Virus record (IMG/VR): IMGVR_UViG_3300009068_000001
Coordinates: 35,806 to 99,805 of that record
DNA: 64,000 nt
Reading direction: 5' to 3' (one strand)
DNA from: a virus
Shown: one piece after another, positions 1 to 64,000 of the stretch
Layout of the letters: each line of letters opens with the position of its first letter
Numbering within the stretch: the first letter of the stretch is position 1
The notes under the pieces: model-generated
The model's database searches: none
What the model was told of the DNA's origin: nothing
Seen by the model: the letters and a program-made list of their open reading frames with translations, nothing else
Program-made: the position numbers and the translations under genes

Positions 1-832
1 ATGAGCCAAAGGATTCCATAGCATCATCTAAGTCTTTTAATAGTTCTCTTGCAATCTCTTTATACAGTAGGGCACCGGCACGATCAAACTCTACCAAAAT
101 CGGCTCCGCAAAAATTGTATCGGGCAGGTAGGGTGCAACGTCTGCATCTGTCTGTCTCTTGCGTACTGTTGAGGTTGCGAGGGTTTTGCTGAGGGTAATT
201 AAATTACGGTAACGTTCTACGCCACCAAAGCGGTTGCGTACAATAAAGGTTTGATCAAATAAATCAAAACGACCTAGGATCTTTGAGTCTACAAACTGCA
301 TAATACTGTAGAGCTCTTCCGGTTTACCGTTTTCAATAGGTGTTCCGGTTAATGCAAATTTAATTGGGCTTGCTAATTTTTTGACGTGCTTAGATCTTTT
401 GGATCTGAAACTTTTAATGGCGGTTGCTTCGTCGCAGACAATGAATCCCGTAGGGAGTTGTCGTATATACTCCCAGTCGTTAACAGCTTGCTCGTAGTTA
501 ATAATGACGTAATCAACGAGTGTATGCCCCCAGTCGAATGCCTCTGCATATTGTTCTGCTCGTTGTTTCGGCGTGCCATCAATGACCAAAGGTGTTGAAG
601 ATCCATCAGTAAACTTCCTAATCTGTTCTGCCCATTGATACTTCAATGATGATAAGCAGATAACTATACCAGGTTCTGTAATCTTTCCTTCATCTCTTAA
701 TTCTTCAATAGCAGCAATAGTTAAAACTGTTTTACCCAGTCCAAGGTCATAGGCAACAAGCATCTTCTTGCGGTCTACCATGGCCTCTACAGCCTCTACC
801 TGGTAAGGCAGAAGTGTTCCGGTAAAACTCAT
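1..832 (-). CDS. SNF2/DEAD-like helicase, N-terminal part (runs off the window; missing from ORF track)
   Basis: Hand translation from ATG at 832: MSFTGTLLPYQVEAV..LVAYDLGLGKT (motif I)..IVCDEATAIK (motif II)..ALTGTPIEN (motif III); ATGA overlap with the HNH stop. Confidence 0.9.
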   Translation of the reverse strand, partial: MSFTGTLLPYQVEAVEAMVDRKKMLVAYDLGLGKTVLTIAAIEELRDEGKITEPGIVICLSSLKYQWAEQIRKFTDGSSTPLVIDGTPKQRAEQYAEAFDWGHTLVDYVIINYEQAVNDWEYIRQLPTGFIVCDEATAIKSFRSKRSKHVKKLASPIKFALTGTPIENGKPEELYSIMQFVDSKILGRFDLFDQTFIVRNRFGGVERYRNLITLSKTLATSTVRKRQTDADVAPYLPDTIFAEPILVEFDRAGALLYKEIARELLKDLDDAMESFGS

Positions 833-1296
833 GTAGATACCTCTTCAGTTAAAGTATTAGATAGTCTTTTTACAGAGTTGCAAACTTTACAGGTGATAGA
901 AATATCTTCGCCAGCATGGCGAGTACGTCGGCTACTTATGTGAGTTAAAGATTCAGCGCCAAATAAAGGGTGCCCATTTACACAGAATGTTGGGTCTAAG
1001 TTTAGTTTTCTTTTCTGAGTATTTTCTGCAATGGTTGCCTGTCTAAGGTGGTCAGGATTACAACAGTTCCTTACCATACAAAGATGGTCTACAACTAGTC
1101 CGTCTACAATCTTTTCTTTTAATACGGACATAGTTAGGCGGTGTACTAAATAGAGCGTACCCTTAATATTAAATCGACCATATCCGTCATCAATTTTTCC
1201 AGTCCAAAGCCAACATGAATCAGTCTTATTGACTTTATCCCAAAAATGTTCTGGTAACTCTTCAATAGAGTTATAATCTAAAGATGGTTTAGCCAT
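829..1296 (-). CDS. HNH endonuclease (free-standing, homing-type)
   Basis: CWLWTG..GYGRF..HR..VVDHLC..RNCCNPDHL..EN; C-terminal C..GH..CKVC. Confidence 0.9.
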   Translation of the reverse strand: MAKPSLDYNSIEELPEHFWDKVNKTDSCWLWTGKIDDGYGRFNIKGTLYLVHRLTMSVLKEKIVDGLVVDHLCMVRNCCNPDHLRQATIAENTQKRKLNLDPTFCVNGHPLFGAESLTHISSRRTRHAGEDISITCKVCNSVKRLSNTLTEEVST

Positions 1297-2264
1297 TATA
1301 TAAAAGCCCTTTCTCCAAAGACAGAATGCTTTGCACCCTCTATACCAAGTATAACCTGCTCTTCAGGCATGTCGCCAATATCTTTATACTCGCCCCCGTA
1401 CTTAAAGAAGAAACACTCCAAGCCTTCTTTCTTAGTACGAGCAAGCATATCTCTAGAAGCTTTCTCTCCTGCTGGATCAATCATAGGATTATCAAATGCA
1501 ATGATTAGTTTATCTGCACGGCGCATGAGATCTACTTGATCCTGGCTAATAGAGGCACCAAAGGTTGAGACACCGCCTTGAATTCCCAATGATGATAGTT
1601 TTACTACGTCTAGTGGAGACTCAACTATGATCATAGTGCCACTGCTCCACACATCAAGACCGAATAAAGTTTTAGACTTCTGTACTCCAGTTGGGCGGTT
1701 GCGGAAGTATCGGTTGACTTGCCCCTTCTCTTGCCAGCCCATAAGTTTATTGTTTTGTGGGTTACGGATAGGTGTGATCCAACCCTGTTGCTTAGTATCC
1801 CATTTGACTGTGTGCTTTGCACAAGCCTCTGCTGTCAAACTTCTTGCATCTAATGCCCACTGTGGTGGCACGTCAAATACCGCAAGCCTAGCCTCACTCA
1901 TCTCAATCAAAGGTTGTACTGGGATGTAAGTGTTCTTAGCTTCTTCTAACTGCTTTGCTATGAGTTCAAAGTTAACCTCAATGTTCTGACGCAACCAATC
2001 TTTGGCTGCTTCAAAATCAATACGACCCCACTGAGTTTCAAACTCGTTAATCTCTGCAACAAGAGTGAGCAGAGTGCCCCGGTATCCACACGAAAAGCAG
2101 TGGTGGACACCGGTCTCTACATTCATTGACCATGAGGGACGAGAGTCTGGACGACCAGTACGTTCTAAGTGCATAGGACATAGACCAAGCAACTCATCGT
2201 TGCGCTGGTCTACTTCAATGCCAAGTCTTAGTAGTACAGACTCTACGTCGCCCTCACGGTACAT
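1296..2264 (-). CDS. DNA primase (zinc finger + TOPRIM); start probably MYREG at 2264
   Basis: CPMH..CFSC zinc finger; IIVESPLD, AFDN.D, KDIGD TOPRIM acidic motifs. Confidence 0.88.
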   Translation of the reverse strand: MYREGDVESVLLRLGIEVDQRNDELLGLCPMHLERTGRPDSRPSWSMNVETGVHHCFSCGYRGTLLTLVAEINEFETQWGRIDFEAAKDWLRQNIEVNFELIAKQLEEAKNTYIPVQPLIEMSEARLAVFDVPPQWALDARSLTAEACAKHTVKWDTKQQGWITPIRNPQNNKLMGWQEKGQVNRYFRNRPTGVQKSKTLFGLDVWSSGTMIIVESPLDVVKLSSLGIQGGVSTFGASISQDQVDLMRRADKLIIAFDNPMIDPAGEKASRDMLARTKKEGLECFFFKYGGEYKDIGDMPEEQVILGIEGAKHSVFGERAFI

Positions 2265-2265
2265 G

Positions 2266-2484
2266 TTAGTCCTCTTCTTCGTACTCTGCTTTTGGTCGGT
2301 CATCCATCATTACGTAATCTTCCGGCATATCTGGCAAAGTTGGTGCGGTAGCTTTAGTACCACACTCTGCACACTCCATGTCTAAGAAGTACATTGAGAT
2401 TTCATAGTCCTGGAACATAGCCTTAACGTCCCAAAGTGTTGACCCGCAAGGACAAACGTGAGTTGGTTCTCCACGTACATCCAT
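2266..2484 (-). CDS. small zinc-ribbon protein
   Basis: CPCGS..CAECG. Confidence 0.65.
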   Translation of the reverse strand: MDVRGEPTHVCPCGSTLWDVKAMFQDYEISMYFLDMECAECGTKATAPTLPDMPEDYVMMDDRPKAEYEEED

Positions 2485-2504
2485 TGCATTTGTGTAATCA
2501 GGTT

Positions 2505-2756
2505 TTAGATCGCTGATGTTTTTAATAGTCGTTTCCTTTCCTGCGGTGTTGTTCCTGCCCAGATGCCCTCTAGGTTTGGGATCTGTAGTGCGTATTTAAA
2601 ACAATCTTCTTTAATCCAACAGTCGTCACAAATCTTTTTTGCTCTTTGTACAGCCTTGTGATTTGTATACTTCTCCGGAAAAAAGATATCTGGGTTTGCT
2701 CCAGCGCATAGCTGAGTTCCGTTAAAAGGGTTTGATTGGAGTGCCAAAGGTTCCAT
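2505..2756 (-). CDS. whiB: WhiB-family Fe-S transcription factor (start likely MEPLAL at 2756)
   Basis: C..PDIFFP..AKKICDDC..C..YAL..GIWAGTTPQER. Confidence 0.9.
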   Translation of the reverse strand: MEPLALQSNPFNGTQLCAGANPDIFFPEKYTNHKAVQRAKKICDDCWIKEDCFKYALQIPNLEGIWAGTTPQERKRLLKTSAI

Positions 2757-3966
2757 ACTCTTCAAACTTCCCTTCTTCCCAGTCCCATAGAAGATCGCTT
2801 GTTGCTGGGCCAGAGTTACGGCTTGCAACAATACGAAGTTCACGAGATGAATCATCTTCTTCATCTTGACGTTGCAAACCAAGAATCACATCTGAGTCTT
2901 GGAAGAACGAGGATGAATACCCAATCGCATCTGCAGATACCTGGCGCTTCTTCATCTTCCAAAGAAGAACCTGAGTGGACACCACAATTGGAATGTTAGC
3001 TTTTTGTGCCAGACGTTTTAGGTTACGTGTAATGCTTGTCAAAGCTTGTGGAGTATTAGATTCACCGCTAGCTTCATCAACCATAAGATAGACACCATCA
3101 ACAAAAACAATGTCAGGCTTAATCTTTTCAATTTTTGCTGCCAATCCTGTAACTGTCATAGCAGAGGTACTATCGGTTAGATAGAACTTCTGCATAGTCT
3201 CCATACGTTCTAGGGTTTCTTTGTAGCGACGCTCTTCATCTAGGTTTAGGTTTCCTCTAACCAGACGAGAGTGTGCAATCTTGGCACGCATTGCATCGTG
3301 ACGATGTTGCTGCTCAATGTTGCTCATCTCAAATGACTGGAACATAGGAACGTGACCATCTTCGTGCACGTTGACTGCAATCTGCATAGCAAGAACAGAC
3401 TTACCAGTCTTAGGTGGAGCAATGATTGTAATAAGCTGACCATTTTGCAAACCAGCAGTAGCCTCATCAATAGTTCTAAACCCTGTGCGGTAACCAAGTA
3501 GCGCACCGTCACGAGTCTTAATATCTAAGTACTCCTGGAAACGTTTGTCTGGATCCTTGGTAAGATCCACGTCGCTAGACTGTGCAGCACCTTCATCATA
3601 GATAGTTGCAACTCCAGAGCTCATCTCTGCAATAGCGCCGTCGTGATTACCAGAAGCAATCATCTCAGCAGCGGTCTGAACTACCTCAATAGTTTTTTGA
3701 CGTCTACGATACTCAACTAATTGATCTACAAGGTACTCTAAAGAATCATCTACAGCAAGTAAACGATAGGTGGGGAAGTTATCTTTAACAGTTACTGCAC
3801 TAGGGATCTCTTGGTAACGAGTCCAATGGGTGCGGATAAACTTCCAGACAGCACGGTTCTCATCTACAAAGAACCAACTATCTTCTACACCTTTTTCTAG
3901 GGCAGAGATAATTTCTCGAGTCCTTACGACCCGAGATATTAATCTCTCTTCATTATCTGCTGCCAC
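2722..3966 (-). CDS. dnaB: replicative DNA helicase, DnaB-like
   Basis: TGFRTID..GLQNGQLITIIAPPKTGKS; FEMS; VFVDGVYLM; SFFQDSDVIL. Confidence 0.92.
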   Translation of the reverse strand: MAADNEERLISRVVRTREIISALEKGVEDSWFFVDENRAVWKFIRTHWTRYQEIPSAVTVKDNFPTYRLLAVDDSLEYLVDQLVEYRRRQKTIEVVQTAAEMIASGNHDGAIAEMSSGVATIYDEGAAQSSDVDLTKDPDKRFQEYLDIKTRDGALLGYRTGFRTIDEATAGLQNGQLITIIAPPKTGKSVLAMQIAVNVHEDGHVPMFQSFEMSNIEQQHRHDAMRAKIAHSRLVRGNLNLDEERRYKETLERMETMQKFYLTDSTSAMTVTGLAAKIEKIKPDIVFVDGVYLMVDEASGESNTPQALTSITRNLKRLAQKANIPIVVSTQVLLWKMKKRQVSADAIGYSSSFFQDSDVILGLQRQDEEDDSSRELRIVASRNSGPATSDLLWDWEEGKFEEYGTFGTPIKPF

Positions 3967-4369
3967 CGGCTGCCCCCATATCTAAATACCAATGCCCATA
4001 ACGTAGCCCACGTTCGGGTATATCAATCACATGCTTTAACTCTGGCCTGTATGGTAACTCTGCAACAAGATCTGCAGGAACCCTGTAAGCTTTTGAATAG
4101 TTAAAAGGATTAGTTCCAAGATTATCTAGATCTTCAAGAACCTCATCCATTTCTTTTTGAGAAAACCCGTACCCTACTAATTCTAACGTGTATGAATATG
4201 TTTCTGCAAATCGCCAGAATAAAGAGAGCGACTGTCTATTGTACGTAGTTTCTTCACCACTGACCGCCACACCAAATACTTTCTTAAAGGTTGGTCTACG
4301 ATCAAGGATACAATCCAAAGTAACCACAACCCGCATAGGAGTTTCATTTGATATATCGCCCCCGCGCAT
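3953..4369 (-). CDS. hypothetical protein in replication module
   Basis: 138-aa ORF packed between neighbouring genes. Confidence 0.6.
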   Translation of the reverse strand: MRGGDISNETPMRVVVTLDCILDRRPTFKKVFGVAVSGEETTYNRQSLSLFWRFAETYSYTLELVGYGFSQKEMDEVLEDLDNLGTNPFNYSKAYRVPADLVAELPYRPELKHVIDIPERGLRYGHWYLDMGAAGGSR

Positions 4370-4371
4370 TG

Positions 4372-4671
4372 TTATAGTACTTCGATCTTGCCGTACTTCA
4401 ATAGAAAGTCCCTAAACATAATGGGATCTAAACTTGCAATTGCAGCATCCTGTTGCGGAGCTTTGCTAGATATTTCTACAGGATATACTCCAAAGTTGTT
4501 TTTCATTTTCTCTGAAACATATCTAGTATGCTTGCACATGCTTCGGGTGTTAAACCCTTCACAATTACAGCGCAACTTTTTGTTATCTATATTGATCCAG
4601 ACTTCATGAGGTCCAGAGTCAGACAAAAATAACTGCGTAACTTGCCATGTACTCATAGTAGTTTCCTTCAT
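4372..4671 (-). CDS. SWIM-type zinc finger protein
   Basis: CNC..(x8)..CKH. Confidence 0.7.
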   Translation of the reverse strand: MKETTMSTWQVTQLFLSDSGPHEVWINIDNKKLRCNCEGFNTRSMCKHTRYVSEKMKNNFGVYPVEISSKAPQQDAAIASLDPIMFRDFLLKYGKIEVL

Positions 4672-5345
4672 GCTCGTCTGTCCCCCTGTTGCGCTTCTAC
4701 TTCAATTGGTATGAACGCTTCCATAGCAAAGCTTCCCATAGGTGAACCATAAACACTTCCCCAATTCTCAAGAGGAACGTTTGTAGTTACAATCGTTGGA
4801 AGCCCTGCGTTAAATCTTGAACGTAATAATGCATCAAATGTATTCTCTGCCCAACCCGATGCCGTTCTATATTCCTTACCGATATCATCTAGAACAAAAA
4901 CTCTTACATTATTCATTCTATCCGAGTCCCCGTATATGCCGTCAAGTTGGATCTGAGTTGCCTCATCCTCATCAGAGAACTGAGACTTCTGAAGCCTCAA
5001 AAGCTTTGGATAATCCATGAACCCGCCTATGCGGTTTGGGTATCCTCCAGGTATACCTAAGACCTCTGCTGGAATACCCCTAATAAGGCTTTGCAGGGCC
5101 GTAGAAGCCATTGTAGTCTTTCCGTGACCTGGATTACCCACCAGCATGATTCCAAGCCCACAGGACGGAGATCCGGCCTTTTGAATGATCTCACCATTGA
5201 TAACTCTGGCTACCCATTTCTTGACTGATTCAAGAGCGGGTGTGGGATCTAAATCTGAAAACTCCTTGCCAATTGTTTTCATTGGAAGACCGGCGTGTAC
5301 GATTTGTTTGCGGATACTTGGGGCTTCTTTAGACAAGTCGTACAT
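4668..5345 (-). CDS. DnaC/IstB-like AAA+ helicase loader
   Basis: GNPGHGKT; FVLDDIGKE; LRSRFNAGLPTIVTTN. Confidence 0.88.
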   Translation of the reverse strand: MYDLSKEAPSIRKQIVHAGLPMKTIGKEFSDLDPTPALESVKKWVARVINGEIIQKAGSPSCGLGIMLVGNPGHGKTTMASTALQSLIRGIPAEVLGIPGGYPNRIGGFMDYPKLLRLQKSQFSDEDEATQIQLDGIYGDSDRMNNVRVFVLDDIGKEYRTASGWAENTFDALLRSRFNAGLPTIVTTNVPLENWGSVYGSPMGSFAMEAFIPIEVEAQQGDRRA

Positions 5346-6253
5346 TATTCCCCCTCTAGTAGTCGCATCATTTTTTCTTGGTGTGCTTTAAATTTATCTG
5401 TTGAATATGTTGGTTGCTCTGGCTTCTTAACAATTCCCTGAATCGTTGGGTAGTATGAAAAGAATCTTTGCCATAGTGGCTTACCGATACCAAGATCATT
5501 TAGGTTACGAGGATCTGCAAAGAACATCCGCATAGCCTTTAGAACTTCATATCGCTGTGTGCCTTCTCCAACCTGTTTATTAATCCAAGTGGCAAGATAC
5601 TTGTTGTTAACTTGACTGGATGTATTTGGTGCAGCCTTCTCAACTAGGTCATAGAACTCTGCGATTAAGTCTGTGGTAGACCAAAGCTCCTCTGGAGTAT
5701 TGATTCTATCTTTGCTGTCACGCTGAGCCTTTACAGGCTTCTTGTACTTAGCGTTTAGGCGGGCCTGGCGATCTTCAAGCTTACCGATAGTTCCGGTGGC
5801 AGGTTCTTCTTGGCCTCGCTTTGCCTTAGGAGTTTCTTCATCTCCATCAAGATTCCAAACCATCTCTTCTCCTTCTTGGGGCGCAGCCCCTATAGTTAAA
5901 GATACGTTAGTATCTTTAACTATATTAGTACTAGTAGTTATATCACTAGTAACTATATAGTTGTCTATGTATAGGTGCCCTGAAAAGCCGTTGTCGGTAG
6001 AAAACAGCTTTTTAGCCTCTTCTGTAAATTTCAGACGGGCAATCCACTGGCCGTTATTCTGTACCCGGACAGACTTAACGTACTTAAGGTCCTTCAATTC
6101 ATTGATTGCAGACTGAAGCGCATCCCTACCCTCAGAGAAATCTTTGGTGCTTCGCAATTCGTCAGCAGAAATAACCCTACCCTTTTCAACAAAGTAATAG
6201 AAAAGTGATCTGGCTCGTAAAGATAATCTTGGGTTAACAATTGGTCGTAGCAT
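5345..6253 (-). CDS. putative replication initiator (N-terminal HTH)
   Basis: LSLRARSL..EGRDALQSAINELKDLKYV wHTH-like segment; directly upstream of DnaC-like gene. Confidence 0.65.
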   Translation of the reverse strand: MLRPIVNPRLSLRARSLFYYFVEKGRVISADELRSTKDFSEGRDALQSAINELKDLKYVKSVRVQNNGQWIARLKFTEEAKKLFSTDNGFSGHLYIDNYIVTSDITTSTNIVKDTNVSLTIGAAPQEGEEMVWNLDGDEETPKAKRGQEEPATGTIGKLEDRQARLNAKYKKPVKAQRDSKDRINTPEELWSTTDLIAEFYDLVEKAAPNTSSQVNNKYLATWINKQVGEGTQRYEVLKAMRMFFADPRNLNDLGIGKPLWQRFFSYYPTIQGIVKKPEQPTYSTDKFKAHQEKMMRLLEGE

Positions 6254-6284
6254 ATTTACCCTTCCCTCTTTATCTATACTAGCG

Positions 6285-6554
6285 TTAATCCACCCTGTTT
6301 GGCAAACCGCGTCCTTGACGTGGGGAGATGCCTACTAGTATTTGCTCTGTGGCAAGAGATATGGTAAGGCTTACAAATGTAGCGGCTAAGGTATAGACAA
6401 CTAGATATAGTGGTTTAGTATTTAAATTAAGGCATGCAAGTAAACTGACTATTAAAGCTAACAGTCCTCGCCATTTACCCAACTGTTTGATTAAGCTTTC
6501 TACAGCAGTCAATATACACGCTGTAGCTAATCCTGCAATAAGTACTATGCCCAT
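6285..6554 (-). CDS. small membrane protein, about 3 TM segments (holin candidate)
   Basis: Three hydrophobic stretches, basic C-terminus, last gene of the tail operon. Confidence 0.45.
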   Translation of the reverse strand: MGIVLIAGLATACILTAVESLIKQLGKWRGLLALIVSLLACLNLNTKPLYLVVYTLAATFVSLTISLATEQILVGISPRQGRGLPNRVD

Positions 6555-6563
6555 AGATCTATT

Positions 6564-9500
6564 CTATTCTCTAAAGACAACTCTGTCAATGTCGAAGGCC
6601 TGGCCTGCAACATAAGTTGTGGGGCTAAAGGTAATGCTTACGATTGCGTAGGCCGCACCTGTAATAGAGCTGACTGGGAATGAGTTTCCAACGTATGCCC
6701 AACGCTCTGTATGAGTTATGGTTGCAGTTTGAGTTCTAGCTGCTGTGGTTATAACAGCGTTGTTTGCACCAGTAGAATCTTTTGAGTTGGTTGTCTTATT
6801 ATTAGTAAGGTTATCTTGATAGACAACAATTACGTTATCATTAAGGTCATAGTAATCAACCACCAATGAGTAACTACCAAGTGAGTCAGAGTTAACTGGT
6901 CTTACTGCAATTGAAGAATAGTACCCAGCATCTGGATTAAGATAGATCTTTCCAGTTTTAAGACCAAAAGGTTTTGCAGAACTTGAACCGGCTGTTGTAA
7001 CCCGGCAGTAACCTTGACCGTGAGTTACGTTATCTGCAAGCAAAGTACCAGCCGCAATCTTACGAGCCAAAGTTGAATTAACTGCAATCCAACCATTTAA
7101 ATTAGTTTCAAAAGAAGAAGCAGGTATTTTTGCCCCAGGAAGATCCTCATAAGTTGCAGAATCAAGGCCAGCATTAATACCCCAGTTTGCACCAATAGGC
7201 ATAAAGTTACCAAGAGTGTCATAAAGACGGCTAATTTTTGTATTGTAGTTTGAGAAGTAGCTACTCTTTCCTCCACCAACACTTTGCACTTTGCCTGCCC
7301 AAATAGTTTTACCTGAGGTTATTGGGTTAGATATAGCAAAGGTAGATCCTAAAGTAGTATCTAAGTATTGGTTTATTACTCTACCATATTCTGCATGTAC
7401 ACCATCAATATGGAAGTATGTAGATGTTGATCCAACAGTATTTGCAATAGATACTGTAAATGGAACCGTAGTCTGTCCAGCAGTTAGTTGAACTACTGTA
7501 TGAATTCTTTTCCAGTCAGCAGATTCAGCAGTATTAATAGTAAAGGTATTAGTTCCTAAAGTATACGTAGCCGCTGCTTTACGTACATACATAGATATAA
7601 TAAAATCTTCTCCACCTATTGCTGCAAATCCTAGGTGCGCTATCCCGCTTAAAGATCCAGTAGAGCTATAGGTTAACTTTCCAAAGTAAGTTCCATACTT
7701 TGGTCCCAAGCCTCCTGTATCTGAAGTAATACGGGTAAGTGTTCCACTACCCGCAGTCCAATCTGTAGTATTAAGTTCAAATCCAGAGTTACTGACGTAG
7801 TTATATACTTCTTTTATTTCCCACTTACAGTCAGCAGGAGCATAGTACTTTTGAGTTACTGGATTAGTAATAGCTTCTCCCCCATCACCAGAGAAGAAAG
7901 TATCTACAACAGAAGATTTTTCAAGAATACCGCCATCTAACCAATAGTTATCTCCAGCAACGTTATCTGTAGAATAAAAACTTACTTTAACTAACGGGTT
8001 TCCTGCGTCTTTAGAAAATGGTGGGGTAATACCAGCAACATATACTTGAGTTGGCACTGTAGTTGATAAAGTAAAAGGGTCGCTATCTACAAAATAAGTG
8101 TCGGTACTATAGTATTGTCCGTCAACATCTGAAAGAACTGCTGATTGCAATTCTTTGGTAGATTGATTAGAAAATTCTAATCTTACTTTCATAGTTCTAG
8201 CAGCAGAACCTAAAATATAGGCGCTAGCTATGATCTCTTGACCAGGTTCTATAGCAACCCAATCAGAGATAAATCCAGCAGTACCTGTTGCGGTAGACGT
8301 TAATTTTCCTACCTTAGTTCCATGAACAAGAGCTGCTGTAGTAACGCTGTCTTGGCTTAAAGAGCCATTTAAAGCTGTCCAAGAACTTAACCCGTATTCC
8401 ATTTCTGGGTTAAAGAAATAGTTTTCTTTTTCTCCACCTACATTTACATAAATTTTACGGGCGTCTTCATACATAAAACTATGCTCTGGCTCAGCAAATT
8501 GAAACATATCAAAATAAACTATATTTGAGGTTGCAGCTGAAGGGGTTACAGTTAAAGTAATTTTAGCAAACTTAGCAGTTAAAGGAGAAAGTTTTCCATT
8601 TCTTCCTGAATCTGAAAGACTTACAAATTCTGCAAAAGAGGTAGTTGTTGTAAGTACTGTTCCAGCAGAAGTAGACCCAAGAGAAATACCAAATTGATCG
8701 TACCAAGTAATAACGGCAGAAACATTTGTTGCTACTGCAGTACGTCTAGCGTATCCCGAAAACACATAGCGTGTCCCCCCTGAAATAGGAATACCATTAG
8801 TTTTAATATCCAGACCAGAAGCTGGCAAAGACATTGTTATTGCGGTTGTAGCCGCAGTTACTAACTTTCCTATTCCTTGAGATCTTACTGGGGATGTTAA
8901 ATCAGTAAAAGGAGTTGGAGCAGAAATGCCTGCCAAGCTATAAGTAGTAGAGGTTAAAGTACCACTAGAAACACCCCAACGTCCAATAGATTCTTCAAAA
9001 GAAGAATCATTATAATCTAACAACATGTTGTGACCAAGAGAATACTGAGCTTTCCAGTGAGTAAGCGCTGTTGTATAAATTGTTAAGCCCAAAGAAGTTC
9101 CTTTGTATGAGTTAACAATGTTGCCTGTAGCAGCAATAGAACGATTATAAACATCGCCCAAAGCAGCCTCATACTGAAGACCTAAACTTGTAGTCTTTGC
9201 ATTTAAAAGAGAACTAGGGGTGTAAAATGGGTCTAAAGAGTTTGCTAAAATGCTTCCCTGTACTCTCATATAATCGTACATAAAAGAAAAAACACCTAGA
9301 GTAGTTACTAAGCTATTAGTATCAGCGTTTGACAACCCTTCACCAACATTATCTACAGGGTTAAGCCAAGCTTTGGGTAACCAATTACTTATTTTAGCTA
9401 AAGAAGTTTTATTTCCAACTAATATGGCGTACGAAGTTCCGCAAAATTTCCATCCTGAACCATTAAATAACCAAATAGAGTAAGAAACTTCTAAGTCTTC

Positions 9501-9788
9501 TACATCAGTAATCGTGTCTGTAAAACTTGTTTTAATAGTTGAGTAGGTTCCACCATCAAGAATAATGCCGTTAGTGGGATCATCTAAACTTCCTGAATAA
9601 CTTTTAACTAAGACCCAGTGTGTAGGGCCTGGATCATTAGGGTCTGGGACGATAGGGTCCCAGACAACTTTAATTTTTTGATAGTCGTTTGAAGACGCAA
9701 AAATATTAGAGTTATAGTAAACACTTACTACAGAAGTTACGCCGTAACGTACTCCTGAACCGTATCGTCTAGTACCATACTTTGCCAT
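6564..9788 (-). CDS. baseplate wedge/tail protein with repeated carbohydrate-binding-like domains
   Basis: Follows baseplate J; P2 gpI-like segment (YKGTSLGL); about 4 N.SFE..W repeats typical of CBM4/9-like modules. Confidence 0.7.
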   Translation of the reverse strand: MAKYGTRRYGSGVRYGVTSVVSVYYNSNIFASSNDYQKIKVVWDPIVPDPNDPGPTHWVLVKSYSGSLDDPTNGIILDGGTYSTIKTSFTDTITDVEDLEVSYSIWLFNGSGWKFCGTSYAILVGNKTSLAKISNWLPKAWLNPVDNVGEGLSNADTNSLVTTLGVFSFMYDYMRVQGSILANSLDPFYTPSSLLNAKTTSLGLQYEAALGDVYNRSIAATGNIVNSYKGTSLGLTIYTTALTHWKAQYSLGHNMLLDYNDSSFEESIGRWGVSSGTLTSTTYSLAGISAPTPFTDLTSPVRSQGIGKLVTAATTAITMSLPASGLDIKTNGIPISGGTRYVFSGYARRTAVATNVSAVITWYDQFGISLGSTSAGTVLTTTTSFAEFVSLSDSGRNGKLSPLTAKFAKITLTVTPSAATSNIVYFDMFQFAEPEHSFMYEDARKIYVNVGGEKENYFFNPEMEYGLSSWTALNGSLSQDSVTTAALVHGTKVGKLTSTATGTAGFISDWVAIEPGQEIIASAYILGSAARTMKVRLEFSNQSTKELQSAVLSDVDGQYYSTDTYFVDSDPFTLSTTVPTQVYVAGITPPFSKDAGNPLVKVSFYSTDNVAGDNYWLDGGILEKSSVVDTFFSGDGGEAITNPVTQKYYAPADCKWEIKEVYNYVSNSGFELNTTDWTAGSGTLTRITSDTGGLGPKYGTYFGKLTYSSTGSLSGIAHLGFAAIGGEDFIISMYVRKAAATYTLGTNTFTINTAESADWKRIHTVVQLTAGQTTVPFTVSIANTVGSTSTYFHIDGVHAEYGRVINQYLDTTLGSTFAISNPITSGKTIWAGKVQSVGGGKSSYFSNYNTKISRLYDTLGNFMPIGANWGINAGLDSATYEDLPGAKIPASSFETNLNGWIAVNSTLARKIAAGTLLADNVTHGQGYCRVTTAGSSSAKPFGLKTGKIYLNPDAGYYSSIAVRPVNSDSLGSYSLVVDYYDLNDNVIVVYQDNLTNNKTTNSKDSTGANNAVITTAARTQTATITHTERWAYVGNSFPVSSITGAAYAIVSITFSPTTYVAGQAFDIDRVVFRE

Positions 9789-9791
9789 TTA

Positions 9792-11540
9792 TTAAATTCC
9801 ACCAGTAACTGTAGTCACTAAGCTAGTAGAAAGCAGGTATGGAATTTCATTTGCAGCAAGAGAAAGAGTTGCAAGAGATCCAGAACCATCTTTAGAAAGC
9901 TGGGTAACTGTAGCAGAGACTACGCCAGGAACATTTTGAATTGCGGCGGTAATAGTAGAGAGTGGAATTGTTCTTCCAAAGGTGTTTTTATCATAGTAGA
10001 ACAAGCCAGTTTCCCCAAGCATTGCTTGATAGATACCTAGTTTTACATCTGAATTTTTCCATGCCGAATCTGCTGTAACGGTTGCAGATAAGTATATTGG
10101 AACATAGGTTGGTGGAAGAACGGTTAGGGTTGTTCCTGCCATGATTTTATCGGCCATATAACTTTGAATAGCATAGGAAAGATTAGTCCATGCTGAAGTA
10201 GGTGTTAATGAGATAGCTAAACCACCAGATACATATGCTGTAGTAAGCGTGCTAGCTACGGTAAAAGTTACTGTTGAAGGTACTGCAGTAACTACAACGT
10301 TTTGTAAATTATACGCTACAGGATTAACACCAGAAATATTAAGAGTGTTTCCAATAGCAAATCCGTGGTCTACGTCAGTAGCAAAAGTTACTGCTGTACC
10401 TGTTGTGGCAATACCTACAATGTTTGCTTGAGGATATCCTGTGGCAGCTTGACCGTCGTTTAGTGGTTGAGCATAAAGGTTTACGTTAGTGTAAACACTT
10501 GATGCAGCGCTAGCTTTTCCTACGCCTTCTGCAAGAGTAGCTAGATAGGCAAAGTCGTCTACAGTTACCGCCCTACGTCTAGTTAAAACTGCAGCTTTAA
10601 TTTTGTTTTTAATATCTGTTAGTGTGTCTCCATCAGCACCGCCTGTTGCAGTGGCGTTATTGGAAACAGTAAAATAAGAGGTAATTTGTGGATCAACGTT
10701 TCCAGGAAAGAAAGTAAGTTCAGTAATAGAAAGGGACTTAATATTTCCAGCCGAACCAACGCTTACCTTATAAGTTGCACTAATAAGCTGGCCGCTTGGT
10801 GGAATAGCACCGTTGACATTATCACCAAATACAATATCAACTGTTCCATCTTCATTTGGTGACGTAGTAAATACTTTATCATTTGGTCCAGATTCAAATA
10901 AATTATCTACATAAGTCCAGTTACCAAAAGCAACACCTTGACCTACGTAAACTGTAATTGAATTGTTTACAAGACCTGGTTCAGGAACAGTAAACGTTTG
11001 ATTAGATCTACCATCTGACGATCCAATATTAGCTGGCAAAGCAATATTGTATGTGCTATCAATTAAGTCTGGCTTGTCAGTGTTTACTGTTTTTCCTTCT
11101 TGACACGGAAGAGTAATTGCTGTACCCGGAGCTACTGCTGTAGCTGAGGTAGTAGTTTCAAAATATACTTCAGAGTAAGCACCAAAAGAAAGGGGAGCCA
11201 TAACTTGAGTTCCAATTGGAATATCAATTGTGTTACTACTAATATTAGTGAAGGTAACATTTACTGTTGCTGGAGTTGGACCAGAGATTACATAGTCATA
11301 CAGCTTAGCAAAAGATAACAAAGTCTTACGTTGAATAGCAGTATCAATAGTAGTCTCATTTGCAATACGGTCTAGGTAGTGAGACATAATGTCTCCCATA
11401 TAAGCAAATGTTTCAACCAGTACGTGGCCTAAATCAGAGTAGTCAGTAGGGTCCCAAGTAGTATTAGTACGTTCTTTGATTAGATCAATAAGGTCTGCTT
11501 TTAATGCAGCAAAATCTCTAGATGTATAGTCAATTTGCAT
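9792..11540 (-). CDS. baseplate J / T4 gp6-like wedge protein
   Basis: IDYTSRDFAALK..; FGDNVNGAIPP; ATGGADGD..RRAVTVDDF. Confidence 0.9.
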   Translation of the reverse strand: MQIDYTSRDFAALKADLIDLIKERTNTTWDPTDYSDLGHVLVETFAYMGDIMSHYLDRIANETTIDTAIQRKTLLSFAKLYDYVISGPTPATVNVTFTNISSNTIDIPIGTQVMAPLSFGAYSEVYFETTTSATAVAPGTAITLPCQEGKTVNTDKPDLIDSTYNIALPANIGSSDGRSNQTFTVPEPGLVNNSITVYVGQGVAFGNWTYVDNLFESGPNDKVFTTSPNEDGTVDIVFGDNVNGAIPPSGQLISATYKVSVGSAGNIKSLSITELTFFPGNVDPQITSYFTVSNNATATGGADGDTLTDIKNKIKAAVLTRRRAVTVDDFAYLATLAEGVGKASAASSVYTNVNLYAQPLNDGQAATGYPQANIVGIATTGTAVTFATDVDHGFAIGNTLNISGVNPVAYNLQNVVVTAVPSTVTFTVASTLTTAYVSGGLAISLTPTSAWTNLSYAIQSYMADKIMAGTTLTVLPPTYVPIYLSATVTADSAWKNSDVKLGIYQAMLGETGLFYYDKNTFGRTIPLSTITAAIQNVPGVVSATVTQLSKDGSGSLATLSLAANEIPYLLSTSLVTTVTGGI

Positions 11541-11544
11541 TATC

Positions 11545-11940
11545 TTAATACCCCGCTGTCGTGGTTCCGTTGTAGTTAATGGTGCCTGTGTTAATACTTA
11601 GAGAAGTAAGTGTATCATCTGGTAGCTTTAGAGACACGATTACGTTTTCTGTACCGTCATTGTTTTCCCCAGAAAACTCCACAGAGGTTACGCTAACCTG
11701 TGGGATCCACTTTGCAACGGCTTCTGAGATAGCGATTGGAATAGCAATTCTTGCGTCGCTGTCGTTTTCAAAAAGGCTTCTACTCCAGTCAACCCCATAC
11801 TTTGGTTCCATAGGGCGTTGACCAACATAGTAAGACAAAAGGGTTAGAACTTTATCTAAGTAAATTTTAGTAGGTGATTCTGTGTATTGAGGCACTCCAG
11901 AAGGGCTTATAGTGTAAGGAAAGCTGAGAGCTTTGCTCAT
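11545..11940 (-). CDS. baseplate wedge gp25/gpW-like
   Basis: ALSFPY..LL..GQRPMEPKYG..W.PQV.V. Confidence 0.85.
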   Translation of the reverse strand: MSKALSFPYTISPSGVPQYTESPTKIYLDKVLTLLSYYVGQRPMEPKYGVDWSRSLFENDSDARIAIPIAISEAVAKWIPQVSVTSVEFSGENNDGTENVIVSLKLPDDTLTSLSINTGTINYNGTTTAGY

Positions 11941-12533
11941 GATTGTACTCCTATCCATACTGGGTAATCAGGATCTCCGGCAATAAACATAACCCAAACT
12001 AACTGGTTTATAGCAGGAAAAGTGCGGTGAAAAGTATGCTCCGGAGTTTTAAGACTAGTAGATGAACTAGTAGTTCCGGGTGCACTAAGACCACTAGCAG
12101 TAGTATATGTGCTAGTCTCTAAAGTGTCTGTAGTAGCCGTAGGAGAAGATGTAACAACATTATCAGTAACCATTGTTTTAGTTGTAACATGCGGGTGATT
12201 TAATTGACCTCCCCCACTTTTAGCCACAACTGTAAGCGCAGGAATTGTAACAGACCCGCCTTGCGGATCAGATGCTGTTGTTGCTGTTGTAGTTAGCAAA
12301 GCTGCAATTTGAGATGCGGTATGTGGTTGATGATCTGGATGATAAGATGAGGATGTAATTGGTAGACAAGCCGGAGCCCAGTTATGAGACTCAAGTCCAG
12401 TAGGACCATAAACTAATACTTGAATTCTATTTTTCTTTAAAGGATCTTTAACACTGGTTACCTGTCCAGAATAGAGACCGTAAAAACGAGGACGACCTTG
12501 TGGATCCATCATATACTCAAAATCATTACTCAT
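11937..12533 (-). CDS. baseplate spike OB-fold (gp5/VgrG-like) with Thr-rich insert
   Basis: FYGLYSGQV..DPLKKNRIQV..WA..; VWVMFIAGDPDYPVWIG. Confidence 0.8.
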   Translation of the reverse strand: MSNDFEYMMDPQGRPRFYGLYSGQVTSVKDPLKKNRIQVLVYGPTGLESHNWAPACLPITSSSYHPDHQPHTASQIAALLTTTATTASDPQGGSVTIPALTVVAKSGGGQLNHPHVTTKTMVTDNVVTSSPTATTDTLETSTYTTASGLSAPGTTSSSTSLKTPEHTFHRTFPAINQLVWVMFIAGDPDYPVWIGVQS

Positions 12534-13144
12534 CTTAGTACCTTTCCACTAGTAGTAGCAGACCATTGTACCGTGTTTTTTATTCCATCTAGATTTGGAG
12601 AAGACGCTTTAAATGCTGTAGTACCAGTAACTTTAGGTACCGTAACTTTAGATAAATTTTGAATTGCAGTTTTAGAAGTAACCCCATATTTTGGGCTAAG
12701 AGTAGAAGCGTTTGGACTAAGGCTATACTCAGTAAGTTTAGCGGGAGGGACAGTTAAAGACTGTCCAGCAAAATCGTTTTGAACGTCTCTGGTATCAGAT
12801 CGGTTTATAGCATCTGGGTCTACATCCCCTATAACGTCTGTACCCACCTCAACACTCATTAAGTATTTGGCTACGCTTCCCCCAAAAATATGCTCAATTG
12901 AAATAACTGTCCAGTAACCAGACATTCCATTTGGAAGACCATCTAAATAAATAGGGTCATAAGGACGTAAAGTGGCATGCCCTACAATAGTTATTTTTGC
13001 TCTATGCTGATACTTGTAAGTTTCACTATAGGCTTGAGCTATTCTTTTAGAGTTAGTTAAATCTGTAATAACCTCATGTGGGTGATGCGTTTTAAATTTA
13101 GCAGTTTGTTTTCCACCAGAACCAGCGCTAGAAAAATTAGTCAT
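12530..13144 (-). CDS. baseplate hub (gpD-like), C-terminal half
   Basis: GHATLRPYDPIYLDGL..SGYWTVISIEHIF. Confidence 0.7.
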   Translation of the reverse strand: MTNFSSAGSGGKQTAKFKTHHPHEVITDLTNSKRIAQAYSETYKYQHRAKITIVGHATLRPYDPIYLDGLPNGMSGYWTVISIEHIFGGSVAKYLMSVEVGTDVIGDVDPDAINRSDTRDVQNDFAGQSLTVPPAKLTEYSLSPNASTLSPKYGVTSKTAIQNLSKVTVPKVTGTTAFKASSPNLDGIKNTVQWSATTSGKVLR

Positions 13145-14013
13145 TATATAGCCAACTTTTTTGCAAAATAAGATTTGTTTGGTATAACAACGCCAGAGTT
13201 TCCTTTTGGTGGAACAACATGGGCGTGGGTAGCTTTAACAGCAGCACCAGTATTAGTGTTAACTCCGCTTACAACTCTATCTATACGTGATGAATTTTCT
13301 GGTGCATGATCAGAAATTATTGGTTCAAAGGATAAAATAGTACCTGTCATACGAAGGGCTGCAGGTACTACACCGCCAACTTGATTGTCGACATAGTTAA
13401 AATAAGGGGCAGAGTTTTTTTTACTTTGATAAATTTTATCTTTAGAAACAAAAATTATAGTAGTGTTTTCAGCTCTTAAAGCAAAACCATTTTGTTTAGC
13501 TAAACTTTTACACAGCTGCCAATCACTTTGACCTGATTGAGATACCTGTGCACGAACTCTAGGATCTCTTTGAGTTACCGCAGCCATACTATATTTTTTA
13601 GCAATCTTAGAAACAACTTGATCTGCTGTTACATTTTTATATATTTTTTGATCGGTATTTTTTAAAACCCAAGAAGCTCCCACACATACTACGTCGGTGT
13701 TACCTCCTTGAAGAGAATGATCTTGACGTATGTGGTATATATAACCGTTCCAAGTAGACTTTAATTTTCCTGACCTAAAGGTAAAAATAACAGGGTCGCC
13801 TGAAACAATAGATTCTTTTTTATTAGCCGGCTTTCCTTTATAGTGAAGCACTAAACGGTCGTGCTCATTGGGGTCTTGAAGAAGTTCAGCACCTATCAAT
13901 ACAAGTTCCATGTCAGGAGCTTTAGGGAACGAAGCATCAAACTCACTGTCTTTTGCATTAGAGCTCCATACAAAATTCTTTTGATCTGGAGTACGTGAAT
14001 AACTAGTTGCCAT
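13144..14013 (-). CDS. baseplate hub (gpD-like), N-terminal half
   Basis: TADQVVSKIAKKY..QSGQSDWQLCKSLAKQNGF. Confidence 0.8.
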   Translation of the reverse strand: MATSYSRTPDQKNFVWSSNAKDSEFDASFPKAPDMELVLIGAELLQDPNEHDRLVLHYKGKPANKKESIVSGDPVIFTFRSGKLKSTWNGYIYHIRQDHSLQGGNTDVVCVGASWVLKNTDQKIYKNVTADQVVSKIAKKYSMAAVTQRDPRVRAQVSQSGQSDWQLCKSLAKQNGFALRAENTTIIFVSKDKIYQSKKNSAPYFNYVDNQVGGVVPAALRMTGTILSFEPIISDHAPENSSRIDRVVSGVNTNTGAAVKATHAHVVPPKGNSGVVIPNKSYFAKKLAI

Positions 14014-14284
14014 AAGGAACTCTTAAAATAGTGCCTTCTGTAATATCAAATGGGTCTTGAATTTCTGGATTAATTTCCATAATCTCCCACCAATATTTAG
14101 CTCCAACGCCAAAAACTTCAGAAAGATTAGAAAGGCTATCTCCGTCTTTCCAAGTATAAGAAACATAGTTAACTGTTTGATTATCAGCAAAATTTCTAAA
14201 TACAGAAATTACATACTCACCTGTATATTTAGCTTCAGTTTGAGTTAACGATCCATCATAATATCTAGAAACTCTTTCAATCAT
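14003..14284 (-). CDS. LysM / tail X-like baseplate protein
   Basis: YTWKDGDSLSNLS..WWEIMEINPEIQDPFDITEGTILRVP. Confidence 0.85.
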   Translation of the reverse strand: MIERVSRYYDGSLTQTEAKYTGEYVISVFRNFADNQTVNYVSYTWKDGDSLSNLSEVFGVGAKYWWEIMEINPEIQDPFDITEGTILRVPYGN

Positions 14285-16056
14285 GCGGGTGCCTTTCCAG
14301 TAGTTTTTAAGTATTCTTTAGTAGCTGCAACAGAAACTTTATCGCCAAACGCAGTCTTTTCATTCCAAAGAGCTGGGTAACGAGCAAAGGAAATGCTAAC
14401 AGTACTGAGCATAGGAACCATATTTAAATCAAACATTGCATGGTTTACACTAAAACTAGCAACAGATCCGTAATACCGTAGGTTTTCATTTAGTACTAGC
14501 CAACAAGGAACACCTGTAGTATATCCAAAGTCAGAAGTAAAACCTTTATAACTACTATTAAAGAGTAAAGAATCTTTTAAAGGATCTCCATTTAAAACAC
14601 GATACAAAAATTCAATATCGTATTCTGTTCCACGATTTAAAATGCCTGCTCTTTCTATAGGATCAAGCGTTCTTCCATAAATTTTATCTTCAGCTATTTT
14701 AGGGTTTTGTAAACGTAAGTACTTTAAATCAGGAATACGGTTAATATAAACCTCAAAGCTAACAACAGAATTACCACTTAGTAAAGTAGCAGGATCACTC
14801 GAACCCATTGTCCAATCTACAGAATTATTAGAAGAACTTTGATACCCAAATTTTTCAGGATTGTACATAAATCTAAATCCCCATTGATTTGTAGAACCCT
14901 TAGAAGACACTAGTTCTTTTAATTTATCTGGGTTTTTATTTAAAATATCTGCACTGTTTATATCTTGAAAAATTCTTCCTCGTTCACCATCAGCAAAAGC
15001 TGGAAGCTCAGCAATAAACTTATCATTTTTTGCGTGTGTTATTCTTTCACCATGTGAGATTCCTCTTGCGTCACGGTGTGGAGGTGGGTTCCACCTAACA
15101 TCTCCTTTAGGAGGAGTAACTGTTGTAATATCTTTTAAACCGTTACCGCTATCTGAAGTATCACTACATGTAGCATTTGACTTAGCAGCAATCATTGGAT
15201 CAGTTACATTTTTCTTAGTCCAAGCAGCTAACTTCTTTTTGTCAGCTAAAACGTCGGCACTCGGAGTACCTTTTGATTGAATTTGATCTCCATTTTTTGT
15301 ACAAGTAAAGTGCTCTTGATTTCCTCTACCACCGAACTGTGCGGTTTTAAAGTTTACAACAAAGTGCCATAATCCACCATTACATTTATCCCAAACATAG
15401 TTACTTAAAACACTTATTTGATTCTGTGCCAAAATAGTATTTTTTTGCATAACCGGTGATTCACCGTATTGAGATTTTATGTATTCTTGGATAGCAACAA
15501 AAGGAAAGACAGGTGCAGTGACTACAGTAGTCCAAGTAATGCTAGGAACTACGTTTCCTGTAGTACCCCAGTTTATTTTATTACTTGCTATTGTTGTCCA
15601 GTTAGGACTAGCATCGCTCTTCCATTGGATTGCTACTGTAGGCGTAGCAATTACCTGTCCGTTTGTAGCCCCAGCTTTACGACTAAAACTTACTTTTTGA
15701 TGTGACTTATCATTTATAATTTTACCTTGCGAAACATAGGCAGTTTGATCGGCAGCCGCATTTGCACTAGCAGTTACACTTATAGTTAACCCATTTGCTA
15801 ACCCATTATCTTCATTGCTACCCGCATTTGGAGAAACAATTGTTCCAGTGTAGGTACCGTCAGATCCTGTAGCAACCCAAGTAGCAAAGTTATTAATCGT
15901 AGTAGCATAGATATCAACTAAATAATATACATAGTATTTAGTATTTGTTTTGTGATTAGCTGCAGTAATTTTTGTATTTTTTACTAGATAATCAGCAGTA
16001 ATAGTAGAGCTCTCGTCTTGATAGCGACGAACGTTTGCATAGTAATAGGTAGCCAT
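14281..16056 (-). CDS. tail tube initiator-like / baseplate protein
   Basis: Position after tape measure; C-terminal FRFMYNP..FSVNHAMFD.NMVP..VSISF. Confidence 0.55.
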   Translation of the reverse strand: MATYYYANVRRYQDESSTITADYLVKNTKITAANHKTNTKYYVYYLVDIYATTINNFATWVATGSDGTYTGTIVSPNAGSNEDNGLANGLTISVTASANAAADQTAYVSQGKIINDKSHQKVSFSRKAGATNGQVIATPTVAIQWKSDASPNWTTIASNKINWGTTGNVVPSITWTTVVTAPVFPFVAIQEYIKSQYGESPVMQKNTILAQNQISVLSNYVWDKCNGGLWHFVVNFKTAQFGGRGNQEHFTCTKNGDQIQSKGTPSADVLADKKKLAAWTKKNVTDPMIAAKSNATCSDTSDSGNGLKDITTVTPPKGDVRWNPPPHRDARGISHGERITHAKNDKFIAELPAFADGERGRIFQDINSADILNKNPDKLKELVSSKGSTNQWGFRFMYNPEKFGYQSSSNNSVDWTMGSSDPATLLSGNSVVSFEVYINRIPDLKYLRLQNPKIAEDKIYGRTLDPIERAGILNRGTEYDIEFLYRVLNGDPLKDSLLFNSSYKGFTSDFGYTTGVPCWLVLNENLRYYGSVASFSVNHAMFDLNMVPMLSTVSISFARYPALWNEKTAFGDKVSVAATKEYLKTTGKAPA

Positions 16057-18428
16057 TAAAGGGCACTTCCAATCTGCTTAAGAATATCACTGTCTTTAAG
16101 TTTCTTGCCAATCATTCTTACTAAACGATCTGCTTCTTGTACAGTTCCCTGAGTGATTTGTACATCCATTTTGAGGTTAATAACAACGTTGCGAGAATGA
16201 CTTGATGAACTTCCTACACCAACATTCATTCCTGCTGAAGGACCACCAAGATCCTCGTTAAAACCTGCGCTAGTTAGTGAAGCACTAAGAGCCGGACTAG
16301 ATAGTTGAGAGGCAGATTTACCTAATTTATTTTGTGTAGCTTTTTTAGCCGACCACATAGAGTCTGAAGAAATAGCTGCAGGCCCAGCTACTACAGCTGC
16401 ACCTGAAGATATAGGACCAGATGGAGCACCACTTAAGTATGGTGCTGGATCAACCTTAACACCTTTTTCATTAAGAATTTCAAAGTGAAGGTGTGGACCG
16501 GTAGAGTTACCCGCACCAGGAGCACCAGCTTTACCGCCAGACTTACCAACAGTTTGTCCAGGAACAACTTCCTGTCCTCTAGAAACACCAATTTGAGACA
16601 AGTGGCCGTAACGAGATGCTGTGCCATCCTCATGTTTTACTTCAATCCAATTTCCATAACCATTAGCATCATTACCAATAGTACTTACAACACCGTTGGT
16701 AACAGCGGTTAAGTTACTTCCTACGGGGGTTCCAAAGTCTATACCTTTGTGATTAGAAGAAATTCCCGGATGGGCAGAGTTATCACGTGGACCAAATGGA
16801 GAAGTGATTGGGGTTGCTTTTGGAACAGGGTATAAGAAAGCTGATGCTTCACCATCGTTAGGGCCACCAACTCCTAGGTTACCGTGATCATTTGGACCAC
16901 CAGAACCAAAGAATCCTGCAATGCCTCCGATAATAGATCCAGCAACAATACTTAAACCTAATGTTTCAGGAGCAAACATTGCTCCAATTGCAGCTCCTGT
17001 AGCAGCGCCAGCACCTGCAGCGGCAAGTGTACTGCCCCCACGTGTAACGCTTTTAGAAGCTCCTACTTTTTTACCTAAAGCTTTTCCGCCCTTACCAACA
17101 CCATAACCTACAGCACCTGCACCTAAACCTGCACCTGCTACTGTTGCACCGGCTGCTAATCCTCCAGCTAATCCTGCACCTTTACCAAGAAGTCCAGCAA
17201 CACCTCCGCCACCCAGTAATCTACTTAACAATGCAAACTGTATAAGAGTTGATGCGGCACCTGCTAGTGCGCCTGTAAATTGAGCAATAACTCCTCCCAT
17301 GTTTCCTGCATTAGGAAGAGTCTGTAAAATTCCTTTAAGGGTCATTAATCCGTCATTAACAGGGCCAAGAGCATCTGCCATTTTACTGTACGCATCATTA
17401 AGAGCGGCAGTAGTACGAAGGGATGCATCATAACCACCAACTAAACCTTGTTCAGTTGCAGCAAGTTTTTTATTTTCACTAGAGTTAAATCTAAAATTAG
17501 CACGAATAGGTGAGCTTTGATCTACACCCATTGCGTTAAGAATCTTGTTAGGGTCTTTCATTTGACCTGCTGTAAGAGCTTTGCCATTGGATGCACGTGC
17601 AAGAATACCTGACTGAATCATCTGCATCAGCTGAGGATCGCCACCAGTAATTTGTTGAATGGTTGCGTAACCCTTACTTCCAGGGTTTAATACAAGAGCA
17701 GCCTGTTGTTTTGTAATCTTTTGACCACGATACAAGAAACTATAAACATCATTAATAATTTGATTAGGCGGTTTTAAGTTACCTTGACGGTCACGAATTT
17801 GAATCCCAGCACGTAAGAAACTCATGCCGTTCATGCCTGCCACACTTGCAGCAGCAGATTCATTGCTCATGCCAGACATGGCGCTTAATCCGCCAATTTG
17901 ACTCATGATATTTTTAGAACTTAATGAGCTAGCTGTATAACCACCTTGATACATTAAGTTCATTGCAGCCATGGTTGGACCCATAGCGCTTGTTGCTCCA
18001 CCACCTACCTGGCGGTTAGCCTGCATAATTGCTTGACGTGAGGACATTCCGCTAAGACCTGCATAAGTATCTGCACCCATACGCTGCGTGACAGCAGCCA
18101 TAGTATTAGGTGCCATCTTCATGTATGTGCTAGCGCCAAATGCAGCTACGCCAATACCTATTCCAACTTTTTCAGCACGTGTAAATGAACCAAGACCAAG
18201 ACGTCCAGCGCCTGGTCTGTCAGAACTCATCTTACTTGTAGCAGCTTCAGTGTCTTTAATAGCCTTAGACCACTCTTCAACCATTTGGTCTACAAGTTTT
18301 TTAGCTTCTTTAAAGTACTTAATAAAGTTTTTAGGTAGGCCATCAAAGTCTACTTGATCCGACATAGATGCAAAACCGGTTGACTCAGCATCAGAAGGGT
18401 TTTCCATATTTCCAAACGCCTCTGCCAT
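16056..18428 (-). CDS. tape measure protein with C-terminal M23 peptidase
   Basis: Ala/Gly/Met-rich helical body; ITSPFGPR..HKGIDF..YGHL..STGPHLHFE. Confidence 0.88.
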   Translation of the reverse strand: MAEAFGNMENPSDAESTGFASMSDQVDFDGLPKNFIKYFKEAKKLVDQMVEEWSKAIKDTEAATSKMSSDRPGAGRLGLGSFTRAEKVGIGIGVAAFGASTYMKMAPNTMAAVTQRMGADTYAGLSGMSSRQAIMQANRQVGGGATSAMGPTMAAMNLMYQGGYTASSLSSKNIMSQIGGLSAMSGMSNESAAASVAGMNGMSFLRAGIQIRDRQGNLKPPNQIINDVYSFLYRGQKITKQQAALVLNPGSKGYATIQQITGGDPQLMQMIQSGILARASNGKALTAGQMKDPNKILNAMGVDQSSPIRANFRFNSSENKKLAATEQGLVGGYDASLRTTAALNDAYSKMADALGPVNDGLMTLKGILQTLPNAGNMGGVIAQFTGALAGAASTLIQFALLSRLLGGGGVAGLLGKGAGLAGGLAAGATVAGAGLGAGAVGYGVGKGGKALGKKVGASKSVTRGGSTLAAAGAGAATGAAIGAMFAPETLGLSIVAGSIIGGIAGFFGSGGPNDHGNLGVGGPNDGEASAFLYPVPKATPITSPFGPRDNSAHPGISSNHKGIDFGTPVGSNLTAVTNGVVSTIGNDANGYGNWIEVKHEDGTASRYGHLSQIGVSRGQEVVPGQTVGKSGGKAGAPGAGNSTGPHLHFEILNEKGVKVDPAPYLSGAPSGPISSGAAVVAGPAAISSDSMWSAKKATQNKLGKSASQLSSPALSASLTSAGFNEDLGGPSAGMNVGVGSSSSHSRNVVINLKMDVQITQGTVQEADRLVRMIGKKLKDSDILKQIGSAL

Positions 18429-18433
18429 TTACA

Positions 18434-18556
18434 TCACCGCCTTATTCTAGCCGTAGCTCTTTCTAGCCAATTTATACGTTCTCTCATGCTGAGATTACGT
18501 ACCTCGTGTAGGGTCCACCCCGGATAGTTCTGGACTATTAAGTCCTGCATATCCAT
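18434..18556 (-). CDS. tail assembly chaperone, downstream (gpT-like) segment; not in ORF track
   Basis: MDMQDLIVQNYPGWTLHEVRNLSMRERINWLERATARIRR; lies between chaperone and tape measure. Confidence 0.7.
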   Translation of the reverse strand: MDMQDLIVQNYPGWTLHEVRNLSMRERINWLERATARIRR

Positions 18557-18578
18557 AAGTAGTTCGTAATCAACCTCG

Positions 18579-19409
18579 TTAGCGAAACAACTCCGCTAAA
18601 GTTAGCGGAAGCGGTACCTCCGCGCCGCAAGACTGACAAGGGACTTTAATTTCACTGAGTTGTGGGCCTGGGTTGCGGTTTGTAATCTCCTGAAGAATTT
18701 CTCTACGGTCTTTTAATCCTAGTTTGCGAACGTCGTCCATTCCCAAAACTGGCATACCGTTGATAGATTCAATACAGTTTTTCAAAAGAATTGTATCCAA
18801 TTCTGCTGAAGTTTTGTTGGTAGCAGTTACAATAGCTTTTTGAGTACTGCCTGTAGGCAGAGTAACTACTACTTCTCCAACCTTACACTTAACTGTAAAA
18901 GTATGTTCCCCATCAAGTTTCTTGAGTGGTACATCCTTAGACAGATCTATTTCAAAAGTCTGTTCAAAGCTACAACTAGGGCATTCTCCAGGTCCTAATT
19001 TAATATCAGAACCAAAGGTAGCCTTTCTAATTGCCAGTAATAATAGCTCACGGTCACCTGCATAGAGAGCATCTAGCGTCTCTTTGTCAGCTGGTTGATC
19101 ACCAATCTTTACTGTTGCTCTTTCAAGAATTGTTAAAAGAGCTTTACCTGGATCGGTAATCTTAGAGATAATCTCTTCGTCTAATCCAGTTAATTCTCTA
19201 ATTTCAGCGGTAGAAATAAAACCTTTAATTGGATCTAAAAATCCACCTAATAGTTCTACATCTGTATCAGGCGGTGGCGTAGTATTTACCTTGGGAGTAT
19301 TACTAGCCACCACCGGATCAGAAGGTTTCATAGCTTTATTAGCTAATTCATTTGCTAAAGCTGGGTTGATTGCTGCATTTATAGCGGTATCTGTAGTCAT
19401 ATTATTCAC
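18579..19409 (-). CDS. tail assembly chaperone / T4 gp26-like hub assembly protein
   Basis: IRELTGLDEE..GDRELLLLAIRKATFG..CPSC..CQSCG; between tube and tape measure. Confidence 0.8.
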   Translation of the reverse strand: MNNMTTDTAINAAINPALANELANKAMKPSDPVVASNTPKVNTTPPPDTDVELLGGFLDPIKGFISTAEIRELTGLDEEIISKITDPGKALLTILERATVKIGDQPADKETLDALYAGDRELLLLAIRKATFGSDIKLGPGECPSCSFEQTFEIDLSKDVPLKKLDGEHTFTVKCKVGEVVVTLPTGSTQKAIVTATNKTSAELDTILLKNCIESINGMPVLGMDDVRKLGLKDRREILQEITNRNPGPQLSEIKVPCQSCGAEVPLPLTLAELFR

Positions 19410-19420
19410 CTTTAATTAGT

Positions 19421-20053
19421 TTATTTACCAGCAGTTAATGAAATTTCCGCAGCAGTATTAGCTAGTGTGTAATCTGTTGCGTATGCTACATCAAATCCTT
19501 CGTGTACTAAAGACATTTCTTCTACCATAAGGGTATTAGCTCCTGCATCTAGATTGCTATAGGATAGTGATGAGATCCAAGCGTTGTAAACCTTAAAGCG
19601 AAGTGAGGTATGTTGAGAACTAGCAACAGTTGCTTGAACCTGTGGAGTACCTCCACCTGTACTTGCTTGAGGATTTGGATGGCTAAGAACTTGAATATCA
19701 ATGTCGCAACGAAATCCCGCACCTACACCTTGACTAATTGAAGGTGTAATTACTGAGAAAAGGCGCTTCATCCATAGGGCATTTGAGTTCTGTCCTAGCA
19801 TTACTCCCTTAGAAAGAGTAATTGGGGTGAATGCTGATTGACCAGGGATCTGGTGAACGTTAGTATTGTATCCACCTTCACGATAGGCAATAGGCTCCGT
19901 TGTTACGCTCAACCCTGATAGGGAAACAAATCCCAGTGTTGCTGGCTTTGCGGCATCGGTCCATTCAGCTGTTGGTTTAAATGTAACTAAGAATCTAAAA
20001 TTACGGACTGGATCCGTCATCAAAGTACTTAGTGGATTTGTATAGGCTGCCAT
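19421..20053 (-). CDS. tail tube protein (T4 gp19-like)
   Basis: DPVRNFRFLV..IAYREGG..PITLSKG..VYNAW..LVHEGF. Confidence 0.92.
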   Translation of the reverse strand: MAAYTNPLSTLMTDPVRNFRFLVTFKPTAEWTDAAKPATLGFVSLSGLSVTTEPIAYREGGYNTNVHQIPGQSAFTPITLSKGVMLGQNSNALWMKRLFSVITPSISQGVGAGFRCDIDIQVLSHPNPQASTGGGTPQVQATVASSQHTSLRFKVYNAWISSLSYSNLDAGANTLMVEEMSLVHEGFDVAYATDYTLANTAAEISLTAGK

Positions 20054-20067
20054 TTTTTATATCTCCT

Positions 20068-21852
20068 TTACGCTGTAGCGTTTCCGGTTAGTTGTCCAAT
20101 TTTAATGACAACGAACTCTGCTGGGTATTCAAGAGCAACGCCTATTTCAATGTTAACTCTACCGGCTTGAATTTCGGTAAAGGGATTGTTAGTATCATTG
20201 CATCGCACATAGAATGCTTGACTTGGGTTTGTTCCACGTAAACCACCAGCTGTCCAATAAGCAAGTAGGAAGCTGTTTAGTGTAGTGTTAATTTGAGACC
20301 AAAGATTTGCATCATTATTCTCAAAAAGAGCAAACGATGTTAGATCATTCATAGACTTCTCAATGTAAATCAAAGAGCGTCGAAGATTGATATAACGATT
20401 ATTAGGTGTATTATCAATAGTACGACCGCCCATGATAACAATGCCTGCACCAGGAACCTGACGAATAGCATTAATAGGGTCTACGCTTGTATTGATAGTG
20501 TCTAGCTCAGCGTTAGTAAATAGGTGCTCAGTAGCTAAGGCAAGAGCCATAACATTTTGAAGACCTGCTGGAGTCTTAGATGGGCCACGGCTTGCATCTG
20601 TAGCAAGGTACTGACCAACAACACCAGCGCCTGGAGCTTGTAGGCGAGTTACGCCAACGCTCTTAGTTGCATCTGGGATGCTATACCATGGGTAGTAAGC
20701 TGCAGCAATGTTTCCTGCGGTACTTCCAGCAAAGATAGCTGTTGTAGCTGTAACTTGATCTTGTGCTGCAGAAACTGATAGTCCAGAAGGAGTATCAATA
20801 ACAGCAAAGCAATCTGTACGACCAGCAGCATAGATTACAGCATCGCCGTGAATCTGTGCAGTTAGTGTACCAGATGCAGCATATGGAGCATCAGGTGCGT
20901 AAATAACCAATGGGTTAATTACAGAATCAAATGTAGTCCAAGCTGTTGAGTAATCTGTACGACCAGGGGTTCCACCGTCAGCACCACCTGCAAGTGATGT
21001 AGGAGAAACAAGTACTCCAGGAGACTTAGTAGCATCAAAACCTGCTGTAAGAACTGTAATAACAGAGCTAGGATTAGAGTTAATAATTGAACGCACAAAG
21101 TTTCTGTCTGTAGAAGACATGCTTAGATCAGAATAAGATTCTACCAAGCTAGTTACAGAAGTTCCACTAGTTGTGGTTGTCTGGTAGACCTCTAGACCAA
21201 AACGGCTAGCAGATCCTGCAGCTACAATCTTAACTGCGTAGTTGCTAGACCAAGATCCTGGGCTAACTGCGTTGACAGTAAATACTGGTGCAGAAGCTAC
21301 AGTAGTTACTACAGTAGCTGTAGCAGATGCGCCGGTTACGGCAGTACCTGTAGCAGCGCTTGTAACAGTAAACTGTGAGCCTGAACGAGTTGCAATAACT
21401 ACGTTAGTTAAGTTAAATGCTGTTGTTGAAAGACCAGTAATAGATACGGTTTGTCCAGCAGCAAAAGTATTTGTAGCTGTGTAAGTAATTGTGCCAGAGG
21501 CTGCAGAAGCTGCAGTTACGGTAGCAGTAGCGGTGGTTGTAGTTCCTGTACCATCGTTAATTACTAGAGCACCTACAGCAGAACCTGTTGCAATAACACG
21601 CTTTACATATAGGTCACGGCCGCCATTAGCAAAAAAGTTATAGGCAGCCCAAGTGGTTGGGTATGAGTCGTTTAATCCACCAAAAGCTTTAACAAAATCT
21701 GTCCAAGTACTTACTAGTACAGGGGCAGTTGTGTTGCCTTTAGGAAGAGCTCCAGCAAATGCGCCAACAGCGTTTGCAGTATTTGCAGGCTGTACAGCTT
21801 GTTGCAGAGCTACTTCTTGGATATAGACTCCGGGACGGGCAAAGTTTGCCAT
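20068..21852 (-). CDS. tail sheath protein
   Basis: RPGVYIQE..FFANGG..YYPW..GGRT..YINLRR..FENN..PAEFVVIKI. Confidence 0.95.
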   Translation of the reverse strand: MANFARPGVYIQEVALQQAVQPANTANAVGAFAGALPKGNTTAPVLVSTWTDFVKAFGGLNDSYPTTWAAYNFFANGGRDLYVKRVIATGSAVGALVINDGTGTTTTATATVTAASAASGTITYTATNTFAAGQTVSITGLSTTAFNLTNVVIATRSGSQFTVTSAATGTAVTGASATATVVTTVASAPVFTVNAVSPGSWSSNYAVKIVAAGSASRFGLEVYQTTTTSGTSVTSLVESYSDLSMSSTDRNFVRSIINSNPSSVITVLTAGFDATKSPGVLVSPTSLAGGADGGTPGRTDYSTAWTTFDSVINPLVIYAPDAPYAASGTLTAQIHGDAVIYAAGRTDCFAVIDTPSGLSVSAAQDQVTATTAIFAGSTAGNIAAAYYPWYSIPDATKSVGVTRLQAPGAGVVGQYLATDASRGPSKTPAGLQNVMALALATEHLFTNAELDTINTSVDPINAIRQVPGAGIVIMGGRTIDNTPNNRYINLRRSLIYIEKSMNDLTSFALFENNDANLWSQINTTLNSFLLAYWTAGGLRGTNPSQAFYVRCNDTNNPFTEIQAGRVNIEIGVALEYPAEFVVIKIGQLTGNATA

Positions 21853-21901
21853 TCGGGGTTACTCCTTCGGTTAGGTTGTTGTCTTAGGTAGGCCGGATTA
21901 T

Positions 21902-22513
21902 TTACGGTGTTGTGGTAAAAGGTACATTTTGAGAGAGGATTGATGGATTTACATCCGTTACCTGATACACAGCGGTGAATTGATCAACGAATAGTTCAGA
22001 GCTTATACGGATGTTATAGACATTGCTAAAGAGGCGTTTGCCACCTTCAGTAGTATCTCTTTTTGAGAACCCCAACATATCCAAACGACGGTTAGTACCG
22101 TCTTGAGGAATGGGTAGTTGCCCAAATCTAAATGGTAGTCTACCAGGTGCAAACAACTTTGCCATAATCTGACGATCATGGCGAGGCTGACGGGACCAGG
22201 TTGAGACTTGGTAGATTAAATCTACAGGGATAGGAAAGTTAACTTGCTGATTAATAGAGCCGTCTTCATTAAGATTAGGTGTGGTGCCTTCTGGTGTATA
22301 GGTTAAATCAACCCAACCTCTATGAGCACGCTCTGTATCTTCACGAACGCCTACTAAGTCTAGGGTAATATAGGGGTAGCTCTGTTGACGGATATCTTTA
22401 TCTGGTTGTCCATAATAGACAGCAACAGGGCGGGCAGAATTACCACCATCTGAAACGGTGATACCTTGAAGTAGCGTCTTTAGCGCTTCGTCTTCATTAA
22501 TAATAAATGGCAT
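21902..22513 (-). CDS. tail completion / sheath terminator
   Basis: Directly upstream of sheath; YPYITLDL..PVDLIYQV. Confidence 0.65.
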   Translation of the reverse strand: MPFIINEDEALKTLLQGITVSDGGNSARPVAVYYGQPDKDIRQQSYPYITLDLVGVREDTERAHRGWVDLTYTPEGTTPNLNEDGSINQQVNFPIPVDLIYQVSTWSRQPRHDRQIMAKLFAPGRLPFRFGQLPIPQDGTNRRLDMLGFSKRDTTEGGKRLFSNVYNIRISSELFVDQFTAVYQVTDVNPSILSQNVPFTTTP

Positions 22514-22782
22514 TATCTAGCCCCCAATACAAATGTTCGTAGAGCTGGGGCAGGAGGAGCATCTTGAGTGCCGTACTCTAATGTGAGTACAGATTCTTCA
22601 AGGCTCTTTGGGTATGAGATGGAGTGAGACTTACCATCATGAGAAACCATAAGGTTATTTGCAACTTCTTCTGGCCAGCCATATGAAGAGGCATGGCTAC
22701 GAAGGTTCTTTGTATATTCTTTTACTGCTTGCTTCTCTGCAGCAATGATTATGGAGTTTAAGGTTTTTTTGAAACTAGCCAC
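22513..22782 (-). CDS. neck protein, HK97 gp10-like
   Basis: LEYGT..PPAPALR motif. Confidence 0.55.
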   Translation of the reverse strand: MASFKKTLNSIIIAAEKQAVKEYTKNLRSHASSYGWPEEVANNLMVSHDGKSHSISYPKSLEESVLTLEYGTQDAPPAPALRTFVLGAR

Positions 22783-22936
22783 GGTTACGGAGCCAATTCG
22801 TTAGCAAATACCCTGCAGCAAAACCAAGAACGATTTTCTTACCACCGTTTTGATTAAGGCTGGCTAAGCCACGAACAAACTCCTGTTTATCGGCATCAGT
22901 CTCTTCACGAGCAAGCCGATTAGCTAAATTAATCAT
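22775..22936 (-). CDS. small hypothetical protein (53 aa; not in ORF track)
   Basis: GGAGG RBS; MINLANRLAREETDADKQEFVRGL..NRG. Confidence 0.6.
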   Translation of the reverse strand: MINLANRLAREETDADKQEFVRGLASLNQNGGKKIVLGFAAGYLLTNWLRNRG

Positions 22937-23011
22937 AATTCCTCCATAGGAAGATGCAGGGTGTTACAAGCAGGGTTCCGGATTACTCCGGCGTCATTAG
23001 TAATCATAAAC

Positions 23012-23034
23012 GAAAAAACCCCCTTGCGGGGGCT
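23012..23034 (-). terminator. intrinsic terminator
   Basis: GCCCCC-GCAA-GGGGGT followed by a T run on the minus strand. Confidence 0.8.
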
Positions 23035-23039
23035 AATCG

Positions 23040-23204
23040 TTACTTCTTTTTCTTTGCCTTACATGCCTTGCACTTGCCACAAGTACAGGCTTTGCCTTTA
23101 ACCTTCTTGGCTAGCTTGGCATCGTTCTTTTCGTCCTGCTTTTCAAACTTTTTCTTTTGAGCCGGGGTCATGCCCTTTTCAAACTTCTTGTCATCATGAG
23201 CCAT
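23040..23204 (-). CDS. small Lys-rich protein with C-terminal Cys cluster (54 aa)
   Basis: MAHDDKKFEKG..ACTCGKCKACKAKKKK; TAATG coupling. Confidence 0.7.
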   Translation of the reverse strand: MAHDDKKFEKGMTPAQKKKFEKQDEKNDAKLAKKVKGKACTCGKCKACKAKKKK

Positions 23205-23347
23205 TACATGCCCTTCTTTCTTACTGCGCTAGTCTTCTTAGCCTTACCCTTTGAGTCAGACTTTTTAGCAAACTTCTTATTAGCAGCCGCTAGGGTCTTC
23301 ATGCCGTGCTTGTCTTTAGGCTTCATGCAGCCACAGGTAGCACACAT
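23204..23347 (-). CDS. small Lys-rich protein, MCATCGC start (47 aa)
   Basis: Hand translation; TAATG coupling on both sides. Confidence 0.7.
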   Translation of the reverse strand: MCATCGCMKPKDKHGMKTLAAANKKFAKKSDSKGKAKKTSAVRKKGM

Positions 23348-23523
23348 TACTTTTTCTTCTTTGCACGAAGGGCAGCGAAGTCAGAGCTTTCTAGCTTGCC
23401 ATCTTTGTCCATATCAAGCTTCTTCTGCTTTGGAGACATTTTTTTTGTAGTCTTCTTAGCGCCCTTCTTGCAGGCACCCTTACATCCCGGCTTTGAACAG
23501 CCGCATCCACATGACTTACACAT
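23347..23523 (-). CDS. small Cys/Lys-rich protein with EF-hand-like loop (58 aa)
   Basis: MCKSCGCGCSKPGCKGAC..LDMDKDGKLESSDF. Confidence 0.7.
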   Translation of the reverse strand: MCKSCGCGCSKPGCKGACKKGAKKTTKKMSPKQKKLDMDKDGKLESSDFAALRAKKKK

Positions 23524-23729
23524 TATTTCTTACCTTTCGTATGGGGGTTCTTCTTATGCCATTCTTTAGTTGCCTTGACGCCTTCTTTAATCGTCTTAGC
23601 TCCGGCCTTTTTTGTTAGGTTAATCTTATCCCACTTAGGGTCATTTTTTCCCGCATGGTCAACGATAACATCACCTTGTTTGTTCTTCTTAACTACGTGG
23701 ACTTTGCCACTAACCTTTAACTTTGCCAT
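23523..23729 (-). CDS. small basic protein (start likely MAKLKV)
   Basis: AGGGG RBS; Lys-rich; coupled to the next ORF. Confidence 0.65.
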   Translation of the reverse strand: MAKLKVSGKVHVVKKNKQGDVIVDHAGKNDPKWDKINLTKKAGAKTIKEGVKATKEWHKKNPHTKGKK

Positions 23730-23736
23730 TTTACCC

Positions 23737-24318
23737 CTATAGTGAAGTCTGATCAAAGGCAGAATACCCAGCATAGTGCTGGAACTGCGAATCATTGACA
23801 AGCTCTTCGGCGTTGACTTGCTCACAGGATACCTGTAACAAGGTGTATTTGTCTTTGATTATACCTCTAGGAGATACCTGTGTAGGTGAAAAGACTTCAT
23901 TTCTAAAGACAATTCGATCACGTAGGTAAGCATCTGGGTTGATCTCTACAGTTGAAAGCTCACGACGATTAGCCGCATTTCCACCATAGAAATTTAAATG
24001 GTTCTCAATAACGTCAACGTTAATGGTTACAGTTAAGATATCGGTGTTATAAAAACCGCGGTCGTTCTGTACTGTAGCACCCTGCTCTAGGTGAGCATTA
24101 ACTACGGGAATAGTAAATGGGCTGAGCCACTTACGACCTCCACCAATAACTGAAGATCCTACATCATAGATAGGATCTACTGCAGTATTAACTGGATCAA
24201 AGATCCACCAGTCTACAAATGTACCTACGGTTTGAACAAGCTCAACGTTAGTTCCCGATGCGCTGGAACCACGTTCGTAGGAGATATTAAATCTGCCCTC
24301 ACGTTGATCCCCACGCAT
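23737..24318 (-). CDS. head closure / neck protein
   Basis: DPIYDVG..RGFYNTD..YLRDRIVFRNEVF; position in the neck region. Confidence 0.55.
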   Translation of the reverse strand: MRGDQREGRFNISYERGSSASGTNVELVQTVGTFVDWWIFDPVNTAVDPIYDVGSSVIGGGRKWLSPFTIPVVNAHLEQGATVQNDRGFYNTDILTVTINVDVIENHLNFYGGNAANRRELSTVEINPDAYLRDRIVFRNEVFSPTQVSPRGIIKDKYTLLQVSCEQVNAEELVNDSQFQHYAGYSAFDQTSL

Positions 24319-24320
24319 AA

Positions 24321-24548
24321 TTAAGCTCCTACAATTGGAGGAGTAAAAGACTTAGTTGTTTTGTTGTATGTCCAACCCGGGTAGATATCACTATTAGTGT
24401 CATTCTTGATATCTGTAATATCTACAATAGTAGGTTCACTTAAAAGAATTGCGGCTAGACGATCATGAGTATGTAAAATATCCACTACCTGCCCATCAAT
24501 AATAAAAGCAATTTTATTAAATGGAATTTCGGATGCGTTTCCGGTCAT
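24321..24548 (-). CDS. small protein, fibre-assembly-chaperone-like
   Basis: IAFIIDGQVV..PGWTYN..FTPP. Confidence 0.55.
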   Translation of the reverse strand: MTGNASEIPFNKIAFIIDGQVVDILHTHDRLAAILLSEPTIVDITDIKNDTNSDIYPGWTYNKTTKSFTPPIVGA

Positions 24549-24790
24549 TCTGTCTCCTTAAATGATACTTGCATTACGCCCCACTTACCAAGTGGACACG
24601 AGGCATTAGGAAGCTTTGTCTTTAGATTCATCATACATCCGCACTCTTTGCACTGGTTAGTTAATTTAATTAACTGAGGGCATTCAAGGCAAATATTAAA
24701 TCTTTGTTCTGCTATCTCTGTTTCTACTCGACCTAGGTTCTTATTGAATAAGTCCCACGGGCGTGCAGGTCTTTCAAATGGATCAGCCAT
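24545..24790 (-). CDS. small Cys-cluster protein
   Basis: R..IC.ECP..QCKECGC.M..K..ASCPLGKW. Confidence 0.75.
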   Translation of the reverse strand: MADPFERPARPWDLFNKNLGRVETEIAEQRFNICLECPQLIKLTNQCKECGCMMNLKTKLPNASCPLGKWGVMQVSFKETE

Positions 24791-24799
24791 ATTGTAGTC

Positions 24800-26167
24800 C
24801 TAACCAGATATTTTAAAATTGTCTACTGTAGATCCCTGGCCAAATGGGCTAGAGGTCTTAATAATACCATAATTGTTTGCTTTTGCAGGCGAGGTTGCAG
24901 TATGTGTACCAGAGGTTAATAGTCCCGTAAAGTCAGAATTTGAGTAGGCCTGATAACTTAGTACATTTCCTTGAGTATTTAAACGAAGAGCCCCAACTGA
25001 GCCACTTACGCTTATATCTCCAGTAAGGTTTGTGATAGTTCCACCCACTGAACGAATTAGTTTTATATAATAGTTATTGGTAATTGACCCGCAAGTTTGG
25101 CAACCACCGCCGTATTGATCACAATTAGGGTAAGTTCCACCACCGTAGCAAGTAGACCCGGTATAGTAATATGCAACTCCGCAGTCAGGATTTGCACAAC
25201 TATAGCAAGTAGTTGTTCCGGCTGTTGTAACTGTACAAACACCTGTTGATTGGTTAGCTGTACCGCCGCTTGGGCAACTATAGTAACCAGTACCAAACGA
25301 TGTAACGTAGCAACGACCGCCACTTTCAGTACCACTACTACAAGTACAAGTAGTAACTCCACCTGTAGGTATATAGCAGCTGTAGTTACCTGGGTGACCA
25401 CTTTCTCCCTCAGGACATTCGTAACAGTATGATCCAGTGCCACCTGAGTAACAATCAGATGTGCTATAACAATTATAGTTGGTTGGGTCATTAACTTGAG
25501 TTTGACTACATCTACGACCATAAATAACAGCAGAGCCTATATATTTCCAACCACTTACACTTGTTGTACAGTTAGCAGCACCAACATCAGTTACAGTTGT
25601 TCCACCTGGAACATAAGTTCCTTGATAGGTACTAGTACCTCCGCCAGAAGTAGTAGAGCCGCAATAATAACAACTAGTGCAGGTATTATAAACTGGTACT
25701 GGATAAGTATCGCAGTGGCCATTACAGTAACAGTTACATGAATAGGTAGTATTTACTTGGGTTTGAAAAGAAACTAAAGCATACCAGTTATTAGCATCGA
25801 CTACCCAAGCAGCAACACCGGTACCATTACTAACACCGGCTCCTACAGTAACATCGCTAACACCGTAAGCTACGGTAGCAATAGCGTTTGAACTTGCGGC
25901 AGTATCTGATTGAGCAGCAGATCCATTGGCGTACCAAGTACCTGTAACGTTAGTCCAGGTCTCTCCGCTATCTGCTGTACCTAAAACACCTGAAACTGAG
26001 CGGTTAAAAGAGTCTGTAATTGGACCAAGAAACCAACGTACCCAAGTAGTAGCGTCTGTTTTTAACCAAGCGCTCTTAGCAAGGCCCCAAGAATTGGAGC
26101 TTGTTTTTACTTGAACGTCAGTTACGCTACCCCAGTTGCTGGCATCTAATTTTATTTTGGCAGGCAT
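24800..26167 (-). CDS. putative fibre-tip/adhesin: beta-sandwich with a 26-Cys insert
   Basis: Trp-repeat N-terminus; DSFNRS..W..GTW lectin-like start and VDNFK end; central Cys/Tyr/Gly/Thr-rich region. Confidence 0.6.
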   Translation of the reverse strand: MPAKIKLDASNWGSVTDVQVKTSSNSWGLAKSAWLKTDATTWVRWFLGPITDSFNRSVSGVLGTADSGETWTNVTGTWYANGSAAQSDTAASSNAIATVAYGVSDVTVGAGVSNGTGVAAWVVDANNWYALVSFQTQVNTTYSCNCYCNGHCDTYPVPVYNTCTSCYYCGSTTSGGGTSTYQGTYVPGGTTVTDVGAANCTTSVSGWKYIGSAVIYGRRCSQTQVNDPTNYNCYSTSDCYSGGTGSYCYECPEGESGHPGNYSCYIPTGGVTTCTCSSGTESGGRCYVTSFGTGYYSCPSGGTANQSTGVCTVTTAGTTTCYSCANPDCGVAYYYTGSTCYGGGTYPNCDQYGGGCQTCGSITNNYYIKLIRSVGGTITNLTGDISVSGSVGALRLNTQGNVLSYQAYSNSDFTGLLTSGTHTATSPAKANNYGIIKTSSPFGQGSTVDNFKISG

Positions 26168-27099
26168 TATGCGTAGACAATCCAGATATCCCCGACGTTG
26201 CCGTCGCTGCTTATTGGTGCTACAGTTCTTGTATAAACGTTTCGGACAACTCCTGAGCCAAGGGCTGCAGTAGTAACTGTTCCATTACTTTGACCAACAT
26301 AAGATGTTACTGGTGCTACCCAAGTAGCAGTTGTGCCGTTGCTTGTTAAAACGGTTCCATTGGCGCCTATGCCGAGTCTAGATACAGCTCCAGCTCCTGA
26401 CCCAAGGATAAGGTCTCCGGCCGTTGTAACGGTCGCTAGAGGGATTTTAGAGGTATCTGTAGGCACACCCCAGACAACTGAACCAGCACTTACAATAAGT
26501 GATTGACCGTTAGATCCAATACCTAGGCGAGTAACTGTTGCGTTACCAGATCCCAGAATAAGATCTCCCGCAGTTGTAATTGTAGCTAGGGGAATCTTAG
26601 ATGCCGCAGCTGTGGTATTTGAACTAATTGATGTAGTAAGAGTTGTGTAATCAGAACTACCTACATAGAGAACGTTAGATGTAGCAACCTTAGGCAAACC
26701 AGCTGCGTCTAAGTTAAAACCAAGTACGCTTGCGTATGAGTAAGCTTCGATAAGATTAAGACTTGTAGCTCCAGCACGAAGGGTTAAGCCCTTGTTGTTA
26801 GTGGTAGTGATTGTGCTTCCACCAGAAATTAGTGGGTAAGGAGCTCCAGATACACCAGAGATAAGACCAGCCTCAATATTAGCAATACGATCATAAACAG
26901 TTCCCCAAGTAGTTGCTTGAGAGAATGAGCCAGACCATGTAGAGGTAAGAGGGTTTTGCGATGTAGCAGCGCTACCTAGTACCGCCTCAATCTGCTTAAC
27001 TTCCTCTTGGAGGGAGTTAACGTTGTCCGCAATAACAGTGTTGACAAGGTCTTGCTGAGCGGTATAGTTTCTTACGCTATTGGGAAATACTGCTGCCAT
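26167..27099 (-). CDS. fibre protein with two KIPLAT.TTAGDLILGSG..RLGIG.NG repeats
   Basis: Internal repeat; C-terminal AP..GDIWIV motif. Confidence 0.7.
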   Translation of the reverse strand: MAAVFPNSVRNYTAQQDLVNTVIADNVNSLQEEVKQIEAVLGSAATSQNPLTSTWSGSFSQATTWGTVYDRIANIEAGLISGVSGAPYPLISGGSTITTTNNKGLTLRAGATSLNLIEAYSYASVLGFNLDAAGLPKVATSNVLYVGSSDYTTLTTSISSNTTAAASKIPLATITTAGDLILGSGNATVTRLGIGSNGQSLIVSAGSVVWGVPTDTSKIPLATVTTAGDLILGSGAGAVSRLGIGANGTVLTSNGTTATWVAPVTSYVGQSNGTVTTAALGSGVVRNVYTRTVAPISSDGNVGDIWIVYA

Positions 27100-27166
27100 G
27101 TTTAAATCCTAACGTCTATTATGTATTGTAGTTTACCAGCTAAGACAGCTCTTGTCTCTGGGTTTA

Positions 27167-28162
27167 CTAAAGTGCGTATCGAATAACTACTAGTCCTGGT
27201 CCACCAGCTGTGTGATAATTTGGCTTACACACACCTGGAATATAATATTGATTGGTACTTTGAGGTGCGTTTGGAGCCTCAGCATAGTAAGAAACATCAT
27301 TACCTGTAGTAGTTGTACCTGAAGTTACTCCGCCGACATATCCTGCACCACCGCCCCCAGCTGAAGAGTAGTAATCACTTCCACCACCGCCACCATAGAA
27401 ACCAGCTCCACCGCCACCGCCACCATAAGTGCCGTTATTAGACATAGAGCTCCCGTCTCCTCCGCCACCAAAACCACCTAGTTGACGGGTGTTTCCAGAA
27501 GGAGATCCATACCCACCGTATAGTGCGCCTCCAGCTTGGCCATCACCATAGCCACCACCAGTGTCAGGACCAAAAGCACCACCAGCAGATTGAGTTCCTC
27601 CATAGCCACCTACACGTCCAGTACCAATAGGTCCTCCACGATTATCGCTATAACCACGGTTACCTGTAGTACCGCCACCTGCACCACCGTTAGCAGCAGA
27701 GCCGCTACCTCCAGAACCACCACCACCGCCAGCTGCAATAATTAAAGCACGTGCTTGACCTGTGGCATCAAATGTAACTGTAGAGCTTCCTGAGAATACG
27801 CCGCTTAATCCTCCGCCACCCCCAGCATACCCTGCTATGTTAGAGCCTTTAGATCCGCCGCCTCCTACAATAACTGCGTAGTCTTGAGCAGAAGCAATAG
27901 TTAAAGTACCTGTTGAATACCCGCCAGAACCACCGGAAGATTGATCACCACCACCGCCAGCTGCACCCCAGCAAAAAATTTCTACTGTTATTGGCTTTCC
28001 TACAGAAAACGTAGCTTGACCAACAGTAGAGAAAGTATGTATGCGATATCCATTTGCTACAGTAATTGTTCCACCAGTAACGGGTGCGCTAAGATGATCC
28101 CAAGACAAAGATCGTTTTGTTCCTGATGCAGAACTTGATGTTGATAGATTACGAATTCCCAT
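27167..28162 (-). CDS. glycine-rich fibre tip / receptor-binding protein
   Basis: GYRIHTF..WGAAGGGG..poly-Gly..GLVVIRY. Confidence 0.75.
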   Translation of the reverse strand: MGIRNLSTSSSASGTKRSLSWDHLSAPVTGGTITVANGYRIHTFSTVGQATFSVGKPITVEIFCWGAAGGGGDQSSGGSGGYSTGTLTIASAQDYAVIVGGGGSKGSNIAGYAGGGGGLSGVFSGSSTVTFDATGQARALIIAAGGGGGSGGSGSAANGGAGGGTTGNRGYSDNRGGPIGTGRVGGYGGTQSAGGAFGPDTGGGYGDGQAGGALYGGYGSPSGNTRQLGGFGGGGDGSSMSNNGTYGGGGGGAGFYGGGGGSDYYSSAGGGGAGYVGGVTSGTTTTGNDVSYYAEAPNAPQSTNQYYIPGVCKPNYHTAGGPGLVVIRYAL

Positions 28163-29094
28163 TAGAATGTCACCGAACCTGTTCCAGCAGTAAATTTATA
28201 GACCTTGTATCCGGCTCTTGTTGTTGTGTCTAAGGTGTATGTTAGACCGCCACCAATAGATGTAATATTTGGGTACGTATTTGGGTACGCAACAATCACG
28301 ACACCAGAACCACCCGCTGCTCCATACCAAGCGTTAGTTGCTTGAGGGTTTGAGTTATCCCAAGTTCCTCCACCACCACCGCCTCCAGTGTTTGCATCTC
28401 CTGCAGTTGGTGCAGCAGCAGTTCCTGAGTAAGGCTGACCGCCTCCCCAACCTCCGCCACCTAAAGACCGCTTCATTGGTACATAACCCGCATAGGCACC
28501 CCAACCTCCGTTAGAGCCAAGACCTTCGGTTCCTCCGTTACCGCCACCACCATAGTAAACATACACACCTGTTATTGAGTACGCTAGGCCGTCTCCGCCA
28601 ACAGGACCAGGACTATTTGATTCTAATGTTCCTGACTGATAACCTTTTAGCCCGGCTGCTGCAGCACCGCCACCACCGCCACCATCAAGGTGATTATTAT
28701 CTACTCGGTATTGAACCCCGCCAGCGTAACCATTTCCAGAAGCAGCCCCATTAGAAAAACTACCACTGGAACCATTACCGCCTACAGCAGTTACTGTAGC
28801 AAAAACAGAAGAGGCGCCCTGTTGTCCATTACCACTATTGCCTGGAACTCCAGCAGCCCCACCTGCACCAACCGTTACAGTAAATGCTCCTGAAGGTTTT
28901 GCAAAGGCGGCGTTATAAGTTACTTGGCCTGCGCCACCGCCACCACCACAATTATACCCTCCGCCTCCGCCTCCACCAACTACTAACAACTCAAAAGTTG
29001 CAGGGGCAGAGACTTGGGCTGATTGATCAAAGATAGTTTGCGATTTTGTAAGACCTCGAACTACAGATGAGGTAGACGCACGAGAAATAGCCAT
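28162..29094 (-). CDS. glycine-rich fibre tip / receptor-binding protein
   Basis: ELLVVGGGGGGG..ANTGGGGGG..GSGVVIVAYP..YKVYKFTAGTG. Confidence 0.75.
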   Translation of the reverse strand: MAISRASTSSVVRGLTKSQTIFDQSAQVSAPATFELLVVGGGGGGGYNCGGGGGAGQVTYNAAFAKPSGAFTVTVGAGGAAGVPGNSGNGQQGASSVFATVTAVGGNGSSGSFSNGAASGNGYAGGVQYRVDNNHLDGGGGGGAAAAGLKGYQSGTLESNSPGPVGGDGLAYSITGVYVYYGGGGNGGTEGLGSNGGWGAYAGYVPMKRSLGGGGWGGGQPYSGTAAAPTAGDANTGGGGGGGTWDNSNPQATNAWYGAAGGSGVVIVAYPNTYPNITSIGGGLTYTLDTTTRAGYKVYKFTAGTGSVTF

Positions 29095-29112
29095 GCTGGT
29101 TATTCCCCTCTG

Positions 29113-29448
29113 TTAGGATATTTCGGAACCGAAAGCCTGGAATGTAAGTGATGTAGCTGCTGATGCGTAGACCTGAATTGAGTTCAAGGTAGCAAGAGTA
29201 ATGCCTAGTGTAAGGGCTACAGTGTCATTCGCAGCAATCGTTGTGTCGTATGCAATGTAGTGCTCAGAAGCTAGAGTAGTTCCTGTTGCTGGCTTAATAG
29301 CAATGCGGAATGTCTTAGCTGAGCTTGTGATGTTGCAAACTGTGATAGTAGATACTACTGCGCTAGTAGACGATGGAACTGCGTACAGTTCTTCCATCGT
29401 AGTAGCGGCAGAGTGTTTTCTACCAAGTACCTTATAAGCTGTTGCCAT
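29113..29448 (-). CDS. fibre adaptor (A3)
   Basis: YKVLG..LYAVP..VVSTITVCN..IAYD..FGSEIS; similar to 34248 and 37383. Confidence 0.65.
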   Translation of the reverse strand: MATAYKVLGRKHSAATTMEELYAVPSSTSAVVSTITVCNITSSAKTFRIAIKPATGTTLASEHYIAYDTTIAANDTVALTLGITLATLNSIQVYASAATSLTFQAFGSEIS

Positions 29449-29451
29449 TGT

Positions 29452-30918
29452 TTATGCTCCCATCAGCATGAAGATTTGAGGATTTGGATCTGTAGTAATT
29501 GCGGCCCATGAAGCTGCAGTACCATTGGTTGTTAAGTAGTTTCCGCTCTGACCTGTCTGTGTAGGCAAAGCATCAACAGTAGCCCAAGATACAGCACTTC
29601 CATTAGTAGTAAGATACTTACCACTATTAGAAGTCTGAGTTGGAATAATTCCGCTGATTTGAGTTTGAATAGCGCTTGTGACGCCAGACAAGTACCCGAT
29701 TTCAGTATTGGTTACTGAACCAATTGTAGCACTACCCACAACAATGCCTGCATATGTAAGTCCGGCTTCGCCAAAGTTTACAGTTGAGGTTGGCTTTGTT
29801 GTAGCATCTTTAAAGAATTTAACTAGTCCATCGGATGCGTCACGAAGAACTCCAGCAAATTTACGCTTAGTTGTAACTTCTGCAGTTCCCGCTGGAGATA
29901 CCGCAGCCGAGGTTACGTTAGCGTTGGTCTTATCAAAAGTAAATGTAGTTGTAGTAGGCACAGCCTTGACTACATAAGTTCCGTTAAATGTAGCATCAAC
30001 GCTTCCAACAACCACAATATCGCCAACAGCAAAACCATGAGTTGTAGAGGTTGTTAGGGTAGCCACATTAGATGTAAGAGCTTTGTTAGAAACAGCCTTA
30101 GTAATAGTAGACACAGACGTTGCATACTCTGCAACAAGACCTAGGTCTACAGCATCTGTACGGTTATCGCTACCTACAAAGATTAGAGGATCTGCTACAG
30201 ATAACGTTGTTGTCTGTAGAGACGAGCTTGCCCCACCAAATGTTAAGCTACCTGCAATATTAATATTGCCAGTAATACCCACACCACCAACAACTGTCAA
30301 AGCACCTGTTGTAGGGCTAGTAGAAGGTGTTGCAATATTAATTGCTACGCTTTGGTCAGGAGTAATAACCATTTGACTATTGTTAGAAGCTAGTCCACCA
30401 GCAGCAAAAATAAGTTTATTTTGTGAGCCAGTATCACCAGTAGCTAGCACTAGGTTACCTTGGTCAGTTCCGCCAGCTGCACCAACCATAAATATGTAGC
30501 CGTCACCTTTGCCAGTAATTGTGAAGTCTGGGTCTAGGAAGGCTGAAGAGGTGATACCCATATCAATGTAGCCATCTGAATCGGTTCCATTGTTTGAGTA
30601 GGCAATAAAGTCTGTAGAAGCTGTAGCTGCTGCGCTAGAGTTCTTGAAAGCAATCTGAGCATAGTCAGTAGCTGTAGTCTGGAAAACAGCTACAGGGTTT
30701 GTAAGTGCGGCGGCTGTAGAAAATGTAGAAGCTGCACTACCTACATAAAGAATTCCACTAAAGTTGCCATCAACAAAGGTGCCTCCGCTAGCTTCAGCAG
30801 CGGCAAGTGCCTCAATAGCTTTTGAAACGTAGACAAGGTCTTTAGCGGTAAATAAGGTAGCAGCTAGCGATGAGGCTATCTCCGACTTAACTAAGCCAAT
30901 TTCTGTGGTTAATGCCAT
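29452..30918 (-). CDS. fibre protein F3
   Basis: Paralogue of 32310 and 35485 (GYIDMGITSS, GNLVLATG, STSPTTGAL, RDASDG). Confidence 0.8.
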   Translation of the reverse strand: MALTTEIGLVKSEIASSLAATLFTAKDLVYVSKAIEALAAAEASGGTFVDGNFSGILYVGSAASTFSTAAALTNPVAVFQTTATDYAQIAFKNSSAAATASTDFIAYSNNGTDSDGYIDMGITSSAFLDPDFTITGKGDGYIFMVGAAGGTDQGNLVLATGDTGSQNKLIFAAGGLASNNSQMVITPDQSVAINIATPSTSPTTGALTVVGGVGITGNINIAGSLTFGGASSSLQTTTLSVADPLIFVGSDNRTDAVDLGLVAEYATSVSTITKAVSNKALTSNVATLTTSTTHGFAVGDIVVVGSVDATFNGTYVVKAVPTTTTFTFDKTNANVTSAAVSPAGTAEVTTKRKFAGVLRDASDGLVKFFKDATTKPTSTVNFGEAGLTYAGIVVGSATIGSVTNTEIGYLSGVTSAIQTQISGIIPTQTSNSGKYLTTNGSAVSWATVDALPTQTGQSGNYLTTNGTAASWAAITTDPNPQIFMLMGA

Positions 30919-30945
30919 GTGGTTTCTCCTTGATTCCTTGGGTAA

Positions 30946-31068
30946 CTATACGCCAATATTGAGGGATAGGTCGTCTATATCCCCCTGAATAATTTCAATG
31001 GCTGCATCTACAGCCGCCTTCTCCGCTGGGATGAAGGCTACAAGTCGGTTGCTTAGATATCCTGGCAT
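30946..31068 (-). CDS. 40-aa micro-ORF (not in ORF track)
   Basis: MPGYLSNRLVAFIPAEKAAVDAAIEIIQGDIDDLSLNIGV; TAATG coupling. Confidence 0.6.
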   Translation of the reverse strand: MPGYLSNRLVAFIPAEKAAVDAAIEIIQGDIDDLSLNIGV

Positions 31069-31439
31069 TATGTAGGTATTCCTATCCATTCTTGATTTTC
31101 TTCGTCCCACTCATATGGCAATCCATCATTTGGCTTAGGAACTGGCGGGTGCCAGACACATGTTTCAGTATTTAAAGTCCAAGACTCAAAAGGTTTTGCA
31201 CGGTAAAAAGCATCTAGTGCTGGGTCGTAAATCCCACCTAACGTTGCGTAATTTTTTCTAAAAGGTGTGCCACCTAATATATGAGAACCAGACAAAGTAT
31301 TGTAAGACGTACGCTTACAGGTTAAGCCACGAAACTCTCCGTAGTGCTCTTCCCAATTAATATCACTTTCGTTTTCGTCTTTTCCAACAATAACCTCAAC
31401 GACAACGTTGTTCTCGTCTAAAAATGCATAGTGTGCCAT
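31068..31439 (-). CDS. fibre assembly chaperone-like protein
   Basis: MAHYAFLDENNVVVEVIVG..RTSYN..FRKNYA..WHPPVPKP..YEWDE. Confidence 0.7.
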   Translation of the reverse strand: MAHYAFLDENNVVVEVIVGKDENESDINWEEHYGEFRGLTCKRTSYNTLSGSHILGGTPFRKNYATLGGIYDPALDAFYRAKPFESWTLNTETCVWHPPVPKPNDGLPYEWDEENQEWIGIPT

Positions 31440-32308
31440 TAGAATTTAATTGCCCCTGTTCCACCAGTAAATCGGTATACACGGTAACCACTACGAGTTG
31501 GTTGGTCGTAGCTAAGGCCAGCACCAATAGATGCTAGTGCTGGGTAAGTATTTGGGTATGCAATAACTACTACGCCTGAGCCTCCTCCACCAGAGAAGGT
31601 TCCATTACGCTCTCCACAACCTCCGCCTCCTCCAAGGTTATTTGTACCACTTGTTGCAGTATTGTTGCCACCTTGACCACCGCCGCCAGAACCTCCAGCA
31701 GGAGTGTTGCTTCCTTCTGAGCTTCCTCCACCGCCACCAGCATAGGTAACAGAACCACCAGTTATTGAAGATGCAGCGCCATTACCACCTTGACCACCAC
31801 TATTATTATCTCCATTAGTTCCTGCAGCGCTAGCTCCACCACCACCACCACCAGTTTTATTTGATGAGGCATTGTTAAAGTCTCCACCTTTATTTCCCTG
31901 ACCAGCAGTACCTGATCCACCTGTCCAGTTACCACCACCGGTAGCTGCAGCTCCACCACCAGAACCTCCAGGACGACCAACGTTATTTGCAACTGTGTAG
32001 CACCCACCACCACCGCCACCAGTTGAACTAATTGAGCTAAATGTTGATGGAGAACCATCGTTTCCTTGAAGGTTAGTGGATCCAGTGTTGTTGTAAGCAG
32101 CACCTCCACCACCCACAGTTACAGTGTAATTAGTATCAGGAAGTAAAGTACCTAAGGTAAAAGTACCTGTTCTCATACCTCCAGCACCACCACCACCACC
32201 GTGGTACTGATTAGTAGCTCCTCCGCCACCCCCAGCAACAACTAAGTACTCAACATCTGGTACTTGCGATGCTCCAGAGGCTGCAATAACTCCCAATAAC
32301 AGTGGCAT
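31439..32308 (-). CDS. glycine-rich fibre tip
   Basis: VEYLVVAGGGGG..; C-terminus nearly identical to 28162..29094. Confidence 0.75.
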   Translation of the reverse strand: MPLLLGVIAASGASQVPDVEYLVVAGGGGGATNQYHGGGGGAGGMRTGTFTLGTLLPDTNYTVTVGGGGAAYNNTGSTNLQGNDGSPSTFSSISSTGGGGGGCYTVANNVGRPGGSGGGAAATGGGNWTGGSGTAGQGNKGGDFNNASSNKTGGGGGGASAAGTNGDNNSGGQGGNGAASSITGGSVTYAGGGGGSSEGSNTPAGGSGGGGQGGNNTATSGTNNLGGGGGCGERNGTFSGGGGSGVVVIAYPNTYPALASIGAGLSYDQPTRSGYRVYRFTGGTGAIKF

Positions 32309-32309
32309 A

Positions 32310-34223
32310 TTACGCCACCAAGTTACCGATAAGAAGGAATGTATTAGTAGCAGTTACAATAATTTGAGCAGAGGCCCACTGACCGTTAAGCTTGTACTTA
32401 GAGCCGTTAGAATTTAAAGTGCCGCTTGTTGCAATAGTTAGCTGACCAGAACCTGTTTGTACAACAGTCAATACTGTGCCTTGTGTAAATGTTCCTGTAG
32501 GAATAGTAACTGTGCCTGCTGTAGAACCGTTAGAAGCCAGAATAATTTTGTCTTTATCTGAAGCCTGCAAGGTGTAGGCATTAGAGCTAAATGTAGGTGT
32601 CACATATGTCTGCAGTAGTGGGGCATAGGCTGCAACAGCTGTTGTGACGTCAGAAGTTGTGGCTAATGTTCCATTACTTGAAGGCATAGTAATAACAGCT
32701 GATCCAGAAGTGATTGAGCTTGGAACTGTTACTGTACCTGTAAATGTAGGAGAAGCTAACGGAGCTTTAGCGTTTAGTTGAGTCTGGATTGCAGAGGTTA
32801 CTCCGTCTAGGTAACCAAACTCTGTATTAGATACATTGCCTACTGTGAGTGAAGAGGCCGTTAAAGGACCTACTTGAAGATCCCCATAGACAAGCCCTGC
32901 TTCTGAAAAATCTACTGTAGAGACTGGTTTAGTAGTGGCATCTTCAAATACCTTTGTTACACCATCGGATGCATCTCGAACCATTCCGCCAAATCTACGC
33001 TTTGATGATACGACTGCTGAGCCTGAGGCTGATACAGAGCTAACGTTAGTTGCAGTCTTTGCATAAGTAAAGGTAGTTGTTGTTGGTACTGAGGCAACCA
33101 CATATGTCCCATTAAATGTAGCATCTACACCAGAAACAACTACGTAATCTCCTACAGCAAAGCCGTGAGTAGCAGAAGTTGTAAGGGTTGCAACATTTGA
33201 AGTTAAAGCTTTGTTAGATACTGTCTTTGTAATGGTTGCTACGGTAGTGGCATACTCAGTAACAACGCCTAGGTCTACAAGGTCTGCAGTATTAGAATTA
33301 CCAACAAATACAAGTGGGTCAGTAACTGAAAGATTTGCGGCAGATACTGTGGTTCCTGCGCCACCAAAAGTAATTGTTCCTTGAATAGCAACGCTACCCT
33401 GTACGTTCATATCACCTTGAATACCAACTCCACCAACTACCTGGAATGCTCCAGTTGTAGCAGAGGTAGAAGGGGTTGCAATATTAACTTTAACGTTTGC
33501 ATTTGGAGTAATTGTCATCTGGCTTGTACCAGACTCATAACCACCGGCAGCAAATACAATCTTGTTTTGTGTTCCGTTAGCACCAGTAGCAAGGACTAAG
33601 TTACCAGCACCTGATGTACCAGTAGGGGCTGACATAAAAATATATCCATCGTGTGGGCCAGTAATTCCGTAGGTAGCAGAGTTAAATGTTGCTCCTGTGA
33701 TACCCATATCGATCCAGCCAGCACCATCTACGCCATTATTAGCGTAGGCAATGATGTCAGTTGAAGATGAAGATGAAGCGTTGTGTACTGCAAGCTGACC
33801 AAATGAGTCGTTAGCACTTGTAACATTAAATACACCTGTTGGGCTAGTAAGACCAGCTGAAGTATTAAACGCTGAGGCGCCAGTTCCTACATAGATAATA
33901 GTTGGGGATAGCGAGGTAAATGACGGAGAGCTAGTCCAAGCAGCTGTAGAGCCATTGGTAGATAAAACTTTATCTGCGTTACCTGTTTGAGAAGGTAGAG
34001 CGTTAGTTAGCTGAGCAGCTGGGATCTTAACGTTAGCATCTAGGGTGGCAACACCGTTTGCAACTCCTGCTAGGGCAAGGGTGTCTACAGCGTTAGATAC
34101 CTCAACGGCATCTTTTACGGCCTTGGTAAGAAGTAGGTAGTCCTGAGCGCTTAGGGATACGTTTGCAGTATTAAGCTTGTTTTGCAACGCCGTATTGAAC
34201 GTTGTCATAGTAAATGTTGCCAT
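32310..34223 (-). CDS. fibre protein F2
   Basis: Paralogous core; C-terminal YTLQASDKDK..TFLLIGNL domain. Confidence 0.8.
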   Translation of the reverse strand: MATFTMTTFNTALQNKLNTANVSLSAQDYLLLTKAVKDAVEVSNAVDTLALAGVANGVATLDANVKIPAAQLTNALPSQTGNADKVLSTNGSTAAWTSSPSFTSLSPTIIYVGTGASAFNTSAGLTSPTGVFNVTSANDSFGQLAVHNASSSSSTDIIAYANNGVDGAGWIDMGITGATFNSATYGITGPHDGYIFMSAPTGTSGAGNLVLATGANGTQNKIVFAAGGYESGTSQMTITPNANVKVNIATPSTSATTGAFQVVGGVGIQGDMNVQGSVAIQGTITFGGAGTTVSAANLSVTDPLVFVGNSNTADLVDLGVVTEYATTVATITKTVSNKALTSNVATLTTSATHGFAVGDYVVVSGVDATFNGTYVVASVPTTTTFTYAKTATNVSSVSASGSAVVSSKRRFGGMVRDASDGVTKVFEDATTKPVSTVDFSEAGLVYGDLQVGPLTASSLTVGNVSNTEFGYLDGVTSAIQTQLNAKAPLASPTFTGTVTVPSSITSGSAVITMPSSNGTLATTSDVTTAVAAYAPLLQTYVTPTFSSNAYTLQASDKDKIILASNGSTAGTVTIPTGTFTQGTVLTVVQTGSGQLTIATSGTLNSNGSKYKLNGQWASAQIIVTATNTFLLIGNLVA

Positions 34224-34247
34224 GAGGTCTCCTAAGGTATTCTTGTA

Positions 34248-34667
34248 TTATAGACCAACAAGGGCATAAACTAAGGCTTTATCAGCCTGTGTTTGAGCCG
34301 CTGCTGCTGCTGCCAATGCTGTTTCGTATTCAGTTCCCGATACATTTGTATTATCGATACCTGCTAGTGATACTGATATATCCGCAGAAGAGGTACGAAC
34401 ATAAAGTTTATCATCTGGTTGTAAAGGAAACCGGAAGGTTTCCAAAGAGTTATTTCCTGATATTGGGGAGTTATAAGCAATAGTGGCGTGGTTAGCTGGG
34501 GTTGCATCCTGGCCTGTAGGTATTACCCAAACTCTGATTGTTGCTGCATCAGAAGACTTATTTGTGGCAATTACAGATACAAGGGCAACACGAGAACCAG
34601 TGCGGGTATACAGAAGCGTATCTGTATTAGCCCCTGGATTAGATACTGCTAGACGTGAGATAGCCAT
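34248..34667 (-). CDS. fibre adaptor (A2)
   Basis: Paralogue of 37383..37838. Confidence 0.65.
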   Translation of the reverse strand: MAISRLAVSNPGANTDTLLYTRTGSRVALVSVIATNKSSDAATIRVWVIPTGQDATPANHATIAYNSPISGNNSLETFRFPLQPDDKLYVRTSSADISVSLAGIDNTNVSGTEYETALAAAAAAQTQADKALVYALVGL

Positions 34668-34871
34668 TTAATCCTCCGTAAGAGTAAAGCATGTATCGCA
34701 AATAGGTGGGTCTATAAACACACCGTTTACGTATTGGCCACCCATAAAGGCCTTGTACTCAAAGTCCTCAACAAATGTTGTTGTCTTGTCCAGTCCAAGG
34801 GACAAAAAATGTTCCTTTTCATAAACAATAGTTATATAGTTAGACTCATCTAATACCGCAACTCTTACCAT
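34668..34871 (-). CDS. small fibre-assembly-like protein
   Basis: VAVLDESN..GGQYVNGVFIDPP. Confidence 0.55.
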   Translation of the reverse strand: MVRVAVLDESNYITIVYEKEHFLSLGLDKTTTFVEDFEYKAFMGGQYVNGVFIDPPICDTCFTLTED

Positions 34872-35470
34872 GTTACAAAGTACTCCATTGTTCCGCCTTG
34901 GTTTGAATAAACTGGTCCAGAATCGCTTGGATTATAACCATTTAAAAGGTCATTTGGAAAAGTTCCGCAAGGTTCATACCCCGCACCGATTGACCCGGAG
35001 ACTACGCTACTCCAAGAACAGCTACCTTGTGCAGCATTATAGATGCCGTGTGCTCCGCCGCCGCCCAATATTACTTTTATACCTGTTCCACCAAAATTGT
35101 TTGTACTGCTACTTCCAGTATATCCGGGAAGATTTGTGTTAAATACTTGAGATGAATTACTAAACCTTACAATGCCATATATACCATCTGTACGCCTAAC
35201 AAGAATTTTACTAAAAGGAATACTTTTATCAATTAAGTTTAGCGTTGCAGCAGACCTACTTGTGTTGGCAAATACTTTAATCCAAGCTGAACCGTCAAGA
35301 TAGTTTGCCCCAGTGTAATAAGCAGAAACAGGCTCTGTCATACCCGCAGCATAAAATGAATAGGTACCTGCCGCAAGAGATTGAGCTGCCGCATTAGTCG
35401 GAGAAAACGGATTAAACCCAGCTTTTCCAACTGGGGTTAAAATTTTACCTACAGTTTCAATTAAAGGCAT
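34865..35470 (-). CDS. fibre tip / putative receptor-binding domain
   Basis: Follows F1; short beta-rich domain. Confidence 0.55.
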   Translation of the reverse strand: MPLIETVGKILTPVGKAGFNPFSPTNAAAQSLAAGTYSFYAAGMTEPVSAYYTGANYLDGSAWIKVFANTSRSAATLNLIDKSIPFSKILVRRTDGIYGIVRFSNSSQVFNTNLPGYTGSSSTNNFGGTGIKVILGGGGAHGIYNAAQGSCSWSSVVSGSIGAGYEPCGTFPNDLLNGYNPSDSGPVYSNQGGTMEYFVTW

Positions 35471-35484
35471 AGTAATAACTCTCC

Positions 35485-37374
35485 TTATGCAAACTTAACT
35501 TGTGCACCAAGTACTGTAAATGTTGCCGATGCAGTTTTAATGATTGTAAACGTATAGGCGTCAATTGAGTTAATATTTCCTGCCGAAGGTGCTGTTCCAG
35601 TTTGCCACTTAGGAGTAACAGCTGAACCATCTACTTGGAATACTGTTGGCTTATAAGCTGTAGAACCATTAGTTACCAAGAAAGCTACAGTAGCTGATTG
35701 ACCATTAGCAAGAATTGAGTTAAGGGTTGTTGAACCATCTCCACGGAAGTTGAATGTCCAGTCAGCGGTAGCATTGGATGTGTAGTACTTAACTGCTGAG
35801 GTTGAGAGATCAACGTTAACTGTTCCAGTAGCAGCAGTTGCTGATACGGTAACTGTTTCAGTAGCTGTTGTAAGGTTTGGACGGATTAGCTGAGCTGCTG
35901 TAAGTGGGGCATAAGTAGAAGAAGCTGTTGAAGACTTTAAGTATCCCTGACCAATTACGTATGCAGTAGTTGCAATTTGTGTAGTGTTGGTATCTGTAGC
36001 AGCTGTTGGAGCCGTTGGGATTCCTGTAAGAGCTGGACCGGCTAATGGTGCGTAAGTAGTAGATGCTGTTGCAGATGCTAACTTAGTATCAATCTGTGTT
36101 TGAATAGCAGATGTAACACCATCTAGGTATTGAAGCTCTGTGTTAGAGACGTTTCCAATAGTTGCAGAGGATGCAGTAAATGCTCCCACTTGGAAGTCTC
36201 CGTAGATTAATCCTGCTTCTGAGAAGTTAACTGTAGAGGTTGGCTTTGTTGTTGCATCCTCAAATACCTTAATAATTCCGTCGGATGCATCGCGTACAAT
36301 ACCTGAGTATCTACGTTTTGTAGATGCAGCTGCTGATCCAGTTGCCGCTGCTGAGGTTACGTTAGCGTTAGTTTTAGCAAATGTAAAAGTTGTAGTTGTA
36401 GGCACTGACGCAACTAGGTAGGTGCCATTAAATGTGGAATCTACTCCAGACAAAACTACATAGTCTCCTACATTAAACCCGTGAGTGGTAGATGTAGTGA
36501 TAGTGGCTACATTAGAGGTCAACGCTTTGTTAGAAACAACCTTAGTAATTGTTGCAAATGATGTTGAGTATTCACCAATAAAGCCTAGGTCTACCGCATC
36601 TCCTGCGTTAGCGTTACCAACAAATACTAGGGGGTCTGTTACGGCCAAGTTTGCTGTTGAAACAGATGTTCCCGCGCCACCAAATGTGATTGCGCCGTTG
36701 ATATTTACATCGCCAGTAATACCAACTCCGCCAAGTACAGTAAGGGCACCAGTTGTTGGTGATGTAGAAGGCGTAGCAATATTAATGGCTACGTTGACAT
36801 CTGGAGTAATAACCATTTGAGTATTGTTAGAAGAAAGCCCACCAGCAGCAAATATAATCTTATTTTGTGTTCCTGTGCTATCTGTGGCTAATACAAGGTT
36901 ACCGCGGTCTTCATTTCCAGCAGATGCGCCAACCATAAAGATATAGCCATCGCCTTTACCTGTTGCAGTAAAAGCTGCATCAGCAAAGTTTGAAGATGTG
37001 ATACCCATATCAATGTAACCAGAGGCATCATTACCATTATTTGAATAAAGAATTAAATCAGTAGATGCACTAACTCCAGAGTTTTTATTTCTAAAGGCTA
37101 TTTGTGAAAAGTCTGCGTTATCTACTTCTACTACTAAAGTAGGGTAGGTAAGAGAGGCTGTAGATGCAAATGATTCTGCTGTAGCGCCAAGGTAAATGTT
37201 ACTAGTAACGGTAATATTGTCTACACCATCAGGTGCTACGACGTGACTTACCGCCTCAAGTGCCTTAGCTACATAAACTAGGTCTTGAGCGCTGTACTGT
37301 GACGCCGCAAGCCCAGAAGTAATCTCATTCTTGATTGCGGTAACCTGTGTGGACAGGCTTGAGTAATTTGGCAT
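35485..37374 (-). CDS. fibre protein F1
   Basis: Paralogous core; PALTGIPTAPTA..TQIATTAYV; C-terminal PKWQ.GTAP..IDAYTFTI. Confidence 0.8.
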   Translation of the reverse strand: MPNYSSLSTQVTAIKNEITSGLAASQYSAQDLVYVAKALEAVSHVVAPDGVDNITVTSNIYLGATAESFASTASLTYPTLVVEVDNADFSQIAFRNKNSGVSASTDLILYSNNGNDASGYIDMGITSSNFADAAFTATGKGDGYIFMVGASAGNEDRGNLVLATDSTGTQNKIIFAAGGLSSNNTQMVITPDVNVAINIATPSTSPTTGALTVLGGVGITGDVNINGAITFGGAGTSVSTANLAVTDPLVFVGNANAGDAVDLGFIGEYSTSFATITKVVSNKALTSNVATITTSTTHGFNVGDYVVLSGVDSTFNGTYLVASVPTTTTFTFAKTNANVTSAAATGSAAASTKRRYSGIVRDASDGIIKVFEDATTKPTSTVNFSEAGLIYGDFQVGAFTASSATIGNVSNTELQYLDGVTSAIQTQIDTKLASATASTTYAPLAGPALTGIPTAPTAATDTNTTQIATTAYVIGQGYLKSSTASSTYAPLTAAQLIRPNLTTATETVTVSATAATGTVNVDLSTSAVKYYTSNATADWTFNFRGDGSTTLNSILANGQSATVAFLVTNGSTAYKPTVFQVDGSAVTPKWQTGTAPSAGNINSIDAYTFTIIKTASATFTVLGAQVKFA

Positions 37375-37382
37375 TCTATCTC

Positions 37383-37838
37383 CTAGTCAAAAATTCCCAA
37401 ACCTAATTCTATCGCAATTAGGCGGTTATTTAGTGCGTTTGTTGTGGTAAGTGTGGCTAAGTTCGCAGTATCGGCTATACCGTGAACACTAGTTGTTTGC
37501 AAAAGATGGGCGTCAATAGAGGCTGATCCATCGTACACACCGTTTAATGAAAACGATACGCTTGAAGAATTAGCCCGTACTCTTACAACATCTCCCAGCT
37601 TTATTGCAAACCGGTGGGACTCTAAAGAGTTATTGGCAGGTACTGGTACATCATACAGTATATATCCGTACTCTGAGGCGGTAGTTGCACCTAGTGGGAC
37701 AACCCATACCCTAGCTGTTGCAGCTGATCCGCTCTTATTTGTAACAATTACTGAAGATAAGTATGATGCGTCGGCTGTATAAACTGTTGTGTCTGTGTTT
37801 AAAGTTGGGGTAGATATACCCATTCTCACTACTGCCAT
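37383..37838 (-). CDS. fibre adaptor (A1; start MAVVRMG)
   Basis: Paralogue of 34248; HGIADTANL fibre motif. Confidence 0.65.
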   Translation of the reverse strand: MAVVRMGISTPTLNTDTTVYTADASYLSSVIVTNKSGSAATARVWVVPLGATTASEYGYILYDVPVPANNSLESHRFAIKLGDVVRVRANSSSVSFSLNGVYDGSASIDAHLLQTTSVHGIADTANLATLTTTNALNNRLIAIELGLGIFD

Positions 37839-37839
37839 G

Positions 37840-38169
37840 CTATGCCCCCAAGAACCATGCAGATGAAAGATCTGCTGGGTTAGATAGAGTAGAGTTAACC
37901 CCAACAACGCCAGACCAAGATCCAGAGTTATATACTAGCATAGAATTTGTTGTGGTATCAAACCACAGATCTCCGCTTTGTGCTGTAACTGGGGTGGTAG
38001 AGCTAACATTCATGTACTCATTGGCACGGCTAGTTGTGATCCAAGCCGTTCCTGTATAAACGTATACTGTGGTATCAGTAGTGTTGTAATACAACTCTCC
38101 TGCACGAACCCCGGTAGGGGCTGTAGCTGAGGCTAATAGGTTTAGCGGGACCAGTTGTTTTATCGACAC
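37840..38169 (-). CDS. short fibre protein
   Basis: Two G.L(Y/W)(Y/F)(N/D)TT..VY.G..W repeats; ends WFLGA. Confidence 0.7.
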   Translation of the reverse strand: MSIKQLVPLNLLASATAPTGVRAGELYYNTTDTTVYVYTGTAWITTSRANEYMNVSSTTPVTAQSGDLWFDTTTNSMLVYNSGSWSGVVGVNSTLSNPADLSSAWFLGA

Positions 38170-38183
38170 TGACTTCCCCCTTA

Positions 38184-39650
38184 TTAACCTACTACTAGGA
38201 CACTGTATGCATTATTAGATGGAGCTACAGCAAAGCTGACGGTTACGGTATTGGCAGTTGCGTTTGTTACATCTGCGTATACAGTCTCATATGTTGAAGA
38301 ATCAAAAAGAGTAACATTTACAAAACGAGTGTTTAGGTTGTGTGTGACTGTAAATGTTGTAGCTGAAGCATTTCCAATTAAAGTTGTATACTTGCGAGCT
38401 ACTACGTTTGTGTTAATTGCTACTTGGTTAGTTGTAGCTGCACCTGCATCACCAGCAGCAGTAGTTGTAATACCAAGGCCAGCTGTTACTGTTAAGCCAC
38501 TGCTTGAAGTAGCAAGACCTGAGTTAGTTGCTAGAAGAATGTATGAACCAGAAGCAGATGTTGTCAAACCACCTGTGCTAGTTGGGTTAAGAGCAAGACC
38601 TGCAGAGTCTGTCTTTAAACCTGATGTAGAAGGAAGAAGTACTGCGCCACCACCAGAACCAGTTGTCAAACCACCAGTTGTTGAAGGGGCAAATGTAAAG
38701 TTAGTTCCTGTAAGAAGAACACCATTTGATGCGCTGTATGTTCCAGTACCTGAGAACTGAGTAAATACAAGAGCTGTAGTATCTAGAGTGATTGGTTGAT
38801 TAGTAGTTAATACCCAACCTGTGTCACCATTTACAGTTCCTTGTTCTACAAATGTAAACATTCCGGCAGTAATATCTGCGCTAGAGTTTGCATCCAAAGC
38901 ACGAGTTGGTGCACCAGAAGCGTTAACTGTATAGATACCGTTTTCAGAACCAGTTGCTTGATTCTTAACAAGTACTCGATCACCAGTAGCAAGAGTTACT
39001 CCATCAAGAGTATCTCCATTTTCAAGACCTGTAGCTAAAGTTACTGCTGCAGTAGTTGCTACACGAACTGATGCTTTAACATCTAATCCTTGTGCAACGC
39101 TATCTACATAATACTTAGTTGCTGCATCTTGTGCGTTTGTTGGTTCAGCAAGATTTGTAAGCTTGTAAGAACCCATTGAGTAATCGCCCGCTGAAGTAGC
39201 AAGAGCGTTAAGAGTAATAGAGCCGTGATCCGCATTTGTGTGGCGGTGAACGTGATCAGCACGAGAAACTTTAAGTGATGTACCTTGAGCATTTGCAGTG
39301 CTGAGGTTTGCCATATCTGCGGTAAGTCCGTAAGGAAGGACAGGTACCCAGTCAGCAGAACTTGCAGTTCCTTTAGCAACGTAAAGAACAAGATTTGTTA
39401 AGTCTAGATAAAGACCACCAGAAGAAGTAGGTGTAGTTGATGGTGCACCTGAACCTGTTGATACGCTACCTACAGGAGTCCAGCCACTGCCATTATAAAC
39501 TTTGAGTGTGTTTAGTACGTTATCGTATGCAACCTGACCAGAGACTGGTGAACCAATAGCATTGATCTGTGTGGTCGACAGATTCTGCACTCGGGCGTTT
39601 TGAAGCTCAAGTTGGTTTAGGTTAATTGGTACTAGAAAACTACGTGCCAT
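38184..39650 (-). CDS. fibre protein
   Basis: LTNLAEPT..DAATKYYVD; VKASVRVATT..GDRVLVKNQ..ENGIY. Confidence 0.85.
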   Translation of the reverse strand: MARSFLVPINLNQLELQNARVQNLSTTQINAIGSPVSGQVAYDNVLNTLKVYNGSGWTPVGSVSTGSGAPSTTPTSSGGLYLDLTNLVLYVAKGTASSADWVPVLPYGLTADMANLSTANAQGTSLKVSRADHVHRHTNADHGSITLNALATSAGDYSMGSYKLTNLAEPTNAQDAATKYYVDSVAQGLDVKASVRVATTAAVTLATGLENGDTLDGVTLATGDRVLVKNQATGSENGIYTVNASGAPTRALDANSSADITAGMFTFVEQGTVNGDTGWVLTTNQPITLDTTALVFTQFSGTGTYSASNGVLLTGTNFTFAPSTTGGLTTGSGGGAVLLPSTSGLKTDSAGLALNPTSTGGLTTSASGSYILLATNSGLATSSSGLTVTAGLGITTTAAGDAGAATTNQVAINTNVVARKYTTLIGNASATTFTVTHNLNTRFVNVTLFDSSTYETVYADVTNATANTVTVSFAVAPSNNAYSVLVVG

Positions 39651-39661
39651 TATCTATCTCC

Positions 39662-39961
39662 TTATGAAAGATACGCGTACCCGCTGAAAGCTGATGAGAA
39701 TACAACCACCAATTGATTTGGGTTTGTATACCTTACTTCGCCTTCAACATTGGTACCTGCTGAGTCTACAACAGTTACGTTTGGATTAAAGTTCAAATTG
39801 TGGAGAATTGTCCACGAAGAGCTTGGGGTTTGTTGAGTATGGGCAAAAGCCACTGCCGGAAACTCAATATCCCGGATTACTATGTCAGCAGGTTCTACTA
39901 CCGTAGTAATGTCTGGAATCTCTATTCCGTAGGCTGGTTGAGCCTCCCAAATTGGACTCAT
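39662..39961 (-). CDS. small virion connector protein
   Basis: W.I.HNLNFNPNVTVVDSAG..FSGYAYLS; resembles the C-terminus of 38184. Confidence 0.6.
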   Translation of the reverse strand: MSPIWEAQPAYGIEIPDITTVVEPADIVIRDIEFPAVAFAHTQQTPSSSWTILHNLNFNPNVTVVDSAGTNVEGEVRYTNPNQLVVVFSSAFSGYAYLS

Positions 39962-41280
39962 AGGGTTACCTGCTTTTCTGTAAAGACTTTACCGGTCAAG
40001 TAAGTCTTAACGGTTCCAGTAGATGAGGTCATTTGAATATCATAATAGGCTGTTCTAGGTAAGTTCTTTGTTACTGAACCCGGTAGTGTCACTCTTAAGC
40101 TATCTACAATAGTGTTGTTACTGTAAGAGTACTTTGTAAAGGTAAAGGTTCCCAAAATAACAAGTCCAACTTGAGCATAGTCTTGAGAGCTGTATAGGGT
40201 GATCTGTCCCTTTGGTGTATAGGTGGTAAGGTCAAATGCAAACTGGAAGTCCATCTCAAAGTCATCACCAGCGTACATAGAGATATCTCTACTGACCACT
40301 GCCCCAGGAGGAGTAATGTCTCCATAATCTGGCATATTTAAACGAACACGTTGTGCTATAGACTTATCATCAATCTCTTGAGGACGGTATACAGGTATCA
40401 ACCTATTTGTAAGGCGGCTAATACGACGCAGGGTCATTACTTCAATTCTAAATAGACCAACACCAAGCATAGCGCAAAGTTCTTTGTACTGTTCTTTACG
40501 AATTTGAATCATCTCGTTTACTTGGCGAAAACGTTCTGAACGTGGAATAGAAACTCCATCTGGAGAAATGATATCAATATCAAAAGCACTATCGGTTGCT
40601 AGGGTATAAAGAGCCATAGTAGAAGCTAAAAGGACTAGCGGATATTCCTCAATAGGCGGGAGCAAAGCAACTTGGGTTACACGGCTACCGTTACTGTCCG
40701 TGGTGTGAGAAGCATGCTCAAGAAAAGCAACGTTAATATAATAAGAAATCTCAGAGTCTGTAAAGTAACGGTAGGCCTGACCCATAACAGTGATTGTTGA
40801 GTTGTTGATAGGTACGGCCGCCGTTTGTATAGTTATAACGCCAAGACCTTCTTCAATTGTTACGGCCGAAGAAATGTCTGTTGTAACCGATGGGACTAGG
40901 GCAGTTGCCGTAGCGCCGGTAACGGCAGTACCTGTTGCATTGTTAGTAATTCTAAAAAGTGTGGGGGTAGCAACTGTGATGGTTGCTCCGGTAATATTAA
41001 AGTTAGATGTAGAAAGGCCAGCAATTGTTACTACTTGGCCTACTGAAAATGAGTTAACCGCAGTGTATGTGACAACTCCTGAAGCCGCTGAAGCCGCTGT
41101 AACAGTGGCTGTTAAGGTTGGGGTAGTAGACTTAACGGATAAGGTATATCCCTGAACCGGAGCTTGGGAAAGTTGATAGCGAGTATCCACACCGTCACTG
41201 GTAAAGGTGTCAGTAAAGGATCTGGCGATGTCGCCAATCTCTGCTCTTAATCTATCCGAGAGCTGCTTTATAGAAGCCAC
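39958..41280 (-). CDS. head-tail adaptor/neck protein with inserted beta domain and BppU-like C-terminus
   Basis: RLRAEIGD..YFTDSEI..YPLVLLA..; C-terminal MYAGDDF..YYDIQMT..TYLTGKV. Confidence 0.6.
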   Translation of the reverse strand: MASIKQLSDRLRAEIGDIARSFTDTFTSDGVDTRYQLSQAPVQGYTLSVKSTTPTLTATVTAASAASGVVTYTAVNSFSVGQVVTIAGLSTSNFNITGATITVATPTLFRITNNATGTAVTGATATALVPSVTTDISSAVTIEEGLGVITIQTAAVPINNSTITVMGQAYRYFTDSEISYYINVAFLEHASHTTDSNGSRVTQVALLPPIEEYPLVLLASTMALYTLATDSAFDIDIISPDGVSIPRSERFRQVNEMIQIRKEQYKELCAMLGVGLFRIEVMTLRRISRLTNRLIPVYRPQEIDDKSIAQRVRLNMPDYGDITPPGAVVSRDISMYAGDDFEMDFQFAFDLTTYTPKGQITLYSSQDYAQVGLVILGTFTFTKYSYSNNTIVDSLRVTLPGSVTKNLPRTAYYDIQMTSSTGTVKTYLTGKVFTEKQVTL

Positions 41281-41338
41281 AAATCCTCCGATTGCTGTAT
41301 ACGCTAATCATCCTGCATAATCGTAAATAAATCTATAT

Positions 41339-41383
41339 AAAAAAGGCCCCGCTCCTACAGGAGGGCGGTTGTAGGAGCGGGAC
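41339..41383 (-). terminator. intrinsic terminator after the head genes
   Basis: CCCGCTCCTACA/TGTAGGAGCGGG 12-bp stem followed by a T run. Confidence 0.85.
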
Positions 41384-41401
41384 GATTAGAACTCGTACGA
41401 A

Positions 41402-41764
41402 TTACAAACGGTCGTACAAGTAACCTTTTTCTTTGAGGTGATTTGCTACAACCTGCGAAACTTTGTACTTTTTGCCCGCTTGGAAAGAGTAGTGGTTGCC
41501 TGCTCCTATTGTCATCATTTCAAGGTCTTCCGCAACACGGATGACGACTGCGTCGTCTGCAAGGCTTACGCCGAGATCTTCGACCTCATCGATTACGGTT
41601 GGTACAGATGCTGTAAGATCTACAATTTCTGTAGCGTCACGGTAATCTTTTGCCGCTGTTGCCATAGATATTTCGTTTGCACGAGCTGCTAGAGCTTCTG
41701 CACTGGCCTTGATTTGTTCTTCTCTTTGACGTCCTGTAACGTCAGTAACTTTTGCTTTTGCCAC
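41402..41764 (-). CDS. head-associated hypothetical protein
   Basis: Immediately after capsid gene; AGGAG RBS. Confidence 0.65.
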   Translation of the reverse strand: MAKAKVTDVTGRQREEQIKASAEALAARANEISMATAAKDYRDATEIVDLTASVPTVIDEVEDLGVSLADDAVVIRVAEDLEMMTIGAGNHYSFQAGKKYKVSQVVANHLKEKGYLYDRL

Positions 41765-41829
41765 GATGTGTATTCTCCTGTTAGTTAGTTGTTAGTGTGG
41801 GGGCGGGTTTTACCCCGCCCCCTATTAAA

Positions 41830-42906
41830 TTAGTTGGTTTCTGCGATAACTACAGATTGATCAGTGATTAGACCAAGACCGTAGATTGCGTACCATGCAA
41901 GAGCGTGCTCACGACCGAAGTCAAGAATACCGCCGTCACGAAGTTCCACTGGAAGTGAAATAGCGTGACCGAATGCGTTGTCTCCAATAAAGATTGCTGA
42001 ATAGCGGTCTGAACCACCATTACCTGTCTTTGTTGCTGGAGTTGTGTATCCGCCACCAGTTGGGTATGAGATAGAAGCTGGATCAACAGCTGTATCTGTG
42101 GTGTATGAAGTACCAGCACCACCAACGACCTTCTGGATCTGAGTTGTTTCGATGAATACTGTGTCATATAGACGACCGATTTCACCTAGCATGAAGTTAC
42201 CTGGAGCTGCGTACTTTGTTACTTCGATGAACTCTGGGTTGTCACGAAGCTTACGGCTCTGGTGTGGGTGCACGAATGCAACATATGTCTCACCAAGGCG
42301 AGGGATGTTCTTTGTAGCAAGTGTCTCTACTGCATCCTTGACTGTCTTTGGTGTTAGGTTGAATGCGCCGGTCATTGAAGCACGTGTTGTGCCCTTTGTA
42401 CCATCTGCGTACCATGCGTTAATAGCTGTCTGGTTTGAACGATCTTCACCGTAAATGACTGAAGATGCAGCCATAAGTGTGTCACGAGCCTGGCCATCAA
42501 GGTAGAGAGCCATGTTACGTCCAAGAAGACGTGATGCTGATGCCATAACGTCATCGAATGATGCGTTAAGTAGGAGCTCTGATACTGCGATTGCGTATCC
42601 GTGCTCAGCAACAGTGATTGAGAATTGCTGTGCTGTCAACGCGTTTGTTGACATACGTACGCCTTCAACCAATGGAGCTGCGAAGCCTAGGTTGTTGTAG
42701 CGCATGAAGTTGATCTGGAGACCAGGTGCGACGCCTAGTTCTGTCTTCTTAACAGCGAACTGTTCGAAGCGAAGGATAGGCATTGACTGGAAAAGAATTT
42801 CCTTAGACCAGATGGTCTGAATTGCTTGTGTAAGCTGGCTATTGGAGCCAGAGTACGCTGTAGGTGCTGCGGCTAAATTGCCGGTACCTGTTACGGCTGA
42901 TGCCAT
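41830..42906 (-). CDS. major capsid protein (N4-gp56-like family)
   Basis: LRFEQFA..INFMRY..EHGYA..YVAFVHPHQSRKLR..GEIGRL..DFGRE..LAWY. Confidence 0.92.
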   Translation of the reverse strand: MASAVTGTGNLAAAPTAYSGSNSQLTQAIQTIWSKEILFQSMPILRFEQFAVKKTELGVAPGLQINFMRYNNLGFAAPLVEGVRMSTNALTAQQFSITVAEHGYAIAVSELLLNASFDDVMASASRLLGRNMALYLDGQARDTLMAASSVIYGEDRSNQTAINAWYADGTKGTTRASMTGAFNLTPKTVKDAVETLATKNIPRLGETYVAFVHPHQSRKLRDNPEFIEVTKYAAPGNFMLGEIGRLYDTVFIETTQIQKVVGGAGTSYTTDTAVDPASISYPTGGGYTTPATKTGNGGSDRYSAIFIGDNAFGHAISLPVELRDGGILDFGREHALAWYAIYGLGLITDQSVVIAETN

Positions 42907-42959
42907 GTCGGTGTTACTCCTTATTCATATATGTTAGGTTGATTTTAAAAGGTAATTGC

Positions 42960-43733
42960 TTACCCGAAGAGTCCCTTGTTTTGATTGTTTGCTCCTGGGA
43001 ACAAACGATCTCTGTGCTTTGCGTATTCAGTAACCGACATTGCGGCAATTTGATCCGCGGTGAACTGTTGTTGTCCCGAGTTGTTTTCCATTGTTGGGGG
43101 CAAAGTAGTACTTGTGCCCTTCATATCACGACGAGCAGTCTGCATAGCCTGCTGCGCCGATTCCAGGATCTTAGCCGAACGTTCTCTAAGTCCAGTAATA
43201 CTATTTTCTATCTCGTCTGCACTATTTCCTGAGATTAGATCTACAAGCTCAGGCATAATATTGTCTTGCTCTTCAGCAAGGCGACGATTACGGTAAGCGG
43301 TAAGTTCTGCATACTGACGCTCACGCTCTAGAAGTGCATCTTTACGAGCACCTTCTTGACGAATTTCTTCGAGTTGAGCTGCCCATTCTTGTTCCTTCTT
43401 TTCAAGAAGTGAACGGACATCCATTTCAGATTCAGCTAACTTACGTGCTGCTTCTTCTTTCTCTTTCGCAATAGCTGCGGCTTCTGCAAGCTGCGCTTCA
43501 CGATCTTTCTTAAGTAGATTAATTTCTTCTTTGAGTGAATCAATCTGTGGGTACAGCTTTGACTTCTCTTGTTCCCGAACTCTTTTAAGATCTACTTCTG
43601 TGTATCCTGTCTTTGAATCTGTAACAGGAGCTTCTACTTCTTGCTGTGCTGCTGCTGCGGTGCCTGTAACTTCAGAAGCAAATGCTTCTTGAGCTAGTGC
43701 ACTGTCAACAACGTTTGATGTTGTTTCTGACAT
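42960..43733 (-). CDS. capsid scaffolding protein
   Basis: Acidic coiled coil between portal and capsid; ends IAAMSVTEYAKHR. Confidence 0.8.
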   Translation of the reverse strand: MSETTSNVVDSALAQEAFASEVTGTAAAAQQEVEAPVTDSKTGYTEVDLKRVREQEKSKLYPQIDSLKEEINLLKKDREAQLAEAAAIAKEKEEAARKLAESEMDVRSLLEKKEQEWAAQLEEIRQEGARKDALLERERQYAELTAYRNRRLAEEQDNIMPELVDLISGNSADEIENSITGLRERSAKILESAQQAMQTARRDMKGTSTTLPPTMENNSGQQQFTADQIAAMSVTEYAKHRDRLFPGANNQNKGLFG

Positions 43734-43840
43734 GCGTATTCCTTTAGGTTAAGAGGTCGTTGTCCGATTTAATGCCACGATGACCTGCGGGTTTGTTTGG
43801 TACATAGCCTGACAAACTTTTTACGATTTGTCAGCCTAAA

Positions 43841-45556
43841 TCACTGGTTTTGTTCAGAATTAGGTGTATCAGTTTGTGTACTCGCACTCTGTCGAGGAGT
43901 TTGACTACCGTATGCTTTTACAACAATTTCTTGTTGAAGTTCACCAATTGTTTGTTCTTCAAATGGGGTGATAATTCCTGGCTGTCCTAGTGGACCAGGG
44001 CCAGTTCCATCTCCAGGAGCTGCTCCAGGAGGAAGAGTTCCATCAGGCATCATACCAGTAAGCGATGTGATTGCTGAATTTATCTGTTGCTTGACAAGAG
44101 CAATAGCTCCGTCAGCCTTAGCGTCGGCAATAAGTTCTGCACGAATTTCTTCAAGCTTCTGATCTGGGAATTCTTCGCCAAGCTGACGAAGAGCACCTTC
44201 ACGGCTTTCCAGATTCATATTCATCTTCTGCTGGATTTCGTTGAGTACAATCAACTTATCTAGTGGAAGTGGAGGAGGCATGTGGATAACTGACTCGTAA
44301 GTAATTGGGTCTGCAAAATCAAGTTTAGTAAGTTGTCCTGGCTTGATTGGACCGTTAACAGCTGGGTTGTAAGTAAATAGTTCTGGCTCTTTAAATGCAA
44401 GAGTTAATAACACTAGCTCATTAATACGTTCTAAGCCCTCTTCGTATTGTACAAGCTTCTGGTGGTAACGATTCATCAGAGGCTGATACTGGATAGCAAG
44501 AGCAACACCTGAGGTGTTAGAGATAGGCTGTACCTGACCAAGTGCGGTCTCAGGGACACCCACCATTTCATGCATAGCTGTCTTAACGATTTTAAGGTAC
44601 TCCATAGCCCCTACGAGGCCTTGCCCACCACCATCTAGGTTAAACACCTGTGCTTCCTTAGGAAGGCCTGCCCAGACCTTCTTAGGGCCCTTTTCTAGGG
44701 CTGATGCCTTAGCTCCAGTGATAACTGTAACTGGGGCAGCGTGGTAATTAATGATGTCTGCAATATCTGTAGCAACTTCATTGTAGTTGCGGTTAAGCGT
44801 AATAACATCGTGGCAATCACTAAGACCCCAAGGGGATCCTGAAACACGGACGTTAGGAATATGAATGACTGGAACTACGCCAATTGGGTTAGGACGAGAG
44901 TCAATAAGCTCGTCGTTAATGTATTCTTCGATACGATCATCAGTCAAGATTTCGGTGTAAGTGTATACCTGGCGTGTTCCCTCAACTGAAGTTCCCCAAA
45001 AGCGGTACTTTAGTTTAAAACGAATTAGGCGAGAACGGTCATGCGGGTGGAATTCTGGAAATGCAAAAGAAGAGTTAAGGGGAAGGATACGTACACGCCC
45101 TGGGTGAGGACGGCCGGTAGAGTCTTCGTAGGCTTCTTCATAAGCAACTTTAACAAAACAGTCACCTGATACTCCGCCTTGCTGACCCATTTCCCACAAG
45201 ATGCCATGCTTGTCGTTATCTATCTCCCACACACGCTTTAGAATGTCTGGAACAATTGCCTCAGTCTGTTGTGGACTGCGGAACATAACGCCACGGCTAA
45301 AAGTAAAGTTAATAATAAAATCTGTAAAGGCACGGTAATAATTATATACCATCTGTGATTCGCCAATTTCACGGCGATAAGACCAGTGATGGCCTAGATA
45401 CATGGCCCAGTTAAGTGAGTACCGGTTTAGACGTGGACCGTGTACTTCAAACTCTTCATCAGCCAGTTCCACAAGACCTAGTGGAGAAATGGAGATGGTT
45501 AGGTCAGATGACGCCGCCCGATAACTCGGAGGTGAAAAATCCATACCACCGCTCAT
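43841..45556 (-). CDS. portal protein (SPP1 gp6-like)
   Basis: 571 aa downstream of terminase; NPIGVVPVIHIPN..WGLSD; TSGVAL. Confidence 0.88.
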   Translation of the reverse strand: MSGGMDFSPPSYRAASSDLTISISPLGLVELADEEFEVHGPRLNRYSLNWAMYLGHHWSYRREIGESQMVYNYYRAFTDFIINFTFSRGVMFRSPQQTEAIVPDILKRVWEIDNDKHGILWEMGQQGGVSGDCFVKVAYEEAYEDSTGRPHPGRVRILPLNSSFAFPEFHPHDRSRLIRFKLKYRFWGTSVEGTRQVYTYTEILTDDRIEEYINDELIDSRPNPIGVVPVIHIPNVRVSGSPWGLSDCHDVITLNRNYNEVATDIADIINYHAAPVTVITGAKASALEKGPKKVWAGLPKEAQVFNLDGGGQGLVGAMEYLKIVKTAMHEMVGVPETALGQVQPISNTSGVALAIQYQPLMNRYHQKLVQYEEGLERINELVLLTLAFKEPELFTYNPAVNGPIKPGQLTKLDFADPITYESVIHMPPPLPLDKLIVLNEIQQKMNMNLESREGALRQLGEEFPDQKLEEIRAELIADAKADGAIALVKQQINSAITSLTGMMPDGTLPPGAAPGDGTGPGPLGQPGIITPFEEQTIGELQQEIVVKAYGSQTPRQSASTQTDTPNSEQNQ

Positions 45557-45589
45557 TGATTACATCCTGACTTCATAGTTGCCCCCAAC

Positions 45590-45856
45590 TTAAACGACGA
45601 AACCTGATTGTTTCTTCTTCTTTTTTTCTAATGCTTCTTTACGTTTTTCTTTCTCAATATCTTCTTGCTTAAAGTCACGTAACTTTGGGTCTACTTCTTT
45701 AATAGAATCAACAAAGCCGCCACCTTGTCTTGCGTATTCATTACCGAACCATTTAGCAGCTGGAAAACTCAAACCATTTGGTTTGTGCGAAGGATACTTT
45801 GCTTTAGCTTGCGCTAGCAACATGTTGTACAACTTCGGATTATTCGGTTGTGCCAT
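45590..45856 (-). CDS. small basic hypothetical protein
   Basis: PKLY..AKAKY..EYARQGGGF; strong RBS. Confidence 0.65.
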   Translation of the reverse strand: MAQPNNPKLYNMLLAQAKAKYPSHKPNGLSFPAAKWFGNEYARQGGGFVDSIKEVDPKLRDFKQEDIEKEKRKEALEKKKKKQSGFVV

Positions 45857-45932
45857 GGTCTCCTCCTATATAGGTCTCCAGCTCCGGAGAAAGGGGTACA
45901 GAGCTGGAGACCAGTATAGTCTATCGTATGTT

Positions 45933-46340
45933 TTAGTCTAAGACTGAAGCTGGGTTCATACGTTCCTGGCGTGAGCCATTGCGTACAACCTCTTCGATAA
46001 CGACGGTTGAGTGATCTCCAAAGTTACCTTGAGCGAATTCGCCTAGGTATGTTGGAGCTTCGACCCATGCAGCTGATCCAACGTGAGCACGCTCACGCAT
46101 TGTCTCTTCTGCATACTTTTCCATGACGTTCATGTTGTGGTTAGGACGTCCTTCTGGAGTGTCATAACCTTGATCCAAACCAAGTTGGAAGTCATTTGGT
46201 ACATCTGTATCTGTTGCAATACCTTCTTCAAAACGAAGTGGGCCACGAAGGCCTGGTGTTGCAGGTGAAAACTTACGTTCGTAAGTTGCGCCGACTTTCT
46301 CAGGGAACTGAGGTGTTGGGGCGATATTTTCTACTGCCAT
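45933..46340 (-). CDS. hypothetical protein (start likely MAVEN)
   Basis: AGGAG RBS; between terminase and portal. Confidence 0.65.
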   Translation of the reverse strand: MAVENIAPTPQFPEKVGATYERKFSPATPGLRGPLRFEEGIATDTDVPNDFQLGLDQGYDTPEGRPNHNMNVMEKYAEETMRERAHVGSAAWVEAPTYLGEFAQGNFGDHSTVVIEEVVRNGSRQERMNPASVLD

Positions 46341-46427
46341 TTTATATTCTCCTATAGGATTGGGATTGAGGTCCTCATGCATATTCTCGCTTCTATTTAG
46401 GCATTAGTCAGCCTAAAGAGGTACTTT

Positions 46428-48005
46428 TTAGAAGAAAGGACTTGCTGAAACTTCAATTGTTGGCATAACTAGTTCTTGAGTAAGGGAACAAGCCAACGCC
46501 AACGAATCTACAAAGTCATCGTGGGCATGGACTTCATCTGGTGCAGCTACCAAAAAGTTAGGTCCTTTGTACTGAACTTCGGCATCCGTCATCTGTTGGT
46601 AGAACTTTTTCCAAATACGTAGGCGACGGGTCTTGGCATGGGAAGGCCAAGAAACCATCTGACGTTGAATTAACGCTTGAAGGTGCTTCCAACGTTTTGA
46701 TTGCTCTGTAGGGCTAGAGGTAACAGGAATTACTTCAGCCCGTGGCATTAAAATCTTTAATCTTCCAGCCACTGCATCACCAACACCATTAGCGTCGATT
46801 CCTATTGCAAGCACATCATAAGATGATAAGAACTGTTGGATCTGGAAATATTGTTCTTCCCAGTCATCCCCCTGCATTTCAAGCCAATTTAATACTCTAT
46901 GATCATAGTAACCGTACTCATCAGGACGATCCCAGTCTACCCACACAACTGTTACAACCGTTGAGTCCATTTTGCGTGCCGGGTCAATTCCTACGACTAC
47001 CGGTGACCTATGCCAGCTTTTAACAATTTCCTGTGATGTATCACCAAGGTCGTCCATGATTGAGGATGTGACGAACATTCCTCTCTCCAACAACCATTTG
47101 CAGTTGTAGGAAAGCTGGAACTCATCAGAGTCCTCACTGATGCGAAGCATTTCTTTCTTAATAAACTTTTCATAGTTAGGGTTTACTTTCGCTACATCTT
47201 TCCAATCCCATTGGAAATGATTCTGTTTTGCGTTGCGGCTAGTCTGTCTACGTCGGTTAAATTGAATGGCTTTATAAAAGTTATTCTTATGGGTTGTTGG
47301 GGTTCCTGTTTTAACCATAGTAGCGTTGTAGTACGCACCCATAGGAGAAATAGACTTAGCTACTACGAAATCGTCAGCTTCTTGGCATTCGTCAATAATA
47401 ATAAGATGGAAAGACTTAGATTCAATCTTAGCTCTTGGGTTAGCTGTCATCATCATAAGGCTACTGCCTGAGTTCTTAAGACGGATGTTCCTTACTACAC
47501 CTGGAGTTTTAGCAACCATATCGTCAATCTCAGGATCACCAAGAACATCTAAGGCTGCTTCACTTGTTAGGCGAGATACTGTACGCCCGTATAGGGTTTC
47601 TACCTGTGATTGAACAGGTGCAAACATACCGACCATGATGCCATCCCCAAACTTACCAAGAAGCTCTGGGTACATCTTAGCTAGGCGTGGAAGGATAACC
47701 ATAAGGGTAGCCACTGTGTTAGCAATAGTTTCAGACTTACCACTCTGACGAGAAGCAAGTGCGGTGATTTCTTCACCATCATTGATAATAACTGACTCTA
47801 TCAATCTACGAGCTAGAGGAGCCTGATATTGGTGAAGTTCATGACCTACCAAAACTTTCATGAAATCCATGATCTTCTCTACCAAAACTTTTACAAACTC
47901 TTTAGAAAGCTCATCTAAGCCGTCGTCTTCAACTTCTTCTGGCAGAATATTACCAAACTCGTCAAAGTCTTCCGGCTCTAGTTCATCAAACTCAACGGTA
48001 CTCAC
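46428..48005 (-). CDS. terL: terminase large subunit
   Basis: ASRQSGKS; IIIDECQE; TGTP; VGIDPAR..D; HDDFVDSLALA. Confidence 0.95.
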   Translation of the reverse strand: MSTVEFDELEPEDFDEFGNILPEEVEDDGLDELSKEFVKVLVEKIMDFMKVLVGHELHQYQAPLARRLIESVIINDGEEITALASRQSGKSETIANTVATLMVILPRLAKMYPELLGKFGDGIMVGMFAPVQSQVETLYGRTVSRLTSEAALDVLGDPEIDDMVAKTPGVVRNIRLKNSGSSLMMMTANPRAKIESKSFHLIIIDECQEADDFVVAKSISPMGAYYNATMVKTGTPTTHKNNFYKAIQFNRRRQTSRNAKQNHFQWDWKDVAKVNPNYEKFIKKEMLRISEDSDEFQLSYNCKWLLERGMFVTSSIMDDLGDTSQEIVKSWHRSPVVVGIDPARKMDSTVVTVVWVDWDRPDEYGYYDHRVLNWLEMQGDDWEEQYFQIQQFLSSYDVLAIGIDANGVGDAVAGRLKILMPRAEVIPVTSSPTEQSKRWKHLQALIQRQMVSWPSHAKTRRLRIWKKFYQQMTDAEVQYKGPNFLVAAPDEVHAHDDFVDSLALACSLTQELVMPTIEVSASPFF

Positions 48006-48253
48006 AGAGTGTGTCTTTCACTTAATGTGTCCAAGATAGCGCTTAAAGACTCAGCACCTAAACGTGCCTCTTCTAAATTGTCTTTGTACTGTGTTTTCTG
48101 CCAAGCAGATAAGTTGCGGCCAACAGAGTACATAATTTGATCCGTCCAATTAAGAAGCTCTGGCGTAGGAAGAGATTTCACCCTACGTTGAATTTTATTT
48201 AATTCTTTTACTGTTTTACTTTTTCTTTTAAAGATCTTCATAAGGCGCCCCAA
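48002..48253 (-). CDS. hypothetical helical protein
   Basis: Overlaps the terL start. Confidence 0.55.
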   Translation of the reverse strand: MGRLMKIFKRKSKTVKELNKIQRRVKSLPTPELLNWTDQIMYSVGRNLSAWQKTQYKDNLEEARLGAESLSAILDTLSERHTL

Positions 48254-48521
48254 ATCTAATTACATCCCAATCAACTTCGTCTTGTTTCATGCTACGACCG
48301 TTGACAGCTATAGTTAATGCTTGACTTTCAGTATAACTTTTAATCCACATACCTACAACAAGTGACCTTCTTGTAAAAGGTAATCTTATACACCAACCTT
48401 TACCAAAACGATATGGCTCGTCAATCTCTTGCGTTTCTGCTCGTTCTATCACTACTGGAGGTTTTACTGGGTAGGTCATTGGGTGCCAATAAAACTTCCC
48501 AACGTCATGAGTCTTCGCCAT
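48228..48521 (-). CDS. hypothetical protein
   Basis: MAKTHDVGKFYW..; packed in operon. Confidence 0.55.
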   Translation of the reverse strand: MAKTHDVGKFYWHPMTYPVKPPVVIERAETQEIDEPYRFGKGWCIRLPFTRRSLVVGMWIKSYTESQALTIAVNGRSMKQDEVDWDVIRFGAPYEDL

Positions 48522-48786
48522 TAATTTCGCCCGTTTCCTCGCACCAGTGATCTGGTACTTCATGCTCTAATACTATCACGGCACACTCTTTACAACGAAA
48601 AAGCTTAGGTGATTTAAAATCAGTTTGCGCTGTAGCGCCACGCTCATGTTCTTCATCAAATGGAACATAATCTGTAATTATTTCTGGATCTATAAATAAC
48701 TCTGCTGGAAATGGTCCACGTGGTGCATGAGAGCTAGATGGTACTGCATGACCTTGTTTTGTAATAATTCTTTGTACGATTCGCAT
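48505..48786 (-). CDS. hypothetical protein with C-terminal zinc finger
   Basis: CKEC..HWC. Confidence 0.6.
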   Translation of the reverse strand: MRIVQRIITKQGHAVPSSSHAPRGPFPAELFIDPEIITDYVPFDEEHERGATAQTDFKSPKLFRCKECAVIVLEHEVPDHWCEETGEINGEDS

Positions 48787-48843
48787 TTTTACCCCTTTTT
48801 TAGCATTCTGTGATCTATCTTACACTATATTTCCGTTTGGCGG

Positions 48844-48873
48844 TTGCACCAACCCTGTATTTACTGCTAGGAT
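48844..48873 (+). promoter_or_regulatory. sigma-70-type promoter for the transglycosylase
   Basis: TTGCAC-18 nt-TAGGAT with extended TGn. Confidence 0.55.
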
Positions 48874-49015
48874 AGATATAGGGACAGGAAACTGCCCCAA
48901 CACTAACAACGAAACAAAAGGGTTGCAACTAGCTTGGCAGACAGACGCTGAGCTATTTTTTATCTAGTGACAGTAGATAAGAGATTCGGGTTGGCCTTCT
49001 AGCCTAGGAGATAGT

Positions 49016-49564
49016 GTGAAATTTAATGAAGAGACTATATTAAAAGCAAAAGCAACCTTAATGGTAGTTATGTTAACTATAGTTACCACGAACCAAGCTT
49101 ATGCGGCCTATAACCGGGTTGATACGCCCACTGTGATCACGGCCCCTGTGGTAGTTGATCCTCTTGATAAGTATCGGGAGATAACCAAGTTCACCCCCAC
49201 AGAACTGGCAGACATGCTTGAACTCGTTGGCTTCAAGGGATATTCCCTAAAGCTGGCTTGGGCAGTAGTTATGCGAGAATCTCGGGGGCACTCCGTATCC
49301 CACAATAAAACGTCCTCAACAGGAGATAACTCTTACGGCTTATTTCAGATAAACATGCTGGGAAGCCTAGGGGAAATCCGAAGAGAAAAATTTGGTATTA
49401 AATCTAATGCTGAACTCTTAGACCCAGTAACAAACGCCCAAGCAGCCTTTTACATGACAGATCATGGAACAGACTTTGGGTCCTGGGGCTTAGGACCAAA
49501 CGCATACGATGGTAGCTCATCAGAACCAGCTGTAACAATCTGGTTAGATGACTTTCCTAAGTAA
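49016..49564 (+). CDS. secreted lytic transglycosylase (SLT/lysozyme-like)
   Basis: Signal-peptide-like N-terminus ending AYA; RESRG; DNSYGLFQINM; DPVTNAQAAF..W. Confidence 0.85.
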   Translation: MKFNEETILKAKATLMVVMLTIVTTNQAYAAYNRVDTPTVITAPVVVDPLDKYREITKFTPTELADMLELVGFKGYSLKLAWAVVMRESRGHSVSHNKTSSTGDNSYGLFQINMLGSLGEIRREKFGIKSNAELLDPVTNAQAAFYMTDHGTDFGSWGLGPNAYDGSSSEPAVTIWLDDFPK

Positions 49565-49568
49565 ATAG

Positions 49569-49596
49569 AAAAGGCCCCGTAATTGGGGCCTTTTTT
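49569..49596. terminator. bidirectional intrinsic terminator
   Basis: AAAAGGCCCC-GTAATT-GGGGCCTTTTTT between convergent genes. Confidence 0.9.
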
Positions 49597-49843
49597 ATTT
49601 GCGATTTCTTACTAAAGCGCCCATGCCATCTTCTGGCGGTTTCTTTTTAATATCTTTAGCCGGTTCTTTTTTATTACTGTTATCTTTGGGTGGTTTATTT
49701 GGAGGAGTAGGTGATGCAGGAGAGGCTGCAGTTTTAGGTTTTGGTTTATTCTCAACTCTTTTAAACGTGCTTGACCGATTCTTAGGGGAAGTTAATCCAA
49801 TCTTACCTACGGGTTGTAAACCCATGCTATCAAATTGACCCAT
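49595..49843 (-). CDS. small Lys/Pro-rich protein
   Basis: TAATG coupling; starts MGQFD. Confidence 0.6.
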   Translation of the reverse strand: MGQFDSMGLQPVGKIGLTSPKNRSSTFKRVENKPKPKTAASPASPTPPNKPPKDNSNKKEPAKDIKKKPPEDGMGALVRNRK

Positions 49844-50133
49844 TATTTCTTTCCTGCTCTACGCTTGTTTTCTTTAGCGGTGTTCTTACCATGCTTTAAT
49901 GGTCTAAGGTTACTAGAACTATCGTTGTCATGATTATTATCTTTGTGATCAACGTCTGTGCCTTTAGGTAACTTACCGTGCTTCTTCTCGTACTTAGCTT
50001 TAGCAGCATTTTTAGAAGTGGTATGCCAAACGCCGTCTTTTTTATAGTGCTCAACAATAATTTTACGACCGCCATTAGCAGCAGAACCTTTATATTCTTT
50101 ACCGCCAGCTACTGTTTTTTTCTTAATAGCCAT
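49843..50133 (-). CDS. small basic HNH-like protein
   Basis: DVDHKDNNHDNDSSSNLRPL..N. Confidence 0.7.
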   Translation of the reverse strand: MAIKKKTVAGGKEYKGSAANGGRKIIVEHYKKDGVWHTTSKNAAKAKYEKKHGKLPKGTDVDHKDNNHDNDSSSNLRPLKHGKNTAKENKRRAGKK

Positions 50134-50276
50134 TATTTTTTAGATTTCTTAGTTGGTTTTTTAACTTTTTCTTTGCCAGAGCCTTCTGGTACACAATTAG
50201 GGACTTTCTTGCCGCCCTTCATTTTCATACCTACTTGTACGTAACCATCCCAACAAGGATTACTATCTTTAGCCAT
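50133..50276 (-). CDS. 47-aa basic protein (not in ORF track)
   Basis: MAKDSNPCWDGYVQVGMKMKGGKKVPNCVPEG..; TAATG on both sides. Confidence 0.75.
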   Translation of the reverse strand: MAKDSNPCWDGYVQVGMKMKGGKKVPNCVPEGSGKEKVKKPTKKSKK

Positions 50277-50554
50277 TAACAATCCCACTTTCTAAGTGCT
50301 AAAGCCTTACGTGTAGGCTTACCATTTTTTTCCATTGCTCCGGGCATACCGCCCATACGAGCACAAAACGACTTACGACGTGCTGCAGACTTAGGTGATT
50401 TCTTTGCTTGAGCTGAAGATACTGGCGGCTTAAGATTATGACCTTCTGCTTTAGCAGATGCACGACCCTTTGCGTTAAGACCACCTTCAGGATTTTGTCC
50501 TTCTTTGCGTGTCCACGCTGCCGACTTATGATGTGTTTTTTTCTTGGTTGTCAT
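50276..50554 (-). CDS. basic phage protein
   Basis: AWTRKEGQNPEGGLNAKGRAS..RRKSFCARM..ALRKWDC. Confidence 0.75.
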   Translation of the reverse strand: MTTKKKTHHKSAAWTRKEGQNPEGGLNAKGRASAKAEGHNLKPPVSSAQAKKSPKSAARRKSFCARMGGMPGAMEKNGKPTRKALALRKWDC

Positions 50555-50841
50555 GACCACTCCTCTGTGCATCCACATTCTTTATTAAACTTACCACATT
50601 GTACACAAGTCATACGCTCACTAGGCTTTAGACTTCCCGCAGATTCTAACTTATCCTCGTGAGACGCTACGTCCTTGTAGCTAGCTAAGTTTACACCATA
50701 TGCCGCTGAAGCCTCAACTACCTGTGGATGATTCCATGGGCGTGCAGATTTAGAGGTTCTATCTGAAACAGAGAGTCTGATACGAGGTGCTCCAGTACCG
50801 CTTCTGGAACCCCAATAAAGTTCTTTACGAGTGCGTCCCAT
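50551..50841 (-). CDS. hypothetical protein with C-terminal Cys cluster
   Basis: CVQCGKFNKECGC. Confidence 0.6.
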   Translation of the reverse strand: MGRTRKELYWGSRSGTGAPRIRLSVSDRTSKSARPWNHPQVVEASAAYGVNLASYKDVASHEDKLESAGSLKPSERMTCVQCGKFNKECGCTEEWS

Positions 50842-50844
50842 TAG

Positions 50845-51219
50845 TTACTTGCCCTTCATATTTGGCATAATGTGGTGCAAGACTTGTTTTTGCTTATATC
50901 CGCCTGTTCCAGACCAAACATTATTCCAATTTTTTTGAAATTTAGTTTTAGTACTTTGGTCAACTTCTTCCCATTTACTCCAAGCATCACCATTCATGGG
51001 AGTTACCATTGATACGGTTCCTTCTTCATCACCTATAGTTTGCCCATTTAAATTTGTTCTTGCTCCAGAAGGGGTTTTAACAAATTTAAATGCTTTACCG
51101 TAGTTTCTATCCCAATCAGGGGCTGGAGAACCAGTACCCTTCATGGTTAGGAGAGACGCCTTCATGTCTGAACTGAGATGCGATAAACTAGCGCTGCTAA
51201 AATCAGATACTCGTCCCAT
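50845..51219 (-). CDS. hypothetical protein
   Basis: Coupled ORF. Confidence 0.55.
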   Translation of the reverse strand: MGRVSDFSSASLSHLSSDMKASLLTMKGTGSPAPDWDRNYGKAFKFVKTPSGARTNLNGQTIGDEEGTVSMVTPMNGDAWSKWEEVDQSTKTKFQKNWNNVWSGTGGYKQKQVLHHIMPNMKGK

Positions 51220-51401
51220 TAGTTACTCGATTCACCACTAGCACCACGACCATAACGTTGGCGGGTGATAACATGTGAGTCATCAGCTTGATCAGGCTTA
51301 AGGCCTGTTAGATACTCTGCAGCCTCTCGTGCATTGTGGCGTAGGTTCTTAGGAACCTGAACCTCACGAGGTTTAGAAGAAAAAACCTCTGAGCGAGACA
51401 T
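51219..51401 (-). CDS. hypothetical protein
   Basis: TAATG coupling on both sides. Confidence 0.55.
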   Translation of the reverse strand: MSRSEVFSSKPREVQVPKNLRHNAREAAEYLTGLKPDQADDSHVITRQRYGRGASGESSN

Positions 51402-53557
51402 TAGGAGTCTTTTTCTTCTTTAAGAACTTTATTAGGGCTTGTTTCTCCTGGACGAAGACCCTGTAGGTCTATGACACGAGGTCTCTTTGAATCATCTGGT
51501 CCAGGAACATTTTTTCTATTACGTTTTTCCTGTGGGCTAAATTCACGGACCACAGCTTCTTCAGGAGCTTGACCAACACGACGAACAGCAACACGTTCAG
51601 TTCCTGCTAGAGGAGCAGTAGGAGTTGCAGCTACAGAACCACGAGCAATTTTAGGTGCTGCCTCAGCTTGAGCAGTAATCTTAGTAGCTTTATCTGCTAT
51701 AACATTGCGATTTTCACTAGAACCTGCTGCAAGAGCAACATTCTGGCCGTTAACAAGAACTTCGCTTGAATCGTTTTTAACCTCACGAAACGTTTTTTGT
51801 GGGCTTGAACCAGCTTGTACCATTCCACGTAGAAGAGCAAACTCCCCGGCAATCTTTTCAGGATTTCCACGACGATTACGATCTACAATTTTATACGCGG
51901 CAGCTAAACGAGAAGCTGCTTCTAATGGACGTCCACCTAGATATCTACCTAGGTGTCCTTCATCAGGATCTGCCAAAGTATGGTGAACACCAAGAGCATG
52001 CGCAACAGTTGCTTTTTGAACAGCTGGGTGAGATAAGAACGCAGTGCTATTCATGTAATCTTCATCAAGGTTATAACGCTCTGTTTTTCCAAGACCCTTT
52101 GCAGTAGCCATAACTTCTGGGGCAACAGTAGTCATTTTTTTAGGTTTGCCTTCAGGAGTTTTTTGACCTGCAAGTTCTCTTGCACGTGTTTCACGCATTC
52201 CGGCTAGAACTATTTGACGCTCTGGAGTTTGACCACGAGCAGGTCTAGAAGCTCTTACATTTGGATCAAATACAGTAGTAGTTACCGGAGTACCGCGTCT
52301 TGCACGAAGACGTTTATTTTCTGCTTCCGCTTGTTTGCGATCTGTAGGTTGTGCCCCAAAAGTATCAATAGCTAGTGGGGGAATTACATTTCCGGCTCTA
52401 TTAACTGTTGGTTTTTCATATGGTGCAGCATCACGTGGTGAACGAACTGGAACGTGTACAAGTGGTTTTCCAGGAAGTTTTTCATGACGTACTGGTTTTC
52501 TAGGACCTTCTGCAGGAACTTCACGCATAGTTGTGCTACGAAGATCATTTGGGTCATCATATCCAGCAGCTACATTTGGACCTTCAATACTATATCCTGG
52601 GCGTTTAGGATCTGGAATTTGCTCATAAGCTGCTCCCGCAATATCGCCCTCTACAACAGCTCTAGCAGATTCAGTAACAAGTTTGCGTTTTGTTGGTTTT
52701 GCAAGAGGTTCTGTGTAACGGCTTTTCTTATTTGCTTCAGAACGAGTCTGTCCTGTAGCAGCAGATGATTGATCTGAATCTGGATGTTCTGTTTCAAAAT
52801 CGCGTACAACTTTATCGCTATGTACAGTGCCGCCTCTACGAGCTTTAATTACATCTACTTTTTCAAACTGTGGAGATACGTGGCGAACTCCAGTCTCTAC
52901 TGCTTCGCCTTTTTTGTCATCCCAAGATAAAGTAGTACTGTTAATGTTATTAGGGTCGTTAAACTCAGCCTTTACTTCTCCAGTAGTTAGGTTATAAGGT
53001 TGATTTGTAGGAGCAGGCGTATCAACTTTAGGTGTTGAAGTTGTTTCTTTTATTGTTGCATCAAATTTAGGGGTTTCGCCCTTTGGTTTGTAATTAGCTC
53101 TTGCACGGTCAGCATCTTCAGCAGAAATTGGGTTAGTAATTTCTTCCCAATCAGCTGGCTTGGCGCTAGTATTAGGCTTAACAAATCCTTTAGATAATAG
53201 GTTTGATACTGGATTAGCTTTAGGGGGGATAACTTCTGAGCTATCGTAAGCCTCACCAGTTTTTTCGTCAAGACGCATGGTTGTAGTACTAAGTCCAGCA
53301 ATTTGACGCTTACGTGAATTTCTATTGTAATGCTTACGAACCATACTTGCATCAGCTTCTTTTTTGCTTGCTGCATTAGCCGCAGCTTGTTTTGGAGCAT
53401 TAGCTGGTAATGAACGGTTTTTATTATCTTCAGTATTTTCTGGGGCGTTAGTCTCTATAGGTGCAACTATGTCTGGGTTACCAGGGGCACCTTTAAAACG
53501 ATCTGGACGTGAGCCGGTTCCAAGAATTTTTACATACTTATCAAATTGACCAGCCAT
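51401..53557 (-). CDS. large low-complexity, likely disordered protein
   Basis: 718 aa rich in K/R/P/A/T/E; no Cys seen. Confidence 0.7.
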   Translation of the reverse strand: MAGQFDKYVKILGTGSRPDRFKGAPGNPDIVAPIETNAPENTEDNKNRSLPANAPKQAAANAASKKEADASMVRKHYNRNSRKRQIAGLSTTTMRLDEKTGEAYDSSEVIPPKANPVSNLLSKGFVKPNTSAKPADWEEITNPISAEDADRARANYKPKGETPKFDATIKETTSTPKVDTPAPTNQPYNLTTGEVKAEFNDPNNINSTTLSWDDKKGEAVETGVRHVSPQFEKVDVIKARRGGTVHSDKVVRDFETEHPDSDQSSAATGQTRSEANKKSRYTEPLAKPTKRKLVTESARAVVEGDIAGAAYEQIPDPKRPGYSIEGPNVAAGYDDPNDLRSTTMREVPAEGPRKPVRHEKLPGKPLVHVPVRSPRDAAPYEKPTVNRAGNVIPPLAIDTFGAQPTDRKQAEAENKRLRARRGTPVTTTVFDPNVRASRPARGQTPERQIVLAGMRETRARELAGQKTPEGKPKKMTTVAPEVMATAKGLGKTERYNLDEDYMNSTAFLSHPAVQKATVAHALGVHHTLADPDEGHLGRYLGGRPLEAASRLAAAYKIVDRNRRGNPEKIAGEFALLRGMVQAGSSPQKTFREVKNDSSEVLVNGQNVALAAGSSENRNVIADKATKITAQAEAAPKIARGSVAATPTAPLAGTERVAVRRVGQAPEEAVVREFSPQEKRNRKNVPGPDDSKRPRVIDLQGLRPGETSPNKVLKEEKDS

Positions 53558-54309
53558 TAGTTACTTCCGCCTTTGCCATCATTAATACCATCATTAAGAC
53601 CGTTTGTTCTTGGTCGTTCTTTTTCTAAATCTGCTTTTTGCTGTGGGGTAAAGGTTTGGTTACTTGGACGAGTAGACTCATCAACTTCACGCATACTTGC
53701 AGGAGGACGTTGAGAAAGTTTTTCTCCATACTCTATGTCGTCTAAATTAAGTTTTTCACGGGTCATATTACCGGACTTGTCAAAACGAGCAACAGTACCT
53801 GAGTAATCATTATCAGCACCTTGGTTTGTTACTTCGTCTTGATTACGACGCTTAGTACGTTCTTGTTCTTGAAGAACACCCTTAGGAGGTTGACCAGGAA
53901 GAATGCCGTGCTTACTTGTTTGAATACCAAAATTATTTACAAAACCGGCAAATTGAGGACGAACATAGTCTCCAGATTGGTATGGGCGACCTTCATCTGG
54001 GTTATGAACTTTATTGACTACATTAGGGTGGTTCTCATCATATCGTTCATTAGCAACATCAAAGTAGTTTCCAACAACTTGTGGGGACATAACACCCTCA
54101 AGAAGATTTGCTTTTACTCTGGAATTCTGTTGTGCTTCATTAACTCTGATACGAGACTCTTCATCTTTTTCACGATGGTAATCACGTTCTGCACGGCGCA
54201 TCTTAGTACCAAGATATTGTCCTAAAATATTTCCGGCTGCACCCTTAAATACGCTAGGGTTGCTGTTACCGGCCTGAACAATGTTTTGTCCGCCTTTGCC
54301 AAAATTCAT
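53557..54309 (-). CDS. hydrophilic hypothetical protein
   Basis: 250 aa, N/Q/E/R-rich. Confidence 0.65.
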   Translation of the reverse strand: MNFGKGGQNIVQAGNSNPSVFKGAAGNILGQYLGTKMRRAERDYHREKDEESRIRVNEAQQNSRVKANLLEGVMSPQVVGNYFDVANERYDENHPNVVNKVHNPDEGRPYQSGDYVRPQFAGFVNNFGIQTSKHGILPGQPPKGVLQEQERTKRRNQDEVTNQGADNDYSGTVARFDKSGNMTREKLNLDDIEYGEKLSQRPPASMREVDESTRPSNQTFTPQQKADLEKERPRTNGLNDGINDGKGGSN

Positions 54310-54322
54310 TTGATTTCCGATC

Positions 54323-54541
54323 CTAGTCTTCCGTTACAGACAAAAGTTTAGCAATTCCGCCCTGGTCTGTAAGCGCTTGAGCGTGTTGATTATAGTGGTG
54401 CATGCAGAAAGACAGTTCGCCATACGGCAAAATTGAGACAATCATTGCTCTGGCAGAGCAAGAATCACACTGAACCAGCCCCGTCGCCTGAACTTCCAGC
54501 TGCGTCTCCAGTTGCTGTTGCTGCTCCGCTATCTGTGCCAT
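54323..54541 (-). CDS. small zinc-binding protein
   Basis: CDSC..LSFCMHH; start uncertain. Confidence 0.6.
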   Translation of the reverse strand: MAQIAEQQQQLETQLEVQATGLVQCDSCSARAMIVSILPYGELSFCMHHYNQHAQALTDQGGIAKLLSVTED

Positions 54542-54749
54542 CATTACCCGTTTCTTGATTTGATGTTTGGTCTGTATTAGATCCGCCATAATTTCCTACA
54601 CCGGTAAAGCCTACACCATAAAGACCTCGATACCAGTCTAATGCCCCGTACACAGGATACCCACCACCTAAACGACCCACCACAGCCACATCTTTAGTTT
54701 TATGATGCTTGTGGTGTTTATGGTGCTGGTGTTTCTTTAGGTGGGTCAT
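54465..54749 (-). CDS. His/Lys-rich, Gly-rich small protein
   Basis: MTHLKKHQHHKHHKHHK.. Confidence 0.5.
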   Translation of the reverse strand: MTHLKKHQHHKHHKHHKTKDVAVVGRLGGGYPVYGALDWYRGLYGVGFTGVGNYGGSNTDQTSNQETGNDGTDSGAATATGDAAGSSGDGAGSV

Positions 54750-54771
54750 GGGATTAGTATCCCACTAAAGC

Positions 54772-54804
54772 AAAAAGCCGGGAGCGTGAACTCCCGGCTC
54801 TTTT
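54772..54804 (-). terminator. intrinsic terminator
   Basis: AGCCGGGAG..CTCCCGGCT followed by a T run. Confidence 0.85.
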
Positions 54805-54817
54805 ATTTGCTTTAAGC

Positions 54818-55780
54818 TTATGCAAACGGTGTAATTGTGATTGTAGCTGTTGTTGCGACTGAAGCTGCATTTGCAGCAACTGACTGAGTCTTGATTGTTC
54901 CAGAAACACCTGTAAGTCCAGCAACAGAAAGACCTGTTGTTGAAAGAGTACCTGATGTTGTGGTTGTGAAAGAAACAGTGTTTGTAGCAACTGCTGTAAC
55001 TGTCCATGTACCGTTTAGTGCGGTATCTGGAGATACAAGTGATGCAACAGTAATCTTTGTTCCAACTGGATACTTTGCACCAGCACCTGAAGAGGTGATT
55101 GTTGCTGCTGTACCTGTGCGTGAAACTGCTGTGATAGTTGAAGCTGCGTTTGTAGCTGCAGATGCAGTTGTAATATTAGCTGCTTCGTAACCAGCATCCT
55201 TAAGAGCATCAAGGGCAAGAGCTGTTGTCTTACCAACAACTGAAGGTACGTTGATGTAAGCAATTCCTGCGCCATCAGCTGCTGTAATAGCAGTTGTTGA
55301 CTGAACCTTACCAAGTTGACCGGTGATAGTTCCAGCGTTTGCTGCGTTAGTAACTTGGAATGAAGTTTTCTGTGGGTTTACAACTGTTGCTGATGAAAGG
55401 TTGTAAGCTGAAGCTGTAAGACCAGTAATGTTTACAGTCTCTCCACCAGTGAAGTAATTCTGACATGTGTATGTAACTGTTGTTCCATCACCTGATACTG
55501 CTGAAACCATGTAGTTAGGTTCAGCTGCAATAAATGAAGGATAGTTAGCCCACTCTGCTTCTGCGATAGCGTGGCTATCGTATGAAGCGTTTAGACGAGC
55601 ACTTGGATAGACTGAGTATCCGGTCCAGCTTTTGTTTTCAGATGCATTAGATGCAACTACTTCAACTGCTGTTCCGTCTGTGCGATCATCGTTTGGTTGC
55701 ATAGGGAAGTTTCCCCATACGAAATCTACTGCAACGTTGCCTGAGGTATCAAGCAAATTGCCATTGTTATTTACGGCCAT
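54818..55780 (-). CDS. probable virion decoration protein: PASTA-like domain plus two copies of the shared beta domain
   Basis: VPSVVGKTTALALDALKDAG..IKTQSVAA; Thr/Ala-rich; own terminator. Confidence 0.6.
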   Translation of the reverse strand: MAVNNNGNLLDTSGNVAVDFVWGNFPMQPNDDRTDGTAVEVVASNASENKSWTGYSVYPSARLNASYDSHAIAEAEWANYPSFIAAEPNYMVSAVSGDGTTVTYTCQNYFTGGETVNITGLTASAYNLSSATVVNPQKTSFQVTNAANAGTITGQLGKVQSTTAITAADGAGIAYINVPSVVGKTTALALDALKDAGYEAANITTASAATNAASTITAVSRTGTAATITSSGAGAKYPVGTKITVASLVSPDTALNGTWTVTAVATNTVSFTTTTSGTLSTTGLSVAGLTGVSGTIKTQSVAANAASVATTATITITPFA

Positions 55781-55852
55781 TATTTTACCTTTTTCTATAT
55801 AGAGGGTTTATCGTCTCGGTGCACTTAGAGACAGGAACAATAGTATTAAGGA

Positions 55853-56422
55853 TTAAGACTTTTGTATGTGTGTAATGATCTTCCCACCGGAATATATATC
55901 ATGCTTACAGGCAATCTCTACTGCTTTGCGAAGAACTTTTTCGGCAGCCTCTGGGGTTTTGGCCTTATGGTACTCTAAAGCCTCAAGAGCTCCAAGAGCT
56001 ACATCTCCGCCTGAACCACCGTAGTAGACATTGCGGGCTTCACGATCCCAAGAGTAGTCACTAAAGATTGGGTATAGGACGCCACGAATAGAAACGATAA
56101 GGTTAGAGTCATGAGCTGCTGCATCGCCATCATCTTTGGCATCATAACCCGCTTTGATAAAAGCTTCACGCATAGATGGGATAAATCTTTTTGTTACAAA
56201 TAAATCTAAATTTTCAGAGGCACGAGGTTTTGGTGGCTTCCAACCAAATTGAGTAATGTTTCCACCGCGGGATGCACCAGAGACAGCAATCAGTACACCA
56301 TTGTTATCAACAACTTTAGGTGTTGCTAAATCCATAAAACGACCATCTTCATCAGATGCACGACTATCACATCCAATAACAGACCAGCCGTCACCCTGTA
56401 TAGCTACTAACGTTGTCATCAT
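55853..56422 (-). CDS. proteasome beta-subunit/HslV-like Ntn hydrolase
   Basis: N-terminal MTT; CDSR; PKV; GSGG; DIYSGG. Confidence 0.85.
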   Translation of the reverse strand: MMTTLVAIQGDGWSVIGCDSRASDEDGRFMDLATPKVVDNNGVLIAVSGASRGGNITQFGWKPPKPRASENLDLFVTKRFIPSMREAFIKAGYDAKDDGDAAAHDSNLIVSIRGVLYPIFSDYSWDREARNVYYGGSGGDVALGALEALEYHKAKTPEAAEKVLRKAVEIACKHDIYSGGKIITHIQKS

Positions 56423-56446
56423 ACCCTCTCGTAGAGACTTAGTGTA

Positions 56447-56872
56447 TTACAAGTATTCTTGAAAACCCATTTCAAATGTCTCAGAACGAGTTCGCGGCAA
56501 TTGTCCAAAAGATGTTGTTAACCAAGGCCAACCATTTAAGGCTTGCGTAACAAATTCATTTGTAGATGAGCCGGACTTCAGTTCTTGCCACATCTCTGGG
56601 ATAACCATATCATACTGGATCCAGGTGTAACTCGGTCTACCACCGACGCCGGGGTCTGTCATTACAATGACTAGAGTCTCTGTAGCGGGGTTGTAGCAGC
56701 ACTTCTGGGCTCTAGGCCTTAAAGGGTCAGATTGAGGGGCGTAAATCTCTTCATAGCCTGGGCCACATAATCTACTGGCCTCACGGTCATGTCTTAGGGC
56801 AGCTGCAATGGCAGCATAGTTATCGGGATCAACGGAAGGTTTAAACCTTTTAGCCCGATATCTATCTGACAT
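56447..56872 (-). CDS. KTSC-domain protein
   Basis: YNPATETLVIV..QYDMVIPEMWQELKSGSSTNEF. Confidence 0.65.
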   Translation of the reverse strand: MSDRYRAKRFKPSVDPDNYAAIAAALRHDREASRLCGPGYEEIYAPQSDPLRPRAQKCCYNPATETLVIVMTDPGVGGRPSYTWIQYDMVIPEMWQELKSGSSTNEFVTQALNGWPWLTTSFGQLPRTRSETFEMGFQEYL

Positions 56873-56952
56873 TATTTATCCCAATCTTTATTTTGTATGT
56901 ATGAGACAAACCATCCAATAGCAAATGCTACTAACATCCAAAGAGGGTTCAT
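56872..56952 (-). CDS. 26-aa membrane micropeptide
   Basis: MNPLWMLVAFAIGWFVSYIQNKDWDK; ATGA and TAATG coupling. Confidence 0.5.
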   Translation of the reverse strand: MNPLWMLVAFAIGWFVSYIQNKDWDK

Positions 56953-57110
56953 GAACCTCCCCATCCTCCACCACGAAATATAGCAGGGGTAGCAGACCAT
57001 AAACGACTCATACTCTCTTGACAACAAGTAGGTTCGTAATCTTCACCGAACTCGCGGGTAATCTCTTGTGTCATTCCACATTTATTACACTTGTAGTCAT
57101 ATTTAGGCAT
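56949..57110 (-). CDS. FmdB-family zinc ribbon protein
   Basis: MPKYDYKCNKCG..CC..MSRLWSATPAIFRGGGW. Confidence 0.8.
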   Translation of the reverse strand: MPKYDYKCNKCGMTQEITREFGEDYEPTCCQESMSRLWSATPAIFRGGGWGGS

Positions 57111-57217
57111 TAGTCTGAACACTCCGGGCATTTAGTAGTCGGGCTATTAGTTCCAACAGGAACTTGGTACATTACTCCACATCTATAGCAGAGCACATCT
57201 AATTTTAAATCTTCCAT
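57110..57217 (-). CDS. 35-aa zinc ribbon
   Basis: CYRCG..CPEC; TAATG coupling. Confidence 0.55.
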   Translation of the reverse strand: MEDLKLDVLCYRCGVMYQVPVGTNSPTTKCPECSD

Positions 57218-57263
57218 AATTTCCAAACTTTTCGGCGGGGAGTTACTGGTGTAACTACACGAG

Positions 57264-57335
57264 CTGACCTTCCTGGGATCGAACCAGGGACCTAGGCATT
57301 AACAGTGCCCCGCTCTGCCGCTGAGCTAAAGATCA
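57264..57335 (-). tRNA. trnN: tRNA-Asn(GTT), CCA not encoded
   Basis: TGATCTT/AAGGTCA acceptor stem, TAGCTCAG..GGCAGAGC D arm, GGGCA-CTGTTAA-TGCCT anticodon arm, GGTTCGATCC T arm. Confidence 0.93.
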
Positions 57336-57340
57336 AAGAT

Positions 57341-57437
57341 GCCTGACTTTGTATGGCGACCTAGTCAGGCTTAGGTGTTGTTCCTACATAGCCATTTGAT
57401 CGGTACTTACGTACTACAGGGATGGTTCTATCGCCAC
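57341..57437 (-). ncRNA. candidate pseudoknotted RNA directly 5' of tRNA-Asn
   Basis: Crossing helices GTGGCGA/TCGCCAT and GCCTGACT/AGTCAGGC; GTAC-GTAA-GTAC hairpin; TGcTATAAT promoter just upstream. Confidence 0.55.
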
Positions 57438-57455
57438 TATATTAATTATAGCAGG

Positions 57456-57956
57456 TTATTTGATCTTAATGATCTTTGGTTGTAACTCCTCTGGGAGTTC
57501 CTGCTGCAGAGTGATTCGTAACAATCCATCCTTAAGTTCTGCACCCTTGACAACTACATACTCCGCTAATACGAAGTCTTGCTTGAAGTCTCTGGTTGCA
57601 ATTCCCTTATGGATAGGTTCAGTCTCAGATGCCTCTAATTCGCCTTGTACGGTCAGCTGAAGCTCTTTGACACTGATTGTGATATCTTCCTTAGCAAAGC
57701 CTGCTACAGCGAGTTCTAAGACATATGTGTCCTTATCGCGGTAGATGTTATAAGGTGGGTAACCAGCAGTTTTAGATTGCGCTGCTACTTGCTTGAATAC
57801 ATCAAGCATAGGATCAAAGCCAATAGCCCAGCGATTAAACTGAGGAAAGAGGGTTTGAATAGTTACTTGCTGTGGAAGTGTTACTTGTTTCTTTGTGTGT
57901 TCCCATGTATCTGTGTAGCGATCATGTGGGGAACCCATTGGGTAGCCTGAAGCCAT
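57456..57956 (-). CDS. small heat shock protein Hsp20 (IbpA-like)
   Basis: IGFD..YPPYNI..LELAVAGF..IHKGIATRDF..F.LAEYV.V.GAELKDGLL.I.L. Confidence 0.93.
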   Translation of the reverse strand: MASGYPMGSPHDRYTDTWEHTKKQVTLPQQVTIQTLFPQFNRWAIGFDPMLDVFKQVAAQSKTAGYPPYNIYRDKDTYVLELAVAGFAKEDITISVKELQLTVQGELEASETEPIHKGIATRDFKQDFVLAEYVVVKGAELKDGLLRITLQQELPEELQPKIIKIK

Positions 57957-57958
57957 AA

Positions 57959-58019
57959 TATATCTCCTTAGACGATATAAGTTAGTTGAGACCCATTCGG
58001 CGTCTCTATTTTAATTATA
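57959..58019 (-). promoter_or_regulatory. hsp20 promoter and structured leader (ROSE-like)
   Basis: TATAAT; GAGAC..GTCTC hairpin; TATATCGTCT-AA-GGAGATATA covering the RBS. Confidence 0.55.
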
Positions 58020-58031
58020 GTGTATAAAACT

Positions 58032-58526
58032 CTAATTAGGGACTTTTAAACCCTGTAAATATTCTTCTGTAAGGTTATCTATCTCACCTGGTCTTGTACG
58101 GTAATAATTATGGTTTTCCACACCAGAGAACTTTAGCCACTCTCCAGTAGAGTGATAGCCTTTTAGCTCTTCCCACATCTCTAGGTCTACATCAGCATAG
58201 CGCACCCAAGGCTCAATGTCACCCGCCCTGATTTGACTTTTTGGACTAGATTTTTTTCTAGGTTCATATGTAAATACAACAAGTAACATTTGCATACCAC
58301 GATGGTAGCCAATCCACTTAGCTCTCCGCCTTCTACCAGTTGATGGAGCAGGCACTTGTTCCCACCCGTCACCAAACATCTCAGAGGTGTAACCCTCCGA
58401 CGGATCTTCCTTCTTCTCCCCCTGGAATGCAGGATCAGCAAAGCCATACATGGCTGCAGCAAGGTTAAGTTTCTTATTGGCCTCATCAGGACCTATGTTA
58501 TGTCCTATGAACTCTTCTCTAGGCAC
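58032..58526 (-). CDS. KTSC-domain protein (paralogue of 56447)
   Basis: RAKWIGYH..LLVVF..RYADVDLEMWEELKGYHSTGEWL. Confidence 0.65.
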   Translation of the reverse strand: MPREEFIGHNIGPDEANKKLNLAAAMYGFADPAFQGEKKEDPSEGYTSEMFGDGWEQVPAPSTGRRRRAKWIGYHRGMQMLLVVFTYEPRKKSSPKSQIRAGDIEPWVRYADVDLEMWEELKGYHSTGEWLKFSGVENHNYYRTRPGEIDNLTEEYLQGLKVPN

Positions 58527-58618
58527 TTGATCTCACAATCCCTCGCTAATCCCGAAACAACATAACGTTTACCACAGAAGCAACATGTCCACTGCTTTAG
58601 ACGCTCTTTGTCATCCAT
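58505..58618 (-). CDS. 37-aa Cys-containing protein, probably leaderless
   Basis: MDDKERLKQWTCCFCGKRYVVSGLARDCEIKC; TACAAT 6 nt before the ATG. Confidence 0.55.
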   Translation of the reverse strand: MDDKERLKQWTCCFCGKRYVVSGLARDCEIKCLEKSS

Positions 58619-58957
58619 AATCTGATTGTACAGCTCCCCGCCGATTTTCGCTCCAGTAAAACTATGATCATAGATAGCTCAAGCCACTGCCTCAACTCTC
58701 ACAGGTGTGATCGATATCACGGCCACTGTCTACCCCACATATAGCTCACTAGTTCGTATCGCCTCGTCAATCGGTGGGTGCGAAGTTTTTTAAGGGTGGG
58801 GTGGGTCTTATGGATTCACACAAGGTTGTAACCCATCAGGGGCAAAGTCGGGAAGGTGAGTCGCCCCTTCTCGATAGGCGAAAGGACTCCTTCTCCTGCA
58901 CCCGCTCCTGCTATCTAGTCGCAAGGCTAGATAGTAGGGTCGGGCGGCAGGAGATAC

Positions 58958-59530
58958 TTGTCCACCCGAGAAAGCACTGCTATGTCACTCGCAAAGTTGA
59001 CAGATAGCACACAGGCACGCATCAACGCTCTGTGTGACCGCTTTAATGACAAGAAGGGCTGGCACATCTCAGAGATAGTATCTGAGTATGTTGCTGACCC
59101 TGCTGTCACCCCTGAGCACCTACTCGTAGGTCTCAAGGGCAAGCAAAATGTAGGCACAGCCTACGCTGCGTGGTATGTCCATAAGTCTGGTGTAGATGCC
59201 AAGTCTATGAACATCACCTTCATTGCGAACAACTACTCATCTATTCAGGTGCAAACAACACCCGAGAAGATGAATGCTGAACTCAGCCGTGTATCCGCAC
59301 TAGCCATTGACGAGAAGAAGTCATTGGCTATGGCAGACGCATTGGCAGGCACAGCCATTGTTGCTCAACTCGAAGCACTTAGCGACCAGTTCGACAAGGT
59401 TGCTAAGACCATTATGGTTCCAAGCCAAGCGTCTGACGCATTGGTTATGACCCTGAAGGTCAAGTTCGAGAAGTTGCTCAGCCAGTATCAGAGCAACAAG
59501 GTTCAGGAGAAGGAGACTATCAACGCTTAG
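58958..59530 (+). CDS. first early-region hypothetical protein (start possibly 58981)
   Basis: Long ORF followed by a UUCG hairpin. Confidence 0.7.
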   Translation: MSTRESTAMSLAKLTDSTQARINALCDRFNDKKGWHISEIVSEYVADPAVTPEHLLVGLKGKQNVGTAYAAWYVHKSGVDAKSMNITFIANNYSSIQVQTTPEKMNAELSRVSALAIDEKKSLAMADALAGTAIVAQLEALSDQFDKVAKTIMVPSQASDALVMTLKVKFEKLLSQYQSNKVQEKETINA

Positions 59531-59856
59531 TTGATAGTTCCAATAGTCGCAGGGGGCACTTCGGTGCTCCCTGCCTCTATCTATGTCCATAGTTATGCTG
59601 TGGGCATAGATGGGGGCAGTAATTGCCACGACACCTACTCAGCGAAGTAGCATTGTGGTATGCCACGCAGAGAAGGAGTCTGAGTAGCCGCTATGTCCTG
59701 ATAGGCCACTGGCCTCACAGCCGTAATGCTTACCTGTTGGTAAGACCAGGTTGTGGGGCTGGTGGCTTATCTATTATCAGGTAGTTGGTGAGGGGCACAC
59801 AGGAGATACCTGTGTGCTCGTCACTCTCTATCTGGAGAGTGGAAAGGAGGAGCATT

Positions 59857-60006
59857 ATGTTTACACTATCTGTAAAGATAGGTTTCACCCGTAAACCCCG
59901 CAAGCAAAAAGAGCTGACCAGTGTTTCTTGTCATCACTGTGGCAAGACCTACACAATGCACATAAAGAACATCAGAGCAACTAACTATTGCTCTACTTGC
60001 AAGTAA
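59857..60006 (+). CDS. zinc-finger microprotein
   Basis: AAGGAGG RBS; CHHC..CSTC. Confidence 0.65.
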   Translation: MFTLSVKIGFTRKPRKQKELTSVSCHHCGKTYTMHIKNIRATNYCSTCK

Positions 60007-60173
60007 TGTGCCCAGATTGTAAGAACCCTATCCCCACAGGTAAGGCTGTCTATGATGATGGCTACATCTCTTGTTGGGATTGCTACGTTAAACACTTAGC
60101 CTCTAGGGGCTATGTTGTAATGATAGATGAGCACATTCCTTATGTGCCTACACCACTATACAAGAAGGGATAG
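60006..60173 (+). CDS. zinc-finger microprotein
   Basis: CPDC..CWDC. Confidence 0.6.
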   Translation: MCPDCKNPIPTGKAVYDDGYISCWDCYVKHLASRGYVVMIDEHIPYVPTPLYKKG

Positions 60174-60175
60174 TT

Positions 60176-60379
60176 ATGGAATGTATCAACTGCGGACAGC
60201 CTGTATCTCAGGCTAGATGGGACATAGGTAGGCACACCTGTCTATCTTGTGGCAGTGCAGAGGCTAGGCAAACTATACAAGATGAGTTCCGTCTTATCCT
60301 TATGCCTAAGCAAGGCTTTGCCTTTGTTCTCTCTGATAGTGATGACCTTAAGAATGGTAAGAGTTCAGGTCGCCAGTAA
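60176..60379 (+). CDS. DksA/TraR-type C4 zinc-finger protein
   Basis: CINCGQPVSQAR..TCLSC. Confidence 0.6.
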   Translation: MECINCGQPVSQARWDIGRHTCLSCGSAEARQTIQDEFRLILMPKQGFAFVLSDSDDLKNGKSSGRQ

Positions 60380-60539
60380 TCCCCAAAAAATTTTGCCCTT
60401 TTTTTATTTATCCACAGGTTGTGGAAGATACATAGGACGACAGACTGAGGCTCGTAAGGCGTTCATTTGCCTGTGTAGCGTGTATGTCGGCTTTCCCTAT
60501 GTATCTCTCACTCCTTATGGAGTAGAAAGCAGGTAAGAA

Positions 60540-60677
60540 ATGGATGAAGAAGAACTAGATGAGACCCTCAAGTCTTTGCTGATGAAAGGTCTTATCTCTG
60601 TTTCCTATAATGAAAACCTAGAGGCTATCTTTACACCTACGCCTTTGGGTATTGCTGTGGCTGAGGCACACAAATGA
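60540..60677 (+). CDS. 45-aa hypothetical protein
   Basis: MDEEELDETLKSLLMKGLISV..; ATGA coupling. Confidence 0.5.
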   Translation: MDEEELDETLKSLLMKGLISVSYNENLEAIFTPTPLGIAVAEAHK

Positions 60678-60856
60678 TTGACACAGCCACATACGAACGA
60701 AGCACGATCAAGATAACTACATCATGTAATGGTCAAGTCTTTACCTTCTCCTCTACACACTATGTAAAGCGTGTAGTTACAAAGTTGACCCGCGAAAAAT
60801 CCCCCGAAAGATTGGCAGTTGAATTGCTGAGAGAGGGGGAGATGTGTTCATTGTAA
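60674..60856 (+). CDS. hypothetical protein
   Basis: Coupled ORF. Confidence 0.5.
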   Translation: MIDTATYERSTIKITTSCNGQVFTFSSTHYVKRVVTKLTREKSPERLAVELLREGEMCSL

Positions 60857-60954
60857 TGGCAGTAGGTGTAGTTCTAATAGCAACAGGCGTGTTCGTCCTG
60901 TTAGTTAATACGCAATACAAGATTGACCAACAAGATCCAGAATGGAGGCAGTAA

Positions 60955-61203
60955 ATGTTTGAAATGAATGGTGAACAGTTGTGTGCTCATACTGACAGGG
61001 AGATATTCTTCCCTGTTGGTAAGGCTGATCCAAATAAGAAGCTAGCCTTTGCTATGTGCAAGGCTTGCCCATTGCTTTCAGCGTGTCGTACATACGCTGA
61101 GACCACACCGGGGCTGTATGGCATCTGGGGTGGCAAGGAATACTATGGCATAGGCTTTGTATCCGCTATGTCACATCAAGCAGAAAGGAAACTAAGTGCC
61201 TAA
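60955..61203 (+). CDS. whiB: second WhiB-family protein
   Basis: C..DREIFFP..CKACP..C..YA..GIWGG. Confidence 0.88.
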   Translation: MFEMNGEQLCAHTDREIFFPVGKADPNKKLAFAMCKACPLLSACRTYAETTPGLYGIWGGKEYYGIGFVSAMSHQAERKLSA

Positions 61204-61328
61204 AGACATGGAGAAAGAACTGGAAGCATTACGAGCATCAATAGATGCATTGCGCCCAGTTATTATTCAGTTACAGATAGATGTATACACACTCAAGTCT
61301 CAGCAACTTCTAAGAGATAGGGTTATCA

Positions 61329-61541
61329 ATGGCAAGTAATCATTTGTATGACCCAGATGATGGTGGTACAGACATGGAGATTGTCATCAGCCCCGATACT
61401 TGGTGGTATGCAGTATGTGACAATAAAATCAAATTGAGTAACTTCGACTATGAAAGTGCAAGGCCAACAGGAGAGACCTGCAAAGCCTGCATTACTAAAG
61501 CAAAGGAGCAAGATCCACATGGCATCATCTGGAATCTCTAG
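61329..61541 (+). CDS. hypothetical protein
   Basis: H..C..CKAC. Confidence 0.5.
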   Translation: MASNHLYDPDDGGTDMEIVISPDTWWYAVCDNKIKLSNFDYESARPTGETCKACITKAKEQDPHGIIWNL

Positions 61542-61830
61542 CACTACTATCGTTGAATGTTACAGGTGTCAAGACCCTCAAGTCTTTAGGCACATACCTA
61601 ATTCTATGGACTCAGATATACCTGTGGCCTTAGAACTATCCCTAGATGGTGGCTACATGATGTTCGTAGACAACATCTATGCTGTGGGTGCGGATAACCC
61701 GCTCTCATTTATGCTGTGTCATACCTGTGCTCATGAGTTTACCAAGTTCATGCGTATACCAGAGGCAACAGTAACCAAGTGGCATCCCAAGACAGAAGCG
61801 GAGTATTGCAATGGCTGGTCGTTCAGATAA
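61519..61830 (+). CDS. hypothetical zinc-binding protein
   Basis: CYRC..GGYMMFVD..CHTC. Confidence 0.55.
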   Translation: MASSGISSTTIVECYRCQDPQVFRHIPNSMDSDIPVALELSLDGGYMMFVDNIYAVGADNPLSFMLCHTCAHEFTKFMRIPEATVTKWHPKTEAEYCNGWSFR

Positions 61831-62050
61831 ACAAGACAAGAAAGACCTGCGTGCTCATGGATACATGACACCGGGTGAGTTTGTAGATAAGTTAGTGCCG
61901 GGACTCAAAGAGTATCTCAAGCACAACTGGGGGTGTAAGCCTGATGAGTTGTATCACCCCGAAGATTTATTTTCTAACGCAGAAATATATTTAGAGGTAG
62001 CACGCCATGTAGTTGGTACTTTTGGCGTACAACCTAGCGAGAAAGCCTAG
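61811..62050 (+). CDS. hypothetical protein
   Basis: GGAG RBS; followed by a hairpin. Confidence 0.6.
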   Translation: MAGRSDKQDKKDLRAHGYMTPGEFVDKLVPGLKEYLKHNWGCKPDELYHPEDLFSNAEIYLEVARHVVGTFGVQPSEKA

Positions 62051-62067
62051 CCCGTTCGCTAGGCAAG

Positions 62068-62116
62068 GGGCCGGAGTTGAGAGTGTGAGGGTACTCTCCT
62101 CCGGTCCTTTATCTTT
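62068..62116 (+). terminator. terminator-like hairpin
   Basis: GGGCCGGAG..GAGAGT..ACTCTC-CTCCGGTCC followed by TTTATCTTT. Confidence 0.6.
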
Positions 62117-62465
62117 CTATACGATGCAGTATGGGCAGGATGGTCCTGCTCATACTGGATTGTATAGACAATCCAAGGAACACCATCGGACATTCAGATC
62201 TGATTAGGGATGGAGTGTGCTAAGACTTCGAACGCAATGGCTGACTGCCTACGCAATTAGATGCAATCGACCCCACTGGCCGGACCCTTTATCCTCGATA
62301 CAACTTCGTGGGTGTATCACGATACTGGTCTATATCTGCTTACCGAAAAAAATATATGGTGCCAGTCAAAAGACACAGAGCATGTGGTCTCTAAAACATG
62401 CACCAACACAAACAAACACATACCCCCAGCCGGAGGTGTGTCCACGTACAAGAGAAGGGACTGAC

Positions 62466-62924
62466 GTGAGTACATCAACTACCGCATCAGTTACATACAA
62501 CACCAAATCTCTTATCAAGCAGTTAGAGGCAACTCGTGACCGCATGAATAAAGAGATAGCAGAGTGGGAAGATGCAGCAAGCAAACTCCCCGCAAAGCAA
62601 AAAGCATGGGATAAAAAAGCCCGTGCTTGGTTCAAAAAGAACGCAGCGTCATTGATTGATGATGATACTGATGTTCATAACCGCAATTATCACAGAGATA
62701 CTACCCATATTCAAATTGAAGTGGATACATCTGTTATGACTGAGGCTATTGGACCATCACCTGAAGGCACAAGAGAAACACGTCCTGATTACGACCAGAC
62801 TAATTACAACCAAAAGGTTAAACCTCTGGAAGAAATTGAGAACGCTATCGCTATGTTCAAGGGCTGCACAGATACAGACATCAAGGTATCAATGAAGAGT
62901 GCTTTCTTTAGATACCTTCGATAA
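62466..62924 (+). CDS. hypothetical coiled-coil protein (start likely GTG at 62466)
   Basis: AGAAGGGA RBS before GTG; the upstream part of the track ORF overlaps structured sequence. Confidence 0.65.
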   Translation: MSTSTTASVTYNTKSLIKQLEATRDRMNKEIAEWEDAASKLPAKQKAWDKKARAWFKKNAASLIDDDTDVHNRNYHRDTTHIQIEVDTSVMTEAIGPSPEGTRETRPDYDQTNYNQKVKPLEEIENAIAMFKGCTDTDIKVSMKSAFFRYLR

Positions 62925-63041
62925 CAATTTAATAACGGGTAATGCCGGTTGGTTTCTAAAGTTCTTCCTGAGGTAAAAGAACTCCTGTCCTGAGCATGAC
63001 AAGGCTAAACTGCTCATTTTTCATACCCTGAAAGGAACAAC

Positions 63042-63200
63042 ATGGACACAGCAACAGGTATTGACAAGCGCACCAAACAATTACTATTCTTACTTGAAGC
63101 CCAGTTATTTCATGGGTTGACTCGTAAGGAGGCGGTCATGCTATGGAATGATGGCATTGATACGCTACACAGCGTAGTAGAAAATATCTACTTCGATTAA
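63042..63200 (+). CDS. 52-aa hypothetical protein
   Basis: GAAAGGA RBS. Confidence 0.55.
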   Translation: MDTATGIDKRTKQLLFLLEAQLFHGLTRKEAVMLWNDGIDTLHSVVENIYFD

Positions 63201-63222
63201 TCTATGCCGGAAGGATAGATAA

Positions 63223-63498
63223 ATGGCAATAAAGAAATCAAGCGGGAGTAATGATGCCCGTAAAAATGGCAAGGCATGGAAGAAGAACCCAGGCCCTGCT
63301 CAACCACCTAAAACCAACTTCACACACGTCAATGGACGCAGTCCAGAGAACGATGCTAAGCGTGAGGCTTGGAAGAAAGCAGGAGGACGTTGGAACCACA
63401 AGTCAATTCCACATTGGAAGACTGGCAAGGTTTACCAAGCATCCAACATCGCACCTGCATTTGATCCTGAAAAGTTACAGGAGTTAATCAATGCGTAA
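63223..63498 (+). CDS. basic hypothetical protein
   Basis: AAGGA RBS; K/W-rich. Confidence 0.6.
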   Translation: MAIKKSSGSNDARKNGKAWKKNPGPAQPPKTNFTHVNGRSPENDAKREAWKKAGGRWNHKSIPHWKTGKVYQASNIAPAFDPEKLQELINA

Positions 63499-63805
63499 GA
63501 AAAAAGTAATAGCTGCTATTGAACAGCAGATACTCGAAGAGCATGCTGAACTCCACGGAGTTGAACAACAGAATGCTCGCGCTTATTACAGTGGGTTGAT
63601 GGATGGCTTGGGGTTTGCCCTCAAGATGCTGAAGCCTACCTCAACTGTGATATCTCTCACATCTGTATGGTATACAGATGATGACCCAACACAAACACTC
63701 GAACGAGACCGCGAACGTGTCATAGAACTTCAATATGTTGACATGGAGGACCCAAAGGATGTAGCTTGTTATGCAGGCTTATTCGAAACAGCGGAGGCAA
63801 CCTAA
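63491..63805 (+). CDS. hypothetical protein
   Basis: AGGAG RBS. Confidence 0.6.
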   Translation: MRKKKVIAAIEQQILEEHAELHGVEQQNARAYYSGLMDGLGFALKMLKPTSTVISLTSVWYTDDDPTQTLERDRERVIELQYVDMEDPKDVACYAGLFETAEAT

Positions 63806-64000
63806 TGTATTACTACGCAGATAAGACGTATGCTGATTGGCAAGATTACTTAGCCAATGGCCGTAAAAAGTATGAACGTACTCTTTATGACCGTGGTTAT
63901 CGTATTCGATACGCCAACAAATTCAACAAGTCTAGCGATATACAGATAGTAATGCCGTGGATGAACAACCACCCATTAATAACTATACATCCAGACAATA
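63805..64000 (+). CDS. hypothetical protein, truncated by window end
   Basis: MYYYADKTYADW..ITIHPDN, open to the end. Confidence 0.55.
   Translation, partial: MYYYADKTYADWQDYLANGRKKYERTLYDRGYRIRYANKFNKSSDIQIVMPWMNNHPLITIHPDN

Follow-up and report, generated by a model that had tools for sequence, protein, structure and literature searches.

Organization of the Block

The phage is an uncultured freshwater virus with a 100-kb genome and a contractile tail, and about 16 kb is given to fiber-type genes. In the window (the whole 64,000-nucleotide stretch of DNA that was analyzed), these genes lie in a tightly packed block of 21 open reading frames at positions 24321–41280, flanked on one side by the MCP and p120 genes and on the other by those for neck, sheath, and tube. 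All are on the minus strand, as are all genes for which coordinates are given below. In a pattern scan, the sites with a G+C-rich stem and a T run that flank the block (41347–41362 and 23017–23034) had no counterpart within it. The first-pass annotation had described about 20 fiber-type genes lying far from the baseplate genes. The distance is about 10 kb, the baseplate genes being at 9.8–14 kb in the window, and the count is close, but g8, g12, g20, and g21 encode small non-fiber proteins and the g19 product is Cys-rich.

The adaptor gene g1 (39958–41280, 440 aa) stands at one end of the block, and at the other is p193 (23737–24318), encoding a probable head-completion (stopper) neck protein. 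Of the two flanks assigned previously, the adaptor is upheld by fold, and the head-closure assignment stands as a probable one, based on synteny with its homologue gp83 of Streptomyces phage LuckySocke and on a language-model lead (scores of 0.90 and 0.88 for the Phage_H_T_join_2 and T4_neck-protein clusters). In the 12 complete or near-complete (at least 90%) genomes of the group (G001, G003–G012, and the present one), p193 lies 13–20.5 kb downstream of g1, and in one fragment this slot is 6 kb. In G001, about 8 kb of the slot is taken up by enzyme genes, those for six paralogues of the 2OG-Fe(II) oxygenase family (one of them below the Pfam cut-off, five above), an SDR, and a GSHPx-like protein, together with one for a DUF6065 protein. 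The slot is a general insertion hotspot, and because it holds enzymes in G001, position in the slot alone assigns no product to the neck.

The Adaptor and Its Collar Domain

The g1 product has a core (residues 1–53 and 131 to ∼310) interrupted by an inserted β-barrel of about 75 aa (residues 54–130), followed by an extended arm (residues ∼279–326) and a C-terminal Ig domain (residues 325–440). The AF2 model of the core (pLDDT 92.8) matches KHP30 7wmp_m (Z 10.6), P-SCSP1u 8i4m_G (Z 10.2), GP4 8jov_2 (Z 9.9), T4 gp13 9lu4_D (Z 9.6), and HK97 gp6 (Z 7.0), and phage neck adaptors make up about 30 of its 50 best PDB matches; by its modeled fold, g1 is a head-to-tail adaptor. A small β subdomain (residues 20–87) also matches the N-terminal domain of CBA120 TSP4 (Z 8.8). 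Residues 104–311 match LuckySocke gp82, which has 275 aa and lacks the C-terminal domain of g1; gp82 and gp83 adjoin in LuckySocke, where the fiber block is absent. The wider adaptor family likewise comprises core-only proteins of about 230–280 aa and proteins of about 350–365 aa with core plus domain.

The C-terminal domain had been called BppU-like, and this was confirmed by fold, with T5 p132 (7qg9_L) and its DT57C counterpart (8hqz_Q) both matching at Z 11.6–11.7 (107 aa aligned, rmsd 2.5–2.6, 22–23% identity), although the Pfam BppU_N model gave no match to g1. T5 p132 is a dodecameric ring with a BppU_N-like fold that anchors long tail fibers (PMC10038345). In a Douge baseplate chain, the N-terminal domain scores equally well (Z 11.6). 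Ig domains in the solved neck or connector complexes of P74-26, R4C, Sf14, and Bas63 score Z 7.7–8.7, that of Bas63 belonging to its collar protein (PMC12609058), and generic Ig domains score about Z 7.

None of about 70 related lake phages lacks this collar domain. Among 69 distinct relatives, the start of the next gene falls −19 to +3 nt from the g1 stop, three apparent gaps of 55 nt being wrong-frame calls; g2 occupies this place in 25 relatives, a collagen-like gene in about 34, and a Cys-motif gene in 4. When adaptor cores are 0.8–0.9 identical, the collar domains have an identity of 0.77 if the next gene is of the same class as compared with 0.46 if it is of another class, and at core identities of at least 0.9 the values are 0.91 and 0.47. 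In the exchange cases, cores that are 88–91% identical carry collar domains that are only 44–48% identical, with a clean mosaic junction near residue 325. On this comparative sequence evidence, the collar domain is swapped along with the translationally coupled fiber gene and not with the adaptor core. Synteny in related genomes, proposed earlier as a check, gave a consistent picture: the domain is always kept and the fiber gene always coupled, and in LuckySocke, without the block, the domain is absent.

Ig-like domains are common as non-anchoring decorations (PMC10038345), and the matches to neck and connector Ig domains are moderate, so that the domain of g1 might be a passive decoration or stabilizing collar, all fibers of the block being attached at the baseplate. 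We consider this quite improbable, as the closest structural relatives, the fiber anchor p132 and the Douge baseplate chain, score well above generic Ig domains, and the domain swaps with the next fiber gene and is missing where the block is missing.

Trunk Genes, Long Fibers, and Nodes

The start of g2 (39662–39961, 99 aa) overlaps the g1 stop. Its product has a conserved N-terminal peptide, I-W-x-x-x-P-x-Y-G-x-E-I-P-D-I-T-T, and a small C-terminal β domain that resembles the C terminus of g3, and we propose it as the first docking partner of the collar. The g3 gene (38184–39650, 488 aa) encodes a fiber or whisker protein that matches phrog_2647 (E 4e-56); its globular core (residues ∼146–334) recurs in proteins whose annotation is capsid decoration or tail fiber, among them 9nx3_A (E 1e-10), a capsid decoration protein, and 23sh_r (E 4.5e-7), tail fiber gp9, and its homologues occur in 338 phage records with mixed annotation. 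It could be argued that g3, and perhaps other products, decorate the capsid shell instead of the neck, given that phrog_2647 is labeled head decoration, that the PSS2, Phabba, ChisanaKitsune, and E3 homologues carry a capsid or head decoration annotation, and that capsid genes immediately precede the block. This appears highly improbable: the region in common is the globular middle and the C-terminal part of g3, which elsewhere is annotated as tail fiber and matches the solved tail fiber gp9, whereas the N-terminal ∼145 aa, the expected attachment part, are not common to the homologues, and the collar domain and its co-variation would be left unexplained.

The product of g4 (37840–38169, 109 aa) has two G-D/E-x-W/Y-F/Y-x..V-Y-x-G-x-W motifs and a hydrophobic C-terminal “plug” (..S-A-W-F-L-G-A). 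It is followed by g5 (37383–37838, 151 aa; phrog_11338), encoding a β-sandwich node; the true start, as in relatives, is the ATG at 37838 and not the TTG at 37907. The g9 product (34248–34667, 139 aa; phrog_11338, E 8e-7) is a node with 45% identity to g5, and g15 (29113–29448, 111 aa), which has homologues in many relatives, is a member of the same family with a weaker match than g9. The node family also constitutes the N-terminal domain of complete fibers of 260–563 aa with Peptidase_S74 or Peptidase_G2 chaperone domains.

The long fibers are F1 (35485–37374, 629 aa; phrog_5906, E 2.6e-25), F2 (32310–34223, 637 aa), and F3 (29452–30918, 488 aa). The N-terminal motifs quoted for them in the first-pass annotation are present letter for letter, and the common core with differing C termini was recovered as 56–64% identity (F1/F3, 64% over ∼420 aa; F1/F2, 64% over ∼400 aa; F2/F3, 57%). 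By sequence, F1, F2, and F3 are real paralogues that differ in their C-terminal parts: F1 has its own C-terminal domain (residues ∼491–628), and F2 has both an N-terminal extension and a C-terminal domain of its own, its C terminus resembling that of a 580-aa fiber of G001. The description of three paralogous cassettes holds for F1–F3 themselves, but the cassettes are not parallel, since the node stands before F1 and F2 and after F3, and the third cassette has five further genes.

The plug recurs at the C terminus of F3 (..Q-I-F-M-L-M-G-A), immediately before node g15. Defined by a regular expression, a plug precedes 18 of 28 distinct node genes as compared with 9 among 766 other genes (odds ratio 151, Fisher p = 3e-23; independence is overstated, since the genomes are related), and when C termini were judged by eye, about 27 of 30 proteins upstream of nodes ended in a plug-type hydrophobic tail. 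The small nodes proposed earlier are thus supported by paralogy and by a strong adjacency rule. However, no plug peptide precedes the g9 node, and the chaining rule therefore does not account for F2.

Candidate Tips and the Place of Attachment

The remaining genes encode candidate tips and small proteins. The g7 product (34865–35470, 201 aa), previously a candidate tip of F1, is an open reading frame without a match in Pfam or phrog family searches. Glycine-rich candidate tips are encoded by g11 (31439–32308, 289 aa; Gly_rich_2, E 5e-24; phrog_2295, E 6e-52), g16 (28162–29094, 310 aa; Pfam Gly_rich_2, E 2e-16), and g17 (27167–28162, 331 aa), which has a weak ALK_LTK_GRD match (E 6e-4) below the Pfam cut-off. 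A Cys-rich candidate, g19 (24800–26167, 455 aa), is kept beside p193 in G001 together with g20 (81 aa, DUF6171) and g21 (75 aa) (24321–24790). The suggestion that g8 (34668–34871, 67 aa) and g12 (31068–31439, 123 aa) are chaperone-like was not substantiated, neither having a Pfam match and the family of g12, phrog_7759, having no functional annotation. The fiber-like product of g18 (26167–27099, 310 aa) has an N terminus (residues 1–84) that is 32% identical to that of LuckySocke gp99, the gene for which is flanked by those for baseplate J and for a minor tail protein, and this sequence likeness suggests that g18 may be a baseplate fiber.

Attachment might therefore be mixed, with the collar bearing only short whiskers (g2, g3, and perhaps g4) and with F1–F3, g18, and the glycine-rich and Cys-rich proteins being baseplate or tail side fibers merely housed in a recombination hotspot between neck genes. 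The unrelated enzymes accepted by the slot in G001, the likeness of g18 to a protein encoded beside baseplate J, the position of the LuckySocke “tailspike” gp84 in broadly the same head-to-tail region, and the presence in the window of only one candidate peripheral protein, p1074, after baseplate J would fit such an arrangement. Contractile tails usually need receptor-binding fibers at the baseplate, and the long-fiber genes of T4 lie far from its baseplate genes; by analogy, some baseplate receptor-binding fibers could be encoded in the block. Nevertheless, we regard mixed attachment as unlikely. The order of g4 plug, g5 node, and F1 ties F1 to the conserved trunk, relatives have a collagen fiber, a node, and an F-type fiber in order directly after the collar, and a sequence search of the baseplate module found no F-type N terminus or node domain.

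Comparison with Known Collar and Fiber Systems

One of the closest parallels is the T5 collar, a p132 12-mer with L-shaped pb1 fibers (7QG9; DT57C, 8HQZ), which has the same Ig/BppU_N-like fold as the g1 domain; a 12-fold ring would be expected here from a 12-mer adaptor. For pb1, intercalation of about 50 N-terminal residues has been suggested (PMC10038345), and the partner fiber here could do likewise with its short N-terminal peptide. However, p132 is free-standing and surrounds the distal tail tube of a siphophage, whereas here the domain is fused to a myophage head-to-tail adaptor, and so must sit at the neck, and the fibers are many and varied.

Neck collars with whiskers are known from Bas63, Sf14, XM1, T4, and GP4 (PMC12609058). 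In the complexes of the myophages Bas63 and Sf14 (9MT4, 9C39), XM1 (gp40), and, as a related case, GP4 (a podophage; Fiber-1/rope), a 12-fold Ig-like collar ring sits at the interface of adaptor and head-completion protein and bears fibers (PMC12609058). The g1 domain matches the Bas63 and Sf14 folds (Z 7.7–7.8), but theirs is a separate collar protein whose “rope” extension is threaded by whisker dimers. Neither rope nor bead homologues were observed in the present phage, and the fiber set here is about 10-fold larger and hypervariable. T4 wac (fibritin) also forms neck fibers on a contractile tail and is encoded beside gp13/gp14, the former being similar to the g1 core, but it is a single coiled-coil protein that aids long-fiber assembly, and no fibritin-like sequence was detected in the block with Pfam.

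The lactococcal NPS (TP901-1, Tuc2009, phiLC3) is an accessory adsorption fiber at the capsid-tail junction with a BppU_N-like domain and swappable carbohydrate-binding tips (PMC9692632). It is one protein of about 700 aa whose own N terminus is BppU-like and which is encoded after siphophage baseplate genes, whereas here the adaptor bears the domain, which about 20 genes follow. In the branched CBA120-like and G7C-like tailspikes, several different receptor-binding proteins are brought together in a single branched structure by small adaptor domains, an arrangement proposed here from genes, but they are attached at the baseplate or tail tip through T4 gp10-like adaptor domains. No homology to these was found among the block fibers, the only match being that of g1 residues 20–87 to CBA120 TSP4.

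Proposed Neck-anchored Fiber System

The folds, synteny, paralogy, co-variation, and adjacency are consistent with the block being a hypervariable fiber system anchored at the neck, a reading to which we assign a probability of about one-half. Because g1 carries a built-in fiber-anchoring collar domain, at least the first fibers most likely hang from the neck. In the model, 12 copies of g1 would bind the portal, as its fold suggests, and their Ig domains would form a 12-membered outer collar at the head-tail junction, by analogy with the p132 dodecamer. The translationally coupled protein would dock in the collar through its short conserved N-terminal peptide, in the manner of pb1; here this would be g2, followed by g3 and g4, and in other lineages a collagen-like fiber of 550–720 aa. 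Judging from gene adjacency, the fibers would be chained, the plug of the proximal protein (..W-F-L-G-A or ..F-M-L-M-G-A) joining a node of about 100–150 aa (g5 or g15), from which a long fiber (F1) or a glycine-rich tip protein would continue.

The block most likely represents a large form, prone to swapping, of the collar-and-whisker structures known from a few phages. Its distal domains (the F1 and F2 C termini, g11, g16, g17, and g19) most likely bind different cell-surface glycans, and through them the phage would make a first contact, multivalent and reversible, with its host, which is probably a freshwater actinobacterium, while the baseplate and p1074 would retain the trigger function.

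Genome Context

The DNA spans bases 35806-99805 of an IMG/VR phage genome that is complete at 99.8 kb and has direct terminal repeats, and all of the genes of interest are carried on the minus strand. In order along this strand, the genes for the large terminase (TerL, 46428-48005), portal (43841-45556), scaffold, and major capsid protein (MCP, 41830-42906) and a 120-aa protein, p120, are followed by the block under study (41280-24321), p193 (a 193-aa protein, 23737-24318), several very small basic ORFs, genes for proteins of 89 and 203 aa (the latter p203), the tail sheath (20068-21852), the tube, a peptidase-domain protein resembling a tape measure, and the baseplate genes, among them one for a J-like protein (9792-11540); p1074, a 1074-aa protein, lies past the baseplate genes, and the replication genes come after it. 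The order TerL, portal, scaffold, MCP, p120, g1 (the first gene of the block), p193, p203, sheath, tube, disregarding the genes that lie between g1 and p193 and between p193 and p203, is identical in the Streptomyces phage LuckySocke. With tail sheath, tube, and baseplate genes, the phage is therefore contractile-tailed. The capsid protein is 72-73% identical to those of the Streptomyces phages LuckySocke, Alone3, GiJojo, pSt2308, and BRock, and this 73% identity suggests that the hosts of the lineage are probably actinobacterial. The block matched no cultured phage in nucleotide (megablast) searches.

A terminator-like hairpin (41347-41362, minus strand) lies immediately ahead of g1, past the capsid and p120 genes, and a strong one with a 7-bp stem, 5 G-C pairs, and a T run (23017-23034, minus strand) lies after the tiny basic ORFs. 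Terminator-like sites between these two hairpins are all weak, so the block may be a single read-through transcription unit. Two of the tiny ORFs (58 and 54 aa; 23040-23523), putative genes between p193 and the 89-aa gene, have an extreme Lys/Cys content, with runs such as C-K-S-C-G-C-G-C-S-K-P-G-C-K-G-A-C-K-K, and the 58-aa ORF shows weak EF-hand/dockerin-like similarity (E 0.003-0.03). The 790-aa protein at the tape-measure position (16056-18428) contains a metallo-endopeptidase (M23-like) domain at residues ∼530-710.

The Adaptor and Its C-terminal Domain

In the AlphaFold model of full-length g1 (39958-41280), three parts were good and the helical core was poor. The core was remodeled, after distant relatives had been gathered (229 clusters), by folding the insert-free core of the homolog from a related lake phage genome, G001, on an 86-row alignment, giving a pLDDT of 92.8. 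This model has the N-terminal helix, helical core, and extended C-terminal arm of the adaptor fold, and Foldseek and VIA, an independent structural search run all against all, both match it almost exclusively with phage neck adaptors. The best match is with 7wmp_m of KHP30 (Z 10.6, 110 aa, rmsd 3.6); others are with 8i4m_G of P-SCSP1u (Z 10.2), 8jov_2 of GP4 (Z 9.9), T4 gp13 (Z 9.6), phage 812 (Z 8.3), and HK97 gp6 (Z 7.0), and further adaptor matches include P1, PhiTE, E217, and Mu. The individual Z values are moderate, and it is the consistency of the hit list by which g1 is assigned, from the model, as a head-to-tail adaptor bearing a fused p132/BppU_N-like domain at its C terminus. Its position, with capsid genes on one side and head-completion and tail genes on the other, is that of the adaptor class to which P22 gp4, T7 gp11, T4 gp13, and HK97 gp6 belong. 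The adaptor profile gave weak matches alone against PDB sequences (E ≥ 0.013), among them the N-terminal region of T7 gp17, through a short R-R-V-x-x-T-T-x-R-L-V similarity.

Residues 54-130 of g1 (40891-41121) form an inserted β-barrel that, in the model, resembles the UBA1 FCCH domain and an endosialidase β-barrel (Z 8-10). This module of ∼55-80 aa recurs in the sheath (residues ∼119-173), in the baseplate J-like protein (residues ∼360-442), and in the long fibers F1-F3 (residues ∼276-359 in F1), the copies being 38-53% identical to each other; adaptor homologs carry 0, 1, or 2 copies (357, 440, and 516 aa). In P0176, a 1323-aa protein, residues 976-1203 are a distant relative of the adaptor core, which makes it an unusual fusion.

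The C-terminal domain of g1 (residues 325-440), termed here the collar domain, matches T5 p132 (7qg9_L, Z 11.6) and its DT57C homolog (8hqz_Q, Z 11.7) over 107 aa with an rmsd of 2.5-2.6 and 22-23% identity, and also a domain at the N terminus of the Mycobacteriophage Douge baseplate chain 8zdo_a (Z 11.6). Generic Ig V domains give a Z of about 7, and Ig domains in solved neck or connector complexes (P74-26, R4C, Sf14, and Bas63) give 7.7-8.7. The first-pass annotation had described the neck protein as ending in a BppU-like domain, and the modeled fold, the β-sandwich of p132 and the BppU N terminus, bears this out. At the level of Pfam, g1 has no family at E ≤ 0.01, BppU_N (PF10651) included, and phrog_1084, a family of unknown function, is the sole one covering residues 332-439. 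The p132 protein of T5 forms a dodecameric collar, its fold is linked to that of BppU_N, and it anchors the long tail fibers through their N-terminal ∼50 residues (PMC10038345). The location of the g1 domain at the neck follows directly from its being covalently part of the adaptor, and the domain presumably binds fibers, as indicated indirectly by its translational coupling to the next gene and its co-variation with that gene's class. When alignments of residues 312-440 of g1 and of the product of the next gene, g2, were submitted to complex prediction, there was no answer (score 0.01, mark 0.32), which speaks neither for nor against binding. A search with an HMM of the collar domain, covering the window's block proteins and about 110 related loci, detected no second copy, and the idea that branch points reuse the domain was dropped.

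Exchange of the Collar Domain Together with the Adjacent Gene

The collar domain is present in all of about 70 related loci that have enough downstream sequence. A next gene could be called for 69 distinct adaptors, and it starts at −19 to +3 nucleotides from the adaptor stop, three apparent 55-nucleotide gaps being wrong-frame ORF calls inside collagen genes. The next gene is g2 in 25 cases, a collagen-like Gly-X-Y fiber of 340-740 aa with either of two N-terminal peptides in about 34, a Cys-motif gene in 4, and of other types in a few; g2, g3, and g4 move as a set across the relatives. In many relatives, the coupled gene encodes a 550-720-aa collagen-like (G-P-T-G repeat) protein that begins with a short conserved peptide and often ends in a hydrophobic tail (L035:2168-4063, L074:11053-13128, L106:11065-13230, and L024:5101-7275, among others).

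At a core identity of 0.8-0.9, the collar-domain identity is 0.77 for pairs with the same class of next gene versus 0.46 for pairs with different classes, and at a core identity of at least 0.9, the corresponding values are 0.91 and 0.47. The clearest case is the comparison of the G001 group with the L042/L049/L050/L052 group, in which the core is 88-91%, the linker 84-88%, and the collar domain 44-48% identical; it should be recognized that this is essentially one recombination event seen across several genomes and that genetic linkage alone could produce it. The mosaic junction nevertheless falls within the adaptor gene, at the domain boundary, as would be expected if the domain and the fiber must match.

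The Slot between Adaptor and p193

Core-only adaptors include P0146 and P0155; the gene context covered for this form is that of LuckySocke and its relatives. LuckySocke gp82 (275 aa) is an orthologue of the g1 core without the C-terminal domain, gp83 is the p193 orthologue, and the two genes are adjacent, so the block sits exactly between orthologues of neighboring neck genes. From synteny and a weak language-model lead, p193 is probably a head-completion (stopper) protein. Measured from the adaptor stop to the start of p193, the slot is 13.1-20.5 kb long in 12 genomes that are at least 90% complete (G001, G003-G012, and the present one) and 5.9 kb in a fragment, L075. About 8 kb of the same slot in G001 encodes six paralogues of the 2OG-Fe(II) oxygenase family, a short-chain dehydrogenase, a glutathione-peroxidase-like protein, and a DUF6065 protein, and because it can hold enzyme genes, the slot is a general hotspot. 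This enzyme island of G001, at L017:16482-21068 and L020:11410-14030, lies within the structural operon. The run of ∼220-250-aa genes in G001 had been considered as tandem fiber-tip paralogues, a reading that was rejected when Pfam identified most of them as enzymes, chiefly of the 2OG-Fe(II) oxygenase family. The trio of g19 (Cys-rich), g20 (DUF6171), and g21 (24321-26167) is kept directly upstream of p193 in G001 while the middle of the block is completely different, which suggests that the far end may be a second fixed module.

Composition of the Block

The block consists of 21 tightly packed ORFs, in agreement with the first-pass count of about 20 fiber-type genes, except that the small g8, g12, g20, and g21 are not fiber-like, any chaperone role of theirs being putative. 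The long fibers F1 (35485-37374), F2 (32310-34223), and F3 (29452-30918) carry the N-terminal motifs originally quoted for them and are indeed paralogous with different ends, F1 and F2 being 64% identical over about 400 residues, F1 and F3 64% over about 420, and F2 and F3 57%. Among the small genes referred to here as nodes, g5 and g9 share 45% identity and g15 is more weakly related. The proposed arrangement in three cassettes holds for the paralogy of F1-F3, but the layout is less regular, and parallel cassettes were rejected because a node gene precedes F1 and F2 and follows F3. In Pfam, g11 and g16 belong to Gly_rich_2, g17 weakly matches a related glycine-rich domain, g20 is DUF6171, and 16 of the 20 block proteins have no family; by PHROGs, g3, g4, g5, g9, and F1 are tied to families whose annotations are head decoration, virion structural protein, or tail fiber. 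Searches of PDB sequences returned nothing for F1, p193, p1074, or the node family. A short ORF in the gap between g12 and F3 (30946-31110) has an internal Met followed by P-G-Y, and proteins that follow nodes in the relatives start with the same M-P-G-Y/F; the ORF may encode a real linker protein of ∼40 aa.

Plugs and Nodes

A family HMM was built from g5, g9, and g15, and the neighbors of node genes were inspected in all loci. By eye, the protein upstream has a short hydrophobic C-terminal peptide, or plug, in about 27 of 30 distinct node cases, with endings of the types A-W-F-L-G-A, T-W-W-L-G-F, P-F-L-F-G-T-I, F-M-L-M-G-A, and Y-M-G-V-L-A. With a fixed pattern, such a tail precedes 18 of 28 node genes versus 9 of 766 other genes (odds ratio 151, with a p value of 3e-23 that overstates independence because the genomes are related). 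In the window, the adjacency is seen in the orders g4, g5, F1 and F3, g15, g16; the rule provides no explanation for g9 and F2. The node domain also forms the first ∼100 residues of one-piece fibers of 260-563 aa, some of which terminate in an intramolecular chaperone domain of the Peptidase_S74 or Peptidase_G2 type, and since it opens such fibers, the sequence data support its being a fiber-base module. For g9, the ESM Atlas gave no useful named neighbors.

Comparison with Known Systems

Neck collars and whiskers were long regarded as an oddity of T4, to which cryo-EM has recently added a few more phages. Collars with whiskers are present in T4, XM1, Bas63, Sf14, and the podophage GP4 (PMC12609058), and in the lactococcal NPS fibers a BppU-like domain serves at the collar (PMC9692632). 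The Ig-like domains that form a ring at the adaptor/head-completion interface in the Bas63 and Sf14 collars match the g1 domain with a Z of 7.7-7.8 (9mt4_H and 9c39_J), within the generic Ig range. Such collars have a rope extension threaded by dimers of a small whisker protein, and sequence searches of the PDB with g3, F1, and the node family gave no match to whisker chains of solved structure. Among 20 block proteins, there is no Pfam match to the coiled coil and foldon of T4 fibritin (wac). NPS is a single fiber with a BppU-like domain at its own N terminus, whereas the domain here is C-terminal on the adaptor; in T5, p132 is located at the tail tip, whereas the anchor domain here is on the adaptor. 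The system works like the known collar/whisker, NPS, and T5 anchors, but differs in four respects: the fusion of the anchor to the adaptor, the very large and hypervariable fiber set, the apparent concatenation through plugs and nodes, and the exchange of the anchor domain together with the fibers.

Some members of the block may have other locations. Residues 144-333 of g3 match phrog_2647 (E 4e-56), and residues 197-334 and 412-488 match a capsid decoration chain of solved structure, 9nx3_A (E 1e-10), so that g3 has the shared globular domain and small C-terminal β domain of the decoration type; this globular module is annotated as capsid decoration in some phages and tail fiber in others, and the N-terminal ∼145 aa of g3 have no counterpart in 9nx3_A. 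The N terminus of g18 is similar to that of LuckySocke gp99, whose gene is flanked by those for baseplate J and for a minor tail protein related to p1074. Past baseplate J, p1074 is the only candidate peripheral protein of the phage, which suggests that some fibers of the block may serve the baseplate. Anchoring of the proximal fibers at the neck is the likely arrangement, with a probability of about 0.7, and the chances that the whole fiber system is anchored there are evenly balanced. A single branched tree bearing all five of the tips originally proposed falls well below even odds.

Implications

A whole lineage of freshwater phages of about 100 kb appears to use the neck as a major site for receptor-binding fibers, a reading based on the anchor domain in the adaptor, the 13-20 kb of fiber genes, and the co-exchange of anchor and fibers. 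A broader and distinctly speculative proposal, which is rather unlikely as it stands, is that these abundant lake phages possess a general plug-and-socket grammar by which many receptor-binding modules would be concatenated or branched from the neck, with whole branches swapped at defined junctions, constituting a programmable host-range organ that occupies 13-20% of the genome. The grammar would consist of the adaptor's collar domain, short docking peptides at N termini, hydrophobic plugs at C termini, and free-standing nodes of ∼100 aa, and one of the recombination junctions would lie inside the adaptor gene. If the use of the neck as a major fiber site is confirmed, it would provide a sequence-level rule by which fiber architecture could be read from metagenomes through the collar domain, docking peptides, plugs, and nodes, would explain the adaptor-stopper region as a hotspot of diversity, and would supply candidate modules for predicting the host range of uncultured phages.

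Follow-up and report, generated by a model that had tools for sequence, protein, structure and literature searches.

A putative tail-fibre adhesin of an uncultured freshwater phage with a cysteine-rich, probably disulfide-laddered insert

The stretch of DNA analysed here, referred to as the window, covers 64,000 nucleotides (positions 35,806 to 99,805 of the IMG/VR record IMGVR_UViG_3300009068_000001) and encodes a 455-residue protein in which all 26 cysteines are confined to one insert within an otherwise cysteine-free domain. We consider this protein to be, quite probably, a lectin-like adhesin whose insert forms a disulfide-laddered ribbon that is oxidised at or after lysis and acts as a host-surface probe. 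The best explanation of its genomic setting is a contractile-tailed, uncultured freshwater phage of roughly 100 kb, with the adhesin as the distal protein of one tail-fibre set. The gene, its segments and its neighbours are located in the window as follows.

24800..26167, minus strand: adhesin gene, 455 aa, with the TAG stop at 24800-24802; supported by the ORF list, a 100% self-match in the genome, homologues and dN/dS below 1
26030..26167, minus strand: N-terminal W/K-rich beta-hairpin module, aa 1-46; AF2 strands 4-47
25766..26029, minus strand: N-terminal half of the beta-sandwich, aa 47-134; Cys-free, pLDDT above 95
25079..25765, minus strand: 26-Cys insert, aa 135-363; 229 aa, predicted out-and-back beta ribbon with a putative ladder of about 13 disulfides
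25376..25567, minus strand: distal tip ("knob"), aa 201-264; presumed local cystines 220-233, 239-248 and 251-264; indel hotspot
24803..25078, minus strand: C-terminal half of the beta-sandwich, aa 364-455; Cys-free, pLDDT 95-98, VIA alignments reach residue 455
26167..27099, minus strand: upstream gene for a fibre-shaft-like protein, 310 aa; PHROG 23837 "virion structural protein", E 5e-6
24545..24790, minus strand: downstream gene for a DUF6171 protein, 81 aa; PF19668, E 6e-7

The adhesin reading frame can be taken as real because it has homologues (57 in one search, 586 representative clusters in another) and evolves with dN/dS below 1. It matched no Pfam, PHROG or NCBIfam entry at E <= 0.1, and its sole sequence-family lead is an Atlas feature match to SO2946-like_C clusters (score 0.88). 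Against 50,697 phage records, neither tblastn of the protein nor megablast of 12 kb returned a match, and a scan of metagenome contigs for related loci added just four more. Three fused forms occur amongst the relatives (P0011, P0017 and P0019). Many relatives begin only at about residue 47, with profile matches starting at positions 47-50, and the N-terminal module of aa 1-46 has no paralogue found in the same genome; this module probably docks onto the preceding fibre protein.

That protein, 310 residues long, is encoded by a gene whose stop overlaps the adhesin ATG by one base and is translationally coupled to the adhesin gene, and it is syntenic with the adhesin in relatives. From the location in the structural block, this coupling to a fibre-like gene and a fold resembling that of annotated actinophage tail-fibre proteins, we infer that the adhesin sits at the tip of a tail fibre. 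The host is probably a freshwater actinobacterium (Actinomycetota), as suggested by the three whiB genes carried by the complete 99.8-kb genome of 122 ORFs, a TerL 52% identical to that of Streptomyces phage BRock, freshwater sequencing runs that contain the phage sequence, and weak relatives in Acidimicrobiales, Humibacter and Actinoplanes assemblies. No RNA dataset was amongst the listed runs containing the sequence.

In the structural models, the flanks of the insert fold as a single ConA-like/CBM66-like beta-sandwich. The full-length AF2 model of the adhesin has a mean pLDDT of 84.7, with values above 95 in the flanks. Structure comparison aligned model residues 55-455 with the CBM66 structure 4b1m_A (VIA Z 17.6, 147/165 residues, rmsd 2.3), and further matches were the C-terminal receptor-binding domain of TM4 gp23 (9n6a, VIA Z 15.4) and the Douge baseplate chain 8zdo_a (VIA Z 15.0); aligned residues in these three matches number 147-172. 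Altogether, 133 chains reached VIA Z >= 8, and the matches listed are mostly ConA-like lectins, carbohydrate-binding modules and glycoside-hydrolase beta-sandwich domains, in agreement with the two-sheet jelly-roll architecture found in the flanks. In BFVD, tail-fibre and minor-tail proteins from phages of Rhodococcus, Streptomyces, Arthrobacter and Gordonia were among the matches. Some relatives join the two flanks by a mere 13-residue link, and together with the model and the matches this bears out the proposal of the preliminary description, made from the sequence by eye, that the flanks constitute one lectin-like domain.

Between these flanks lies the insert, bounded by NNWYALVSF (aa 126-134) and NNYYIKLIR (aa 364-372). 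A scripted count placed all 26 cysteines, previously counted by hand, at aa 144-359, and the other 226 residues of the protein contain none. The insert is rich in Thr (40), Gly (38), Tyr (27) and Ser (25) besides Cys, and the small units noted earlier are indeed present (CSSGTESGGRC at aa 276-286; YSCPSGGT..GVC at aa 296-311); no hairpin-unit motif is conserved across the whole family. Cysteine makes up 11.4% of the insert as against 0.78% over the 122 ORFs of the genome, an excess not due to chance since the Poisson probability of at least 26 is about 1.6e-21. Other virion proteins of the same phage mostly contain 0-2 cysteines. In the full AF2 model two long strands (127-148 and 354-374) exit the sandwich, and a model of the insert alone predicts, at a confident pLDDT of 89.2, an extended, all-beta ribbon. 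The tip (aa 201-264) scores 48-66 in the full model as against 75-93 in the insert-only model.

We assigned partners to the cysteines from covariation and strand register. Within 32 full-length homologues, in which Cys pairs are gained and lost together, six long-range pairs of Cys columns covary: 152/340, 161/332, 163/329, 166/321, 175/317 and 200/274. Both members had the same state in 32 of the 32 rows for 152/340, in 31 for 166/321, in 30 each for 163/329 and 161/332, and in 29 for 200/274, and the short-range pair 276/286 was likewise concordant in all 32; where residue 274 is deleted, C200 accompanies C296. All six long-range pairs are concentric without exception, an arrangement that is one of 10,395 possible matchings, as the earlier proposal of an out-and-back, nested stapling had anticipated. 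For four of them i+j is 492-493, a register consistent with the AF2 strand pairs 151-160/331-341 and 171-174/318-321; this is how successive cross-strand disulfides of a putative cystine ladder would be expected to lie. On a tree of the flank sequences alone, members of covarying pairs each change 3-8 times; the direction of the contrasts is always concordant, but with 1-3 independent contrasts per pair on well-supported branches the sign test has little power and is significant for no single pair. Part of the covariation stems from recombination of insert segments, as dS too is elevated in the insert.

Parity points in the same direction as the preliminary description had expected. The Cys count is even in 31 of the 32 full-length homologues, in 172 of 196 relatives (p 9e-29; odd in 24) and in 131 of 150 family representatives at 50% identity (p 9e-22), as compared with only 31 of the 70 Cys-containing ORFs of the same genome that served as control. 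Covariation suggests the rungs 152-340, 163-329, 166-321 and 200-274, while register and elimination point to 169-324, a pair that would cross and not nest with 166-321. At the base, the pairs 144-359, 146-356 and 148-349 are suggested, and the family-wide alignment of the six invariant basal cysteines shows suggestive patterns. Small cystine-closed hairpins are presumed on the return arm and at the tip (220-233, 239-248, 251-264, 276-286 and 298-311).

The preliminary description had left the choice between disulfide and metal stapling open. Binding of metal by these cysteines, in Zn(Cys)4 knuckles or Fe-S-like clusters, would suit a reducing cytoplasm and a genome in which a phage-encoded oxidase was not found; the insert moreover contains CxxC motifs at 163, 166, 248, 321 and 356 and CxC motifs at 144, 146 and 274, its His151 and His258 are nearly invariant, and C166xxC169 faces C321xxC324 on the opposite arm, where two such motifs could hold a zinc ion. 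However, cysteines are lost by twos, not by fours, and the survivors keep parity; counts equal to 0 and to 2 modulo 4 are split 65 to 66, and 26 itself is not divisible by four; His accounts for 0.4% of residues, and partners lie at constant i+j across the ribbon. Gain and loss of ligands in fours and His ligands, as in structural zinc sites, were thus not found, the four-Cys cluster 166/169/321/324 being ambiguous. The insert of the relative P0109 is Cys-free, Tyr-rich and yet similar in composition, so that the ribbon does not appear to need metal. Since the even counts are not biased towards multiples of four, and since His is scarce, disulfides are favoured, and we regard metal binding as highly improbable. 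A different arrangement would have the rungs run between chains, cross-linking arms of different subunits as a bundle in a trimeric fibre. Tail fibres are usually trimeric, Pam3, Milano and Jabs are known to have disulfides between subunits, and covariation and parity would look the same for intra-chain and symmetric inter-chain pairs. Several points speak for rungs within one chain: as the insert starts and ends at neighbouring strands of the sandwich, the arms of one chain must run side by side, the monomer AF2 models pack both arms together at pLDDT 75-95, and the matched ConA-like domains include modules solved as single chains. We therefore give the inter-chain arrangement very little credence.

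Across the family, the insert ranges from 13 to 345 aa. Close relatives share 63-81% identity in the insert as opposed to 84-96% in the flanks, and amongst phages with flanks 90-95% identical, dN is 2-8 times as high in the insert as in the flanks. Indels concentrate at the tip (alignment columns 232-334). The expected combination of conserved flanks, a variable insert and even Cys numbers was thus recovered; the term "hypervariable" used earlier is too strong in view of omega, which is below 1 everywhere (0.2-0.7, with up to 0.68 at the tip). Diversification by a diversity-generating retroelement (DGR) was rejected, as the complete genome contains no reverse transcriptase (RVT_1) match. Contigs from four sequencing runs were fragmentary and divergent and gave no usable microdiversity signal.

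These patterns bear on what the insert does. If the ladder were real but served as a mere stabilising spacer or strut, with the sandwich binding the receptor, the variation of the insert would reflect relaxed constraint. This would accord with omega below 1 everywhere, including values of 0.2-0.4 in the insert, and with the lack of a DGR; ConA-like and CBM domains such as CBM66 and the TM4 gp23 receptor-binding domain also bind glycans unaided, and some relatives are almost insert-free, their Cys-rich modules being located at the C-terminus. Against a strut, the 2-8-fold excess of dN and the wide span of insert lengths are the usual signature of the part of a fibre that contacts the host, and a surface rich in Tyr, Ser, Thr and Gly is typical of binding interfaces. 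We judge the strut rather unlikely. Since relatives vary its length and surface and nevertheless keep an even Cys count, the insert would most likely serve to adjust which host surface the phage can reach or bind.

The preliminary description considered so many cysteines odd for a protein assembled in a reducing cytoplasm. Disulfide-linked phage virions have precedent, however (PMC9942802). For the Mycobacterium abscessus phage Jabs, an actinophage with a disulfide-bonded virion, the cystines are proposed to form at lysis or later, and how and when this happens was raised as an open question (10.64898/2026.07.24.740622); Milano and Pam3 provide further cases, with the same timing of oxidation proposed. 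No thioredoxin or glutaredoxin was found in the genome, and a search for an Erv1-type oxidase gave no match there, nor in any control genome, and is thus uninformative.

Under the preferred reading, aa 1-46 would dock the adhesin on the preceding fibre protein, and its body would be a ConA-like/CBM66-type sandwich of the kind used by actinophages as receptor-binding domains. Between two neighbouring strands the chain would leave, run out for about 70 residues and return as a two-armed, Thr/Ser/Gly/Tyr-rich beta ribbon, with cystines tying both arms rung by rung. The adhesin would be made in the reducing cytoplasm and, by analogy with Jabs, its rungs would in all likelihood form in oxic lake water, upon lysis or later. 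Oxidation would then fix an already folded ribbon as a stiff, protease-resistant probe, which relatives may lengthen, shorten and re-surface whilst keeping the cysteines even in number.

The downstream gene encodes a DUF6171 protein with six invariant cysteines (CxxC..CxxCxC..C). Of 18 related viral loci, 16 have it 4-21 nt downstream of the adhesin and the remaining two have it about 420-450 nt away. Programmed read-through from the adhesin into this gene was considered and rejected: the TAG is in frame with the next ATG in the closest relatives only, elsewhere the genes are mostly out of frame or another stop codon is used, and the TAG overlaps the ribosome-binding site. A role of DUF6171 as dedicated partner of Cys-rich fibres is likewise not supported outside the lineage of the adhesin, as homologues in Stenotrophomonas phage Moby, cyanophage PSS2 and Synechococcus phage S-IOM18 lie in other gene contexts. 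Comparison with the PDB gave no relative (best E 0.27 for a ribosomal protein and 0.5 for the NSE1 zinc finger), and no mention of DUF6171 was found in the literature searched. One could speculate that the ladder is a redox-gated device, reduced and flexible in the cell and a rigid oxidised antenna on release, which DUF6171 might hold, zinc-load or oxidise and which the thiol-disulfide machinery of the actinobacterial envelope would reduce again at the host surface as a trigger of infection. We deem this scenario very doubtful; if true, the phage would possess its own pathway for the oxidative maturation of a receptor probe of adjustable length.

Should the ladder prove real, a large family of uncultured lake-phage adhesins (586 representative clusters) would build a long rod of adjustable length from a single cystine-stapled hairpin. 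This would bear on the way in which phages gain access to receptors on abundant freshwater actinobacteria, and on when and how cytoplasm-assembled proteins become oxidised, the same question left open by the authors of the Jabs study. Parity and paired gain and loss of cysteines can, moreover, map disulfide topology from metagenomic sequences alone. The rigid, cystine-runged stalk, its tolerance of rung-pair insertions and its Tyr/Ser/Thr/Gly surface also suggest a possible engineerable display scaffold.

The sandwich of the adhesin is common to CBM66 (4b1m) and to the ConA-like/CBM receptor-binding domains of actinophages (9n6a, 8zdo_a), the latter encoded by tail-tip genes of actinobacteria-infecting phages (TM4 gp23, Douge); in contrast to these, the adhesin has no detectable sequence-family membership, and its 229-residue insert aligns to none of the matched structures. 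The insert itself matched no fold in the solved structures searched (best Z 3.0), where, as in the literature searched, no cystine-stapled hairpin rod was found. Jabs, the Agrobacterium phage Milano and the cyanophage Pam3 resemble our case in having structural proteins assembled in the cytoplasm, theirs being disulfide-bonded in the virion; there, single cystines link subunits or stabilise loops, whereas the adhesin would carry a dense intramolecular ladder as a new structural element. Theta-defensins and protegrin/tachyplesin are cystine-ladder beta-hairpins of 17-18 residues with 2-3 rungs. Their antiparallel strands with successive cross-strand disulfides correspond to the ladder proposed for the adhesin from its concentric, constant-i+j pairs; the adhesin differs in placing some 13 putative cystines in a 229-residue insert inside a predicted virion protein.

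Variable-tip adhesins without a Cys ladder include T2/S16 gp38, with its polyglycine sandwich, and the DGR targets Mtd and the tentaclins, with a C-type lectin fold. On a conserved scaffold they display variable host-contact segments at the fibre tip, as is presumed for the adhesin, but differ from it in fold, in the putative ladder and in that its genome has no reverse transcriptase. The bovine ultralong CDR-H3, to which the preliminary description likened the insert, projects from a beta-sandwich as a two-stranded beta stalk with a small disulfide-bonded end unit and an even number of cysteines, and it combines a conserved scaffold with a variable projection diversified by programmed hypermutation. 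The likeness is an analogy in shape only; the predicted ribbon, the distal segment and the even parity would fit such a projection. The two differ in the distribution of the cystines, as most would sit in the stalk as rungs and about three in the knob (aa ~201-264), which contains six cysteines. The scaffold is ConA-like and not an immunoglobulin VH domain, the projection is 3-4 times longer, and it diversifies through ordinary mutation, indels and recombination.

The adhesin, a predicted fibre-tip protein, is encoded between two neighbours, and the stop of the upstream gene overlaps the adhesin start by one base:
26167-27099, upstream: gene of a 310-aa protein in a PHROG virion structural protein family
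24800-26167, minus strand: adhesin ORF, 455 aa
24545-24790, minus strand, downstream: DUF6171 protein gene, 81 aa

A script count finds 26 cysteines in the adhesin, between aa 144 and 359. All of them lie within the 229 residues, hereafter the insert, that separate NNWYALVSF (126-134) from NNYYIKLIR (364-372); the flanks, which make up the remaining 226 residues, contain none. The ORF call and this count confirm the coordinates, the cysteine number and the motifs quoted in the preliminary description. The insert consists mainly of Thr, Gly, Tyr, Cys and Ser, and its Cys content of 11.4%, against 0.78% across the 122 ORFs of the genome, is far beyond chance (Poisson about 1.6e-21); most other virion proteins of the genome contain 0-2 Cys. 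The feature is real.

The AF2 model of the adhesin (125-sequence alignment) has a mean pLDDT of 84.7, with both flanks above 95. Compared by VIA-align with 48,161 PDB representatives, it matches ConA-like sandwiches best:
CBM66 (4b1m_A): Z 17.6, 147 aligned residues, rmsd 2.3
galactocerebrosidase lectin domain: Z 16.6
C-terminal receptor-binding domain of TM4 gp23 (9n6a): Z 15.4
mycobacteriophage Douge baseplate chain (8zdo_a): Z 15.0

These alignments reach over model residues from about 47 to 455, yet align only 147-172 residues, which correspond to the two flanks. Foldseek gave no significant match for the model. Among predicted viral structures, its best matches are six proteins from uncultured phages, all uncharacterised (E down to 4e-22), followed by annotated tail-fibre and minor-tail proteins of Rhodococcus, Streptomyces, Arthrobacter and Gordonia phages. 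In the family protein P0178 only 13 residues join the two domain halves, and such relatives identify the Cys-rich part as genuinely inserted into a domain that is complete by itself. Model confidence, structural matches and uninterrupted relatives thus all agree with the lectin-like tip first proposed, in which both flanks form one domain. By its predicted fold, this scaffold belongs to the ConA-like receptor-binding modules of actinophage tails.

The genomic context can be set beside this fold. The source record, of which the window covers bases 35806-99805, is a 99,805-bp IMG/VR virus with direct terminal repeats and a GC content of about 43%, which codes for a tail sheath, a baseplate wedge subunit, a portal, a capsid protein and a large terminase sharing 52% identity with its counterpart in Streptomyces phage BRock. 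Three WhiB-family genes each score above the Pfam cut-off:
2526-2714 of the window, minus strand
60973-61140 of the window, plus strand
28750-28971 of the whole record, outside the window, minus strand

WhiB serves as an actinophage marker, and phage lineages with several whiB genes have been noted (PMC10914622). Freshwater metagenome runs contain the phage sequence, and the flank domain has weak relatives in assemblies of Acidimicrobiales, Humibacter and Actinoplanes. From the WhiB genes, the terminase, the freshwater runs and the flank relatives, we read the virus as a freshwater phage infecting actinobacteria. Other genes were also observed. Just upstream of the fibre genes (27167-29094, minus strand) lie two adjacent glycine-rich proteins of 331 and 310 aa, one a match to PF21722 Gly_rich_2 (E 2e-16), the second a weak match to the ALK/LTK glycine-rich domain. 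A 790-aa tail protein (16056-18428, minus strand), probably a tail-associated lysin or a portion of the tape measure, has a metallo-endopeptidase/endolysin-like domain towards its C-terminus (aa 530-715).

Folded alone (aa 127-374), the insert yields an AF2 model (51-sequence alignment; pLDDT 89.2, pTM 0.36) of beta strands and three short helix turns, with nothing else. Foldseek returned no matches for it, and VIA only two chains with Z of at least 2, the best being the long beta-hairpin stem of the anthrax protective-antigen channel (Z 3.0). For models lacking a clear relative, the best Z is usually 7-8; the low value here therefore indicates a shape that is non-globular and unusually extended. 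The DSSP strings imply strand pairs (129-148/354-372, 151-160/331-341, 171-174/318-321 and 177-182/310-315) that describe a predicted out-and-back ribbon, the kind of protrusion originally envisaged.

Cysteine covariation addresses the same architecture from another side. One search provided 57 homologues, of which the 32 full-length ones were aligned. Eleven Cys are invariant in this alignment (144, 146, 148, 169, 251, 264, 298, 311, 349, 356 and 359), and the variable Cys columns are gained and lost jointly:
152/340: state shared in 32/32 rows
163/329: state shared in 30/32 rows
161/332: state shared in 30/32 rows
166/321: state shared in 31/32 rows
200/274: state shared in 29/32 rows
276/286: state shared in 32/32 rows, both within one indel
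175/317: jointly present in two rows

Where residue 274 is absent and C200 is retained (three rows), a Cys arises at 296. In a tree inferred from flank sequences only, the covarying columns undergo 3-8 changes each; an independent-contrast test offers only 1-3 contrasts per pair on well-supported branches, always concordant and none individually significant. Recombination within the insert does occur, as dS is higher there than in the flanks, and a swap of whole inserts cannot account for the pairs, because the covariation pattern varies from pair to pair. All six long-range pairs nest concentrically, an arrangement that just one of the 10,395 possible matchings produces, and in four of them i+j equals 492 or 493. 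Such a constant sum agrees with what would be predicted for a two-stranded antiparallel ribbon and with the AF2 strand pairs. This register would also pair the invariant C169 with C324 (31/32 rows; sum 493). Cysteines 9-13 residues apart (220/233, 239/248, 251/264 and 298/311) most simply close local hairpins, and 239 and 248 mostly covary. Patterns in the wider family hint weakly at 148-349 and 146-356 among the six basal Cys. Altogether we infer 13 pairs. The nesting anticipated in the preliminary description therefore holds for the covarying long-range pairs and breaks down where 166-321 and 169-324 cross.

This crossing bears on the chemistry, because the two pairs form facing CxxC motifs and a zinc site could sit at 166/169/321/324, that one spot. 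That Zn(Cys)4 or Cys/His sites organise the insert as a whole is argued against by a His content of 0.4% of residues and by Cys counts that favour neither multiples of four nor the other even numbers (65 to 66). When 1.84 billion representatives were searched with a profile, 586 matched, 81 of these below 1e-30. Cys number is even in 172/196 relatives (p 9e-29), as the early proposal of an even count foresaw, and in 131/150 representatives at 50% identity (p 9e-22), while in a control set, the Cys-containing ORFs of the same genome, only 31/70 are even. An even-Cys bias is a signature of disulfide-forming protein sets, and about 60% of exported proteins of aerobic Actinobacteria are even in Cys (PMC2823432). 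From these sequence patterns we strongly infer disulfide chemistry for the insert. The family protein P0109 (377 aa) combines flanks of the same family with a 143-residue insert of 0 Cys and extreme Tyr/Thr/Ser content (YTYSYTYS and YYYY runs), which marks the ribbon as the primary element and the cystines as staples upon it; the P0109 insert may be a tyrosine-zipped version.

The phage genome encodes nothing similar to thioredoxin or glutaredoxin, and an Erv1 search matched 0 control genomes, so no weight is placed on Erv1 presence. Disulfide-bonded virions of cytoplasmically assembled phages have documented precedents. Agrobacterium phage Milano reportedly possesses a disulfide network. In cyanophage Pam3, fibres are disulfide-linked to the wedge and freed by DTT (PMC9942802), and the M. 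abscessus phage Jabs contains hundreds of disulfides, proposed by its authors to form during or after lysis, with the catalyst left open (10.64898/2026.07.24.740622). In the adhesin, ribbon partners would already lie side by side, which could permit correct oxidation without an isomerase.

In the 173 relatives that possess both flanks, the insert varies in length from 13 to 345 aa (median 152) and in Cys number from 0 to 38. The longest version seen, an ORF of about 820 aa in a related viral locus (L008:703-3159, plus strand), has about 54 Cys and about 590 residues between the flanks. In P0178 (668 aa) and P0134 (546 aa), where the domain is unbroken, modules of 34-40 Cys sit instead on polyproline linkers at the C-terminus. 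Close relatives share 84-96% identity in the flanks versus 63-81% in the insert, where dN is 2-8 times higher; omega reaches 0.2-0.4 in the insert and up to 0.68 in its tip (aa 201-264), against 0.09-0.14 in the flanks. Conserved flanks thus border a fast-evolving module, as had been expected. The term 'hypervariable' does not apply in the sense of programmed mutagenesis, the genome encoding no reverse transcriptase.

The DUF6171 gene follows the adhesin gene in 18/18 related viral loci, at 4-21 nt in 16 and about 420-450 nt in 2. Its product, with six invariant Cys (CxxC-x9-CxxCxC-x12-CP..KW) and a conserved RPARPWD N-terminus, is more conserved (54-91% identity) than the adhesin. Homologues in Synechococcus, Stenotrophomonas, Rhizobium and Leptospira phages occur in other contexts, not beside such adhesin genes. 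In three database proteins (P0011, P0017 and P0019) both are fused, with Q replacing the TAG of this phage; programmed read-through was rejected because the in-frame TAG is not conserved. A 75-aa ORF (24321-24548, minus strand), initially suggested to be a chaperone, overlaps the DUF6171 gene end by 4 nt and has no family match.

Altogether, the architecture of adhesin and insert is well supported, and a putative role of the insert as a host-range probe is plausible. No curated family (Pfam, PHROG, NCBIfam), solved structure or paper that we found describes the projection. In its predicted shape it is like the bovine stalk-and-knob, and it would work in the manner of a cystine-ladder hairpin scaled up about tenfold, while being a member of neither family.

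Follow-up and report, generated by a model that had tools for sequence, protein, structure and literature searches.

Gene organization of the putative fibre module

The window analysed here, a 64,000-nucleotide stretch from an uncultured phage of ~100 kb, carries on its minus strand a set of genes, P488 through T3b, located between capsid genes and sheath genes (Table 1), which we compared with 157 related viral loci. In this region an uncultured contractile-tailed phage most likely encodes three multi-protein fibre cassettes that are paralogous to one another. The fibres F1, F2 and F3 are paralogues of 53-58% identity with a core common to all three, A1 and A2 are 44% identical with A3 a more distant paralogue, and the tips T2, T3a and T3b are also paralogous; given this paralogy, tandem duplication could account for the repetition if the window alone is considered. 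P109 and A1 are separated by a single nucleotide, and the micro-ORF is joined to the gene before it by TAATG coupling. The terminal peptides quoted in an earlier note on this DNA all lie where it had placed them, and its micro-ORF proved to be a conserved gene.

Table 1. Genes of the putative fibre module, with positions in the window
Feature	Position	Strand	Description
P488	38184..39650	-	fibre-like N-terminal half and capsid-decoration-protein-like C-terminal half
P109	37840..38169	-	two beta-hairpin repeats, linker, C-terminal W-type plug ..SAWFLGA
A1	37383..37838	-	N-terminal jelly-roll A domain and long C-terminal helix, ending ..IELGLGIFD
F1	35485..37374	-	long fibre with C-terminal phrog_5906 domain, ending ..TVLGAQVKFA
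T1	34865..35470	-	tip with class-1 N-terminal peptide MPLIETVG
s1	34668..34871	-	small protein after tip T1
A2	34248..34667	-	A domain and helix shorter than that of A1, ending ..YALVGL
F2	32310..34223	-	long fibre, ending ..FLLIGNLVA
T2	31439..32308	-	glycine-rich tip with class-2 N-terminal peptide MPLLLG
s2	31068..31439	-	small conserved protein of the kind placed after tips, phrog_7759
micro-ORF	30946..31068	-	40 aa, MPGYLSNR....LSLNIGV, followed by F3
F3	29452..30918	-	shorter fibre; C-terminus is linker ..TTDPNPQ and plug IFMLMGA
A3	29113..29448	-	stand-alone A domain of 111 aa without helix, ending ..FGSEIS
T3a	28162..29094	-	glycine-rich tip, starting MAISRASTSS
T3b	27167..28162	-	further glycine-rich tip, ATGA-coupled to T3a and starting MGIRNLSTSS

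Residues 197-334 and 412-488 of P488 match PDB entry 9nx3, 'Capsid decoration protein' (E 1e-10), residues 153-219 match a 'tail fiber gp9', and the protein also matches phrog_2647, 'head decoration'. Its N-terminus is similar to that of P109, and it is possible that P488 forms the base of the fibre system. Among the tips, T2 (E 5e-24, 86.0 bits) and T3a (E 1.9e-16, 61.2 bits) match the Pfam family Gly_rich_2 (PF21722) above its gathering threshold of 24.3, T3b has a weak, below-cutoff match to Pfam ALK_LTK_GRD, and T1 matched no Pfam or PHROG family. Family searches with s1 gave no match; this protein ends in ..FIDPP.. and z75 in ..FTPP...

The A domain belongs to a large family

The A domain is a jelly-roll of ~105 residues that is found as a stand-alone protein, in tandem copies or as part of proteins with a fibre body. 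Sequence searches found for it neither a Pfam family nor a PDB relative; A3 matches phrog_1276 over positions 1-110 (E 1.9e-10) and A2 matches phrog_11338 (E 7.7e-7). A profile built from A1-A3 retrieved 3286 cluster representatives at E<1e-3, 1028 of them at E<1e-10. Among the 150 best representatives, the domain begins at residue 1-5 in 145 and forms the N-terminus of a longer fibre-like protein in 55; two of these Rosetta-stone fusions bear trimer-associated Peptidase_S74 or G2 chaperone domains. Ten A proteins carry a C-terminal plug of their own, and so combine putative socket and plug at opposite ends of one chain.

In the AlphaFold2 (AF2) model of A1 (mean pLDDT 87.8), nine strands span residues 2-102 with pLDDT above 95, the A domain corresponding to residues 1-102, and the helix at residues 104-150 has pLDDT of 51-77. 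The AF2 model of P0050 has the same compact beta-sandwich. The closest PDB look-alikes of the A model are generic jelly-rolls with no standout, including YomS (6i5o; Z 8.9, rmsd 2.7, 92 residues aligned), the KHP40 cement protein and TNF-like trimers. By sequence, the phrog_1276 and phrog_11338 entries and gp21 of Pontimonas phage phiPsal1 belong to the same family, and by predicted fold (BFVD) it resembles proteins of cyanophage S-TIM5 and Microcystis phage MaMV-DC and the 'tail fiber-like protein' of Synechococcus phage S-CAM1. These proteins are annotated as virion components ('virion structural protein') with no functional description attached, and neither the plug pairing nor the class-specific downstream N-termini described below are annotated in any record examined.

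Hydrophobic C-terminal plugs tend to precede A-domain genes

The earlier note had claimed that short terminal peptides predict which gene comes next, and had set a tabulation of terminal class against next-gene class as the test; over the 157 loci this tabulation is clearly non-random, and the association survives body swaps. Its observation that proteins ending in ..SAWFLGA and ..IFMLMGA are each followed by an adaptor gene is correct for the window, and across the related loci a hydrophobic xxxG[A/V/M] C-terminal peptide, the plug, is present on 101 of 131 unique proteins encoded before A genes vs 43 of 1558 others, an odds ratio of ~119 from loci that are not phylogenetically independent. 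Linkage and shared ancestry inflate all counts of paired ends that are adjacent on the DNA, and the independent lineages are modest in number. The bodies that carry plugs, behind Gly/Ser- or Pro-rich linkers, form at least 12 clusters and measure 38-1141 residues.

The pairing is organized by subclass. Plugs of the form W[FW]LG[AVS], borne by P109 homologues as well as by unrelated bodies of 97-406 residues, are encoded ahead of A1-type or GILQV-type adaptors in 16/16 cases. Fibres and small proteins (38-1141 aa) ending in ..xxMGA, ..xxGGM or ..xxIGx come before A3-type genes in 73 of 80, the xMGA[LYI] plug is paired with a short ISGVE-type adaptor in 12/21, and the AIIFG plug with a VVITYT-type adaptor in 5/5. 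Two plug-to-A pairs are present in 17 loci, and in none of these do both plugs belong to one subclass, where shuffling expects 5.4 same-subclass pairs. Distant contigs that were found through an A3-type gene alone also have the plug, on fibres (38-1141 aa) unrelated to F3, as does a phage of 31 kb, in which the stretch analysed has a tape-measure gene but no gene for a tail sheath. In the cultured phage phiPsal1, the plug-bearing protein gp20, an A domain, a glycine-rich tip and the s2-like protein gp24 occur in that order, and this block sits after the tape measure and tail fibre genes.

Although strong, the adjacency of plug and A gene is a tendency with exceptions. The eight loci with A2-type adaptors all lack a plug upstream of them, and no plug-bearing gene precedes A2 in the window either; 8 of the 21 short ISGVE-type adaptors lack an upstream plug, and 43 plug-like endings have no A gene next, so that partners cannot be defined from gene order alone. 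For many plug-ending fibres, the next gene encodes a small connector protein. The window itself holds two plug-bearing proteins vs three A proteins, which counts against the assembly model given below.

Helical tails and micro-proteins lie upstream of fibres

Consistent with the earlier proposal that A1, A2 and the micro-ORF product, each ending in a helix with a hydrophobic tail, are followed by a long fibre, A1 precedes an F1-type fibre starting MPNY.. in 13/13 cases, and A2-type genes are followed by F2-type fibres in related loci. The micro-ORF is a conserved gene of 40-50 codons found directly upstream of every F3-type fibre in related loci; its N-terminal MPGYL[STN]NR and C-terminal [DE]DL[SQ]L..[GS]V are conserved and its middle is variable. 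Connectors of 42-108 residues are likewise conserved only at both ends. From this pattern we propose that the micro-ORF product may act as a two-ended connector ahead of F3.

Tip N-terminal peptides follow the upstream class

At the fibre-to-tip junction, the endings of F1 and F2 had been thought to predict tips starting with MPLIE and MPLLL. This stands as a pairing of classes, but what is conserved on the upstream side is an entire C-terminal domain, ~130-220 residues long, such as phrog_5906 in F1, and the short peptide that had been singled out is only its last strand. The phrog_5906 domain is present on several different fibre bodies, and the tips that follow such ends start MP[LIY][LIV]x[TQ].G or ..MLAT[FL]GGGS; those following the F2 C-terminal class start MP[LT][IL][LF]G in 6/7 unique cases. 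F3-type fibres with an exchanged C-terminal domain adopt the tip class of the new domain. The two tips noted after A3 are present in the window as described, and across loci the tips following A3-type genes start M[AGST][IV][SK][RK].., as T3a does.

These class-specific N-terminal peptides, 12-20 residues long, are carried by tips with unrelated bodies, and tips after the same fibre class have their first ~12 residues in common in spite of this. Scored with BLOSUM62 over residues 2-13, unrelated-body tips give +7.1 if they share an upstream class and -4.9 if they do not, and the control at residues 61-72 gives -6.5 and -7.2; where the bodies are homologous but the upstream classes differ, the score is only 1.7. 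The tip body ..YYRNRYQ[IL], for example, starts with MPLLETRG behind an F1-type fibre and with MPLLFGNT behind an F2-type fibre, and the glycine-rich GGYRIHTF body bears three N-terminal peptides, each of which fits its upstream partner. The T3b body, which is of the GYRIHTF type, is found elsewhere behind other N-peptide classes.

A model of fibre assembly and its alternatives

Taking these sequence patterns together, we consider it probable that the separately encoded segments are joined head-to-tail and noncovalently through four kinds of matched end-pieces. The first joint would be formed by a linker-borne C-terminal peptide (three hydrophobic residues, Gly, then Ala, Val or Met) and the ~105-residue jelly-roll A domain of the next protein, and the second by a C-terminal helix with hydrophobic tail, either fused to A1 or A2 or free as a 40-residue micro-protein, and the helical N-terminus of the F fibres. 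A fibre C-terminal domain and the N-terminal ~12-20 residues of one tip or several would make the third, and A3, without helix, and the N-termini of MAISR-type tips the fourth. Every joint would exist in several mutually distinct subclasses, and recombination in or beside the joints could therefore swap bodies and receptor-binding tips while attachment is kept. The earlier note had gone on to suggest a few orthogonal docking interfaces that let fibres and tips be swapped as parts; class-specific, exchangeable junction modules are well supported, since pairing is non-random and survives body swaps, and docking itself we infer: paired ends would bind each other in trimeric 3:3 geometry, and the chains would attach at presumed sites on the virion.

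An alternative that we regard as unlikely is that matched ends are leftovers of mosaic recombination and of translation signals in the junction DNA, with no binding between them. Fibre genes are visibly mosaic, and many junctions have ATGA or TAATG overlaps. In addition, the codons GGRGCN for the Gly-Ala of the ..GA ending lie 8-12 nt upstream of the following ATG and, at junctions with a gap of 0-4 nt, often provide its Shine-Dalgarno site as well, reading GGAG or GGGG in many loci. However, this role accounts for part and not all of the ..GA ending: the plug is retained with the Gly codons GGC or GGT where a separate Shine-Dalgarno site falls in a gap of 9-31 nt, it is retained 1-2 residues from the end (..LMGAL, ..IMGAY), and the hydrophobic positions 3-6 residues before the stop are conserved even though they are irrelevant to ribosome binding. 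Plug Leu and Phe codons vary synonymously, and at conserved tip N-peptide positions the codons differ in 37-64% of codon pairs; by this measure the junction features are conserved at the protein level. Plug-ending A proteins and connectors conserved only at their ends would also be hard to obtain by recombination alone.

Plain tandem duplication of an adaptor-fibre-tip cassette, with synteny among close relatives and uninformative terminal motifs, would explain the paralogy of fibres, adaptors and tips noted above, and many of the related loci are indeed close relatives with the same gene order. We consider this very unlikely, as the same termini occur on non-homologous bodies, homologous bodies bear termini that depend on the neighbouring gene, and the association persists in the distant A3-retrieved contigs and the 31-kb phage. 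It also seems improbable that the terminal peptides are tags that are removed by processing or read by assembly factors, for which s1, s2 and z75 would be candidates. Dedicated chaperones are often required in fibre assembly, as exemplified by T4 gp38 and gp57A and by intramolecular chaperone domains, and small conserved genes (phrog_7759 and relatives) regularly follow tips in the window, related loci and phiPsal1. However, peptide class tracks the upstream partner, whether fibre C-terminal domain or A subclass, rather than the presence or type of a small downstream gene, many relatives carry the A domain fused to a fibre body, as would be expected of a structural part, and its BFVD look-alikes in several cultured cyanophages are virion structural proteins according to their own records.

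Comparison with known fibre systems

Adapter- or anchor-branched receptor-binding protein systems are known from the coliphages K1-5/SP6 (gp37 adapter) and G7C (gp66 with gp63.1) and from the Klebsiella phages KP32, KP34 and PhiK64-1 (Latka et al. 2019, PMC6872550), with experimental validation reported for the K1-5/G7C/KP32 type (PMC13352976). In these, secondary proteins have conserved N-terminal peptides of 7-29 residues, distinct for each phage group (PMC6872550), that are thought, and in some cases were shown, to dock on a domain of the preceding protein (PMC6872550, PMC13352976). A short conserved N-terminal peptide on otherwise variable tips is found here too, and the system would likewise have several receptor-binding proteins mounted on each other and freely exchanged distal parts. 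In contrast, their socket is a T4gp10-like branching domain and the proposed socket here an apparently unrelated ~105-residue jelly-roll outside any Pfam family; one joint here would be reversed, with an upstream C-terminal peptide and a downstream N-terminal domain; the chains would be several segments deep, with micro-protein connectors; and the probable hosts are bacteria of fresh or sea water rather than enterobacteria. No Pfam or PHROG match to gp10-like families was found in A1-A3, F1-F3 or P109, and gp10 is absent among the fold matches listed for the A model, a listing that covers the A domain and may miss a gp10-like domain.

The long tail fibre of T4 consists of gp34-gp35-gp36-gp37, and in T2 and S16 the tip is formed by gp37 and a separate gp38 adhesin with a polyglycine-rich domain. 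These segments are serially encoded and joined end to end with gene order matching fibre order, and the glycine-rich adhesin is attached by its N-terminal part as the distal cap. Serial, separately encoded segments and glycine-rich tip proteins (Gly_rich_2 by sequence) are found here as well, but in three parallel cassettes rather than one, and between capsid and sheath genes rather than after the baseplate; F1-F3, T1 and T2 have no PHROG, Pfam or PDB sequence match to gp34-gp38. The joining principle is known, from the docking peptides of K1-5, G7C and KP32 and the multi-part fibres of T4 and S16; the parts found here are undescribed.

Implications for uncultured aquatic phages

More tentatively, plug and A domain may be a general connector pair in orthogonal subclasses which, with the other joints, could constitute an 'assembly grammar' of thousands of uncultured aquatic phages, whose hosts are probably actinobacterial, with weaker evidence for cyanobacterial and proteobacterial ones. 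If so, this grammar would let phages chain and mix fibre segments, possibly including capsid-mounted fibres attached through a decoration-protein homologue, and multi-protein fibre architecture would become predictable from sequence alone. Host range is set by receptor-binding fibres, and in most environmental phages the genome does not reveal how these are built, since the parts are 'hypothetical proteins'. From a large domain family that lacks annotation, its simple, recognizable partner motif and the class-specific tip peptides, rules would follow that serve to link separately encoded fibre pieces, to repair annotation, as for the glycine-rich tip of phiPsal1 that is now annotated in the wrong frames, and to identify interchangeable host-recognition modules in metagenomic data. 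The docking-peptide principle, until now worked out in enterobacterial phages, would thereby come to include another socket fold and a plug at the C-terminus.

Genomic setting and gene order of the fibre module

The window forms the final 64 kb of a single 99.8-kb contig. By PHROG matches it encodes a major head protein, a tail sheath and tube, a baseplate wedge and a peptidase-domain protein resembling a tape measure, and the tail is therefore contractile. A megablast search with 20 kb found no extended nucleotide similarity to GenBank phages, the sole match being 169 nt of the capsid gene, in Streptomyces phages. The minus strand carries a fibre module of 16 kb in all, situated between the capsid gene and the sheath gene. 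Its first proteins, P488 and P109 (..SAWFLGA), are followed by a putative adaptor, A1 (..IELGLGIFD), a fibre, F1 (..TVLGAQVKFA), a tip, T1 (MPLIE..), and the small protein s1; then by A2 (..YALVGL), F2 (..FLLIGNLVA), T2 (MPLLL..), the small protein s2 and a micro-ORF (..LSLNIGV); and then by F3 (..IFMLMGA), A3 (..FGSEIS) and two tips, T3a (MAISRASTSS..) and T3b (MGIRNLSTSS..). Six-frame ORF lists and translations recovered every terminus quoted in the earlier note at the coordinates it had assigned.

Coordinates and characteristics of the features discussed
Feature	Location	Position	Strand	Remarks
Major head protein	window	41830-42906		PHROG match
P488	window	38184-39650	-	N-terminal half fibre-like
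s1	window	34668-34871	-	small protein after a tip gene
s2	window	31068-31439	-	small protein after a tip gene; member of phrog_7759
Micro-ORF	window	30946-31068	-	40 codons; ATG overlaps the s2 stop codon
z75	window	24321-24548	-	small protein after a tip gene; C-terminus ..PPIVGA
Tail sheath	window	20068-21852		PHROG match
1074-aa protein	window	6564-9788	-	after the baseplate wedge gene; unrelated to the F1-F3 module
gp20	phiPsal1			86 aa; ends ..ALMLMGG
gp21	phiPsal1			A3-type protein; annotated 'putative virion structural protein'
Glycine-rich ORF	phiPsal1 (L158)	6336-7240		after gp21; starts ..LSIRSLSRS; also reads GGFKYHTF..
gp24	phiPsal1			s2-like protein; after the glycine-rich ORF
Gene upstream of an A3-type gene	L146	~284-520		..SFMLMGA in the neighbouring frame
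A-domain locus	DSL-LC01 (L159, OQ999401)	430-11072		Actinomycetia phage

Residues 197-334 and 412-488 of P488 align with PDB 9nx3, 'Capsid decoration protein' (E 1e-10); a literature search with the code 9NX3 returned unrelated papers only. This likeness, together with the position of the module between the capsid and sheath genes, suggests that its fibres might be mounted on the head or neck instead of the baseplate. The 1074-aa protein may be a separate fibre attached to the baseplate. The small proteins z75, s2 and s1 may be tip-assembly factors; an s2-like gene also follows the tip gene of the cultured phage phiPsal1, and the GGAGCT of z75 is the ribosome-binding site of the next gene.

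F1, F2 and F3 are mutually 53-58% identical across ~430 residues, with most of the divergence at the C-terminal ends, A1 shares 44% identity with A2 while A3 is a more distant paralogue, and T2, T3a and T3b are glycine-rich paralogues. Given this paralogy, any regularity within the window alone could stem from cassette duplication. The comparison below covers 77 viral loci retrieved with F1 as query and 80 retrieved with aligned A3-type proteins, in which ORFs were called on the plus strand and A domains were marked by an iterated HMM.

The A domain

Pfam holds no family for A1-A3, nor for F1-F3, T1 or P109, and PDB sequence searches with A, T2 and F1 matched nothing. A1-A3 align with the first ~110 positions of phrog_1276 and with an internal stretch of phrog_11338, labelled 'tail fiber protein', and their profile retrieved 3286 proteins at E<1e-3 from 1.84 billion representatives. 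Among the best 150 of these 3286, 54 are stand-alone proteins of ~109 aa, 27 repeat the domain two or four times in tandem, and 55 are longer fused forms (~170-680 aa) with A at the extreme N-terminus. The C-terminal parts of the longer proteins are fibre-like, and two carry Peptidase_S74 or Peptidase_G2 domains, intramolecular chaperones typical of trimeric fibres. The AlphaFold2 model of the A domain is a jelly-roll of nine strands (residues 2-102, pLDDT >95), followed in A1 by a long helix of lower, moderate confidence. In a fold search of the PDB, no match to the model stood out from a plateau of generic jelly-rolls, among them YomS, a phage cement protein and TNF-like trimers, while a viral predicted-structure library yielded many look-alikes of ~105-120 aa, some labelled 'virion structural protein' in cultured cyanophages. 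Judged from sequence and predicted fold, the A domain is a highly abundant and so far undescribed module at the N-terminus of phage fibres, encoded in this phage as separate small proteins.

Plug peptides encoded before A genes

Proteins encoded directly before A genes end in a short hydrophobic peptide, here called the plug, for which the A domain would be the socket. The endings comprise ..W[FW]LG[AVS], ..F[LM][LM]MGA, ..LMTMGA, ..F[ML]LGGM, ..FLL[AS]GM, ..LF[IL]GI, ..[LI]MGA[LYI] and ..AIIFG, usually preceded by a Gly/Ser-rich or Pro-rich linker. One fixed regular expression matched 101 of 131 unique proteins upstream of A genes against 43 of 1558 other proteins, counts that are inflated by shared ancestry and are read descriptively. 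Most of the 43 are long fibres followed by a 42-108-aa protein with its own plug and then by the A gene. These small connectors, found in L080-L099, L107, L131 and L152, start MPAFAIQLRRGT or M[TS][KR]AR[TD].A.N, carry the plug at the C-terminus and are conserved at their two ends only.

Plug-bearing proteins are 38 to 1141 aa long, and single linkage, which over-merges, sorts their bodies into at least 12 clusters. Single-linkage clustering of the A domains themselves at 45% identity merged nearly all of them, and signature-based classes were adopted instead. With these classes the plug subclass tracks the A subclass almost perfectly, a pairing likewise inflated by shared ancestry and descriptive in the same sense. 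Where one locus holds two plug-to-A pairs, the plugs are of different subclass in 17 of 17 cases, while shuffling expects 5.4 same-subclass pairs. At least ten of the A-domain proteins among the best 150 of 3286 representatives end in a plug of their own, as a chainable link would be expected to look.

The pairing has exceptions. No plug lies upstream of A2-type adaptors (0/8), plugs are also missing before 8 of the 21 short adaptors of ISGVE type, and the window has three A proteins against two plug-bearing proteins. In the L146 locus, the gene upstream of the A3-type gene gives a plug in the neighbouring frame (..TTTATGCTAATGGGCGCATAA), suggesting frameshifting, a sequencing error or a miscalled ORF. 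Phage DSL-LC01 encodes a glycine-rich protein of 2853 aa with the annotation 'ALK tyrosine kinase receptor', then a 173-aa A-domain protein and a 516-aa protein annotated as collagen, whose start (MAVRRLGLANP..) is A1/A2-type adaptor-like by eye; as with the A2 type of the window, its A-domain protein has no plug upstream.

A translation signal also contributes to the conserved ..GA ending. The terminal Gly-Ala codons (GGA GCA or GGG GCA) lie 8-12 nt before the next ATG and, in many loci including the window, are the Shine-Dalgarno sequence of the A gene. We rejected this overlap as the sole cause, while keeping it as a contributing constraint, because in loci where a gap of 9-31 nt has its own GGAG glycine is encoded by GGC or GGT with no change in the peptide, because the ..LMGAL and ..IMGAY classes have the motif shifted away from the stop codon, and because the upstream hydrophobic positions vary synonymously (TTC/TTT; CTT/TTA/CTG). 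Read-through or frameshifting that would fuse plug and A proteins was ruled out, as the stop-to-ATG gaps of 0-31 nt have no preferred frame.

From adaptor to fibre

A1-type proteins always end in ..ELGLGIFD and the next fibre always starts MPNY.. (13/13), and A2-type proteins ending in ..LV[GND]L precede F2-type N-termini. Every F3-type fibre in the loci has before it a micro-ORF of 40-50 codons, conserved at its N-end (MPGYL[STN]NR) and C-end ([DE]DL[SQ]L..[GS]V) and variable in the middle. In some lineages the place of the fused A1 helix, after the A protein and before the fibre, is taken by a separate protein of 83-139 aa. Adjacency and conservation point to a putative helix-to-fibre joint. 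Another junction class was seen in L004, L005, L019, L043, L064, L076, L125, L127, L128 and L147, where proteins ending in ..[DN]GG[ST]x precede fibres with an Mtd_N-like N-terminus, Mxx[IV]x[IL][RK]R.. (10/21 against 21/1668 others).

From fibre to tip

Sorting fibres by C-terminal signature likewise sorted the genes that follow them. F1-type domains (..T[FY]TVL[GA]..[KR]FA) are followed by MP[LIY][LIV]x[TQ].G...GF, F2-type ends (..F[LV][LV][IV]G[ND][IL][AV]A) by MP[LT][IL][LF]G, ..W[IL]V[YF][GA]....N[FY]-type ends by MP[FIV]..S..RG..G, and ..W..GDL.A-type ends by a basic N-terminus and then ..SSAQDNFLEP. The 147 tips behind these fibres and behind A genes form 116 body clusters. Over residues 2-13, tips with unrelated bodies gave a mean BLOSUM62 score of +7.1 within an upstream class against -4.9 between classes; over the control residues 61-72 this contrast was absent (-6.5 and -7.2). 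When the tip bodies were homologous but the upstream classes differed, the score was only 1.7.

Module swaps are evident on both sides of this junction. The ..YYRNRYQ[IL] tip body carries MPLLETRG where the preceding fibre is F1-type and MPLLFGNT where it is F2-type, and the glycine-rich GGYRIHTF body occurs with three N-peptide classes, each fitting its upstream partner. Where an F3-type fibre, its micro-ORF still in front, has gained a C-terminal domain of the F2 or ..LNF type, the next tip belongs to the class of that domain. At the conserved positions of the tip N-peptides, 37-64% of codon pairs differ, and the conservation therefore acts at the protein level. The conserved upstream unit is the whole C-terminal domain of the fibre; for F1 this is the phrog_5906 domain of ~130 residues, also borne by unrelated fibre bodies. 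The earlier note's description as short terminal peptides holds for the tips and the plug but is inaccurate for the fibre ends.

The unit in Pontimonas phage phiPsal1

A plug-socket-tip unit is also present in phiPsal1 (MG835450), a 31-kb phage infecting an actinobacterium, where it sits after the tape measure and 'putative tail fiber' genes and runs gp20, gp21, glycine-rich ORF, with gp24 next. The products gp22 and gp23 of the record are poly-Val/Leu sequences of high hydrophobicity and appear to be wrong-frame readings of the glycine-rich tip gene. The location of the unit is the one expected of a tail-tip receptor-binding device.

Discussion

The association between protein termini and the next gene, described in the earlier note from one stretch of DNA, is confirmed to generalise widely. 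The docking interpretation is plausible given the specific comparative evidence. In the most parsimonious account, separately encoded, probably trimeric segments would assemble head-to-tail and non-covalently via matched end-pieces, and several orthogonal subclasses would keep different chains of one virion from cross-connecting. The data establish the motifs and their pairing, selection at the level of the protein, module swaps and fused forms; binding of the paired ends, its stoichiometry and its geometry we infer. Co-folding of three copies of A3 with three copies of F3 residues 430-488, with custom-built alignments and without controls, gave no verdict (score 0.00) and speaks neither for nor against binding. 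In the AlphaFold2 model of P0050, a natural A domain-spacer-plug protein, the A domain is confident and the last 10 residues are coil (pLDDT ~52-64), which is uninformative on whether the plug sits in its own socket.

Fibres of the T4 type consist of proteins encoded in series and linked into a chain, which in T2 and S16 is capped by a glycine-rich adhesin. The docking principle itself is already established in enterobacterial phages, where K1-5 and SP6 use an adapter, G7C, KP32 and KP34 use a T4gp10-like branching domain, and secondary receptor-binding proteins dock onto these by N-terminal peptides, 7-29 residues long and conserved, of which each phage group has its own (PMC6872550); experimental validation has been reported (PMC13352976). 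The logic here is the same, but the socket is a different, unannotated domain, the putative plug is at the C-terminus of the upstream protein, and there are micro-protein connectors and several chain levels.

For specialists in phage fibres, a very large 'hypothetical' family thereby gains a testable role and simple sequence rules, and phiPsal1 offers an experimental system for the plug-socket-tip unit.
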